A DNA stretch of 64,000 nt from Stegostoma tigrinum (Eukaryota), in assembly GCF_030684315.1 (NCBI RefSeq), contig NC_081364.1, positions 17,654,343-17,718,342 of the forward strand, given 5' to 3'. The first letter of the stretch is position 1. Each line of letters opens with the position of its first letter. Both the position numbers and the translations under genes were made by a program. Positions 1 to 64,000 of the stretch are shown here, in pieces. Under the pieces are notes generated by a model. That model ran no database searches. It saw only the letters and a program-made list of their open reading frames with translations, and was not told where the DNA came from.

Positions 1-197
1 AACTGACAACTAAGGAATAATTTTAAACTAGCATTCCTCGCCAGCCACAGCCTAATGGGCAGAATAGAGAGTAAATTCAGGGCGGGACAGAGCAACAGCG
101 CTTTGACAGAAATCAGACAGCACTGAAGAGGTCACCTAGAAGGGAGACAAAACGTTTGCATGAAAACCAGTCAGCTCGGCGAACCAGCCTACAACTC
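1..197 (+). mobile_element. 3' end of a Penelope-like element (second family) with degenerate hammerhead at 120-159
   Basis: gca-CTGAAGA-g-gtcacc-tagaa-gggagac-AAAACGTT-tgc, then tail aaccagtcagctcggcgaac shared with the GIY-YIG-bearing copy at 60604-60893. Confidence 0.6.
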
Positions 198-491
198 CAG
201 AATTGAGGGCCGTGTGAAGACGCATTTTCTCCAAGAACAGTGAAGAAACGTAAAAGTATTTCTGATCAGCTGTGGTGGAATTAAGGATGATGCTACAGAC
301 ATGACAGTGCTATATTAAAAAAAAGCAACTGCCTTGTTTTACACAAGGAGATAGCCCTCTCAGCTGACAGCTGCACACCAGTTCTAACAGCTGTTGATAT
401 TATTCAGAGCTATGACGAGCCAAATGTCTAAATCTTTCTAGCCTGCATGCATATGGTTTCACCTGATCCGAGACAACATTCCTGCTCTTAC

Positions 492-674
492 CTTATGGAG
501 ATGGCCCTTGGCATCTCCCACGAAGGCGATGGTATGCTCCATTTCCACAGTCACAGCCACCGCTACCAGGCGCCCCTGCGCAACCTTGAGTACGAGAGCT
601 GCCTCTATCGGAATACAGCTGGCCATTGGGCTGGGCGTGTGGTCATAACCACATGGGTATGCATTAAGAGTGTC
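492..674 (-). CDS. PLXNB1: Plexin-B1, second coding exon (Sema domain C-terminal part), 183 nt
   Basis: Acceptor ttgttcctctttgcctggtcttgccatag, donor AAG|GTAAGA. Translates in phase 0 as DTLNAYPCGYDHTPSPMASCIPIEAALVLKVAQGRLVAVAVTVEMEHTIAFVGDAKGHLHK, closely resembling the PLXNB1 segment as I recall it (DTLDAYPCGSDHTPSPMASR...HTIAFLGDSQGQLHR). Not in the ORF track. Confidence 0.92.
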
Positions 675-3600
675 CTATGGCAAGACCAGGCAAAGAGGAA
701 CAAAAACAGAATCAATTACTTAAAGGCTGAACGAGTCAAAAAGTTAAACGCAGTCTGCTTTACAGTGGCTTTTAAGAGCTGACTTGTAAAGAAATGGATT
801 TTCATACTGCATCCATTGCATTGGCTTCCTGCAATGAGTTACCAATGCACGATGCTGTGCATACTTTTATTGCACAATTTCCAGAGTGTCAGGTTCACCT
901 CAATTGAGTAAACGATTTTTGATGACTATAGGCGCCAATTAGAGCAGTGCTATTGAGCATATGTTAAAGTGTGCCAATTACTTTGTGCATTTCTGCACTT
1001 ACCAATTTAAAAGCCTTGCTGATTTCAGGCCAAATCCAGTCTTCAAGGAGACATGCTCAGCTGTTGGCAATGCTAACAATTACAGGAGGCTGTCAGAACA
1101 TGGAATCTTCGGGCTGGTTTAATTACATGGTTTTGCTGTCTTGCCCGAGCGGGGGCTGAACTGCTTCAGCACAAACACTGTACTTATAAATAAATGAAGA
1201 GGCATCAGTTTAAGCAAACATCCAACCATTCACCATTTTTAAAATTCCTAACATAAAGCCTCTCTTCTCCTTTTAGCTCAAAAAAAATCAGTCCTTTTAC
1301 CATCTGCTCCTTTGATCTAATTCCAAGTGCTTCAGTCCATTCCTTTTCTCTTTATAAATTTGGGAAATATTTACTTACACTGGCTTTAATGGCTTGGTTA
1401 ATGCTGCAACGAAGCATTCCTCTCTCATTGTTGACTTGTACCAAGAAAACGATCCCAGGTGAGAGACGGGTCACCAAAAGGCACTCAAGCTGCCGACTCC
1501 TTGCTTCTACAGCAGACCGTGGAACAGGAACTAAGTGTTGCCACTAACCAGGTAATTTGATAAATCTCTGTCCCCTGTTGTGCATGACAAGACAAAGCAA
1601 AAAGGTTCCCCCTACTCCATTAACTAATTCATTAGAGAATCTGGTCAGCAATTCAGACAAGCATCCAGAAGCCAGAAACATGCCAAGAGATCTGGATCAG
1701 TTAAAAACGAGGGAAGGTTAAGCAGCAAAACCAAATGGAACGGCTCATTTGCCCTGCTGCTAAAGAAACTTGATTCACCTTATGGGGGTGTATATATCTG
1801 AACTGCCCCTGTAAAGCTCGATTAATGTCTCTCCAAGCCAGTCTCTTCAGATTTCTACACACGCACGCACACATGCACACACACTCCAGAAGCCCCAAAG
1901 GACTAACTCCTCAAGCCATGTCTTGCTTTCTATCACTCTCGCAATCCAAACTTGGCAACACAGCAGCCATCATTGTTGCTCAGCCTACTCATTACAAGTT
2001 CACATAGTGCTGGTTTATAATCCAATTTGTTAGGTCCATTGACAATGAATGCAACTGACAAAACCACTGTTGCAGGCTTCATTTCACCTCCTAGTCTCTT
2101 TTAAATTGGGCTCATATCCGCTTATAGGTCAGTCAACTTCCATGTATCAGACCAAGAAATCTGGATTCAAGTCCCACCTGCTCCAGAAGTGCATAATAAC
2201 ATCTGAGCGGGTTGATTAGAAAAGTATACTCACATTCAATACACCAAATTGATGGTGCAGAGACTTCCTGGGAGGGAGAATGAAACTACCTTGAGAAATG
2301 ATGTAACATTTCCACCTCAGTGCCAGGACTTGGCTAACTTGGGAGTAGACTGGGGAAGAGGGGTGTGTGGTCATTGGGGGTTAGTGGGAGTGGAGGACAG
2401 TTATCATGCTGGCCGCTCCCCATTCCCTACTCGCCATGACCATGCACTCTAGAGCAAGGCAAGACTGGAAATGCTACTTTATACGCTGCACAAGAAGAAT
2501 GAATTTGATTACCAGTTAACATTTAAGCAAGTTTTGAACTAACAATTTCAGATTTGTGCAACTTTAATGCTTTCTTTGGTCTTAACTTTTGTTCAGTGAC
2601 AGGAATGAGCAGCAATCAGTACACTTCAGAAGTTCTTCCTAGCTGCATGAACACTTGGGGCTGATGAAGAACGCTACACAAATACACTTATCTTTTTAGT
2701 TTTTCCAACGAGCTCCATTTTGGTCTCATGGCCAGGGTGGCTAACCAACGGGGACAGCGTTGGTGGCAATAATGGACAGATAAATCCAGCGTTTTGCTGA
2801 TCCAATTCAGCAGAGGTGACAACCTCAAGGCTACAGGCTATTCAAAACACCACGGATTGGGATAGGCTCGATTAACCTTATGGAGGATTGAGGAGAAAAA
2901 CCAAAATAAAAAACAGCTTTGGTAAACACAGAAAATATGCCCAGTTATTCAGGCTGAGAGTAAAGACGGTAAGAGAAATTTCAGATGGCAGAGGTGATCA
3001 CCTTGTACATGAGGACTGAGTGCCACGGAAGGGAATTTGCAGTCATTGGTGTTCCCATGTATCTGTTGCCCTTGTCCTTCTCAACAGTAGTGGTTGTGGG
3101 TTTGGAAATGCTGCCTTTAATGAACTTTTGCAGTGTAGATGGTACACCCTGCTGTTGCTAAGCATCGGCGAATGGAGGGGGTATTTGTTGATCTGGTGTC
3201 AAACAAGCAGGCAACTGAACACTTGTTAGCCCTGATATTGTACAGGTCTTGCTACATTCGTAGGGGACAGCTTTAGTATCTGAGGAGTTACAAATGGTGC
3301 AATCAGCAGTGAACATCCTTTCTTCTCACCTTAAGGTAGAAGGAAGGTCATTAAGGAAACAATTGAACATGTAGAACCAAAGCAACAAGAAATATTCACC
3401 CTACACACACCACACAATTAGCGCCTCCAACACAAGAGGAACGAACCACGGTCTCTGGACATTCAAAAACATTCCTGTCACTGAATCTCCCACTAACAAC
3501 ATTCTGGGTGTTATCATTGACTAGAAATAAAAATATTCAGGCTAAAACAGGTCAGAGGCTAGATATCCCGTCACAAGTAACTCACATCTTGTCTCCCCAA

Positions 3601-4359
3601 AGCCAGCCCACAAGACACAAGTCAGGAGTTCATTGGAATACTCCCTCCACTTGTTTAGATGAGCACAGCATGATTGGTACCACATCCACAAACATCCATT
3701 CCCTTCACCAATGCTCACTGGCAGCAGTGATTGCAGTTTTGCTAGGGCTCTTTGATGCCACACTCCGTCAGATGCAGCCTGGTGTAAAAGGCTGCCATTC
3801 TCACCTCACCTCTGGAATTCAGCTTTTAGCAGTCTAATACCTATATAAAGAACAATACAATATAATACTCTTTGTCCCATAGTGGAATGTGCACAGGCCG
3901 AGCGGCCTTGTAGTCTGGGACCTGCAAGCACACCCTGTGAGCCCCAGAACACCACAAACAGCGCACAGGGCCTGGTCTTCAAACCCAGAGCAGCGCAGGG
4001 AAGAAACCCTGCAGCAGCACACCGGCAGCGAGCCCTGGGCAGAGACTGGTGTGAGGAAGCAATTCTGCCACCTACTTTAGAGCAGCTAAATGCCAGTATG
4101 GAGCAGAAAGGGGCTTAGAGCGGAACAGGCATGGCTGTTAGACTGGTATCTGCCATGTTCATTCAGGCCATGCATGGAGGCCCTGCACTGAGTCAATTTA
4201 AATATCCTACCTTATTGTAATGATAAACCTTTAATATTTACCAATTTTTAAAAACTTATTTTTCCCCACACGAAATAATGCAAAGACTCTTATTCCTCAG
4301 CTGTATCCAAGAACTTGTACCCAAGATGTTGCCATAAAGGTGGTAGGCATTGTAAAAGT

Positions 4360-4492
4360 TTAAAAACCGAAAGAACTGCGGATGCTGTAAATCAGGAACA
4401 AAAACAAAGTTGCTGGAAAAGCTAAGCAGGTCTGGCAGCATCTGTGGAGGAGAAAATAGAGTTAACGTTTCGGGTCCGGTGACCCTCCCTCA
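4360..4492 (-). mobile_element. Short PLE-derived element (partial hammerhead + tail)
   Basis: Near-identical to the tail of 9037-10136. Reverse complement reads TGAGGG-A-GGGTC-ACCG-GACCC-GAAACGTT-AACTC. Confidence 0.75.
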
Positions 4493-4639
4493 TTGCACTC
4501 CTATAATGATGATAAAAGTACTGTATTGTTTATTATTGGTGCTCACTGTGCCAGATTAGTTAAGCCTGGGTGCAAACACGTTAACAAGGAAAAGAACCAG
4601 AGTCTACAGCTAGGAGCACGGAATAGAATAAAAAACAAC

Positions 4640-4677
<38 letters not shown>
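4640..4677. repeat. (CA)n microsatellite
   Basis: Visible dinucleotide run. Confidence 0.95.
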
Positions 4678-4681
<4 letters not shown>

Positions 4682-5352
4682 CCTGTATCATTTACACATA
4701 GATTGGAAATATAATAAGTGTAAGATTTTTCAGCAACAGAATTGCGGCATGTCTGTAGAAATGCCATTGTACGTCCCATTCAACCTAAAGCAATTTCTGC
4801 ACTCTTTGGAACATTTTACATTTTTGCCCATTTTTCTCTTTAAACAACTAACTGGGAACTGCTTCAGCCAGTAAGTTTAAACTTTCATTCCAAAAGCTAC
4901 ATTTGAAATCATTTTAAACTCCATCCTGAAAATTTCATGCACCTTTGTTGTTCACTCAAAAGTGTCAAGCATATTAAATGATATACAGCTGCACAACAGG
5001 CACATTTAAAAATGTCTTTTAAACTTCCACAATTTCGAGAGTGTCATTACAAAATAGATGGGTTTTATAGAGCTACTGCATCAAAAACAGAGTGCCATTT
5101 CAGTGCCTGTAAATGGGACGCTCTCAAACTTCCCAGACCAAGTTGTTGAAGCAACCGGGATGGATATTTCCTCTTTTAAAACCTCTTTTACACATTTTTA
5201 ACCTCCTTAAAGTGACAGGTCAAGCTACAAATTGGTGGATTTGCTGGCCTGGGCAGAACAGCAATTCCTTTCCTCAAGCAGGTGCGATTACTACAGAACT
5301 TCCTTTATTGATACTGTGAAACATTAATGTTTAGAATTATGAAAAGACTCAC

Positions 5353-6471
5353 TGAAGTTAATCCGCTACAGCTGGATTTGACTTCATACTCGATGTAGGC
5401 TGCCTCACTCTTGTCCTCCATTTTCCCAAAATTGGTGTAACACAGGTCCCTGGTTCGGTTGATCATCTGGTCAATCTGGCTCATCGTGTAAATGCAAAGC
5501 GCTGATTCTTCTGTTGCCTTTGCCGTGGCCGTCTGGCCAACAGCGAAAGTGGCGAACAGGACCTCCCCATTAGTTTTAAGAACGCCCTCGGCCAGGCCCT
5601 TCCCTGGTCGGCTTACATAGGCCGCTTGGAGTAAATTGTAGCTCTTCCCAGCAGTCTGACAAACAAGGGGCACCTCCACGTACGAGTAATAGTGCATGTC
5701 TCCCAAGCAGATCCGCGACACGTAGGTTTTGTATTCCCTGGATGGGGACTTCAGGTCCCTCCGGTAGAACAGGAAATACACGGATAACTGATAAATAAAA
5801 GATTTGACAAAATGGTGGTTGTACTCGGAAAGCCTTCCGGCCACTGCTAATTTAGCCGTGTCCTCGTAGGAGAAAATAGGGTGGGATTCCAGACCCTGTG
5901 GATTTTGTAATTCCAAATTGCGGGTGGTGATCGGCGGGATCCCACCAGCACCTTTGCTGGTATAACCACGGCCCACAAACAGGACGGCCATCTTGCCTTT
6001 GGAGAGGCCAACCAAGCCGACCGTTGTGACATTGGGGTCATTGGCGGCGACGTACTGTGTATCGACCGGGCGCTCTGGACGGAACGAAACCCGGCTGATG
6101 TTTCCCAGACTCCTTTTCTCACAGATCCCCTGAAACAAGCTGCCGCAGGTGATCAGCTCTTTGCCGTAGGGGTTGGTCAGCAGGAGCTTGTTGTGGTTGT
6201 CGGTCATCCTCGCGTGGGGGCAGTCACTGGGGTTGACTGGCGGCAGGCAGTCCTTGCTGTCACTCTGCGGCCCCGTGGGCTGCACAACCAGGTCGGACAG
6301 CTCGGGGGTCAGCTGGAACAGGAAGTTCACGGCTCCGACATACACGTTTCCCGTCTGTGGGTCAACAGTCAGGTGCTCGAACTTCACTCCCGGCCTGCTG
6401 AAGGATTTGTACTGGTCCCCATGGCAGATGCTTAGAAAAACGATGGCAAGGAAGACGTTCCCAGACCGCAT
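5353..6471 (-). CDS. PLXNB1: Plexin-B1, first coding exon (signal peptide + most of the Sema domain), 373 codons
   Basis: ATG at 6471 gives MRSGNVFLAIVFLSICHG (signal-peptide-like), then plexin-B motifs VYVGAVNFLFQL, DNHNKLLL, ITCGSLFQGICEKRSL, YVAANDP, YVSRICLGDMHYYSYVEVPL. Acceptor ...tttttgtcccccaacccccgctgttacag (AG at 6483-6482; exon starts 6481). Donor TCA|GTGAGT at 5352-5351, phase 0. Confidence 0.93.
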
Positions 6472-8131
6472 GATCAACGTGCTGTAACAGCGGGGGTTGG
6501 GGGACAAAAAACAAAAACACAAACAATGCATTATTAACTAGAAAAAGAGGATATCTGGGACTTTCTTTCCCCCCATAATGACAAAGATCTTCAGGCTGGG
6601 GGCTCAACTGGAAAATTTCTAAACTGGAACTAACAATATCCTTGACAGGCAAAGGAAAAACTCCAAGGCAAGGGATCGAGATTGACGTATGGCCCAAAAT
6701 ATAGATCGGCCATGATCTGGTTTGATGGAAAAACAGACTGAAAAAGGCCTGCTAGTGAGGAAGGGGGGATGACATTCTGCCGCTAAATAACAATAGGCAA
6801 ATTATTTCAGAGATGGCAAATGTAATGACACCACCCTTTCATTCAGAAAATAGAACACAATCAAATCACTTTCACAATCACAGGATCCACCCAGAGATCC
6901 ATCTCCAACCTCCATGGCAGAGCCATTCACTCGCCTCTGGAACCTATTCCTCAATCTCCACCATGCCCCTACCTACCAAACACTTTGATACCTTCCCTTT
7001 CTCCAAGAGTGCTGCTGAGTTTCCCCTGCCCAAACTTCTCACTTTCATGCTGAATGCCCTTCCTCCCTTACTTACCTTACCATTGTGCAGAAATTTGCAA
7101 GTATCCTTTTTGACTTAAAACTCTTAAATATATATTATAAGCTGTTGTTGTCAAAGCAATGCTCTGGATTTAGCTTTGATGCTATTCCCTGAGGACCCAC
7201 AATGTTCCCAAGCTAGATAAAGCAAGTTACCCAAAAAAAACAAGGTTACCTCTATTCAGACCTAAAAAAGATAACTTTACCCTGTATTGAGCACACCCTC
7301 TGCCAATACAGACCCTTCATGATTGACAAATCCTAGCTGAAACTTGCAATTCTCCCAGCTTCAGCTACAGTCGCACACTGAACATGAAGAGGAAACTCAC
7401 CCTGACTCTTGTAATAAAGGGTTGCCAAGCCTCCAGCATTTTCTTAAAATCTCCAGGAATTCAAAATTCACCTCCTGAACAACGCGGTGAGCAACACAGA
7501 AGAAAGCAGCAAGCGTCATTTGTTAAACGGGCACATGCCTGAAACTTTTCAGTAGGATTCTGCCCTGGAACTTGCTAGGGATGGTTATTCATAAACAATA
7601 CCTCGACTTGGAAATAGTGACTAATGCAAATACATTCAAACTTAAAACATAAGTATTTGCAAGCTTATTTTCAGTGCCAGAGAGGTTATTCACGAGTAGA
7701 CTTATCACATCAGTTTGGAAAAAAAAATCTGTTACTGTGAAATGGGCAAGTCCTGAGTTTCTCTGGCAAGTTTATGAGGTATTCTGTAAACACAGCAACT
7801 GCACACTATTCAATGTCATTGCATGCCGAGACCCCGAGCATGATCTTATAGTGAGCAGCCTCTGGAGGAGTAGGACAACACATTTAGTGTCTTTTTGGCT
7901 CCTGCTATTAGCTGGGCCTGTGTGGTTGCCCAAAGTTGTTGACACAATCTACAATAACAGAGAATGTTGATAGGTTCTTCGTACTGGCTGTAAAATATGA
8001 CCCATTATCAATTTTTTAAAATTGCATGTTTAATTTCCTCGATCCCTTTTGTTTATTACTTGCAAACATATTAGGGAAGGGGGTTGGGAGTAGCAGGTTC
8101 CTGAAAACATTCAAGAACACACCTAACCAGA

Positions 8132-8333
8132 TAAAAATCTGAAAGAACTACGGATGCCGAAAATCAGAAACAAAAATAGAGAGATTACTAGAAAAGCTCA
8201 GCAGGTCTGGCAGCATCCGTTCTGAGGGTCCAGTTCTGAGGAAGGGCCACCTGGCCTGAAACGTTAACTCTGATTTCTCTCTACAGATGCTGCCAGTCCT
8301 ACTGAGTTTTCCAGCAATCTCAATTTTTGTTAT
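8132..8333. mobile_element. Miniature inverted PLE-derived element with hammerhead motif (8232-8269, +)
   Basis: 13-bp TSD ACACCTAACCAGA at 8119-8131 and 8334-8346. Two opposed copies of the PLE tail. AGTT-CTGAGGA-A-stem II-GAAACGTT-AACT. Confidence 0.8.
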
Positions 8334-8404
8334 ACACCTAACCAGAGTCAGCTACTCTTAAAATAACAGGCACTCCACTTGCTCCATGCACTGCTGTCAA
8401 ATTT

Positions 8405-8709
8405 CATAGAATTACAGAATCCAGTGTGAAAGCAGGTCATTTGGCCCATCAAGCATACACTGACTCTCTGAAGAGCATCCCACACAGACCCACCACTCAT
8501 TCCTATGAACTCTCCTATCCCTGTATATCTTTAAAACACTATGGGGTAATTAAGCTAGACCAATCCACCTAACTGCACATCTTTGGACTGCAGGAGGAAA
8601 CTGGAGCACCCAGAGGAAACTCATGCAGTCATGGGGAGAATGAGGATGGAATTGAACCTGGGTCACTGGCACTATGGGCAGCAATACTAACGCCAAGCCA
8701 CCGTGCCAC
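8405..8709 (-). mobile_element. HE1-like tRNA-derived SINE
   Basis: tRNA-like head (rc ggcacggtggcttggcgttag...ggttcaattcc), central cagtccaaagatgtgcagttag domain, CR1-like tail; multiple copies in the window. Confidence 0.75.
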
Positions 8710-9036
8710 TTCTAACTGTTCTTAAACAGAACAGTAAACGGGAAAATAAACAGTAAAAGGCAGATTTGTGACATAAAACTTGTTCCCCTAAACCAGCAGT
8801 TACTGCAACTGGCAGCCAGTTCTGTTAGACATCCATGCTATAGACAGCAGTCAACAGGGGGAAGACCCATCTGTCTTACTTGTCCTATGCCTACAAGATT
8901 AAAGTGTGCACATTTAAATCAGGCAAGTCTCAGATTTAAATTGTGCTTTTCACAACCTCCACACCTCCAACAGCATTTCACTGACTCAGCATTGCTGTGA
9001 TGCAGGAAAAGGTGGCAGCCAAATGGAATGTCACAA

Positions 9037-10136
9037 GCAAATAAAAACCGAAAGAACTGTGGATGCTGTAAATCAGGAACAAAAACAAAAGTTGCTCAAA
9101 AAGCTCAGCAGGTCTGGCAGCATCTGTGGAGGAGAAACCAGAGTTAACGTTTCGGGTCCGGTGAGCCTTCCGCAGAACTGATGGTGGCTGGGAAAGCATC
9201 AGTTTATATGCAGAAAGTAAGGAGATGGGTGGGGTAGGGAGTAAATGATAGGATAGAGCCCAAAGAGAGAGAAAGGCAGTCGCACAGTCAAAGGAGTTGC
9301 TAACGATCAGGCTGGGAGGGTGAATAGTTGTTAATGGGGACTGTCAGTGGCCAACAATAGGGAGTGTGTAATGGCAGGCTATGTGGCAACAAGGCCTGGT
9401 GTGTGGGGTTGGGGGCTGGGACATGGGGGAGTTTAGACCTTAAAATTATCGAACTCAATATTGAGTCCGGAGGGCTGTAGGGTCCTCAGGTGGAAAATGA
9501 GGTGCTGTTCCTCCAGCTTGCGTTGGGCTTCACTGGAACATTGCAACAAGCCAGAGACAAAGAAATTGGCCAAGGAGCAGGATGGTACATTGAAGTGACA
9601 GGCAACAAATAGTTCAAGATCTTTTCTGCGAGCAGAACGTAGATGTTCTATGAAGTGGTCACCAAGTCTACACTTCGTTTCCCCAACGTACAGGAGACCA
9701 CATTGCGAGCAGCAAATGCAGTGGACTGGATTCTGGCAAGTGCAGGTGGTGTTGCTTCCCCTAGATGATGTTTCAGCCTTTCGATGCTGGGGAGGGAGGA
9801 GGTAAGTGGGCAGGTGCTGCACCTTCGCCGGTTACAGGGAAAGGTGCCGTGGGGCTGTCAGGAGGCGTTGGGGGTGAAGGATGTGTGGATCAGGGTGTCC
9901 TGGAGGGAACGGTCCCTGCAGGAGGAGGACAAAGGAGGGGAAGGGAATGTCTTTGTCTGGTGATGGCATCTCACTGGAGGTGGTGGAAAACGGTGTCTGT
10001 TGATCTTCTGAATGTGGATGCTGGTGGGAGAGTAGGTGAGGATAAGGGGAACCCGGTCACTGTTGCCGGAGGGAAGAGAAGAGGTGAGGGCGGAAGTGCG
10101 GGAGATAGGTCAGACCTGGTTGAGGGCCCTGTCGAC
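9037..10136 (-). mobile_element. 5'-truncated Penelope-like retroelement with GIY-YIG endonuclease remnant and hammerhead (9142-9179)
   Basis: ORF 9433-9822 has HCICCSQCGLLYVGETKCRLGDHFIEH...HF...EEQHLIFHLRTLQPSGLN (PLE GIY-YIG). 15-bp TSD AATGGAAT(G/A)TCACAA at 9022-9036 and 10137-10151. Confidence 0.88.
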
Positions 10137-12949
10137 AATGGAATATCACAACCGTCAAGAGCATCAGAAAGGTTTCACGAACACCAAGCGATCACAGCCA
10201 GGTAATCTGTGTTAGCTGTTGGCTAAGGAAAACAAAATGGCCAAGATTACATAACTTTTCCACATTAGACTGCCATTGGATCCTTTACGTTATTCTGCAC
10301 CTAAAGTCAAATCAAGAGATGGCCACAGGTGAGCAAAAGCAGACTCAAACTTTCTTACTTTTCAGAAATTGACTCCTCTGTGGGATGTGGGTACTGCCGT
10401 AGTGAGGTCAGCACTTATTCATACCTAATTAGGGAGGGAGCGATGAGCTGCCTCCTTGAACTACTGCAGTCCATGTGATGTGAGGACATCCACAGTGCTG
10501 TGTGAACAACAAAAATGGCTACAGCTGTTGGACAAGGTCATCTGAGTGAACCTGTTTGATGCCTACTATAATGGTGATAGCTACTCTGTGTTGTATGAGA
10601 AAAAACAGGGAACATCACAGTGGTTACATGAAAAGGTCTGGTAATCCAAAAGGTCTGGATGAATAACTCAGAGAATGAAAGCTTAAATTAGGGCCACTTG
10701 AGAATGTTTTGAGGCCATCTTGAAACTAGAAAGTTCATAATGGCCGTGAAACTGTCCCTTTCGTGAAAGGAGCCTGTCATCTTCCTGTCTGAATTGTACC
10801 TAACACCAGTCCAAAGTCAACGTCATTGCTGTATTCAAGAAATTTATACAGCACATTTTACACACTATCTTCCACTTAGAATTTATGGAATTCAAAATTC
10901 AACTTGTTTTCGCACACAATGTTGCACCCTTGGGTTCATCAATGATGATATCTTAATGTTTAGACCACACATTTTGTGTAAAGCACACAGAGCAAGGACA
11001 AAACATTTCATGTTGAAAATGTCAGAAAGTGCAAGAGAAATAAACTTTTCTCGATACCCCTCTCCGAGGTGCCTCATTACAATGTCCAGCGTCTATATTC
11101 CTTTTGAGGAACACAGCCAAGGTGTCCCTTAGTGTACCACTGCTGTTAGCCCAGAAACAGCATCTGTGCCCTAGTGTGCACCTCTGTGGAGCTGCTTCTA
11201 GCTTCAGTACATCCCTTAACATGTAATCCGGGACGTTTCCACATGCCAGTTTGCAACACTCAGTTGATGACAACATTTCGCATCGAAGACCCACTGTCTT
11301 CTGGAATGGCCTAGAAAACAACCCAGCTAAGGTTAAATATCAGGATCAGCTATTAAAACTGATCTTACTAGCGTCATTCATATCCAAAAGAGTAAACATA
11401 TTAAAAAAGTCAACAAGCACATCTCTAACAGTTAGACACTGGGTCCGTGAGGCTACTACTACATTTTGCATTTTAATTCCTTTGTTCTGTAGTGGGACGA
11501 GGCAGAACAGATCTGCTTCTCTGAAGCTAATCTCTCACCCAGAGACAATTCAGATAAGATGGGGACAGAAGCATTGGTGACTTTTAAAAGCTGTCTAGCT
11601 CAAAGCTGAACCTGCAGTAAGCTTCGATGGTGCTCAAAGGACAGCAGTTTTATAATTGTTATTTAGTTTCCACCACAGGTAACTGCATGGCTAAGATTCT
11701 GTGACAATACTGTATTGCAGGGCCAACCCTCTTCAAAAGAAGAGTGCCAGAATTAAAAACTTGCAAGGCATTTTACACAGAAGAACCTGATATTTTGTAC
11801 AAACACAGCAACATGCAGGTGGCATATGGCAGCAACAAGGATGCCACACAATATACTCAGTCAGAGAATTGCTGATCACTGATGAACACATATGCTCACC
11901 TCCATCTCCACAGCTCCAGCATCACGGTGTCTAAGTCAGGAAGCCAGCAAGTTGCTAAGTTACGGATGATCAGCAAGGTCAAAGGCCGACAGCTGTGAAT
12001 GACTCACTCATTCACAATGTGACCAACCTGATCCTACACAACAAGGAATGCAGAGCTTAATTAGCTTCCTAAACCACAAAAGCAAGTAAGTCTCAGAAAG
12101 AAAATCTTCAGCAGAGAAAAAAAGAGCTGAAAGACCTGTAAACTGGGTCACCTTCAAAGCATGAGTCTGAAGTCATAAGAATAAGGCAAGAGGCATGCAA
12201 GCCAAAACAGAACCTGCAATAAAAGAATAGACAAGTTCAAAATTGCCTCTCTCATATTATGCAATTGATCCCCCAAGGAAACCCTTGTGGATTTTTTTAA
12301 ACATGCATTTATCTTGCTGCTTTAAAAAGATGCAAGTGTGTTTTTTTGTGAGAATCAATAAGAAACTGACGGCCCTTCAGATTCACAAAACCACTATCTG
12401 CACTAATACATTCAGGTGGAACGCACATTCTCCAGATGCCATTAGGGCAGTTCACAAAAAGCTATGCTCCTGTTACAGTAGCTGCTCGGGGCACGCGTTC
12501 TCCAGACACAAGCCACTTACAACCCAAATGTGCACTTACTGCAACTTGTTGTGTACTTTGCAGCCAACAGAAGGGGTTTCAGCAAAAAAAACCAAGTCAG
12601 TAAGCGTTTATTCTAGAGATAATAGGAACTGCAGATGCCAGAGAATCCTCAAACTTTGCCTTGCCTTGCAAATGCACATGCCCCGTGGTAGAATAGCTCA
12701 AAGCATCCACCTAAGTAGGCAGGTCACAGAAATCTCAACAGCTTGTCTGTCAGGACTACCTTCAACATACAGTCTTGTCCTAAAGCAACGTTATCAAACA
12801 AAACCTGATAGTGAGCCACACAGAAAGATATTGGGTCAGATGTGCAATATCCTGCAGTAAGGTCAGCTTTTAATGAACATTACAAGGGAGGAAAGAGGTG
12901 GGGAGGGAGGACAGGGGATTTCCAGAGTTTACAGCAGAGTTCAGCCAAT

Positions 12950-13437
12950 AGCATATATTCAGCAGGAGATGGATATAGGAAGGATCCTACTAAATTGGAG
13001 AAAATATTTAGAAGGATATTATTGGGAATGGAGGGTTTGAGTTGTAAGGGGAGGTTGGATAGCCGGGACATTTTTTGGGGTGATCTCATATAGGGGTTTA
13101 TAACATCATGAGGGGCATAGGTGAGCTGAATAGCAAGCGTCTTTCCCCTAAGGCAGGAGAGTTCAAAACGAGCAGGCATATTTTTAAGGTGAGAGGATTT
13201 AGAAAGGACCTGAGGGGCAACTTTTTGACATCGAAGGTGGTTTTATGTGGAATGAACTGCTGGAGGAAGTGGTAGATGCAGGTACAGTTACAACATCTAA
13301 AAGACAGGTACATGAATAGATTGGGAGAGATATGGGCCAAATGCAAATAAAAGGGAATAGTTTAGTTTGGGAAACTTGGTCAGCATGGACTGGTTGGACC
13401 AAAGGGTCTGTTTTCGTGCTGCATGACTGACTCTATA
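12950..13437 (+). mobile_element. CR1/HER1-type LINE 3' fragment
   Basis: Decayed RT C-terminus (LEKIFRRILLGMEGLSCKGRLD) and typical 3'UTR ending gggtctgttttcgtgctgcatgact. Confidence 0.75.
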
Positions 13438-13904
13438 ACGGCAGGAGTGAAAGCTTCTTAGAGCTTTGCAGGGCCGGAGAAGATTACAGAGATGGTGACA
13501 CAGAGACAGGTATGAGAGAATTCAGTCAGGGTCTGTCTTGTAACACAGAATCTGGAGCTGGTTCCTTCGAAGTAGAAGTTCACATGAGCTATGCAGGCTG
13601 AGCTTGGAACTCGAAGACTCAGTGAGGATTCCAAGTGTTGCAGCAGTCATCTCTCCCCACTGGACCTTCCTTTCAGATCTATCTCACGTCGACACTCGAT
13701 GGGAATCTCAATGTGCTTACTAACTAGTGACCTGAAAATCCGACTTGAGGAGCAAAAAAAAAATGGAACGACTGCTATCTCTGAGCGACTGCAACCCTCC
13801 CCAAAGTTCAGACATCTCGTGGAAGGCAGGGCACTTTGAATGACAAGATCGATGGAAGCACTCATTGAGGTTCAAGCAAACACTATATCCATTTCTCCAC
13901 AGGG

Positions 13905-15083
13905 ATTAGTGATGGAGACTCAATTGCTTACAATCAATGTGAAAAACTTGGATAAAGGGACCAAATGTGAAATTACAAAATTGCGGGAGACACAGAGATG
14001 GATGCAAGAAAAGTCATGCAGAGGGCACAAGGAGTTTGCAAACAGGGATATCGTTAAGTAAGGGGCAAAGTTTGGAAACTGCAATGTAACGTGAGAAGAT
14101 GTGAACTTGTCCACTGCAGCAATAAATATCTAAAAGCAGCATATTATTTGAATGCAGACACAGAAGAGCTCTGAGGGACAGAGTAATCAGTGTTCCGATA
14201 CATGAATTACAAAATGTTAGGATGCAAGTACAAATGATTAGAAAAACAAATGTAATGTTGTTTCTTGCAAGGCAAATAGAATATAACAGTAGGGAAGGTT
14301 TGTCACAGCTGCACAGAGCATTGGTCACAGCTACAGTGTAACAAGAGCTTGATAACTTAGAGCTCATTGGACTGGAAGCTTGTCACTGAATGGGTACAGT
14401 ACACGTCACAGTTAGTCTGCAATTGATTAAAGTGTCTAAGAATGCAGTGTGCTCAATTGAGATACGTTGTATTTTATTGCATTTTCCGTAATGACTAGTT
14501 TGAAATGTTCTGGAATGTACCTTTTACCACTCTAGTAACAATATATATTTTTGCAAAAGTGTTTTTTAAAAATTGGTTAGAGGATATCTGCGATACTGTG
14601 CATGGTTTTTAAGGAAGTGCGGAAAAGACTGGAAGTCTGAGGTACATCTTGACAGGACAGTTTGGACTGTATCCATCGAGGTTTGAAAGGTGATCTTATT
14701 TTGATAAAAAATACTACGAGACTTGACAGGATGGGTGTTGAAAGGATGCTTTCCTTGTGGGAGAGACTCGAGCTTGAGGTCATTTTAAAAATGTGGTGTC
14801 CCATTTAAAGGTAGTGATGTGGTGAATTTATTTCCCTCAAGAGGCCGATAGTCTACAGAATTGTCTTGCCGAGACGGGAGGACGGGATCATTGGATTTTT
14901 TTTTAAAAAGGTGGATTTTAAAGTCTTGACTGACAAAGGAGCCAAAGACTATGAGCAGCATGCTGGAAAGTAGAAGTCACAATCGAGATTAATATCTTTG
15001 AACAGGTTGGTAAGAAAGCATCTTCAATCCAACAAACCAGGATCTTATCGATTTACAGAGCAGGCTCAAGGGACCAAATGGCT
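13905..15083 (+). mobile_element. Old CR1-type LINE fragments
   Basis: Decayed RT motifs (NLDKGTKCEITK; W...Q..FN..KC) and CR1 3' end caggctcaagggaccaaatggc. Confidence 0.6.
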
Positions 15084-15178
15084 GAGATAACACGGTGTGA
15101 AGCTGGATGAACATAGCAGGCCAAGCAGCAGAGGAGCGGGAAAGCTGATGTTTCGGGCCGAGACCCTTCTTCAGAAAT
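15084..15178 (-). mobile_element. Short PLE fragment with hammerhead motif (15144-15174)
   Basis: rc CTGAAGA-A-GGGTC-TCG-GCCC-GAAACATC-AGC; tail homologous to the 24052 element. Confidence 0.72.
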
Positions 15179-16352
15179 CACATGCCTGATTCCATTTGCT
15201 CCCGATTCACATATCCCCCTCCGTCTCCGTTTCCCTGCCTCTCCGCTTCTCTATCCTTTTAAAAGATGATTGTTAAAACTTGTCCTAGACCTAGCTGTGG
15301 ATTTCAGATATCCCAGCCCCTCACTCTGTGGTTCTGCGTCGTTTTGTTTGACTGTTTCTGTGAAATGCCTTGGAATGTTTTGTCACACTAAAGGCGCAGT
15401 GCGTACCTGTTGCGGAATACCCGCCCCTGCCTGTATGCTACAACATTTCACATTTCAGTCCCTTCCTGAGCTAATCTCCAAGCCAACCTGAAGATATGGT
15501 GACGACTCCAAACAAAAAGGTGCAAGTTTCATATGGTTAGCAGCTTGTTGGATGAATGAGTTGGAAGAAGCAATATTGGTGGCAGACTAGCCCCAGGGAA
15601 TTCTGCTTAACCACTTACTTATTGAAGCTTTACTACAATGTAAATATGCTAATAACAAAAAAAAAATCACATTTCAGTGTTTGATCCATTTATTTGTCCC
15701 GACTTGCATGAATCTAACGTAACCTAATAAACCTCCTTTGTTCATATCTTACTCCACCCATCAGCAACTATAAAAAGAGCTGTCTCAGTAACAGAAGCTA
15801 ACTTTTCTCCAGAACCATTTGCCTTGAGGTTGTTAGTTTGAGCCCTTCAAACAAAGGGATAACACAGACTTGACTAGTGGCAGCATGCAGGTGTCATCTA
15901 ACATCGTATATTTGCGCAGCACCTGCATTGTGGTAATTCAAGGAAACCACACGGTTAGCCATTTGTTGGCAAACACTATTTTTCTCTGGAAGATATTTCA
16001 TTGATGAATAGGCTCCTTGATGATACATGAAAGCCACACTCCTGTTTTTTTCGCCCCCATCCTCAAGTTCAAACCATTTTCAGTCCAATTAAAAGGTTTC
16101 AGTAACCCAGTAGCCAGGCAAACAGAGACAGCAGCAACCACTCAAGTGGTTACCAAGGTGATCAGTACAATCCAAGAGAGAAAGCAGCAGTACAGATTAA
16201 ACAGCATCTTTATTATACACATCTGAGAATCTCAAAGGACCCATCCTAAGCAAACATGTCAGCAACAGAGCATCAAAAGCTAGAAACAGCCCTCCCTCAG
16301 TCCTTGTGTCAGAATGACTACTTTCCCAAACCAGCTGCAGCCTAGAAAAGCA

Positions 16353-16701
16353 GAGGCAATGGCCTAGTGATTTATCACTGGACAGTTAATCCAGACACCT
16401 TGTAATGTTCTAAGGACAGAGGTTCAAATCGTGCCAAAGCAGATGGTGGAATTTGAATCTAATTTCAAAAGAAAAAAAAATCTGGGATTGAGAATCTAAT
16501 GACCACAACACCATTGCTGATTGTAAGGAAAAAGCCACCTGGTGCACAAAATGTCCTTCAGGGAAGGAATCCTTCCCCGATCTGGCCTACATGTGACTCG
16601 AGACCCACAGCAACGTGGTTAGTTCTCAACTGGCCTCTGGGCAGTAAGGGATGCACAACAGATGCCTGCAATGCCCTCAACCCCTGAATGAATAAAAAAA
16701 A
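16353..16701 (+). mobile_element. tRNA-derived SINE, second family
   Basis: A-box-like tggcctagtg, B-box ggttcaaatc, conserved body ggcctacatgtgactc(c)agacccacagcaa, tail tgaatgaataaaa; sister copies at 18590-18950 and 39390-39727. Confidence 0.72.
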
Positions 16702-18589
16702 TTCTCCAACTCACACAGATGGGGCTCACTCAGTATTGGGCCACTCATGCTTGACAGTCGGTACAAACCTTTTGTGGCTGCGTGAATGGTTTATGCATAT
16801 CTGAATGCAGCAAGTGATATCAGAATGGAGCGGTGGAAATTTTGCTACTTCAGGCATCCAATAGTCAGAAACAGGTAGAGCCAGAAGAGGATTGCAGGAA
16901 TAGATGGCAAGTAAAGGTTCCTGCCCAAGGGATTAAGGAACATTATTTGACAATAAGTTATGGGGAGTGAATTTACACACCATCTCTACAGGCAATAAGC
17001 TGGAATGTGGAATGCCCACGAAGGAGGGAGGAATGTACTAACTTTCTCTTGTCACGCAGCACCATGAGTCACAACCTGAATTTATCCCAGCCCTGATATT
17101 GTTAATTGTAATCTTTCTCCAGATTAGGCTCAGAATGACAAAGTTCCACTAATGTTCTGTCATAAAATCAAAACATGATTTATCATTCAAACAAAACCAA
17201 TTCCAATTGTTCAACGCAAACAATGGGATACAAAATACATAAAGGTTTATCTTTCTGATAAACCAAAGCACATAAATACACAAATTCAGGGAAAGGGGAT
17301 AGAAAAAAAAATGTAGAGATTCACGTTGGAAAACACTGTCTGACCAAGAGTGTCCTCTTGCTTCAAGAATAGCCAATGTATAGAATATTCAAAAATCTGT
17401 TAAGCGAGTGCTCTTGAAATTACATCATGTGTGAGTGTCTCTGGGGTCTTGTTAGACACTGCTGCTCAGAAACAGTGGTCGAAAGAACTTTTCAAAGTTG
17501 TAATTCCTGAGCAAGCTATCAATCAGGTTTCACACGGAATTTGCCATAGAACAGCTTCAGCAACAGGAGACATTAGCCTGCAGAGAACCTGCCTAGCTTT
17601 CTAAAACTACTTCCAAAAAACTCCATGCCTACAAACACTGTTCAATGAAGCAAGCACAAAACTGAGGTTTTAAGGATGTCAAGAGTTTATCCCGAATTGA
17701 GTTTAGGCAGCCAAGACGATTTTTAAGAAGGGTTTAAGAGAGAAATGGTCCAAATACTGATATATGGGACAAGACTGAAATAGGATACTGGGTCGGCGGG
17801 GACAGATTAGACTGAAAGGTCTGTTTCCATGTTGTATATCTTTATGACTCTATGGCTCTATAACCCTTAAAAAAAAAGGTCAATGAGATGACCTTACAAA
17901 AGCAGCAAATAAGACACCTCCAAAATATTTCAAACTCCTCGAAGAAATTAAATATAAAAGGAGCTTCATAACATTGAACATGTTCACTGGCTGGTTAGCT
18001 TTTGAAAGCAAAGAACCAATAGATTAAATCAGAAGGCAGCTTCAAACAGGCCATTAGATACTTGGCTTACAATGTAAATAATGGAATTTTTTTAATAAAA
18101 TCTATTACAAATTGTTATCTTGTTATATTATTTGTAAATAATTATTTTGTGACTATCTGTGTGCTCTGGAGTCATATACTGAGTAAGCACCTTCTGCAGT
18201 GCAGGATTTGAATGTGGATCCCCAGACATTATCTGAGTCTCTGGATTGACGGTCCAAAAGATAAGTCTAGCAGACGGTTCAAAAGCCAGTCTAGCAGTTT
18301 ACCAGCCAATTAATGTGTGGTGGGAAATACATTCAGTGAAGCTCCAGCATTAAGTCTAAATTGTAATTTTGCTAACTTATGGATCACAAAAGATGGAACA
18401 AAAATGAAACCCATTGACAAAATAAAACCTCAAAAGGGCACTTTTGAAGATTTGATTCTTCCAGAAAAGGAAAAAATAATGTAGCAAAGAAATAGAGTCA
18501 AAGTGCATGCATTGTGCTAATCTGCCAGTAGCCTTGCTCTACAGATGGTTGCGTCAGTTGTCTTCAGTCACATGGTAATAGGGATTCAA

Positions 18590-18950
18590 CTTTTTTCCCT
18601 CCTTTATTCATTCACAGGATAAGGGTGTCACTGGCCAAGGAGCATTTATTGCCCATCCCTAATTGCCCTGGGGGCAGTTAAGCATCAACCAATTGCTGTG
18701 GGTCTGGAGTCACATGTAGGCCAGGCAAGGCAGGCAGCTTCCTTCCCTAAAAAAGGCATTAGTGAACAAGATGGGTTGTTCCAACAATCGACAATGGATT
18801 CAGGTCATCATTAGACTCTTAATTCCAGATATTTTTATTGAATTCAAAACTCTACCTTCTGCAGTGGCAGGATTTGAATGTGGATCCCCAGACACTGAGT
18901 CTCTGGATTGACGGTCCAAAAGATAATACCTCTAGGCCATTGCCTCCCCA
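18590..18950 (-). mobile_element. tRNA-derived SINE, second family
   Basis: Reverse-complement homology to 16353-16701 over its length. Confidence 0.72.
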
Positions 18951-19924
18951 TGTGATTTCCTCCTCTGCCTGGAGCAATTAGCCTTGACTGTCAAATTTTT
19001 ATTGCATTTACCCTGAACAAGTGGACTTTCAAGTAACCCTTGCAAGTTCGGTATAAATTGGGACACATACGTGATTTGACCATAGGCAATAGGCTTTTCC
19101 TTATCCTTTGTACTTGCTTCCAACCACCAGACGCTGACAAATGGATAAGGCTACTTCCAGGGATATCAAGGGGCCAAAAGAAATATCACTCATATTGTAA
19201 ATACCCAACTGACCTGACACGGTGCTGCTCAGAATTCCTTGACCCACACCACCTTTCCAGAGGGAATGACAAGCAGCTCAGACAAAGACAGGTTAAGAAC
19301 AGCTGTGAGGGCACATTCTCAACAAGGCTTATCTTGTCAAATTTTTCCTGAAGTACCAAAAACCTGTTCTAAGAAATCTTTCAATAATCTCAAGGGGATA
19401 TTGGAAACCAGGCCAGCTCCCTGTTCAATGGGCTTTTTTTTGGAATTATTTCTCAATACAAGATTAATGAATCAATGAGATTTATGTTTACACTGCAGTG
19501 AATATAAACACGATAGCTATTATTTCATATTCCTGTTGTCCATCTGTAAAAGACTTGAACACTGTATTTGCTGTAAACACCAATCTTTGCAACGTGCTGT
19601 CACAATGTTTTTAACATTAAAACTTAATGTTTTCTGCTCTCCTTGCCCAGGCCTCCTCTTCAGCACTTTATCTTGCTATGTGCCAGTCTTAACGAAGGCC
19701 CATTTTTGTTTCAAGACAAAAAAAGTGTGACTTTGGGTTTGCCGCAGGCCAACAGGCATTGGAGGGCACTGGCAGAACACCATACACCATAGCAGCTTGA
19801 GAGCAACACTGACAGCGACACTAAATGTAGCCTCCTCGCCCGCCATTTTCTCCTAGCCATAAAAACACCATTGCTGGTTTGTCATGTTGCTGGACTGTTC
19901 TGGCCTTCCCAGCAAAACAAAACA

Positions 19925-20255
19925 GAGTGGTTAGCACTGCTGCCTCACAACACCAAGGACCCAGATTTGATTCCACTATCAGGTGACTGTCTGTGTGGAG
20001 TTTGCACATCCTCTCCATGTCTCTGTGGGATTCTTCCAGGTGCTCCCATTTCCTCCCACAGTCCAAAAGGTGTGTAGGTTAGGCCAACTGGCCATTTTAA
20101 ATTGCCTATGTAGTGTCCAGGAATACACAGGCGAGGTAGGTTAGACATGGGTAACAAGGACAGGGTTGGGAATGGGTCTGGGTGGGGTGCTCTTCAGAGG
20201 GTCAGTATGGTTTTGATGGTCGAATGGCCTACTTCCACACTGTAGGAATTCTAAT
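19925..20255 (+). mobile_element. HE1-like SINE
   Basis: agtggttagcactgctgcctcaca...gactgtctgtgtggagtttgcac...ccacactgtaggaattcta. Confidence 0.78.
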
Positions 20256-20784
20256 GATCACAGCAAGAAACCTGAAGAACTGACATAAAAACTGAATTAT
20301 TTGCACTTCTTGTTGCTTAAGGTAGGCTGAGCAAAACAGAATGCATGACACCAGTAAATTAAGTGCTCAGAGATTTCTTTCCCCCCTGTGGCCTGAACAA
20401 CATCCATCTCCAACACAGCCAAAAATAATTTAACTGATTAGTTAAAGTCAACATTGTTTACTGCTTCAGTCAGAGGAGCTGGAACGTATTCACATGACAG
20501 CAATGGAACATACCCTTGCACAAAGCGTCACTTCACACTGACGGGGAGCTGGGAACTTTTACCAACCTGTCAATTCTTGGAGGGTGAGTGGATGGCACGT
20601 CTACCCTGGCTGGTGAGTCTAGGACCAGGAGACAATCTCAGTACAAGGGGTAGGTCATTCAAACTGAGGTGAAGAGGAATTTCTTCAGAGGATGTTGAAC
20701 ATAGGGAGTTCTGTTTCCTAAGAGAGAGTGCTGTGAAAGTTCATTTGCTGAGCAGGTTCAAGACCAAAATTAATATGCTTCAGG

Positions 20785-20866
20785 AAGAGCAAATTACTCC
20801 AGATGCTGGAATCTGTGCTGGAGATACAAAAATGTTAGAAATCACAGTAGGTCAGGCAGCATCCAT

Positions 20867-20911
<45 letters not shown>

Positions 20912-21050
20912 AGAGAGAGAGCGCACGTTAGCGTCCAGCTGACTCTTCATCACCAGCTCTGATGAAGAGTCTTCTAGATTTGAATTGTGAACTTGCTGTC
21001 TCTCCATGGATGCTGTCTAACCTGCTGTGATTTCCAGTATTTTGTGTGTT
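20785..21050. mobile_element. Miniature inverted PLE-derived element inside a CR1 3' fragment (~20590-21165); contains (GA)n at 20870-20921
   Basis: Opposed tails (agatgctgg...cagcatcc / ggatgctg...tttccagt), back-to-back degenerate hammerheads at 20925-20995, possible short TSD TTCAGG. Confidence 0.62.
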
Positions 21051-22239
21051 TTCAGGTTCCTGGATATTAATGACAAAGAATTTGGAGATCGTACGGGAGA
21101 GTCGCATTGAGGTAGATGATCAGCTGTAATTTAATTGAACAGGTTCAATGGCCCATTCCTGTTCCTTTTCCAGGAAATCTGCACTAATAAATAACTAGGA
21201 AGTGCCCCAGTACAGTCCTAGCAGGGTCATCATGAAGAGGCTCAGAAGACTGTATGGCAGATCTTGCACCAGCAAGATTCCTGGCCAGGGTCTTAGATGC
21301 CAGTCTCTCCAGAGGCTGTGCAATGCCACCTGGACCAAGAAGAGGTTGCACAATGTGTCAGGTAGCATAACCTGAGTATGGACAGGTTGTGCCTGGGTCT
21401 AAATACTCCCAAAAGCTGCTACAATTCTCATACCATCTTAATGTCAACATTGACTGAGGTGCTCCACAGGCAAATGCAGACCCAAGGCAATGATAACAGG
21501 GAACCAAAAGCTCAGCCAGAAGGTTGGGTTACAAGGAAAGTGATAAAAAGGAGGAATGGAGAGAGAGCAAGGTGGGAAAAGTTAACAGAATTACAAAAGG
21601 AAAAAAGGGAAGAAGAGAGAGAGTTCAAGATGGGCTTGGAGTAGCTTGGAGTGAGAACCTAAGATTTAAATGCAGGGTTAAGAATTTAAAATTTTAGATG
21701 TTAAGGGACTCAAGCCTATCCAGATTAAAAAAAGTACTGTTTTAAAATATATTTGTCAAAGGGTGTGGGAATCACTGTGGCCAACATTTTTAGACCATCA
21801 CTGACTGACTTTGAGAAGTGGGTCGTAAGCCATCTTCTTTGGGAACCACTTCAGTCCATGGTCTATGGATACATCCACAGCAGCCCTCAGGGAGAGTGTA
21901 TTCCAGGATTGTTGATTTATTCCTCCATGAAACACAGCTGTCACTGGCAAAGGCAGTATTGCCTTTGGACTGAGTGACTTACTAGGCCTTTTCAGAAGGT
22001 TGTGAGGAGTTAAGTAAATTGCAGTGACGTGGAGATACATGTAGGCCAGACTGGGTCAGGATGGTATATTTGCATCCCTAAAAACCTATATATTTCACTA
22101 ATATCCTTTTTACCACAAATCAGCGACAGCCTTCTGGTCTCCATTATTGACACTAACTCTTAATTCTGGACTTTATTTATTGACTTTTAAACCCATCAAC
22201 AACCTTGATGGGATTTGAAACAAATAACTAGGAGGGGAA

Positions 22240-23090
22240 TTTGCAGACACTTAGTCTTGCCTTTGTTACCTCCAGACTTGATTATGCTGATGCACTCCTG
22301 GTGGACTTCCCAACTTCATAAATTTGTGGCCACCCAACCTATGCTGCTCGCGTCCCCACTCTCACCAAATATCTTTCGTCCATTTGCTACCCTTGTCCTT
22401 CTAGCTAGTAAAGGTCATGGCGGCAAGGTGAAGCTGAAGGAGCTTTAGCCAATATGGCGCAGGCACAGAATTTTGGACAAGTTGGCAAACCATGCCTCCT
22501 CACTCTTTACGGAATTGATCACCACCTCCTCCTCCAGTGATCCCACACTGCTTTCCTGCATACCCAGTTCAACTATAATCCAAATCGCTGTTCAAGAACA
22601 GTCAGTAGATGCTCTTCCTGCTCCTACACCCTTATTCTGTTGTCCCTTAAGAATCTGTCCTTCACCTGCACTGTTGTATTTAATTGCTGTATCCTTGGTG
22701 GCATCATTCAAGTTTGTACATTTACTGAAGGCAGCCTAATGGACCTTACCACTAACCCACGTGAGCCCTCCACACAATTGTTGAACTATTCTGATATCCA
22801 GAAACCTCCTCCCTGATTCAACTAATTGCCTTCATTTCCTGCCACAAACTCTGCTCCCTCGCCACTGATTCCATCCCTCTCCATTTCAAATGCTCAAGAC
22901 CGTTCGCAGCCTCCATGTGTTGGTGGTGATGGTGGCAGCGGCGATGACGATGCCACGTACCGACACCAGTGCTAAGCTGCCCATTTCCACATCCTCGCAC
23001 TGTCCCACCTTGCCCTACCTCAGCTCTTCTGCCACTGAAACACTCAGGTCTTGCCTTTGCTAGTTCCACGCTTGACTATTCTAATGGACG
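22240..23090 (+). mobile_element. L2-type LINE fragments
   Basis: gcctttgttacctccagacttgattatgctgatgcactcctg (AFVTSRLDYADALL) and a second copy of this motif near 23053-23085. Confidence 0.6.
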
Positions 23091-24112
23091 TATGGCTAGG
23101 GGTGGGTCTGGGTGGGACACGCTTCAGAGGTTCAGCATGGACTTGATGGTCTAAATGGCCTGCTGCCACACTGAAGGGATTCTATGATACTTGCTCACCA
23201 TTTGTGACCATGCTTTCAGCTGCTTAGACCCAAAGAACAAAAATTCCCTCTCTAACCTTCTCCATTTTACCTTCCTCTCTTAAGGCACTCTAATCTAATA
23301 CCTACCTCTTTAAACGAAGCTTTTGATCATTTTCCCTATTATCTGCTTTTGCAGTTCAGTATCACTTTCAGTTTTATAATACCTCGGTGAACAACTTTTG
23401 GGACATTTCATTGCTACATAAATATAAACTGTTGCTATTTTTGGAGTTCAAGAGTATACACATAATCCTACATTATCAACAGTAAAGCCAGAAAAACATC
23501 GAAATAATCTAGAATTTGAGAGTGACAATGGTTGCTTTTGCTATGTACCTATTTTCTAGTAAAACAGAAGTAAAGATTGATTCTGTCCTCGAAGTTAACC
23601 ATCACCAAACGTGAACTCAAAGTGTCTGCAAACTAAGCCATTAGGCAGAGGTGACAACTTGTATCTAAATAGCACCTTAGACATCATAAACTACTGCATC
23701 TGGGACATTTCACAATCAAAAGGATTCTTCTCTCAAAGTTTCAGAAAGGGAAAAGTAGCAGGCAAATTGGTAAGTTAAAAAAAAAATCACTTCCTCACAA
23801 ATTAATCTAATTCATACCCCATCAAAAACAACACCATGTTCACCCCTAAATGAGATGGATAATTATCAATGGCACAATGGGTTATGAGGATAGTGTGGAT
23901 GAAAGATATTAAAATGTGTTTGATTAGCCACACTGATTAAATGAAGTAGACTCAACAGGCTGAATGGTCTATACCTGTATCTAGTTTCCTGGGATTTCAG
24001 ATCATCATGAAGTCACCTCATGTGTTGACGACCCAGTTCAATTTCACTAGTATAATAAAATGTGAGGCTGGATGAACACAGCAGGCCAAGCAGCATCTCA
24101 GGAGCACAAAAG

Positions 24113-24144
24113 CTGACGTTTCGGGCCTAGACCCTTCATCAGAG
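24113..24144 (-). ncRNA. Minimal type-I hammerhead ribozyme motif
   Basis: rc ct-CTGATGA-A-GGGT-CTAG-GCCC-GAAAC-GTC-ag. Intact catalytic core; only ~2 bp of adjacent stem I. Confidence 0.65.
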
Positions 24145-25280
24145 AGGGGGATGGGGGGAGGGAACTGGAATAAATAGGGAGAGAGGGGGAGGCGGACCGA
24201 AGATGGAGAGTAAAGAAGATAGGTGGAGAGGGAGGGAGGGGATAGGTCAGTCCAGGGAAGACGGACAGGTCAAGGAGGTGGGATGAGGTTAGTAGGTAGC
24301 TGGGGGTGCGGCTTGGGGTGGGAGGAAGGGATGGGTGAGAGGAAGAACCGGTTAGGGAGGCAGAGACAGGTTGGACTGGTTTTGGGATGCAGTGGGTGGG
24401 GGGGAAGAGCTGGGCTGGTTGTGTGGTGCAGTGGGGGGAGGGGATGAACTGGGCTGGTTTAGGGATGCAGTGGGGGAAGGGGAGATTTTGAAACTGGTGA
24501 AGTCCACATTGATACCATATGGCTGCAGGGTTCCCAGGCGGAATATGAGTTGCTGTTCCTGCAACCTTCGGGTGGCATCATTGTGGCAGTGCAGGAGGCC
24601 CATGATGGACATGTCATCAAGAGAATGGGAGGGGGAGTGGAAATGGTTTGCGACTGGGAGGTGCAGTTGTTTGTTGCGAACTGAGCGCAGGTGTTCTGCA
24701 AAGCGTTCTTGCAGAACACCTCCGCTCAGTTCGCAACAAACAACTGCACCTCCCAGTCGCAAACCATTTCCACTCCCCCTCCCATTCTCTTGATGACATG
24801 TCCATCATGGGCCTCCTGCACTGCCACAATGATGCCACCCGAAGGTTGCAGGAACAGCAACTCATATTCCGCCTGGGAACCCTGCAGCCATATGGTATCA
24901 ATGTGGACTTCACCAGTTTCAAAATCTCCCCTTCCCCCACTGCATCCCTAAACCAGCCCAGTTCATCCCCTCCCCCCACTGCACCACACAACCAGCCCAG
25001 CTCTTCCCCCCCACCCACTGCATCCCAAAACCAGTCCAACCTGTCTCTGCCTCCCTAACCGGTTCTTCCTCTCACCCATCCCTTCCTCCCACCCCAAGCC
25101 GCACCCCCAGCTACCTACTAACCTCATCCCACCTCCTTGACCTGTCCGTCTTCCCTGGACTGACCTATCCCCTCCCTACCTCCCCACCTACACCCTCTCC
25201 ACCTATCTTCTTTACTCTCCATCTTCGGTCCGCCTCCCCCTCTCTCCCTATTTATTCCAGTTCCCTCCCCCCATCCCCAT

Positions 25281-25312
25281 CTCTGATGAAGGGTCTAGGC
25301 CCGAAACGTCAG
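25281..25312 (+). ncRNA. Minimal type-I hammerhead ribozyme motif
   Basis: ct-CTGATGA-A-GGGT-CTAG-GCCC-GAAAC-GTC-ag. Confidence 0.65.
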
Positions 25313-25572
25313 CTTTTGTGCTCCTGAGATGCTGCTTGGCCTGCTGTGTTCATCCAGCCTCACATTTTATTATCTTGGAATCTCCAGCATCTGCAGTTCC
25401 CATTATCTCTCAATTTCACTAGTGACTGTTTTAAGCTGAAAAGTGGAAGATCTTTACAAACTCTAGATTACCTCTGTTATGGATTAGAAGTCCATAAGGC
25501 TGGTGAATGAAACAATCCCACACATCCACCACCCCCACTCTTATTCCAAGAGAGAAAGGAGACCTTCCTTAC

Positions 25573-25657
25573 CATTTGTCTCTTCCAGATTTCCGTACAG
25601 GTGCATCAGCCCTGCACTGCCGGCTTCGTCATTAGTCCTGTCCTCGGAGACACAGAC
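25573..25657 (-). other. Candidate non-coding 5'UTR exon of PLXNB1 (85 nt)
   Basis: Strong acceptor ttctctctctttttgtcactttgactacag and donor ATG|GTAAGG; unique, relatively GC/CpG-rich interior. No transcript evidence. Confidence 0.55.
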
Positions 25658-26064
25658 CTGTAGTCAAAGTGACAAAAAGAGAGAGAACATTGAAGTGGGG
25701 TTCTGGTTAATACAGAGGAACTAATTTCTCCGTCAGTTGCTGGCTGACATATTAGGCTTTTTTCCAATTATGGAAAGAACAAATTTGAAATCAGACAAGT
25801 CCCTTTCCCATAGCCAATGAAATATCCTGCTACTTATCACATTGAGTTACACAATGAAGATAGCAATATTATAACAATTAGCCTTGATCTCATTGAATGT
25901 TGCAGCTGATAAGTGATATTTGTCATCAGCCCCTCCTGCTCTGATTTTCTGCATAATAATAATGAACCCCAGTCCAAATTCCTTTCCATACTGAAGCCTC
26001 TGCGCTGGGTCAACTGGCAGGAAAGGAGGGAGAAACCAAGAAACCAAATTCTTTCTAGATTTGC

Positions 26065-26135
26065 TGAAACAATTTTGCTTTCTCTCCATGATGCTGCCTG
26101 ACGTGCTGTGATCTCCAGCATTTTTTGCTCTTAGT
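26065..26135 (+). mobile_element. PLE tail fragment
   Basis: tctctccatgatgctgcctgacgtgctgtgatctccagcattttttg matches the tail at 20998-21045. Confidence 0.55.
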
Positions 26136-28683
26136 GCTCTGGTTACCTGATCACCTGTGAGACAGTGGTGAGCCATCTTGAACCATTGCAGTCCTTCTAC
26201 AATGGGTTTGGTACAAGTGAATGGCTTGCAAGTCAATTTCAGGGGGCAGTTAACATTGCTGTTGGATCCCGAAATCACATGCTGACCACACCAGATAAAG
26301 ACAGCACATTTCCAATCATAGAGAATATTAGTGAACAGCTGGCTACAACAAATTGATGATTTCATAGTAACTTTGAGAGAAACTGGCTTTCAATCCCAGA
26401 TTTGTTAACTAAATTTAAATTCCACAAGCTGTCACAGTGGGATGGGACCAGAGGTGTCAGATCATTAGCCTGGCTCACTAAATTCCTTGCCCAGTGATAT
26501 TTCCCCTGCACCATGATACAAATATATTTTGGCAGGAGGCATTTCATTTGCTCTTGACAGTGCAGCCTTCACCCAGTCTTGCTGCATTCATTTACACAAA
26601 AAGGTACTGGGCAGCATTCTGAACACAGGCATCCACCATCATACTACAGATTGACTAATTTCAGCAGACACATGGATCAAAGTACAATCCACATGCCTCA
26701 CAGTGACAGGTTTACTGTACTGAAGAGGATGGATTTCTGAACCAGTATGTTTGGAGAAATTGGAGTTAAAGTTTTAAAGGCCCGTAGATTGTAAAAAGGA
26801 AGAGATACCGGAGGGAGTGAATGAGTTAAACGTTTAAGAGCTGTCTACCAATCTCGGGCACACGAGCAAATGATCTCATTTTTTTTATAAAAAAGTCAGC
26901 TCAAATGTGCAGGGAATCAGCAGTCTGAATTTACATCTGGTCTTTCGTTTCGATTGCTCATTAGGTGAGGTTGTTCCACCCATCATTTGTCTCCTATTTC
27001 TTTTAATCAATCAAGAGATGTCAGTGTCAGTTTCAACGCCAGCATTTCTTGCCTATCCCTAATTGTTATGATGGTGTATGGTGTTCAGGAACCCACTGGA
27101 TTCTCAGAGGTTTGTTATAACTGAACGGCCTGTTGGGACATTTCAGAAGGCAGCTTAAGAACAGACCACATTGCAGTGGGTCTGGCGTCACACAGCGGTA
27201 AGGGGCAGATAAGGATGACAGATGTCCTTCCTAAAAGGACACTTTACTGGTGTTTGCTTTCAGATCAATTGCATTTGGATTAATAGCTGCGCTGGTGGGA
27301 CTTAAACTGGTGTCATCAGATGTCATCAGATCATGAGTCCAGACTTCTGGACTTGTCTGTGCCAGTGGAACAAGGACCACACTCAAACTCAGTCTGTTGG
27401 ATCTGGTTGACTAGCCCATTTCCGAGGATATCACAGTGACCTTGCACAATGCTGCACAGAGACCCATCTGGCCTGTTTGTGGAGGGAAGGGAGCCTCCAT
27501 ACCTAGCAGCAACAGCAAGACAGTGTTTCAGAACTGACATTACTGCAGTTGTAAATTCGTACATGCCTCTTCTGTACATCAGAGCAGCAAAGCAGTCTCA
27601 AGATGTGACTTGATCAAAGGAAGATGTTTTTAAGAACAGCCTCAGGGTGCAGGGAAGAAAGAGAGCAAACTTCACTTTTAATCATGAGAGAGAACAGGTA
27701 GAATAGTTTCCACTGTACAGAGAGAGGGCAATCATTGGCACGGGGACCAAGAAGATTTTTTTTGCCAAATTAAAGCTAACAAAATACAAGTTAACCACTG
27801 GCTAAAAAGAAGGCATTGATACCAGTTCAAATTCCCACTCCCAAAAACAACAATTGAACTGTACTATTCTCCTGTGTGATTGAACTAATCGAAACAAAAA
27901 CCCCTGATTTACTGGACTTCACATCATTATTAAACAAACAAGCAGCTCCTCACTGATCACTCGACAATCATTGAACTGAAGAGCAAAAATAAATAGGAGC
28001 CCGATAGGCTGAATCGAGAAGTCACTGAGTGATGCATGCAGCTGACCAAATATTTATCGAAATCTTCGGCTTTGCAATCACCACAAGGCTCGGTGCAGTT
28101 TGGCCCAAAGCTGGTTTTCAATCACACACCGGACTTCTTGTACATTCATTCTCAGCAAGAGCAGTGTGCTCTGTTTTGTAAAGAGCCCAGAAACAGAGCA
28201 GCATTCATCTACTGGGAGGGACAAGCAAGAGTGTTTTTATAAAATACTGGTTTTGTACTTCCTCCAACTTCTCCGAGCTGGAATATCCCTTCGACTGGCT
28301 CAAAATCGAGCTGTTTAACCTCTTAGCACATGTCAAAGCACATCAGGTTTCCTCTGCATTCTGCTCCAGACCTCAGAGCAAAAAAGGGTTAAATTAAAGA
28401 CAGGTGGTAGAGTCTGGTTACATATTCCCTTAAGAAAAGGTGGTTAAGGGATGATGTAATTAAAGTGTTTGATAGAAAGGATTTGATAAGACAGATCGAG
28501 GAAAAAAACCCTCACGAAGGAGTGAAGGACAAAGGAGTATACAACCTTACAAGCACAGCTTTTCAGGGGTGATATCAGGTAGCACTCTGCAAGAATTTGC
28601 TCGAAACCGAAAAAAACTCTTGCCTTAAAAAGCCAGATGAATTGAAAGTTAATCTTTCAACTTTTGTTCGGCAAGATTATTAA

Positions 28684-28979
28684 TCATAGAATCACTTCAG
28701 TGCAGAAATAGGCCATTCAACCCATCGAGTCTGCACTGATCCTCTGAACAGCATCACACCCAGACCCACACCCCTACCCTATCCCTGTAATCCCACATTA
28801 TCTTGTAAATCTACCTAGACTACACGCCTCCGGACTCTATGGGACAATTTAGCACGGCAAATCCACCTAACCTACATGTTAGGGGAGAATGTGCAACGTC
28901 CACACAGGTGAGGATGGAATCGAACCTCGTCCCTGCTGCTGTTCAGCAGCAGTGCTAACCACTGAGCCCCCGTGCCGCC
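28684..28979 (-). mobile_element. HE1-like SINE
   Basis: Ends cagcagtgctaaccactgagcccccgtgccgcc (rc of tRNA-like head). Confidence 0.75.
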
Positions 28980-31900
28980 ACTACTGAGCCACAAAATCAA
29001 GAGGATAGTTGCAGTTGAGCTTCAGGTCACCCAAGAATGGTGAACCGAGGGTCAGGGAACTGCTCAAGCCCCACCCCCACCCCGTTCACATGGTCGTATG
29101 GCAAACAGAAATCAGATTGGCGCACAGACTCACAACACTGTTGTAACCTTCATTTGGAATCAATTAACAATCATTGCAGTTGATTCAAAAGATTGCCTTA
29201 CATTGTTGGACAGGTAAAATCTCAACCAGTAAGGAAATCAAGTGAGGCTGAAATGTTTCCATGGACAGTTTATATGGGATCTCCACTGACAAAAGACTCA
29301 ACTAAATAAGACACAGTAGGAAAGCAAACAACCTCCAGAGTTAGTCCAGCGTTTCTTAACATAGGGAAGGAGGAAATGTTCTGTACGAGTGTCAGATGGA
29401 AAGCTGTACAGCGAGCATGCTGCTTACTGACTAGCTTAGTGACATTCAAAAAGGAGAGAATAATCCCTAAGAAAGAAAATAAGTGAGGAAACAAAACTCC
29501 ACCAGCAAAGACTGTCCACCCCAGAAAGGCTGCAACAGGCATGGGGTATATATCTTAACAAAATAATTTTTTAAAAAGTTACAGCTGCCTCCAAAAGGAG
29601 CAGCACCTGACACTTAACTGCTATAAAGTAAAGTAGTTAGTAAAATAATAAAGGTGAGTTCAAGTGGAAGTAGAGCAGATTAAAGTACAGAAGGCAGGGA
29701 GTTTGCAGTTCAGAGACACCCCAATGAGCACCAGAGAGATTTATTCTTTGAAAAGTTTCTGAAAAGCAATGGTGCTGTGGAGCAGAATTAATGTGATCCA
29801 CAAAAGCTACAGTGTGTTGAATAACCAAGTGGGGGATATTGTTTAAACGATGTACAACAGTTTTCAACTGTAGGGTTGCCATGGTGAATGGTACCAATAC
29901 AATCTTATTATTTCCTTCTCTCCACAGGTCCTCTAGGCTTTCACACATTCAAATAACTGCATTTATGTAGCACCTTTACAAAACCAAAAGCATCCCAAGG
30001 TGATCTTCAGAGATTAAATCAAGCAAATTATCAAAACTGAGGCAAGGAGAGACATTTGGATCATAATGGATAGATTGATGCGAGTCAACACTGACGCACT
30101 GATTCTTCAGTGCACATCAGACTACAGTGAGGTGACAGACCATAGGTGGAAATCCCTGCTCCACTCTCTTGCATCGGTCCAAGTCACTTGTTAGATCACT
30201 GCAATACCTTAAGCTTCCCTGTATAAGGGGAATAAAACAAATTTGTTTTTATGAAGCAGGTAATCCCAATATCTGAACAGTTATTTGCCTGCCATTACCA
30301 GAGTGGCAGGGTGATAAAAGGTGGCAGAAGTAAAAGAACCTTGATAACTAAGAATTCACTTCTGCAAACAAACCAATAATTTCTCTTGAAAGCTGGCTGC
30401 GGCATTATCAAAGAGGCACAGAAACAGCCAGCAATATACCTGCCACGCAAATGGCTTTAGCCATCCTAGTCCTAATGTACAGATAAGTCACTAAACTGTT
30501 GCTAGGAATATCTGCAACCCACAAAATGAGTATTTACCTGTTTAGCTTCCATCAATGCTTTTGCTATTTGCCATGGGATTATAGCAGGATGTAACCTTGA
30601 GTGCATAATTATTGAAAAGTTATGCAGTTACAGAGGGGAGAAGCTGGTCGTTTCAACAGCATTGATGCGAATGAATGCAATACTTTGCGATGTTAGAAGA
30701 TGTGTTATATGGTATCACTGCGCATAGAAAAAGGGACCACCAATCTACTTCAAACCAACAAATTTCCTAGCCACAGTTCATAATATGTTGATTCCATATC
30801 TTCAAGTGATGGCAGCTGCTCCATTTTTACAGTGCCGTCTCGTATACTAAGATGTCAGAAGACTACAGAACCAACTTGCATCATTCTGTACAACAAGCCA
30901 ATTCCATAACAATGAGGATATGACCTATGTGCTAGCAGTTAGAAAGTAAGCACACTGAATTATTAAAAATGAAACAAACATTGTCACGTGGAACGAAGGA
31001 ACTCGGCCAGAATAAGCATCGTAATGTCCTCTGCAATACACAGTTATTTATACAACCTAAAGAATTCATTCTAATTATTTTAGAAGGATTGCCATTTTGG
31101 GACGGAGAAATGATGCATTTTCCAGTGTGCTGTGTGCACATGCCCCCACACACACTGGTCTTTTGGAAATCCAGATACATGTACAATTTCGGCTGTTTTG
31201 ACAGTTCATGTGTTTAGTTGCTCATGAAGAAAAGACTGAATTGTGAAGAATTCACAACGTTATCTTCAAAACTCTGCTGTGTATTTAAAATGTTGTGCTG
31301 TATGAATTGCCTGTATAATATGCCACAGAAGTTTGAAAAGAATCCAATGGTTACAAAATAAAGAATGGGGCTACTGTGACTTGTACAGCCACAGGAATGG
31401 CTGCAGGATTCATTAAAACCTAAACCAAAACCTTAACCGGCTAAATCACATCTCTGAGACCTCCTCATAATTTATAATTTTAACAGGGTGTTCTTCTGAT
31501 GTAGACCCTGTCTGAACGTGGCATGCTGCCTGGTGTTCTGCCACAGAAAAGACAGGAAACATCTACTTCTCCCAAAAATAATACTGCAGCACAGGAAGAA
31601 AAGGCATTGGAAACTCTTCGATGGATTTGCAAATCTGATATAATTAAACCTTAATTCCATTAGTAGAAGCCTACAGTTATAGTGGATTTGAAAAAAAAAT
31701 TCTTCCATGAAAAATGAACAATGGCTACATTTACTGCCCTTCCTGCTGACTGTGAGAAAGTGTTAATGTACTACCTTCTTGAATTGATGCAGATTTCCAA
31801 CTGGCATTAGGAAGGCAATTGCACGATTTTGACCCAGCTACAATGAAGGAATAGTGAGCCTTCGATAATGGGTTCTGCTAGTCGCATTTGGAAAAATGGA

Positions 31901-32609
31901 ACAGGCTGTCAAAGTATGCTTGGGCAACACTGCACTGTGAATGAATGGAGTGAATATGAAATCCAACGACAGCATTAACACATACTGTTTTGTCCCTGAA
32001 GGTGTCGAGTTTCTGGAAGTTTGTTCCAACTGCACCCATCCAGGCGAGCGGTGGCTCACTCATCATTAGGAGGTGAAGAGACGGCATGGAGGGTCAGAAA
32101 GTGATCCAATCATCTCGGAGTAGACAGCCTCAGTTTGACCCCTAGATGCAAGAGGTGCTTGGTGCTGTTAAACCTCTGGTCAGCAGTCATGTGTTGACAA
32201 TGGGGATTGGGGCTAGGGGCTAGGGCTGAGGTGGTGCTGTTCCTTGTGGAGATGATCACTGCATTCCTGCTACTTGTTGTTACCCAGAGCCTGAATGTTG
32301 TCCCATTGCAAGTGGAGGTTGGCATGGGTGACGTGATCACTACAAGAATTGCAAGGTGGAATTTTTGCGACAGAGGGAAGTAGTGAGTAAGACGAGAGCT
32401 CAACAGAGCGAGAGCCCAAGATACCCATAGCTCTCCCAAAAGGTTTCTTGTCTCAGCATATTTGAAAACAATACAAAACAGCTTTATAATTACATGGGCA
32501 ACAGTAAATTCCAAATAGTACTGCTGCTTTCAAGCAAAATTTACATGAATTACTTTCCACTTGTTCTCATGTTTCCCATTCCAACTAATTCTTCCTGTGA
32601 TTGGCAACA

Positions 32610-33100
32610 GAGGCAGTCCAGCAAAAAGGTTCACTAGATTGATACCAGATACAGCGGGATTTTAAGCGATTAAGTGGTTTGGGACTGTATTTATTGGAAT
32701 TTAGACAAATGAGAAGAGATATTATTAAACCATACTAGATTTAGGGCTTTGACACAGTAGATGCTGAGAACTTTACCCCCTTGTGGGACAGCGTAGGACT
32801 AGAGGACAATCTCAGAATAAGAGACCATCCATTTAAAATAGAGGGGGAAAGAGGTGGAGGAGGAATTTCTTTTCTCAGAGGGTAGTGAATCTGGACATCC
32901 TTACTGCAGAGGGCAGTAACGATTGGATATACTTAATGGCCCAAGGCTGAGAGAGACAGATTTTTAAATCAGCTAGAGAATCAAGAGTTGTGGGGGAAAG
33001 GCAGGAAAAGTGTAGGTAAGGCTGGTCTGATCAGCCATGACCTCATTGAATGTTGCAGCAGATTTGCTGGGCCAATTTGCTTATTTCTACTCCCAAGTTT
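32610..33100 (+). mobile_element. CR1-type LINE 3' fragment
   Basis: aggttcactagattgatacca...aggaatttcttttctcagagggtagtgaatctgga...atcagccatga. Confidence 0.68.
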
Positions 33101-34672
33101 AATTATTCATTATGGGAAACTCGGTTTGAAACATAATGTTACTTCCAGTTAACAGCCACACCTTTTTCCCCTTAATTGCTAGATTATGTTTTCAAGTATG
33201 GTTCAATTCCTCCTCCATTCAGCCTTATTTTAAAAGCACTTCTACTTGTTGGGGCCTGAAGACTGACTTGATTTGAAAAAGTATATTGAATAAAGTTTCA
33301 GATTAGGAGCAATCATTCAAAGCGCCTTAAGCACAAAAACAAGGCACTAACAGTACATTGAGTTATCATGAATGGATCTTATTCTCTTGAAGTTAAAAAA
33401 TTGATGCTTCTTAGATGTCAAAAATATACTGGAGATTCTGTCAGCGTCAGACCCAATTTGAAAAATTAGTTACACGCAACTAACTTAAGTCTGTCAACAA
33501 ATCTCGACTCAAGGAGCAAAGAAAGCATACATTTTCACAGCCCATTTCATGCCCTGCTCTGAAAACATTTAAAGGCAAAATATGGACAGGGTTAAAAACA
33601 AGCTCGAGTGTCACACTCTGGCAAACGTTATCAGACAGTAATAGACAGGAGACAAGGAAAACCAAAAATCGCTTTTCTCACTTCAAGATTGCGGCTCTCG
33701 CAACGATGCAATATGCAATGTCGCTAAACTTTAAATGGAAAATAAAAAATGCCATTCTGACATTGCTGTAGTAATACAGCATCTGCAACAAGCATGGTGC
33801 ACAGTCAGGAATCCAGAGGCCTATCCCAATCCGAATGCTGTTTCCTTCCAGGCAGCTGAGATTTTGTTTGAATCATCAATGATATCAGCAGTGAGGCAGC
33901 CAGGCGGTAGTTACGACTGAGGGCATGTCCAAGTTTGACTGAAACACACGAGGCCTAATCACCATCACTGGGGTGGGGTTGGCTTTCTTGTAATCCATCC
34001 CAACTACTGCCAAGACATTTCTGTCAATATCCAGCAATCAAAACTGAATATTCAGAAACTTTATGGTATCTGGTGATTCAGCAATGTCGTAAGTTAAACC
34101 ATAAATGCTTTTTAACGCATCTAAGTGGGGTCAGGATAGCCATCCTGACTCATACACAGATACTTCAGGGTCACGGGGAACTCACCATGAAACTGATTCT
34201 GTTCTAGGTTCAGACTTCCTGGCGATGCCTAAGTACTTCTCTCAGAATTCTCCATTTTCAACAAAGACAAGACGCTTGATTCTCCAGATAATAGTTACAA
34301 TTTATCCTCATTCATAATGCACTAGTCACAGCACCTGGTTTTATTGTGCCAAGCTCTTGCCTTGCAGGTCTTTTCCTCTAGAATGCCCGAGGGAATATTA
34401 GACTCTTATGATAGACAAGTCGATCGGTCACCCTTTCAGCTCTGATCCCATGGTCAGAAAGCCTTCCTACCTCTCTGAAGCCTTTAATCCTGCTAACAAG
34501 TCACACTCATGCAACACTCCTCCACACAGACCAGCTACAGCAACTCTCAAGCTTAAGTTAGATGAGAAAGTAATTCTGCACTGTTCCAGACTAATAATAA
34601 CTCCATCCCAGCGGAATGATTAGTACAAAACTCATTCCTGTACTGAGTCAATTAAAGACACAACTATCTTAC

Positions 34673-34827
34673 CTTCTGTGCTGGAAATGCTCACGTTAAA
34701 AGGCAGAGTGGAAAGTTCAAAGCGAAACAGAACTGTGCATGTAGTGGCATTCAATCTGTTCTATGAGTTTAATGCAATAACTAGCAACAGTGAACAAGGC
34801 AAGCACTAACACGTGGGAATTTTCATC
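34673..34827 (-). other. Candidate non-coding exon (155 nt)
   Basis: Consensus donor AAG|GTAAGA at 34672-34671; possible acceptor after a (TC)n tract, ...gagctacag. Lies in a repeat-poor block. Confidence 0.22.
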
Positions 34828-35559
34828 CTGTAGCTCACAATACGAGAGAGAGAGAGAAAAATCCCTCCAGGGACACACTGTAGCTGTGCCAATGTACTCG
34901 AGGAGGAGTTAACTGGAGATACTGCTGAAACCCTGGGGGCAGGCTGGCAGAAATGATTACTACTCCACACAATGCAGCCCACGCAACATCATATCTGGGC
35001 TCTTAACCTGCTGCCCCTTTCCAGAGCTCTATGCTATTTGACAAGAGGTTCAATGGATTTCGACAGAATAATTCCAATTTATTTTTGTTTGCCAAGATGC
35101 ATCCATTACTTTGGCATTGGGCCCCAGTTGTCCCTTACAGCATGAACGTCCATTCAGATTCACCCTCAAACTCAGACTATCATGAGAGAACTCATTAACT
35201 TGACAAGCATTATCCTAATCCTCTGGTGTCAGTCATGTGTCAGTCCCTATTAGTTACTCAACCAAACCCAGTGACCCCCCCAACACCCTGTCCCCACAAT
35301 CAAGCTAGGAAAAAAATATTAATACCATGGCGCCCCCCCACCCCCAACAATTATTAAATATTCAAAAGGGCACAGATTTACCTCAAACTCTGCACCATCA
35401 CATGTACCTGGCACAAGAGCAAGATGCCAGGCACACGTTTGATAAATATTTCTGCATTCCAGGTTCCCCATCTTCCTGGAATGACCAGGGATGGTCCAGA
35501 AAAAAAAAACACTATTCCTCCCCACTGCACTGCCTTCTGTATACCAGATCACTGTCTAC

Positions 35560-38300
35560 GTCTCCACTCCCTTGCCTTCTGTAACTTACATTCTACCATT
35601 TCAAATAAGAACACAATTCCCCTTTAAACGCCTTCTCCATTGTCTCCGGTCTCAGGTACTGCAGTCCCTGTCCTAACTGCATGAAAAGGCTTTTTCCATA
35701 TGTCCCCATCACTTCTGTCATCAAATCCCTCAAGTCTGCACTGTTTCATTATCAAACCTTCCTTGTACTTGGTCCAAACCACTTAATTTTGAATACTTCT
35801 ATGAAATCTCCTCACAACAATCTCCTCTTCTCAAAACAGTCCCAACTACTCCAATCTTTCTACTTAATGTAAGTTCCTCATCACTTAAATTTCCTGACTC
35901 TTTTCGACATCAGATTTTGTATCATCTCTCTGCATTCTTAGCAGAATGAATCATTAACGCTTGTCTGCATTAAATATTACTGCCAACTGTTGGCCCATTG
36001 TACCAACTTGTTTATATCCTTCTCATGATTCACAATAGAGTCAGAATTTCACAGTACTGGAGGCTATTCGACCCATTGTGTCCATACTGGTTCCTGAAAG
36101 TGCTACACGACTAGTCCCAATCTCCAACCCTGTCTCTACAGCCCTCCAAATTCACTTTCTAATATTTATCCAGCTGTCTTTTGAAACCTCCAACTGGATC
36201 AGCCTCCACCATCTCCCAGGCAGCAACTCCAAACCCTAACAACAAATTGATGAAAAAATTTGTTCCTCATCTCACTCCTAGATTTCTTGCTGATAATCTT
36301 GAATTATGACTGACCCACCCCACCCCACCACCTCCCCCATTACTAGTATACCAGCTAGTGGAAACTGAAAATCCTTTACTACAAAATTTTGAACACCTCA
36401 AGAAGGTCACCTCTTAAATCTCCTCTGATCCAAGAAGCAGCAGCACAATTTCTCTAATCTTTCCACACATCTAAAATCTGTCACTCCTGGTATCATTTAG
36501 TAAATTTCCTTTGCACTCTCTCCAGGACTTTAACATCCTTCCTTAAATAAGTTGCCCAGAACTGAACAACACTCCAAATGTGATCTGGCCAATTGTTTGT
36601 ACTCCTTGCTTTTGTCCTGCCTCTATTTATAAACTCAATGATACTATAAAGCCTTAACTGTTTCAACCTGCCTGGTCAGACAATTATGCACATAAAGCCA
36701 GAGTTCCTCTGCTCCTGCACTCCCCTCAAAATTGTACCATTGAGCCTGTATTGTGTCTGCTTTTTTTTCTACCGAAATGTGTTCATATTTTTCTGCATTG
36801 AAATTCATTTCCCAAATGTCTCCCCATTGGGCCAACTTTCTTCTTGAAGTCATTCAGCATCATATTCAGTTCATGATTCTCCCCAGCTTAGAGTAATCTG
36901 TTAATTTAAAGATTTTGTCCTCAACACCTATCTCCAAATTTGTTGTTTAAAAAAAAGAGTCCCGACACTGATCCACGGGGGAGCACCACTTTCAACTTGT
37001 CTCCAGCCTAAGAAATGCCAAGCTATACCGACCTTCTGTTTCCTATTGTTTAGCCAACTTGTAATCCATGCTGCCCAGGACCGTTAATTCCAAGCGTGTC
37101 TCATTTGCTAACTAACCTGCTGCGTGGTATTATATCAAATGTTTTCTCCAAATCCAAACATACAACAGCACCACCCTCATCCACTGCCTGTGTCACCTCA
37201 AAGAGCTCAATTAAAATTTGTCAGATGGGACCTGTCCTTGACAAAGCCATCTTGACTGTGCAGTACCAACTTACATTTCTCTCAGTGTTTCCCATACATG
37301 GACCTCCATCGGTTTTCCAACTCCTGATATCAAACTGACAAGTCTGAACTTTCATGGCTTGTTCTTTTTTTCCAAGAAAGTCTGAAAGGACAATGTTGGA
37401 TTTACCATCGTCCCGACCCCAGGACTAATCCAGTGTTCAGAGAGGCCTTGAAAATTTCTGTCAACAGCTCCGCGATTTGCTCCCTTACTTCTCTCATCCA
37501 GGCCTGGCGACCTTTCTAGATAGAACGTTGCCAGCCTTTCTGGTACTACTTTATTGCTCATGAAACTGCTCAGTTACTCAACACTCACATTTTCAACTAA
37601 CTCATATCCTGCCTCTAAGAGAGAGCCACTTTTTTGGTCTCTAATTTGTTCAGCTCCTTCTCTTAACACCTTTATATTAAGTGGTAACCTTCTGAATTTC
37701 CTGTGTGTGTTAGCTGCCCATCTCTTCTGACACAATCTTAGCTTCTCTTATTTGCTTTCGCTTCTCCTTGAACCTTACACGTTTGCATGATTACCCATTG
37801 CACGCTCCAACTAAATGTGTCACAGGCACACTTCTTCTGCTTCATCTTAATCATTCTTTATCATTGAATGTGCCAGAACGACTTGCTCTTTGAAAAAGGA
37901 ACCTCAAATTTACACGGCCTGAGAAGAGGGTGCTGATTGGTCGGGCCATTTGTCAGCATGGCGATCCGACAGGAACAGTTGACTGTCAATCCTTGTTCCT
38001 GGACCAGGACACCCACTGCAGACTTGCAGTTTTGCTTGCTCGTCTTAGTTTCCAATTTTTTCTGGCCCAAACCGAATCTTAACACCATTGAAATTGGCTT
38101 TGCCCCACTTCATTATTTGAATGATGGATCACTCCCCGTTATCTTCCACAGCCAACTTAATCTTATAATACAATCATTACTTTCTCCTAAATATTCCCCT
38201 ATAATACTGGCTTGTCCCACCTCATTCCCCAAGAACCAAAGTCTAGCAGCGAATTTTGCAATTGGACTGGAAACGGCCTGAAGAAAATCCTCCTGACTAC
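35560..38300 (-). mobile_element. Decayed CR1-type LINE pieces (several, partly nested)
   Basis: Minus-strand ORF remnant LAQWGDIWEMNFNAEKYE; rc GAPRGSVSG motif near 36960-36990; CR1 3' ends near 36040 and 35580. Confidence 0.6.
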
Positions 38301-38512
38301 AAATCTAAAAAAAATGCGTTTGGCTCTCCCTGGCCTTTACATGACTAACAGAGCAGCGTACAATTTGGGCAAGTGTAGCAAACCTTGTTATTTCATCCCA
38401 TTTACAACTGGTCTAGGATACAGGAACAATTTAGGCCACACGGCCCATTGAATCTACTCCACCGTTGAATCCTGGTTGGCATTCATTGGTCTACCCATTC
38501 TCCCCAGAATGG

Positions 38513-40092
38513 TGGATCCCATGTTTGGATTTCCTTGGCTTTCCAGAAGGCCTTTGACAAGATGCCACACTGGAGGCTGCTAACTAAGTCAAGAATCCAG
38601 GGTTAGGGGAAAGATACAGGCATGGATAGACAACTGGCTGACTGGCAGAGAGTAGGGACAAAGGGGTCTTTTTCAGGATGGCAGCCAGTGACTAGAGGAG
38701 GTTCACAGCCCTCTGTGTTGGGTCTGCAACTATTCACATGACACATTAATCTGATGAAGGAACTGAGGACATCGATGTTAAGATTTCAGGTGACAAATAC
38801 AGATGGAGTGACAGAGAGCGCTAAGGAAATGGGGAAGCTGCAAAAAGGACTTTGACAGGCTAGGAGAGTGGACAAAGTAGTACCAGATGGAATACAATGT
38901 GGCAAAAGTGTGAGGTTATACACCTTGGTATGTACAATAGAAGAACAAAACTATTTTCTAGACAGGGAAAGGCTTTGGAATCCTGAATTACAAAGGGATT
39001 GGAGAGTCCTAGCTCAGGAGTCTCAAGGTTAACATACAGGTTCAGTCGGCATTTAGGAAGGCAAACAGAATGTTGGCATTCATTTTAAGACAAGAAAACA
39101 AGATCTACAGCTGTGGCATTATAGGCTCTGGTTAGATAATATTTGGAATACGGAGAGCAGTTTTGGACCCCATATCTAGGGACGGATGTGCAGATATTAA
39201 AGGAGATCCATTGGAGGTTCACAAGAATGATCCCAGTGATGAAGAGTTTGTCATATGAGAACTGTTTGAGGATTTTGGGACTGTAAGCAATGGGGTTTAA
39301 AAGGATGGGGGATGTGGTTGGGGGGGGGGGGGAGAAGAGGAAGAGGAAGAGGAAGAGGTGGTATCTGACTGAAACCACGGAAGTTTCGTTCTTCTTTATT
39401 CATGCACAGGATGAGGGCATCGCTAGCTAGGCAGCACTTATTTACCCAGAGGGCAATTCAGAGTCAACCCCATTGCTGTGGGTCTGGAGTCACATGTAGG
39501 CCAAACCAGGTAAGGATGGCAGTTTCCTTCCCTCAAGGACATTAGTGAACCAGATGGCTTTTTCCCCAGTCAGCAATGGATTCATGGTCATCAGTAGACT
39601 CAAGTCCAGATATTTATTGAATTCAACTTTCACCATTTGCCACAGCAAGATTCAAACCCAGGTTCCCAGAACATTATCTGGGTTCCTGGATTAACAATCC
39701 AGCGATACCACTAGGCCATCGCCTCTACCGTTACAGAAAATTGAGGGGCTGGAATAGAGTGAATATGGAGAAGATGTTTCCACTAGTTAGAGGGGCCAGG
39801 ACCCAAGGATACAGCCTCAGACTGAAGGCATGACCCTTTGGAACGGAGACGAGGAGTTTCTTCAACCAGAGGGTGGTGAATCTGTGGAATGCATTGCCAC
39901 ACAGAGGATTGTGGAGGCCAAGGCATTACATGTTTTTAAAAGCACGCCAGAGCAGTTCTCAATTGGTAAGGGAATCCAATGTAATAGACAGAAGATAGGA
40001 GAATGGGTAGAGAAACATTAGCTATAAATCAAATGCTGTAACGAAGTCAATGGGCCAAATGGCCCCATTCTGCTCCTACGTCTATGATCTTA
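38513..40092 (+). mobile_element. CR1-type LINE (RT to 3' end), interrupted by a SINE
   Basis: ttggctttccagaaggcctttgacaagatgccacac (L.FQKAFDK.PH), ...tggaatacaatgtgg..., 3' end ttctgctcctacgtctatgatctta. Confidence 0.8.
39390..39727 (-). mobile_element. tRNA-derived SINE, second family, nested in CR1
   Basis: Homologous to 18590-18950; ends cactaggccatcgcctc. Confidence 0.75.
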
Positions 40093-40094
40093 TC

Positions 40095-42500
40095 CCCTCA
40101 ATAAATCCTCACCCTCAGTCTTAAAGGCAGTCAATAACTTTGCATCCACAGCCCTCTGCAAAATATATTCCACAGATTCAGTACCTTCTGGCTGAAGGAA
40201 TTCCTCATGTCAGTTCTAAAGGAACATCCCATCATGAGTCCATGCTTTTGGGTCCTATTCCATGGAAACATCTCCTCCACATTCACTCTACCCTCTCCGT
40301 TTCAATCAGATCCCACCCTTATCCTTTAAAATGGCACTGGATTTCATACCCAAAAGGTCCTAAATCATTTCTCAAATGACAAGCCTTTCATCCCAAGGAT
40401 CATTCTTGTAAATCTTGTTTGGACTCCCTGCAAGCCAGCATATCATTCTTTAGAAACAGGATCCAAAACTGCTCACAATTTTCCACAGGTGGTCTGACAG
40501 AGCCTTATGCAGGCTCAGCAGTGCATCCTTGCTCATGGTTTGTTGCTGTCTTGAAATTAATGATAAGATGAGATTTGAAATTCTCACTGCCAAGTGTACC
40601 TGCATGTTAATCTTAAGAGAATCCTGAACTATGACTCAAGTCTCTGTGCTTTTGATTTCCAAAGCCTTTCCCTGTTCAGAAAATAGTCTGCACCTCTATT
40701 TTTCCTAACAAAAGTGCAAAACGCACACTTTCCCATACTGCATTCCACTTGGAAAGGCAAGTGGCAAGTCTTTCTGCAGCTTACCCACATCCTCAACATG
40801 ACACAACCTATCTAAGCATCAGCTGCAGAATTAGCAACAATGCCCCCAGTTCCTTCTTCCGGATCACTAATTATAACATGAATAGTTGTGGTCCCAACAC
40901 TGATCCCAACAGCTGTTGGCCTGAAAAAGATCCCTTGATCTCCATTCTCTGCTTTCTCCAGGTCAGCCAATCCAAGCCAATACCTTGCCCCCAGTACCAT
41001 GGGCTCTTGCCTTACTTAGCAACCTCCTGTATGGCACCCTGTCAAAGGCCCTTTGAAAATCCAACTAGATCACATCCACTAGCTCTCCTTTGTATAACTG
41101 CTCATTACCTTCTCAAATGAATTCTAACAGATTGGCCAGACACGAACTCCCGTTGACGAAGCCGTGCTGACATGGCCCAATTTTACCATTTGCTTTTAAT
41201 TACTCTGCAATCTCATTCTGAACAATGGACTCTAAAATCTTATTAATCACCGAGGTCAGGCTCACCTTCCTGTAGTTTGCTGCCTTCTACCTCCCTCCCT
41301 TCTTAAACAGGAGTGCTACATTTGCCGTTTTCCAGTCACCCGCTACCTTCCCAATTCCTGAAAGATCGCCACACAAAGCCTCCATGACGTCCTCCGATAT
41401 CTCCTTCTGAATTCTGGGGTAGAGCCCATGCAGTCCAGGTGATTTATCCACCTTCACCAGCACCACCTCCTTAGTAACGGCCACCACACTCATCTCTGCC
41501 CTCTGACACTTGAAGTTCCGACATGCTAGTTTCTTCCACTGTGAAAACTGACGAAAAGTATTGATTCAGTTCCTCCACCATTTCTTTGTTCTCCATTACT
41601 ACTTCTCCAGCATCATTTTCCAGAGCTCCAATGTCCACGCTTGTCTCTCTTACCTTTCAGATACCCAAACAACTCTTTCAACCTCCTTCAAATATTTCTT
41701 GGTACGTTCCCTCATATTTCATCATCTCCCGCTTTTTTAGAAAAAAAGTTGTCTTCTGGCAGGTTTCAAAGGCTTCCCACTAAGCTGCACCACTTTCACT
41801 GCCCCTGACTTCCCTGGTGAAGGTTCCCTCATTCTCCTCGGTATGTTTCTCCTTCCTTGGGATAAGTTTCTGCTGAGCCTCCCGAATTATCTCCAGAAAC
41901 TCCTGTCATTGCTGCTCCACTGTCTTCCCTGTTAGGCACCCCTTCCAGTCATGTCTGGCCAGGTCCTCCCCCACTGAAGATACCTTAACTTACCGTTACC
42001 TATAAGGTTTGACTTTGCTAACTTCTTTGCAAATTTGTTCATCAACATCTTTCCTACTGGTTGGAGGCCTACAGACTACACTAAGCCCTGTAATTGAACC
42101 TTCTCCTATCTCAACAGATAGAACTTGTACTTGACACCTCTGGGACATCCTCTCTCTCCAGCTTGGGAATATTTTGTTAATCAACATGGATACCCCTCTC
42201 CATTTCCTCTTTATCCTGAACAGCTTGTGTCTAGGAACATTCAATAGTTAGTTCTATACATCTTTGAGTTAGCCATCTGTCATCTCCACATGGCTGTGTC
42301 CAACCCATCCACACGCACATACTGGAAGAATAATTTTGGTTTTATTACTTTTTCTCTGAACAAAACACACCCAATGCCTTATTATTTCCTACTCTATCTC
42401 TCTCTAGTATTACCTCCTGGTTCCCACGCACTTGCTAAGTTAGCTTCAGCTCTTCTCAATTGCACAAAATGGCCCTTCAAGGAAATGAGTTTTGTTTAAT
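40095..42500 (-). mobile_element. CR1-type LINE with endonuclease and RT remnants; its 3' tip lies at ~38420-38512
   Basis: ORF remnants VDKSPGLHGLYPRIQKE...DWKTANVALLFKKGGR (41287-41493) and KLFRIKR...VVCRPPTS (41996-42244). Confidence 0.8.
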
Positions 42501-43289
42501 GCATTCCATCCAGCCACGAATTGAATTCACTATTTCCCTCAGAAAATGATCCAAATATTTCAAGAATCTCCCTTATTTGTCAAGTTCCCAAACAGTCTCA
42601 TGGTTTAGTGATCTTATCCAGCAAGACTGTGAAGATCTCAACTTCTAATCTTGGTCTGCGTCGAGTTGGCTGTGCAATGCTCTAATTGGCCTCAACGCTG
42701 TTGTGTTAGTGGAAACAATATTAGTATCAAACAGGCTGAATGCAATCCAGGGTGTCTTGCAACATGGGCATGTGGCTGACTGATCCAGCCAGCACACTGC
42801 TGTCATTCAGCTCAATATTGAAGTTCCCACATCAACACTGGTAACATGGGCAACACACCACAGGCAAATTGGCATCTATTTAAGCATAAGCCCACATGAA
42901 GGTCAAAAAAAACTTCAGCACAGAACAGGTGGAGAAGGGAATTCTGAACAAAATATAAACAAACCTTACGAGGATAGTGGATTATATACCATCCTGATTA
43001 TAATCCATTCGGCAGTGGGGGCAATGTGGAATTAACTGAGTGTGAACTGCAATAGAAAGTCATGCCAAATTCTTAGGTATAGAAACCTTTGGCAAGAGTA
43101 GTGTAGTCAGTTTATTTCACGCACTTTATTTTATGCAACTTCAAGCGCTAATGCACATCCTTATGTGCTTCTAAAATATAATTCATTCAATCACTGAATC
43201 AATTGTAAAACTTAATTGGACATTTAGAAGATTATCTGAGAGAGAGGGAGGTTATGTTTCATTCAGGGATCTTCAAACAATTGTAATCA

Positions 43290-43415
43290 AAGCAAAAATA
43301 AAACTGCAGATACTGGAGATCGGATATAAAAACAAAGTCATCAGGTTAGGCAGTATCTATGGAGTGAAAATGAGTTAACGTTTCAACTCCATTGTGACTC
43401 TCCTTCAGAACTCCT
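43290..43415 (-). mobile_element. Short PLE-derived element with degenerate hammerhead (43372-43413)
   Basis: rc GAGTT-CTGAAGG-A-gagtcacaatggagtt-GAAACGTT-AACTC (5-bp stem I) followed by the PLE tail. Confidence 0.68.
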
Positions 43416-44739
43416 GATCTGTCATTAGCCACTTTGCTACCTGAACCAATATCTTGGGCAAAGTCCTCCAAATTTACTTTTTTTTTGCTCACCTTAAGTA
43501 AACCAGTGAGCTTCTCCAGGCAATCAGTGCCATTGCTTTGAGACTGGATCCTCAAAAGCATTGAAAGAGGGATTGGGACTAGATTCTCCGCCGCAGTATG
43601 TGCAAAACGGTTGCTGTCTGCCCCTCTCTAGTACTGTACAGTTGCATAGCGATCTACCTGAATAGCCAGCTGTTGTGAGCCAGTTTAAACCATGAGACAA
43701 CCCAAACACTTGATTTCCACCCCATCACATCATGGAAGACTCCAGCCAAAGCTGTGCAATACTCCCAGTGAAAGAGAAACTCAAGGCAAGCCAAGAGGTC
43801 CTCGGGGGGTGGATTTCCAAATCTTGGAGCCGAGACAGCTAAATGGAAAGAAAGTGATTGTACACCCCTCCACAGAGACCAGAAACTCTGATTCAAGTAA
43901 TCACAGATCACAGGCATGGTTCACACCCTTTGATTCCATCTGTAACACAGCACCTCATTGACTAGCCCAGAGTTGAGAGAGAGTTTGGTCAAGTCAGGAA
44001 AAAGTTGGAGGTTTTGGCAGCAACATTAAGATGAGTGTGTTTCAGAGTTCTTGGAATGATGGAAGCTGGACTGGGAGAATCACTGATTAGAACAGCATTA
44101 ACATTGAATGAAGTGATCGAGAAAGTTGAATGGACTTGGGAACTGCATTAGTATAGTTTGAACGAAGGAAGAATCCGAGAGCGTGTCCCTGCGTGCGTAT
44201 GCGCCTCAGTGTGCACGAGTGCATCTCTCTGGAGAGCCCTTGTTTGTGCGAGGACTGCATTTACAGCCACTGTGGCTACTCCTACACACTACTAGCATAT
44301 ATGCAATCATACCCCCGGGACATTTCAGCCAGTGACACCAATTTAAATTTTACAGCCTGGTCTCCTCAAAGCAAAATTATTGAAATATCAACCCAGAAGG
44401 ATACTCAAGAACAGGCATCTCACTCCACCTCACCGGCTGCCCGTCTCCTCCAGTACCGAGCTGTGTAGAGTAGCAATGAGGGAGCGGATGATGGAGAAGC
44501 AACTATAATAGATGCACACATCTGGCTCCAATTACAACTTCCAGTGGGTACAGGTAACAATAATGATGTCACCAGCATCCTTGACCTGTTAAGTGCACAG
44601 GTAGATCACAGTCCTGTGTGCGTCTTCCCATGTGGTTGAGCACACGGTACATATGAATTTCAAGGTTACCGATGTAAAAGGTCAAACTTCCCACGAAATT
44701 CCAGACAATACAAAATAGACGGTACAATAAGTGGTACAG

Positions 44740-46025
44740 GGTAGCACTGTGGCTCAGTGGTTAGCTTTGAGGCAGCAGTGCATTAGGGATCAGGGTTCAA
44801 TTCCACCCTCAGTCGACTGTGTGCACACTCCACATTCTCCCCGTGACTCCAGGAGCTCTGGTTTACTCGCCAGTCCAAAGGTATATAGCTTAGGTGGATT
44901 AGCCGTGCTAGATTGCCCCATTAGTGTTCAAGAATAATAAAATGTGAGGCTGGATGAACACAGCAGGCCAAGCAGCATCTCAGGAGCACAAAAGCTGACG
45001 TTTCGGGCCTAGACCCTTCATCAGAGAGGGGGATGGGGTGAGGGAACTGGAATAAATAGGGAGAGAGGGGGAGGCGGACCGAAGATGGAGAGTAAAGAAG
45101 ATAGGTGGAGAGGGTGTAGGTGGGGAGTTAGGGAGGGGATAGGTCAGTCCAGGGAAGACGGACAGGTCAAGGAGGTGGGATGAGGTTAGTAGGTAGCTGG
45201 GGGTGCGGCTTGGGGTGGGAGGAAGGGATGGGTGAGAGGAAGAACCGGTTAGGGAGGCAGAGACAGGTTGGACTGGTTTTGGGATGCAGTGGGTGGGGGG
45301 GGGGGGGGGGGGGGGAAAGAGCTGGGCTGGTTGTGTGGTGCAGTGGGGGGAGGGGATGCACTGGGCTGGTTTAGGGATGCAGTAGGGGAAGGGGAGATTT
45401 TGAAACTGGTGAAGTCCACATTGATACCATATGGCTGCAGGGTTCCCAGGCGGAATATGAGTTGCTGTTCCTGCAACCTTCGGGTGGCATCATTGTGGCA
45501 GTGCAGGAGGCCCATGATGGACATGTCATCAAGAGAATGGGAGGGGGAGTGGAAATGGTTTGCGACTGGGAGGTGCAGTTGTTTGTTGCGAACTGAGCGG
45601 AGGTGTTCTGCAAAGCGGTCCCCAAGCCTCCGCTTGGTTTCCCCAATGTAGAGGAAGCCGCACCGGGTTTTATTATCTCTCTCCACCTATCTTCTTTTCT
45701 CTCCATCTTCGGTCCGCCTCCCCCTCTCTCCCTATTTATTCCAGAACCCTCACCCCATCCCCCTCTCTGATGAAGGGTCTAGGCCCGAAACGTCAGCTTT
45801 TGTGCTCCTGAGATGCTGCTTGGCCTGCTGTGTTCATCCAGCCTCACATTTTATTATCTTGGAATCTCCAGCATCTGCAGTTCCCATTATCTCAGTGTTC
45901 AAGGATATGTAGGTTAGGTGCATTAGCCACGGGAAATGTAAGGTTACAAGGATGGGGGTATTGGTCTGGGTGGGATGTTCTTCAGACAGTCAGTGTGGCC
46001 TGCTTCCAGACTGTTAGAATTCCAT
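44740..46025 (+). mobile_element. HE1-like SINE split by the Penelope insertion
   Basis: Head gtggctcagtggttagc at ~44750; body resumes after the TSD at 45904 and ends cagactgttagaattcca. Confidence 0.75.
44933..45893. mobile_element. Young Penelope-like insertion with asymmetric inverted arms (44934-45667 minus; ~45679-45893 plus); hammerheads at 44995-45026 (-) and 45765-45796 (+)
   Basis: ORF 45249-45686 contains CGFLYIGETKRRLGDRFAEH (GIY-YIG). TSD AGTGTTCAAG at 44923-44932 and 45894-45903. Nearly identical to the 24052 element. Confidence 0.92.
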
Positions 46026-46079
46026 TATTTCTAAAGGGGGTGCAGGAGCTAAAATAATATAAAAAAAGGGACCTGGGTG

Positions 46080-46700
46080 TACACCTGCACTGATCAATGA
46101 AGATGGCAGGGCAGATTCAGAGAAATTAGTAAAGCAGACTGGCTTTAACAATAGGGACAGAGTATGAGAGCAGAGTAGTGACGATAAATTTGTACAAGAC
46201 ACTTGTTAGACTTCAGCAGAAACACTGTACAGTTGTGGACACATTATTAGGAAAAATCTGAATGCGCTGGAGAGTGCAGAATCAACTTACAGTAACAGTT
46301 CCAGAAATGAGAAACTTCTGTTCTGAGGACAGTGAAGAAGTTGGGATTTTTCTCCTCGGAGAAGGCTGAGAGATGTGCTAGAGACTTTAATTAAAATCAT
46401 GAGTGGGTTGATAGAGTAGATGGGGGAAGTTGTTCTCACTTCTACAAGTAAAAGAATGAGGGAATAGATGTAAAGAGATGTACAAACAAAATAAAGATAT
46501 CATCAAAAAAAATTTCTCAGCAGGGAGTTAGCATACGGAATGCACTGCCTAGAAATGTGGTGGAGGCAGGTTCAAATGAAACATTAAAAAGGGCATTGGA
46601 TTATTATGGATATAGAAGTGAATACAGGATATGGGGATTGAACCAGTGCTGGCACGATGGGATGAATAACCTCCTTCTGTACCATTACAATTCTGAGATT
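46080..46700 (+). mobile_element. CR1-type LINE 3' fragment
   Basis: cttgttagacttcagcagaaacactgtacagttgtggacac (LVR.Q.E.C.Q.W) and CR1 3'UTR. Confidence 0.65.
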
Positions 46701-46867
46701 CTGGAACAATTCAGGAATAAGATCATATCTTGGAGTAAGTTTATATACCTGTTTAAGAGCATTTCCATGAACACATGTGGGAGTTTTTAAATAACTATTT
46801 GCTCAGGAACCTGATACCTCTGTCAATCTGATGAAAGCCCAAGAAAACAAATGACAACTTGATTTGG

Positions 46868-47223
46868 AGTCATACAGAATCCCAACAGTGTGGGAAACAG
46901 GCCAATCAGCCCAACATGTCTGAATCAAATCCCCCACCAGTATCCCATCTAGGCTACCATCCCACCTCATACCCCATCCCTGTGACCCTGCAGTTCCCAT
47001 GGCCAACCCACCGAGCTTGCACATCTCTAGACACTATGGCCTAACCACGTAACGTGCACATCTTTGGGCTGCAGGAGGAAACCTGGACTACTTGGAGGAA
47101 ATCCACACAGGCAGGGGAAGAACTAGTAAACTCCACACAGACAGTTGCCCAAGGCTGGAATCGAACCCAGGATGTCCCTGGCACTGCTGGAGGTAGCAGC
47201 GCCAGCCACTAAGCCACCATACC
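46868..47223 (-). mobile_element. HE1-like SINE
   Basis: Full-length homology to the other copies. Confidence 0.78.
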
Positions 47224-49342
47224 AGCCAGGGAAATGCTGTGCAAAGTAAAAAGCAACCCCAGTAGAGATCAATACCCTGACAGAATCTGTCCTGCTTACC
47301 AGGAGCTAGCACCATTATTGGCAGCACATGTAACAATAATCAGAGCTGACACTTCAGTAATCTCAAACACTAGATGTTACCGTGGTTAGATTAAACCCCC
47401 ACATTGTTTAAATGAAGCTCACATTGAGAGCCAGTGTAACGAGTCAAAACCTCAGAAGAACGAACACAAAGTACTCAAGATAGAATGAAGATAAACCCTT
47501 TCTACCAGGAAAGAAAGGATGGCCACAGAACACTGAGCTAGAAAGCAAAAACCAACATCCCCTGAAAAGTCTGAATAGATTTGCAAATTGGAGAGATGGG
47601 GATTTCCGCACCTTTAATCCAAACAAAAAAAGCTTCTTGCCAGAACATACGATTCTGAAGTGTTACACTGATCTCAAACTCCTGCACAGCATATAGTCTG
47701 ATTTATTCTCCTTTTGTTATTAATACCTCCAATTATAGTGCAAGCCAGTCATTCAGATGGTAAAACACTGCTATGTTAGGCTCAGAACTACTTCAGTTGC
47801 TTTCTGAAGTCAAACAAAGAGCTGTAGCCAGAAGATAGACATCTAACATGAACCATAAGGATGTGGACATTTAATAAAAACATCGCCCTTCTGAAAGGGA
47901 CTCAGCTGTGTGGAATAGAAATGATGTTTGCACCTTGGCAAATGTAGCGACTACCAGGACACAGTTTAACCAGTCAGTCAGTCACAGCAATCCAAGATGG
48001 ATTCATCAATTAACAAACACACTTCATGTACTCAGACTGTGATGCACAGCTGTATCACCAGATTGCCAGGCAGGATATCCGCAATGTGTAGGCTCAAGGG
48101 GATCTCCTTTCATTTTCCACAGGGCTCTTAAGACTTCATTCCCCAGGGCCCACATTCCCATTGCTGACACTTGCTGCATATGAGACTATTATGGGGATTA
48201 ATAACACAAGTGTCATTGATCCCTTGCAAAGTGCTGTTATGTATACAGCCACGCTCTAGGCAAATATCAAGTATTTGAAATATTTGGCGTGGTGAGGTGG
48301 GGGGGGGTGGGAAGAGGAAAGCAGAGACACAGGTTAGGGTTAACCCTTTAACTGCTTAGGATACTTCCAGATATGAGAAGATAAATATGACTCCAATGTA
48401 CCACTTGGATTAAATCTGCACTCAGACAGCCAGGCGATGAGACCTCTCTCTGCTGTTGGCACGTGGACATAAAGTGTTTGCTCTTGATTTTCTGGGCGAG
48501 TACACTATTGGTATTTTGTGAAAGTCATGCTTCCTGTGAGAGAGAACAGGTCAGTCTCAACCTCAGGAAAGCCTGGATTCGGAGAATATGCAGGTGATAG
48601 TGACCACTTCAGCCAGGAGGGAGAAAGTGAATGTTCTAGTTTTAGGATGATCGATGGGTGATAATCAGCCTTGGGGGAGGTTGTTCTTCCTCACCAAAGG
48701 TATTGCCTAGGCCATGACATGAACCTTCTCAGATATCACTGCCTGTTCTCATTAACCACTGACATTAAACAGAGGGTGCTTCAACAGTACAAAGATCATT
48801 CAGACTAATCCAAGCTGAACTGAAACAGAGATCAAAGTGGGGAAAAAGAGTCTCATTTCCAATGGTGGCCGCTCTCAATTAACTTAGGCATCTTAAATAA
48901 GAGACAATAGCAAACGATATCTCCTCTGGCTCCTTTCTAGTTCAAGAGGATCGAACTTAATGTTGCACTATCAGCATTTTTTTAAAAAACGTGCCACGAA
49001 TAGGAGAAGACAAATTTCCGCCAACTTCTAAGCTGTCCCCTTGTTGGTTTATTTCACCTGACCTGGTGCCATTCTCTGTGAGTGAATATTTGAGTAAGTG
49101 TAATAATGACCACTCCCCCCACCCCCCCCCACCCCCCCATCACCCCGTTCAGTCAGTGCAATCCAATTGGGTACCTTGGACAATGTAAATGTCTCATTGT
49201 CATGATCAACACCTTGTAGTTTCTTTGTCTGTCTTGTAGTTGTCTTTAGTGCCTTTACTGTCATCACAAAAAAAGTCCCAGGATTTTGAGCTGCAACATG
49301 TGACACTGTGCACAGGAAGAGATAATTGCATATTCTGATCTG

Positions 49343-49642
49343 GAATCACAGAATCCCTACAGTGTGGAAACAGGCCCTTCTGCCCAACAAGTCCACACCG
49401 ACCGCCAGAACATCCTTCCCAGACCCATCCCCCTAAATCTACACAACCCAGAACACTACGGGCAATTTAATATGACCAATCCATACGGCCTACACATCTT
49501 TGGACTGTGGGAGGAAACTGGAGCACCCAGAGGAAACCCATGCAGACTCAGAGAACGTGCAAATTCGACACAGACACAGTCACCCGAGGGTAGAATTGAA
49601 CCCGGGTCCCCGGCACTACAAGGCAGCAGTGCTAACCACTGA
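49343..49642 (-). mobile_element. HE1-like SINE
   Basis: gaatccctacagtgtggaaacaggccc...aggcagcagtgctaaccactga. Confidence 0.8.
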
Positions 49643-52600
49643 TAGACTTGAAGCAGCATCTTAAAAAAGGAGGAAAGAAATTTAAGGAAAAGTAGTCATC
49701 GGGAGTGGGATTTCCAGTGCTGAAGGACCAGCTCCATTGATAAAATAATTAAAGATCACAGACACTGAGAAACTAGAAGAGGAGCAGCTCAGCTATTGGA
49801 GGGTCCCATGATGGAGGGGATGAGAGGGGTAGCTTGGGTCCGAGGTGATGGAGAGAGTAGAAAACAAGACTGAGAATTTTAAAAATTAAAATGAATGCTT
49901 TAACTGAGGGTCTAAATAAATCATTGGCAACAGGGTTTGGTGGGTGGGAGGGGGATATAGGGGTATGGGGCTTGGCATGGATAAGGGGATCGGAGTAGAG
50001 TTTTGGCTGCCCAGCTACGTCCTTGGTCAGTTTTCCTGCCATGTGGGTCTCAGAGGCCGACACACAGGTCAGCTCACCAGAACGCGCCAAGCCTTTTGGT
50101 GCAGCAGTGCAGCTAGATTAGGCCCAAGCCTGCTTGGCCCCTCAGTAAGATAATGGCTGATCTGACTGCACACACAATCAACACTACTTCCCTGTCTGCT
50201 CCGCCCCCACCAACACCCGATACCCCAGTCTAGCGACAAATCTACCAAGTGCTGCTTTGGAGTAATTTCACTGCTTGCAGGGCCAGAATGCCACAAACTC
50301 ACCATTCTTGAAGAAATTAGCCATCTGAAACGTCCCTTGGACTCAAGGTAGCACAGATGACATCCTGAGGGAATGACCAACAGGAGAGATATGAATGGTT
50401 TTAAATGGGTTGGGTCATCAAATGGTCAGAGTCTCAAAAGGCAAAGGCAGAGCACCCATTTGATGGGAATGGATCAAGAGAGCAGGAGGTTGGCTTCGTG
50501 GACAAGGTTAGCTCAGAGAGGGCATGGGGAGGTAGGAGAGAAATGCGAGACTGATGAGTTGAGGGTCACCTTTACAGGAGGGTCAGCTTGTTAGTTGGTG
50601 GGGGCGGGTCGGGGGAAAAAAAAAAGTGGAGGACGTAGATGTAGTAATCAAAAAAAGGTTTCAATCCTATGATAAAAATGCACGTGAGCTTTTTGTACTT
50701 AAATTGTTGAAGGTGACAGGAGACAAGACTGGGGAGAGAAATTTAATAGGGTCAGCAACAAGGAAGAATTGCCAGGTTATCACGAGGTGCTGGATGCCCT
50801 GGAAAGCCAAGCAGTTTTCAAAGAGATGGTGCTTTGTGTAGTCCAGCCAGACCTGGTGGTAAGTGGATAAACCAGTTGCCATATATTTTCCAGGCTATTA
50901 CCTTGAGTCAAAGGGAGACAGAGATGGAATCTGTTCCGGGGTGGGGAAGAGAGAGAGAGAGAAATGACCAAAGAGAGAGAAATATGAATGGCTTTAAAAA
51001 AGCACTAGGTCATCAAAAGTTGGAGTTGAGGGCTAGGATGGGCCATTCAGTAAATGCAGAACTGTCAGAGCCAGATCTACAGCACAGAATCTTCAGTCTA
51101 ACTGACCCATGCCAACCAAATATTCTAAAATTGATCTTGAGCCATTTGCTGGTATTTGGCCCATATCCCTCATGAAGACTTGAGGAACAATTTCCATCAA
51201 ATCAGATGAATTGTTCTCCTTGACTGCATCCAGTAGTCAAACAATCAACACATCAGCTAGGCTTAAAAAGATTTATTGACCCCTTTGAAGAATCTGGAAC
51301 AAAGTTATTTTCAAATTAATCCTTCCATATACCCATGACTTCCTAAACATCAGCAGTATACAGATTTTACTCAGTCATTATTAACAATCCAAGTTCTGTT
51401 AGAAAATATCTTTTGTTTAATATTCATAGTGTTATACATTCAATATAAAACAAGTGTCAGAAATCCCAGATTTTTAAAAGAATTTTAAGTAGCTATTTCT
51501 ATCATAAAAAGAGATATTCTTAAGCAATACAAGTTCATCTGCATTCTCACATTCCTGAGGCTACAAAAATCCTTAGAATATTTTTAAGAAATAGATTTTA
51601 ATGTGGCTAAAATCCTCAACTTTTTGAAGTGCATTTTCATAGAGGCCCCTGAGGGAATATTAAAGAAACATGAGATGGTGCATACCCCAAATACATCACT
51701 CAACACCGAGCACACTGACTTGGTTATAATTTTGCATATATTGATTAGAATTACATTTCACATTTCAAGGAAAGAATGAAATACACTAATTTAATCCAGA
51801 GATCAAGGGAGTCCATTTAGGGATTTTGCCACATTACAGAATTCTGGAAATTAAATTTAATTTAAAAGCTTCCACTGGTTCCCACCAATAAATGCAAACT
51901 GAAATGTTACTTCAGGAGTCAGCTTCTACTTGTCATCTTGTTTAGGCAGTTTCTGCAGAATGTACCATTCCATTCCATGGTTTTTAAATCATTACTGTTC
52001 AGAAAAGGCTAGAACAGGAGTTGAGCATTATCAGGTTGACCATCATCTCACTGAATGGCAGAGTGGTCTCAATGGGCTGAATAGTCATCTTCTGCTCCAA
52101 CATCCTATGGTCTAAGATAACCCCTGAAGCTGTACATTAATAGATAATTGGCTTCAACCAAATGTAGGCCAGAAAATCAGTGAGTCTCTCCAAAGTGCCT
52201 GAGCGCCACTTTGCACATGCTCCAGGTCCCCATTTCAGTCAGAATCCAAAAAGGTGATAGGGCACTGGCTGTCCTCAGAATTAACCCTCACACTCCAAAT
52301 CAATCCACCATCAGATCGTTAATATATCAACTCAACACAGCGGATGTTCTTCTGTGTTAAAAAGGTGCAGCTATGGATCGGTGGTAACAACTCTGGCTTT
52401 CTGTCTTATTCTTAAGGTCTCCAAGCTAGGCTGACATTTCAGCAGGGGAATGCTTCATTGTCACAAGTGTCACATTTTGGCTGAGCCATCATTTGAAGGT
52501 CTTTTCCACCCTCAGATACATCCAAAAAAACTTAGTGGCATTATTTGAAGACCAGAAATGCTTGTGTGTCATGGTCAACACCTCTTCCATCCGCCTCACA

Positions 52601-53599
52601 AGAAACATATTATAATAACAGAGAATCTTGTTGTACAGGAGGACAGCTAGCTCATCATGCCTAGGCCAGCTCCTGGAAACAATTATCTCCACTGCTCTGG
52701 TCTTTCCTTCCCCTTCTCTGGCCCTGTTAATTTTTCACCTTTCAAGAGTTCATTCAATTACTTTTTGAAAAGTTGCTGGTGAATCTGCTTCCACCTCCAA
52801 GTACAGCCTCTGAATGCATTTTGTTTCAAATGAACACAAAGGATTTTAAAAACCCTCAAAATAAGTCCAATTTCATTTGGCAACTTAAAAACTCAGCAGG
52901 AACTATTGCATGTTTATGTTAATATCCATTTAGCAACTTGTTTGCTGAAAAAAAATTGCAAATGAGATAGTGTGTGTCTGGAGGAGATTATGCTTTTTGC
53001 TCATCATCTACCATGCCAACTCAGAATTAAACACAATTGTAATCATGTGCAAAGATTCACCATGTACAGTACAATTGCATTTCTGAAAATGGTTTAAGTT
53101 CAAATGCAATGCCATAATTCACTGAATCACAGTAGCAGCAAAATTAAATATTAACCTGGTCCTATTTTCACTTTAGGAAAAATCAAGGATGTTTATTAAA
53201 CTGAAAGACACCTATGTTTCCAAGTGATTTTGCATTTGAGGACCTTTTCTGTTTTCTGAAAAGACAATGAACTTTAATATTGTTTAGATTATATTCTAGT
53301 CCACTTTAAGATTTAGGCTAAAAACAAAATCCACTACAAAAATTCTCAAATAAAGGTGATGGAAACTCACTTTATGGGTACACCATCCAACATTTAGACA
53401 TTTTTGATCTTGGGTTAAATTGGTGATGACACTCCTGTTTTACAGGTATCTGACATGGCAGACAGTGCACACGTCGAGATAGATGCTTGCGTGCTACAAT
53501 TGCTGCAGGCACCAAAAATAGGCACCACTAGGACCTTTGCCTCAACCACTTTAGTTTCTTTCATCTCTTAGCATCTGTTCACCAGATAAAAATTTTAAG

Positions 53600-54780
53600 A
53601 AGGTTACACTTCTCAGTCGCAGGCTTGGTGGTGGCTGGTCAGGCCTATCGTGACCAGCAGATAGGTGCCATGGCAACTGGGGACAAGTGGATTTGTCCTT
53701 CTCCCTCTCTTTCACGCTGGTTCTTCATTCAGTCTCTAATGGTGTCTATAGCAATCATGATATACTAAACTCCAGGCATCACAGGCTATGGCCTGTACTT
53801 CTTCCCATTCGCATTTGGTTGATGTGGCAAACACAGCGGAACATCTTTAGCAAGATGCTGAAATTTTCGTGTGGGGTCCCTTTGTTCCACTTACCAGTGG
53901 TTAGTTCTTTGTACACCAGTCTTTGGCAGGCAACTGTCTGGGCAACACAAGGTCTCAAATGGGTTTGGCAGAGGATGGCTTCAAATCCTGATGATGTTGG
54001 CTGTTTGCAAGACCTCTGTCTGTGGAATGGTCCTGCCAAGAAACTTCGTGGATGCTCCAAAGATGGCATTGGCAGAACGTTTCAGTAAATGCAGATGATG
54101 GAAGTACAGGATCCATGATGCTGCATCATACTGAAGGGCAATACTAGTAGTGACTTCTGTACACTTGGATTTTGGACTGCGCTCCTAAGGCTGTAAAATG
54201 TGTGTGGGACAACCACAGAGTCAGCCAAATGCACAGCTTGCTTCCAAAAGCACATTCTCGATGAGGTTATCGACGATGACATTAAGTAAACTGACACTCC
54301 CAGAGTTGGTAAATTACTTGGCAGCATTCAGCTCTTGCTTTCCTCGATCACGCTGAAGACAATTGTGAATAGTATCAGAGAAAAGACTCACCCCTGCTTC
54401 ATGTCATTGGCATGAGGGGTTACTGCTGGGCTCAATTTGTCTGTACTGATTTTCTTAAACTGTTGCACCACGGCAAAAAACCTGGGGTGGAGGATGTCCA
54501 TATTTTCGAGGATTGGTTCGAGTCTCTTTATGCAATATCAAACGCCTTAGTAAGATCTATTAAAAAGTGACATGCTGGCTTTGTTTAACTTGAATTTCTT
54601 GCATACATTGGAATGCAAACGTCATGTCTGTGGTGCCTTTGTCTGTTGTTTGTATACAACAAAGAGGCATGATGCCTACTTGGTGCTCCATTATTTGCAA
54701 TCGCTTGCTCTGAATGCAGCCGCCAAGGACAAAAATACAGCTTTGGTAATTTTTTTCAAAGGGACCACAGCTAGTCTTTA
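53600..54780 (-). mobile_element. Decayed RTE-clade LINE (RT to C-terminus)
   Basis: Remnant RLVYKELTTGKWNKGTPH resembles RTE (L)LYGELxxGKRxxGRP. rc KQG motif near 54390-54405 and a C..C...SRIGL.SH-like terminus near 53620-53690. Confidence 0.62.
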
Positions 54781-54907
54781 GCAGAAAACGTAAACATTCT
54801 GATTACGAAGCCAGGAAGTAAAGCAGTGCTTTTAAAAAAGGATTTCCACGGGCCAACAGCCACCCCACTTCCGACCCTATCTACACCTCCACCCCTACGT
54901 GCAATTA

Positions 54908-55400
54908 TAGAGTCATATAGCACAGACTTCGGTCCAACCAGCCCGTGGCAGCCATAATCCCAAACTAAACTAGTTCTACCTGCCCACGTTTGGCCCATAT
55001 CCCTCCAAACATTTCTATTCTTCATGTACTCATCTCATTATCTTTTAACTGGTCTAACTTATTCACATCTAACACTACCTCTGGAAGTAGAGTCTACAAA
55101 TGAACCACTGTTCCTCTCACCTCAAAAATATGGCCCCCAGTCTTGAAAGCCCAAACCCTGGGGAAGAAACACCTTGACCATCCATGTTATCTATACACCT
55201 GATGATTTTATAAACCTCTATGGAAGTCAGCCCTCAATCCCCAAATGCTCCAGAGGAGGGGGGAGGGGGGAGTCCCACTCCATCTAATCTATTTTTAGAT
55301 CTCAAATCCTCCATTCTTGTCAACACCCTGGCAAACCTTTACTGAATCCTCTCCAACTTAAATCATATTCTTCTTGTAACAGAGCAACCGGATCTGGATA
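54908..55400 (-). mobile_element. CR1/HER1-type LINE 3' fragment
   Basis: Reverse-complement homology to 12950-13437. Confidence 0.72.
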
Positions 55401-55775
55401 CATCAGCTCACCCCAAGATTCCCAGCAATCCTTAAATAAAACTGGTCTTCAACATGCCTGGGAGTAGCCAGCAAGCAAGTGCAACCTGCCATCAAGTGGA
55501 CTAGATTCCAAGCCGAAAGTCTGGGAAAATCTGAAACCCGGCAGTGTCTCAGTCCCAAAAAAGGTCTGAATTTTGGATATCAGAACTGAATAGTGCAGTT
55601 TTCACAACAACATTGTTAATATTTCATCCAATAAACTCAGTCGTTTACCTCAATGCTGATCGCAGCACTGTGTTGTACACAGATTGACTGCTACTTTTAA
55701 TACTTCTGAAACATTGCAGGCTGTGAAGTGATCGCAACATCCCGGAGGTTATTAAAGACATCAAATAAACAAAAG

Positions 55776-55870
55776 TGATAATGGGAACTGCAGATGCTGG
55801 AGAATCCAAGATAACAGTGTGAAGCTGGATGAACACAGCAGGTCCAGCAGCATCTCAGGAGCACAAAAGC
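55776..55870 (-). mobile_element. PLE tail fragment stopping at about the hammerhead cleavage site
   Basis: gataatgggaactgcagatgctggagaatccaagataa...caggagcacaaaagc is the rc of the tail at 25312-25409. Confidence 0.75.
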
Positions 55871-55994
55871 AACAAAACATGTTCTTTGTGAAATTACTGG
55901 CCTATAGTTTTCTTCATCCACCTCTCACCAATCCCTAAAGTCCACTTTTATGAGCAGGAAAAGCACAGACAAAAGGTGTTGGCAAAAATTCAAT

Positions 55995-56285
55995 TACCAT
56001 TGGAAATCAGTTTAAAGTGAAAAAGAGGGAAAATGTTTAAAGGAGATGTGTAAGGAAAGTCTTTCGTGCAGAGAGTGGTAGATGCCTGGAATGTGATGCC
56101 AGGAGAAATAATAGAAGCAGATACAATAGCAATGTTTAAGAGGCATTGAGACATATATGAGACATTAGGGAATAGAAGGATACAGACCATGTGCAGGTAG
56201 ATTGGATTCGTTTAGAATGGCATCATGGTTGGTGCAGACATGGTGGGCTGAAGGACCTGTTCCTGTGCTGTAATGTTCTATGTAA
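55995..56285 (+). mobile_element. CR1-type LINE 3' end
   Basis: cagagagtggtagatgcctggaat...gggctgaaggacctgttcctgtgctgtaatgttctatg. Confidence 0.72.
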
Positions 56286-56661
56286 CTTTCCAAACATTAT
56301 GACAACTCTAATATAGGCTAATAAGGCAAAGTGTCATCCTATCTGTTGGTCACTAACTCAGAGTCCCATGCATTGCAACATGGGAGTCATTCAAAGCCAA
56401 GACAGGTTTGAGGGAGCCTGGAGCAGTCAAAGACAGGAGCCAGTTACAACAACTTGCATTCTCTCAGCACAAACGCACACTGCAGCAAGAAGGTGCCTCA
56501 CAGGAGCATTACCTTAACAAAACACCTGGCCACATCAGGCAATGTTTGAAGTCAAACTGTAATTTGTAAGCAGCATCTTAAGAAGAAAGAAAAAAGTGTG
56601 GTAAAGAGGCAGAGTTGTTTGGGTGGGGTGGTTCTGTAGTTTGCAGGCCTTGGGAGCTGAA

Positions 56662-57003
56662 GGGCAACGTGGTGGCTCAGTGTTTAGCACTACTGTCTCG
56701 CAGCACAGGGTCCCGGGTTGGATTCCACCCTCAAGCAACCGAGTGGAGTTTGCACGTTCTCCCTGTGTATGCACAGGCTCTCTCTGGGTTCTCTAGTTTC
56801 CTCCCACAGTCCAAGAGGCGTCCAGGTTAGGTGCCAGGTTGGCCATGCTAAACTGCCCCATACTGTGCAGGCTGGATGGATTAGCCATGGGAAATTTAGA
56901 GTTACAGGGACACGGGTGGGTCTAGGAGGGATGCTCTTCAGCGGGATAACATGAACCCGATGGGCTGAACGACTTGCTCCCACACTCAAAGGCATTTTAT
57001 GGA
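56662..57003 (+). mobile_element. HE1-like SINE
   Basis: ggcaacgtggtggctcagtgtttagcactactg head and conserved body. Confidence 0.75.
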
Positions 57004-57650
57004 AACATGCTCAACAATCAGTGGCAAACTAAAATGCGCAAAAGATCAGTGCAGTCAAATCAGAGAGCTGTGGAATTGAGGTGAATTGAGTGATACTGGG
57101 GTAAAAAGGCAATGTAATAGGATTGGAAAACAAAGACTAATCACTTTAAATTGGAGGTTTTGGTCAGGCAGGGCAATGCAGTTCAGCGAGTGCAGGGGTG
57201 ACAGATCAATGGGACTTGGTGCTTGTTTGGAGTTCTTCATTACGTCAAATTAATGAAGGGTATAAAAATAGGAGCCCAGCCAGAAAAGCCTTGGTACAGT
57301 GAAGCTTAGAGGTAACAAAAGGTAAGGATTAGGCCCATTGTTTTTAGTGAGGTTGCTTGTGGATAGATTGATTTGAAACAGCAAAGACCCATTTAATTGC
57401 TTGAAGGAAGAGCTCAGCATTTCACAGCATGGGAGGAAGAGACCCCTGCCGCAGGACAATGCTTCTCACTAGGACTGAAATCAAATGGATTTGCAAATCA
57501 ACCCCTTTCAATGTTTTTACTAGTGTTCTGCAAACCTCCACACATTCCCTGCTTGGAACTTCAGTCTTTAATGTAGGCAATTTTTGTTTAAAAAAAATTT
57601 AGAAAAGTTAGGCATTCCACTGTTACACCATATCCACCAAATATGCTAAC

Positions 57651-57784
57651 TGCACGGGACATGACAGGACTTCGAAGGGTTTGGGTCATGATGAGAAAGA
57701 ACCACAGAACAAAAGGAGGCGTACTGATGTCTATCATTTCCAATCCAGTAAAATCCCAAGCCTAGCACAGCAGGGAGGGAGAAG
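57651..57784 (-). other. Candidate non-coding 5'UTR exon (134 nt)
   Basis: Branch-point-like CTGAC, then a ~50-nt pyrimidine-rich tract ending ttcctccacag (AG at 57786-57785). Donor GCA|GTTAGC is weak, so the 3' boundary is uncertain. Confidence 0.35.
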
Positions 57785-58611
57785 CTGTGGAGGAAGGGCG
57801 ACAGAGGATGAAAAGGAAGAAAAACAGCAAAAAAAGAGTCAGTCGATAACCCAAACCCCTTGACGCAACCTGCTCTCAAACACTGGTATTTCCAGAAGCA
57901 TGTGGGAACATCACCAACTTGCACCCATGCCTGTGAAATAATGTGGCCTGGTCTGTGGTGGTGGCAGTGGTGAGAGGAGAGTGGAGGATGATTAAATAAA
58001 ACAAGAATATGTCCTATTACTATTCCAGGTCTACAACTCGACTAAAAACAGATCACAGCATTCAATCATTTGTGGAGCTTGGCTGGGTTTTGAAATTTCC
58101 ACTCTCGTTTTCAGACTCCTCTGTGGTACCACCCTTCCTCATGGACTATTACCAATTTTGGTGCAGAATAGCTAGGAAAAGAAAAAAAAGGAAATAGAGT
58201 TTGTTGAGCAAACTGTCAGACTCAGACAAATACCATTCTTTTTTCCGCTGCCTCAAGACGTCAGATGGACAAAGGTTGCAGCAACTTACATTTAGACAGC
58301 ACCTTTAAGGTTATTTAACATTTCAAAGTGTTTCACAAGAGCAGTATGAACCAAAACATGGCTCTGAACCACAAGATGATTCTAAATCAGACAAGTCATA
58401 AACTAAAATCGGAAGCATAATCAAAGATAGGTTTCATTGTGCAGCTTTAAGCTGCACAGTTTGAGAGCAGCAGGTAAGTGTTGGGAGGGAATTCCAGACC
58501 TTAGGGGCTGGGCAGCCACCAATGATCAAATTATTAAAATTAGAGCGACATAAGAGGCTATAATTGGAAGAAATAACAACAGGTAAAAGAAAAATCAGAG
58601 AGATTCCAGAA

Positions 58612-58742
58612 CACAGCCTGAAGAAAATATCTGAAACATCGATTGCTCCTTTCCTCCAGGTGCTGCCTGGATTGCTGTGTTCTTCCAGCCTCCTGTTTGT
58701 CTACTTTGGGTTCCAGCATCTGCAGATTTTTTTTTGTCTCTA
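58612..58742 (+). mobile_element. Short PLE-derived element with degenerate hammerhead
   Basis: CTGAAGA-aaatatct-GAAACATC, then ggtgctgcctggattgctgtgttcttccagc...ccagcatctgcagattttt. Confidence 0.62.
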
Positions 58743-59350
58743 ACCAAGAACTTCTTGACTGGGATCCAAAGAACAAGGATGAATTGGGAAACAATGCTGA
58801 CCCTGCGTTAAGATACTGGCGTCTGGGTTCTGTACAATCTCATGTTTGTGAAGGACACATGTGGGGGAGTGGACAGGAGTGCATAGGAAGAGTTAAATCA
58901 AAAGGGTAGTGAAGGCACAGATAAAGGATTCAGTAGATGATCGGCAACAGTGTTGAAAATAGAGTCACATAACAGAGAAGAAAGTGGTAGTGGTTATCAA
59001 GAAGTCAAAGATATTGCAAACATACACAGTCAAATTTACCTCAAAAACACCAAGGTGGCAAACGTACTGCATCTTAGACAGTGCCTGAGAGGGGGATGAG
59101 GGTCAGTCCTTGGAAATGGGAGTTTGGAGCAGGCAAGCTTCAGTCTTCCCAGTATTTTATTGGAGGTAACTTCAGCTCACTGGCGGGTCCAAGAGAGGTG
59201 ACAGTGAAGTCAAGCTGGGGTGACATCGGCATACCAATAATCACTAAAGCTATACATTCAGATGATGAGGCAGAGACAGCATGTAGATGGGAAATAGAAA
59301 TAGGAGGGGACCACGGACAGATGTTTGGTCAATGTCCGAATTTTGGTTGG

Positions 59351-59351
<1 letters not shown>

Positions 59352-59399
<48 letters not shown>
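59352..59399. repeat. Poly-G run (48 nt)
   Basis: Direct count. Confidence 0.95.
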
Positions 59400-59400
<1 letters not shown>

Positions 59401-60136
59401 AAGAGGAGGAGATGATGAGAGAAAAGGGGCAGAGAAACCAAAGCGCCTTCATAATATCACCCTAGTTTGCTCCTGCTGCAGCTCAGCTGCTGCTGAAACT
59501 CTCAGTTCCTCTAGTCTGGGGTCTTGGCTGGTCTCCTACATTCTCCCTTCCATGGATTGTCAGATGATTATCCAAAATACAGCTGCCTATGTCTTAACTT
59601 TTCAACACAGCCCATGCCCCAACTCCTCCTGTTTGGGTGACCTGTGACTCCAGCTCAAACAACATTTCTATTTTAACGCTACCATCTCAAATCTGCTCAT
59701 GGATTTATCTGATGATTGGGTATGTAAAGAACAGAACTGGACAAAAGTAGCTGCAGGAGAACTATGGGAGGAGGATAACGTGGCCCACCATAACAAAGGC
59801 TAAACACTGGTTGAGGGATGAGTAGGACAGATGGTTACTCTCAGAGTTATGTGGACTGTCTTTAACGTCAGATGGACAGCACATCATGGGGTGGGGAATG
59901 CAAGCTCTGGCAGCCTAGATGGGTTACTGGTGAGGGTTGGCATCAAAATGGTAGGGTGATACATCAAATGTTTTCCCACTGACGTGAAGACGCCATCTAC
60001 ACTTGTTGCTGCCAAAGACAGCCAACATCAAAAACGCCTCTCAACCTATTAATAATCTCTTCCAACCTCCTCCATCAGGCAGAAAATACAAAAGCTTAAA
60101 ACACACATACCAACAGGTTCAAGAACAGCTTCTTCC

Positions 60137-60573
60137 AAAACATAAGAATATAGAACAACACAACACAGTACAGGCCCTTCGGCCCATGATGCTGTGTTAA
60201 AAGCTCTTATTCTAATCCTAAAGTCTATCTAACCTCCAGCCCTACCTTATACTATCATCCATGTATATACAGTCACCGCTTAAATGCCCCTAACGAGGCT
60301 GACTCCAATACTCTCTGGCAATGCATTCCACAGCCCTACCACTGAGTAAAGAACCTACCTCTGACATCTCCCCTATATCTACTTCCACTCACTTTAAAAC
60401 TGTGACCCCTCGTAATAGCTACCTTCACTCTATCCATACCTCTGATCATTTTGTACATCTCTAGTCACCTCTCATCCTTTGTCATTCTAAAGAGAAAAAC
60501 CCTAGCTCACTCAACCCTCTCGTAAGACCCTCCCTGCATTCCAGGCAACATCCTGGTAAATCTAATCTGCATT
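60137..60573 (-). mobile_element. CR1-type 3' fragment nested in Rex1/Babar
   Basis: TSD TTCTTCC at 60130-60136 and 60574-60580; rc CR1 3'UTR. Confidence 0.72.
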
Positions 60574-60603
60574 TTCTTCCCTGCTGTTATTAGATTTCCG
60601 AAT

Positions 60604-60893
60604 GAGATTGATGATTTGCTCGCCGAGCTGGCTGGTTACTGTACAGGCATTTCATTACCATGCTAGGTCACATTATGCAGCCTCTATTGAAGTGATGTTG
60701 TTCTACTCTGTAGAGTATTTATATGATCCAGTCTGTTGATGTGTTTCACGTCATTTCATGTATGTTTTTGCAAGGGTTTGTATATAACGTCTAATCCCAC
60801 ATGTTTGCAATGATTGCATTATGGATAGAGAATCAGGTCTCTAGGAATTCCTGTGGATGTCTATGGTTGGCTTGGGTGAGGATGGTCATGTTG
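60604..60893 (-). mobile_element. Penelope-like fragment (second family) with GIY-YIG C-terminal remnant
   Basis: rc reads NMTILTQANHRHPQEFLE; tail ccagccagctcggcgagc shared with 1-197; decayed hammerhead at ~60632-60675. Confidence 0.6.
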
Positions 60894-61969
60894 CAAGAGC
60901 CTTAAACTTCTGATTGGACTCTCAAATTTAAAATCTAATGTTGATCTTGCTTTTTGAGCATCATCCTTAATCAAACTTGTATTCCTCACTCTGTTCAATC
61001 ACTCTACGATCTGCGTATATGTTATGATCTGCCTGCACAGCACACAAAACAAAAAAAACTTTTCACTGTAGCGAGGTATATACGTGACAGTAATAAATCA
61101 ATATCAAAAGACGATCAGGGAGTGTACAACTTCCAAAAGGGAACTGTTCAAGACAACCGTGAAGCCATCCGACTAACTACTTATTTGCAAGGCAAGCTTA
61201 TTTTCCGATCGCCCAGTCTGCCTTCACCACCCGCCCCCCTTCGATTTATAGCCCTGAGTACCTAAACATCCTGTTGTTACATGAGACAGCAGCATATGCC
61301 TTGCAATTATACACACAGTCTGCTACTCTCATGCCATCTGCGGTGATGGAATTGGCTGGCACTGCCAGCTCATCCAGCAGTGAAGCCCTAGGAAGTGGGG
61401 GAGGGGAGTCCGACTCAATAATCATAATCCACACTGATTCCGGTTGATCTCTCGCTCCAAATCAAGCAAGTCCTACAATTACACAGCCGGACCCACAATC
61501 AGAGAGATTACTGCTTTTCATTGCTCAGGCTTGGCTACAGTTTACCGCATTAAATTATAGCGGTTAACCCTGCACCAAGGGAGAGTGGGGGGCAGAGGGA
61601 AGGGGGAATAAAGAAAAACACAGGCTGCAAATAAAATTATCTGGTCCCACACTGCTGCAGGCATTTCAAAGTCTATCAACTACTAGCAATATAAACCCAA
61701 GGTCACATTCTACACAAAGCAAGAGGGAATTCCAGCTACTAACTCAAATGGAATTTTCCGGAACAAGTGTTAAGAGCAGATTATCCAAATCAGTGTAATG
61801 ACAAACATTTTCATGTAGCAAGCAGTTCCAAGATTAAATAGTCTCAATGCCAGCGATAGAAAACTCATGCGTTGTTTCGTTATTTTGAAAATCTTCCATC
61901 AGTGAACTCAGAAGGGCTTTGGAAATGCCTGAAGGTTTTAACCACCTGGCAGGCTGGGGGTGAACACTC

Positions 61970-62262
61970 AGACATACAGTACAGAAATCGACCCTTCAAT
62001 CTAACTCATCCATGCTGACCAGGTCTCCCAAACTAAAATTAGTTTGTTGCATTTGGCCCATATCCCTCTCAACCTGTGCTACCCATGTAACTGTCCAAAT
62101 GCCTCTTAAAATGATGTAACTGTACCCAACTCTGCCATTTCCTCTCACAGCTTGTTCCATATCTGCACCACACTATGTAAAAACACTGCTCCTTAGGTCT
62201 CTTTTAAATCTTTCCCCTCACCTTAAAAACCTCTAGTTTTGGACTTCACTACCATGGGGGAA
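61970..62262 (-). mobile_element. CR1/HER1-type 3' fragment
   Basis: rc homology to 13150-13437. Confidence 0.7.
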
Positions 62263-62884
62263 AACACTACAGTTTATACTACCTGGGAGAGAACAGTCAG
62301 TCTTGTGTGGCCAGAAGATTTAAGTGGATTTCAACAATTCAGGTCACATGAGAAGAGCACCCATATTCCTTAGAGATAAGCATCTGGCTTGGCCAAAATT
62401 CAGAGTCCCACTCACTGAGACTGCTTGGAGCAGGAGTGCAGCTCCTCCCATGGTCACTCTCCCCTCTACCTCTACTGCTCAATGCATCCTCTACAACTAA
62501 CTTATCAGGTCTCTACTTTTACACCCCCACCCCAAACAAACATCAGAAACACTGAAAGTGCAGCTATTTTTCCAAAACTATATTTGCTCATTTGGCAGGC
62601 TGTTCCAAAACTAAATTAGCAGTTCTGTAGCTGCAGGGCATGACCCCAGTTCCCAGTAACTGAAGCAGTGAAACAAGGCTGTGCCAGACACTGAGTATCT
62701 GCCTTTGTCTGGCTTCTCAGTTTCATTCCTTCGGTCATAGAGCTCTGTTTGTGCCTGCTTCACTGGGCAGTCATTGGGAACTATGGAGCGATTAACTGAA
62801 ACCTCAGTAGCCTGTTAAAGATGCATTTAACATGCTAAAGTTTTCCAGAAACATTCCACTTTCTTCTTAAAGGGCTAGTCATGT

Positions 62885-63290
62885 GAGAAGTGGGTGAAGG
62901 CTCTGGATCTAAACTCCATGAAGTTTAGGAGGATGAGAGGGTGATCTGACTCAAAATGACAGAATACTGACAGGCCTGGAAAGGGTGGGCATGGAGGTGT
63001 TTCCACTAATAGGAGAGGAGAGACTAGGACCCACAGGAACAGCCTAGTGAAGGGACAACCCTTCTGAAATGAGCCGAACAGGAATTTCTTCAGCCAGAGA
63101 GTGGTGACTCCGTGGAACACAGGAGGGCTGCAGAGGCCAAATCACTGAATGCACTTAAGACACAGAATGATTGGCAAGGGGATCAAGGGCTATAGGGAGA
63201 AAGCAGGAGATTCAGGCCGAGAAACATCAGCCATGATTGAATGGTAGAGCAGCCTCAAATGGATTAATTCTTCTCCTATATCTTATGGTA
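62885..63290 (+). mobile_element. CR1-type 3' fragment
   Basis: aggaatttcttcagccagagagtggtga...atcagccatgattgaatggtagagcag...ctcctatatcttatgg. Confidence 0.72.
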
Positions 63291-64000
63291 ATGTCTGAAC
63301 TTGATGACAAACCCCACACAGAGATGCTGTCACTGCTGAACTACAGCCTATGTGAACCCGAATCTGTCCCCATAGTGCTTCAGAACAACCTCGATTTTAA
63401 AAAAAACTCAGTGTCCTCAGGACCCACAGCCAGCACCTCCACTGCATCCTGGCCAAGGTCTATGAAGTACAGCGGCTCAGGTGAAGCAATGGACTGGTGA
63501 GTACATAAAACAATACAATACTTACACAAAATGCTTTAAAACCAGATCATCTTTATAATAATGTACTATGCATCAGTCTAGAATATGTGAATATTCATAA
63601 TTACATACTTAATATACAATGCTGCTTTATTGGCTGTTTTCTTTTTGCTGGTTTCTGGGATTGCATTCATCTTCACATTTTAAAGTAGAGTTAACTGGAA
63701 AGTGTTTGGGAAGTGCTCAATGGAATGGTCCAACAAACTGATCCTCCTGTTAACTTCCTGCTATAGTTTTGTTCAAATACCTTATGCCAATGATATCTCA
63801 AGAAGAGCAAGTGCTGAGCAGGGGATCTTTGTATCTCTATGGATGATTCCATCACCACATTACAGGGTACAGGAAGTATTTTATTTTGTCAGTTATTGAC
63901 AGAATATGGTCCTTCACCAGGCCAGTTTATTTAATCTGACAGAGTTACTGTTTTAAATAGGGAAAAAAAACATTAATCCCAAAACTAGATTTTTCAATCA

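Follow-up and report, generated by a model that had tools for sequence, protein, structure and literature searches.

Minimal hammerhead ribozyme motifs at a shark plexin-B1 locus as probable passengers of Penelope-like elements

Background

Minimal hammerhead ribozyme motifs lie dispersed within and upstream of a plexin gene in a stretch of 64,000 nucleotides of Stegostoma tigrinum (contig NC_081364.1, hereafter the window), and the question raised by this locus is whether they act on the transcript of that gene, as a sequence-only reading had proposed. The motif class itself is already known: it is the hammerhead of Penelope-like elements (PLEs), whose role is still described as unclear in passages of PMC8557442 and which, according to parts of PMC11167929, was not needed for insertion in one reconstituted system and gave no RNA-seq signal there. 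Where young copies number in the tens of thousands, as in this genome, the role of the hammerhead can be approached by counting junctions.

Results

Motif sites in the window

The sequences described by the sequence-only reading are present at all of its coordinates (Table 1). A strict descriptor (core CUGANGA / GAAA / UH, type-I topology) was satisfied by five of the 13 listed sites and failed by the other eight, and it found exactly five cores in the window, the number that had been claimed as intact; 200 dinucleotide shuffles gave a mean of 0.01 chance cores per window and a maximum of 1. The cut positions predicted at 25310 (+) and 24115 (-) were also correct. Stem I, on the other hand, had been given as AGTT/AACT or GCA/TGC, while in all but one of the five intact cores it consists of just two pairs (CT/AG). 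A scan with Rfam 15 returned nine matches at E<=10, none of them to a hammerhead family, and therefore the Hammerhead_1 search that had been suggested would miss these motifs. The F1 solo tail of Table 1 was absent from the earlier list.

Table 1. Coordinates of the features in the window (core, span matched by the strict descriptor).
Feature	Position	Strand	Remarks
Family F3 hammerhead	120..159	+	6-bp stem II, 3-bp stem I; G12>A; antisense to PLXNB1
F2 stub	4361..4492	-	Intron after first coding exon; motif 4459-4492, core cut off, C3 missing
First coding exon, plexin-B1 orthologue	5353..6481	-	ATG at 6471; acceptor AG ends at 6482
Older F2 fold-back mini-insertion	8119..8346	.	13-bp TSD
F2 intact core in this insertion	8236-8265	+	Strict descriptor; antisense to PLXNB1; 4-bp stem I; GUU triplet
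F2 5'-truncated element	9035..9831	-	Decayed GIY-YIG-like frame 9433-9831, pLTR, hammerhead, tail
Hammerhead of this element	9142-9179	-	Core change A6>C
Older F1-related stub	15085..15178	-	Motif 15144-15174: G16.2>A, ACGT lost
Decayed fold-back stub	20820..21046	.	Includes 20925-20995; centre just 5' of ribozyme core; intact core absent
Young F1 Penelope-like inverted insertion	24038..25423	.	Two 5'-truncated arms, head to head; 14-bp TSD at 24038-24051 and 25410-25423
Intact minimal hammerhead	24113..24144	-	Core 24115-24142; sense to PLXNB1; 2-bp stem I; predicted cut after 24115
Intact minimal hammerhead	25281..25312	+	Core 25283-25310; antisense to PLXNB1; predicted cut after 25310
Decayed F2 stub	43289..43413	-	Motif 43372-43413: A9>G, stem II broken
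Second F1 inverted insertion	44923..45903	.	Long minus arm with GIY-YIG fragment, short plus arm; 10-bp TSD
Intact minimal hammerhead	44995..45026	-	Core 44997-45024; sense to PLXNB1; predicted fully paired with opposite arm
Intact minimal hammerhead	45765..45796	+	Core 45767-45794; antisense to PLXNB1
F1 solo tail without ribozyme core	55774..55870	-	Starts at +2 (one base past predicted cut); 7-bp TSD-like repeat
Decayed F1-related stub	58617..58725	+	Motif 58617-58640, stem II absent
F3-like remnant	60632..60675	-	No CTGANGA; recognisable by family flanks only

Penelope-like families and the ribozyme fold

All five intact cores belong to PLE families, three of which (F1-F3) occur at the locus. 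This agrees with the Penelope-type identity proposed earlier from minimal type-I hammerheads with a loopless ACGT stem III and an extra base after A9: absence of loop III and a palindromic ACGU are common to all three families, the extra nucleotide between 9 and 10.1 and the G10.1-C11.1 pair are present, and pair 14-31 is G-C in 15 of 22 alignment rows and G-U in the other 7. The alignment consists of 22 hand-picked copies, 20 of them chosen for a pairing stem II and together representing about three independent lineages; with this composition, 8 of 11 pairs are changed on both sides between families (4 of 4 in helix I, 4 of 5 in helix II), so that stem covariation, proposed as a check of the motifs, was found. 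Paired cells amount to 85.5% of the alignment against at most 46% in slid controls, although the outer helix-I pairs hold in only half of the rows. Conservation of the core together with covariation of the stems implies selection on the fold.

The sites are neither independent of one another nor tied to the plexin locus. Four of the intact cores are arms of two TSD-flanked inverted F1 insertions, 95-98% identical to each other, and the motif is a genome-wide repeat. In the insertion at 24 kb the arms are 96-99% complementary and contain a C-terminal GIY-YIG fragment, pLTR and tail, with EN-fragment frames at 24352-24804 (minus) and 24606-25058 (plus); the GIY-YIG fragment of the insertion at 45 kb has a weak Pfam match (E=0.063). 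For the decayed frame of the F2 element Pfam gave no GIY-YIG match, hence its EN label rests on likeness to the F1 frame. Genome-wide, the youngest 30-nt motif has 90,316 exact copies (control pattern, 0), a count by sequence pattern that refers to this one exact motif. The window holds 4 of them where 1.8 would be expected, which is no enrichment (P=0.11), and over 284 kb the same comparison gave 11 seen against 8.0 expected.

Full-length F1 elements, found elsewhere in the genome, have the order pLTR(hammerhead)-ORF(RT + Cys linker + GIY-YIG)-pLTR(hammerhead), with both ribozymes in the same orientation and 3,564, 3,471 and 3,556 nt apart at loci L117, L118 and L119, respectively. The location in both pLTRs refers to F1; for F2 and F3 adjacent EN fragments were seen only. 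At L119 a frame of 675 aa matches RVT_1 (E=4e-6) and GIY-YIG (E=7e-4), both under the Pfam curated cut-offs, and contains the motifs YIDD and LYIGET and, between RT and EN, the linker CNRRKCYTC (CX4CX2C), which fits the CX2-5CxxC pattern of the Neptune/Nematis clade (PMC8557442). The core ATG opens a frame of 13 codons only; the long frame starts downstream of the cut. The element has two alternative 3' ends, at about +60 and +95, each ending in ATTATC.

The majority of copies in the genome lack their 5' part, and head-to-head doubling is frequent, an opposite-strand copy being present at 17 of 30 loci. It could be supposed that the short copies propagate on their own, as a retrozyme or SINE family, and do not arise from full-length PLEs by truncation: many of them lack an ORF and are 100-300 nt long, short same-orientation tandems with two ribozymes 186-1,111 nt apart occur at 8 of 30 long-tail loci (both cores intact in 3), and animal retrozymes are reported as pLTR-derived in part of a preprint (10.64898/2026.07.22.740005). 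We consider such a family quite improbable, because the 5' ends of the copies form a continuum, from -28 to beyond -1,500 and into the ORF, the junctions of the short tandems mostly vary from locus to locus, and the intact F1 copies of the window are joined to GIY-YIG fragments or pLTR sequence. Among 29 sampled motif copies, 10 begin at -28..-33.

The plexin-B1 transcript

The identification of the gene as PLXNB1 stands, with E=2e-108 to plexin-B1 versus 4e-48 to plexin-A1. A contig of a related organism, which we guess to be RNA, is spliced at the 6482 acceptor and carries 463 nt from further upstream; this spliced 5' UTR upstream of 6481 implies that at least part of the upstream region is intronic in that organism. 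The intronic position assumed for the motifs is thus probable for part of the region upstream of 6481. CpG islands in the window are confined to the coding exon. About 251 kb upstream lies what we take to be a CCDC51-like exon, for which Pfam gave a weak Dynamitin match only.

The model of the sequence-only reading was that sense copies in the PLXNB1 intron dimerise via ACGU, cut the pre-mRNA and affect the host gene. Two intact cores do lie on the plexin strand, the DNA upstream of the acceptor is probably intronic, as judged from the spliced contig, and conserved intronic hammerheads are known in amniotes (passages of PMC6155905). However, these two are the only intact sense cores; they are 20.9 kb apart, stem I is two pairs long in each, and pairing through ACGU contributes about -3 kcal/mol. 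In an equilibrium folding prediction each sense core is wholly paired with its own antisense arm (P=1.0; ribozyme-local pairing probability 0.0), with -65.6 kcal/mol for the duplex versus -4.5 kcal/mol for the double hammerhead, and in both inverted insertions the antisense arm is transcribed before the sense core. The motifs show no local enrichment; copies in the upstream region, 7 minus versus 8 plus, have no strand bias, a comparison of low power given the few copies; they are young TSD-flanked insertions of a 90,000-copy family; and the related Anolis ribozyme requires the element protein (passages of PMC11167929). Cutting of the plexin transcript by these motifs is accordingly unsupported and, as far as the folding model goes, unlikely, and the full chain from dimerisation to an effect on the gene appears to us scarcely credible. 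It should be noted that the constructs suggested for a cleavage assay, 25270-25409 and 8225-8333, are both antisense to plexin. The young inverted insertions also predict long intronic double-stranded RNA, through which an effect on the host transcript is more plausible than through cleavage. With the plexin model unsupported, the locus offers no new gene-regulatory ribozyme.

Junctions at the scissile bond

Genome-wide, 3,008 copies have their 5' end at the scissile bond versus 390 one base later, and the junction density rises from 1.4 to 4.8 rows per position across it. This +1 surplus may record cleavage of element RNA in vivo, a suggestion drawn from genomic junctions. Stated in full, the genome would preserve, as a statistical fossil record, germ-line cutting by a Penelope hammerhead: the RNA would start ~33 nt before the scissile bond, cut RNA would be used in about a tenth as many insertions, reverse transcription would run off the 5'-OH end, and cDNAs annealed by AGCT would give the at least 566 perfect TSD-flanked palindromes. 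To this account we assign a little less than an even chance, and we rate just as highly the opposite one, in which the ribozyme never cuts in vivo and the surplus is due to microhomology (the AGCT palindrome, an AGC/GCT hairpin), to a pause of the RT at the base of the fold or to a little-used start site.

The evidence divides between the two. Among the first 100 listed '+1' rows, 64 are AGCT-centred palindromes and 10 more are local hairpin fold-backs, and these 74 rows with fold-back self-complementarity indicate that microhomology contributes; yet equivalent 4-base palindromes nearby yield far fewer perfect junctions, with at least 566 for AGCT at the cut versus 31 for ACGT and 21 for the downstream GGCC genome-wide, and 43 for AGCT versus 9 each for the upstream CTAG and GGCC on contig C1. 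Other junction classes of similar size also speak for an origin without cutting: the near-palindrome of stem II supplies one of almost equal frequency (about 28 further loci on C1), and non-palindromic junctions at +8 and +10 number 10 and 13 rows versus 8 at +1. Against that origin stand the density step at the scissile bond and the selection on the fold implied by conserved core and covarying stems. Family F3 can be read both ways. With ACGT-centred palindromes left out by the junction filter, it has 7 loci at +1 versus about 3.2 per position (P=0.045), about two-fold and with no step at the scissile bond; but F3 has no palindrome at the cut, and +1 is still its joint-highest count, including two blunt-palindrome loci that start there. 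In the literature, Anolis RNA-seq had no ends at the site and insertion in vitro was independent of cleavage (parts of PMC11167929), and Naiad PLEs thrive without hammerheads (passages of PMC8557442), both in favour of an inactive ribozyme. A first tally of 100 rows by eye had given no peak (5 rows at +1, about 3.3 per position) and was set aside because its filter drops AGCT-centred palindromes by construction. On the whole the junction counts lean, short of proof, towards occasional cutting of element RNA.

Discussion

The window motifs are very probably passenger pLTR hammerheads of three EN+ PLE families, and any action of the ribozyme is likely to be on element RNA and not on the plexin transcript. 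The copies in the window are 5'-truncated stubs at about genome-average density. Element RNA would mostly start about 5 nt upstream of the core, where a third of the sampled copies start, which would place the ribozyme at its 5' terminus. Assisted by the element protein or by a tandem partner, the ribozyme might then clip the RNA in a minority of molecules, and reverse transcription off the cut end, a step with about balanced chances, would produce the excess of copies with their 5' end at the scissile bond. Even in element RNA the double-hammerhead fold is far from the predicted minimum (-4.5 versus -37.2 kcal/mol). For the plexin pre-mRNA the prediction is that long hairpins trap both intact sense copies, so that neither takes up the ribozyme fold. 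If cutting of element RNA is true, the junctions would be in vivo evidence, on the scale of a population, that a ribozyme class is active whose cleavage in vitro is only weak or depends on protein: the parts of the sources considered report low activity of PLE hammerheads even as dimers (PMC4209133), dimer cleavage (Lunse et al., as cited in PMC6765202), and no cleavage without the element protein nor RNA-seq ends at the site (PMC11167929).

Comparison with known systems

The metazoan PLE hammerheads of Cervera and De la Pena 2014, in the portion of PMC4209133 considered, have the same type-I core without loop III, palindromic 15.2-16.2, extra base between 9 and 10.1, G10.1-C11.1 pair and pLTR location; they likewise form several families per genome, mostly as dispersed single copies, with opposite-strand pairs 100-700 bp apart. 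The shark differs in copy number, at least 90,316 for one exact motif versus about 4,000 in coelacanth and 9,000 in Xenopus by the descriptor of that paper, and helix I has 2 bp in the main shark family, versus 4-5 bp in Schistosoma families and 2 bp in D. virilis. That main-text portion makes no mention of cartilaginous fishes; the part of the 2026 preprint considered (10.64898/2026.07.22.740005) samples one chondrichthyan, and at title and abstract level, outside subscription papers and supplements, we found no report of shark PLE hammerheads or of a genomic excess of cut-site junctions.

Neptune/Nematis-type EN+ PLEs (Craig et al. 2021, PMC8557442; Arkhipova et al. 2013, PMC3846280; passages of both) share the order of RT, Cys-rich linker and GIY-YIG, the partial tandems, the head-to-head inverted copies with palindromic junctions, the optional 30-40-bp tail and TSDs of 7-14 bp. 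The likeness is suggested by architecture and linker, not by an RT tree, and those passages do not say where the junctions fall with respect to the ribozyme.

Domesticated intronic hammerheads of amniotes (RECK and others; parts of PMC6155905) are likewise type-I and lie in host introns. They are conserved across animal classes at one locus, whereas the shark copies are young, high-copy, minimal and mostly broken or hairpin-trapped. Folding as a ribozyme in the host transcript is predicted for neither of the two sense intact copies, and the young age of the insertions (up to 98% identity to each other, intact TSDs) argues against such domestication.

In Poseidon PAc of Anolis carolinensis (Frangieh et al. 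2024; passages of PMC11167929) the hammerhead likewise lies at the pLTR-ORF junction and two alternative 3' ends define a tail, and extension on both strands, as in PAc, could explain the shark inverted pairs. The PAc ORF starts inside the ribozyme, whereas the long shark frame starts downstream of the cut; and where PAc has no RNA-seq ends at the cut site, the shark genome has a surplus of DNA junctions.

Hammerhead motifs and their source elements

All the sequences listed in the sequence-only reading are present at their coordinates, and the five cores that it held to be intact are exactly the five window sites recovered by a strict descriptor that requires stem II to pair (against 0.01 sites over 200 dinucleotide shuffles); each of the remaining eight is missing stem II, the word ACGT or one of the core bases. 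The stem I given there (AGTT/AACT or GCA/TGC) does not stand at that length, having only 2 bp in four of the five intact cores. The motifs are real and, as that reading said, of a known class. They went undetected in an Rfam 15 scan of the window. A loose search in 733 kb of genome sequence gave three ribozyme families of Penelope-like elements, F1 (young), F2 and F3.

By self-comparison of the window, four of the F1 motifs pair up as opposite arms of two inverted insertions. These are bounded by target-site duplications (TSDs) of 14 bp (24 kb) and 10 bp (45 kb) and include a C-terminal fragment of a GIY-YIG frame. The palindrome at 24 kb may be transcribed as long dsRNA, a predicted substrate for editing or silencing, and a cruciform is possible; two Rfam miRNA matches at 24657-24753 are its artefacts. 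Across the 3.2-Gb genome the young 30-nt motif occurs without mismatch 45,079 + 45,237 = 90,316 times, and its reversed control never. At that density 1.8 copies would be expected in 64 kb; the window contains four, arriving in pairs (P = 0.11), and the surrounding 284 kb has 11 against 8.0 expected. The window motifs are passengers of a very abundant retroelement.

In an alignment of 22 copies (20 chosen from a list in which stem II had to pair, and two from the window), pairing holds in 85.5% of cells, against at most 46% in slid controls. Stem covariation, whose absence was among the findings that the sequence-only reading would have counted against its proposal, was found, with both-side changes in 8 of 11 stem pairs. 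This shows selection on the source elements and not on the window copies, because the signal stems from about three lineages.

Coordinates of the features (window positions, or positions within loci sampled elsewhere in the genome, L)
Feature	Coordinates	Remark
F1 motifs	24113(-)/25281(+); 44995(-)/45765(+)	two inverted insertions
F1-related motifs	15144, 58617
F2 motifs	4459, 8232, 9142, 43372
F3 motifs	120, 60632
Decayed motif	20925-20995	placed alongside F1 copies starting just 5' of the core
Solo F1 tail	55774-55870 (-)	no ribozyme; begins one base after the predicted cut; 7-bp TSD-like repeat
Palindrome	24052-25373	1.3 kb, near-perfect, 7-nt spacer, 97% identity; probable intron
Plexin-B1 exon	5353-6481 (-)	N-terminus
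CCDC51-like exon (presumed)	L084:7357-8145 (-)	about 251 kb upstream
BRPF-like exon (presumed)	L086:2573-4153 (+)	about 266 kb upstream
Repeats, group 1 (presumably SINE-like or LINE 3'-end-like, as groups 2 and 3)	8398-8640, 19926-20258, 23094-23200, 28683-28975, 47045-47210, 49336-49642, 56677-57016	unrelated to ribozyme motifs (all groups)
Repeats, group 2	16352-16699, 18599-18946, 39391-39726
Repeats, group 3	13090-13430, 38535-41064, 61968-62263
G run	59352-59399	48 consecutive G
Microsatellite	L069:7155-8124	850 bp, 12-nt period

Plexin transcripts

The plexin exon matches plexin-B1 with E = 2e-108 (4e-48 for plexin-A1), and an acceptor lies 10 nt before the ATG. A contig of putative RNA from a related organism (run X1) stops at 6482 and has 463 further letters with no match listed in 1-20000, and another spans only 490-673; both are what a spliced mRNA with one or more non-coding exons upstream would give. 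The PLXNB1 intron likely covers both insertions. No other gene-like frame was seen between the plexin exon and the presumed CCDC51-like and BRPF-like exons upstream, which suggests that the plexin 5' region is very long.

It had been proposed that sense copies pair via ACGT and cut the PLXNB1 pre-mRNA. This is not borne out. Intact cores on the plexin strand are only those at 24113-24144 and 44995-45026, 20.9 kb apart, and the complementary arm is transcribed ahead of each; in partition-function folding the long hairpin takes up all bases of either motif with probability 1.0, leaving local ribozyme pairing at 0.0. The competing duplex has a predicted energy of -65.6 kcal/mol against -4.5 for the double-hammerhead dimer, and two free monomers are predicted to favour an inactive -37.2 duplex via the near-palindromic stem II. 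The third sense candidate, at 9142, carries a mutation in its core, and 89% of it is predicted to pair with the 8232 copy. From the plexin exon to 251 kb upstream, seven intact cores are on the minus and eight on the plus strand. A plexin-specific role has no support. Published cleavage data agree in direction with the folding: the hammerheads of such elements are inactive as monomers and weak as dimers (PMC4209133), cleavage is absent without the element protein (PMC11167929), and one of nine Xenopus dimer elements is active (10.64898/2026.07.22.740005). A review credits dimer cleavage to Lunse et al. (PMC6765202).

Junctions at the predicted cut site

The interest of the motifs rests on junction statistics: if the ribozyme cut the element RNA, reverse transcription would run off at +1, the first base after the predicted scissile bond. 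Among F1 5' junctions, three mismatches stand directly before +1 in 3,008 copies and directly before +2 in 390. The junctions listed are the first in genome order rather than a random sample, and counts by eye may err by a row or two; so counted, the first 100 '+1' rows comprise 64 AGCT-centred palindromes (+1..+4), 10 local hairpin fold-backs and 26 other flanks, about nine of the latter being single-base indels within intact copies. Since most of these rows are palindromes or fold-backs, the non-fold-back excess at +1 over +2 is small (about 510 vs 350).

Perfect palindromic junctions of F1 occur at AGCT in 566 loci, at ACGT (-5..-2) in 31 and at GGCC (+28..+31) in 21. On one contig (C1), with a control tolerating CpG decay, we counted by eye 43 at AGCT against nine at CTAG and nine at GGCC in stem II (P = 2e-6, 43 vs 9), but in about 28 further loci the junction lies at the 12-nt near-palindrome of stem II. 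Six AGCT loci were inspected and look like primary insertions, because all have unequal tails and at least five a TSD-like repeat. From -8 to +13 (100 of 8,176 matches listed, by eye), 11 rows fall at -8..-1, 31 at +1 (23 palindromic, from 16 loci, and eight others) and 58 at +2..+13, with 10 and 13 at +8 and +10. In F3, where no palindrome follows the cut, nine rows (seven loci) fall at +1, compared with some 3.2 per position (P = 0.045), omitting rows that are internal deletions or shifted intact copies; +8 has an equal count, and there is no step (by eye, among the 100 listed of 243 matches). A separate F1 tally, filtered to exclude the palindromic class, gave no +1 peak. The counts at the control palindromes weaken, but do not remove, the case that AGCT alone accounts for the junctions. 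That the +1 surplus records cleavage seems to us about evenly balanced.

Full-length elements and comparison with known systems

Following the tail sequence (970 matches) led to full-length F1 copies: L117, L118 and L119 have two ribozymes in the same orientation, 3,564, 3,471 and 3,556 nt apart, either side of an ORF that encodes RT and GIY-YIG domains (Pfam scores below curated cut-offs). As seen in L117 (2027-3580), the F1 ORF includes, on the N-terminal side of the RT, a long low-complexity insert rich in Thr, Ala and Pro. Short same-orientation tandem units, with ribozymes 300-600 nt apart, occur in 8 of 30 long-tail loci (L044, L047, L059 and others among L037-L066), both cores being intact in three; these units, rather than the plexin copies, make the natural candidates for dimers.

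Ten of 29 sampled motif-bearing F1 copies (L001-L030, C1) start at -28..-33, immediately upstream of the ribozyme core, as does full-length L117, and such starts are far commoner than those at +1. We infer a transcription start or RT stop there; its sequence resembles what we take to be a polypyrimidine (TCT-type) initiator. The F1 3' ends (L001-L030) favour two positions, near +60 and near +95 relative to the cut. ATTATC closes both, and they parallel the pair of RT start sites and the tail described for the Anolis element. The F1 ORF also has a CX4CX2C linker, and in this F1 is like the Neptune/Nematis elements, of which such a linker is a mark according to PMC8557442.
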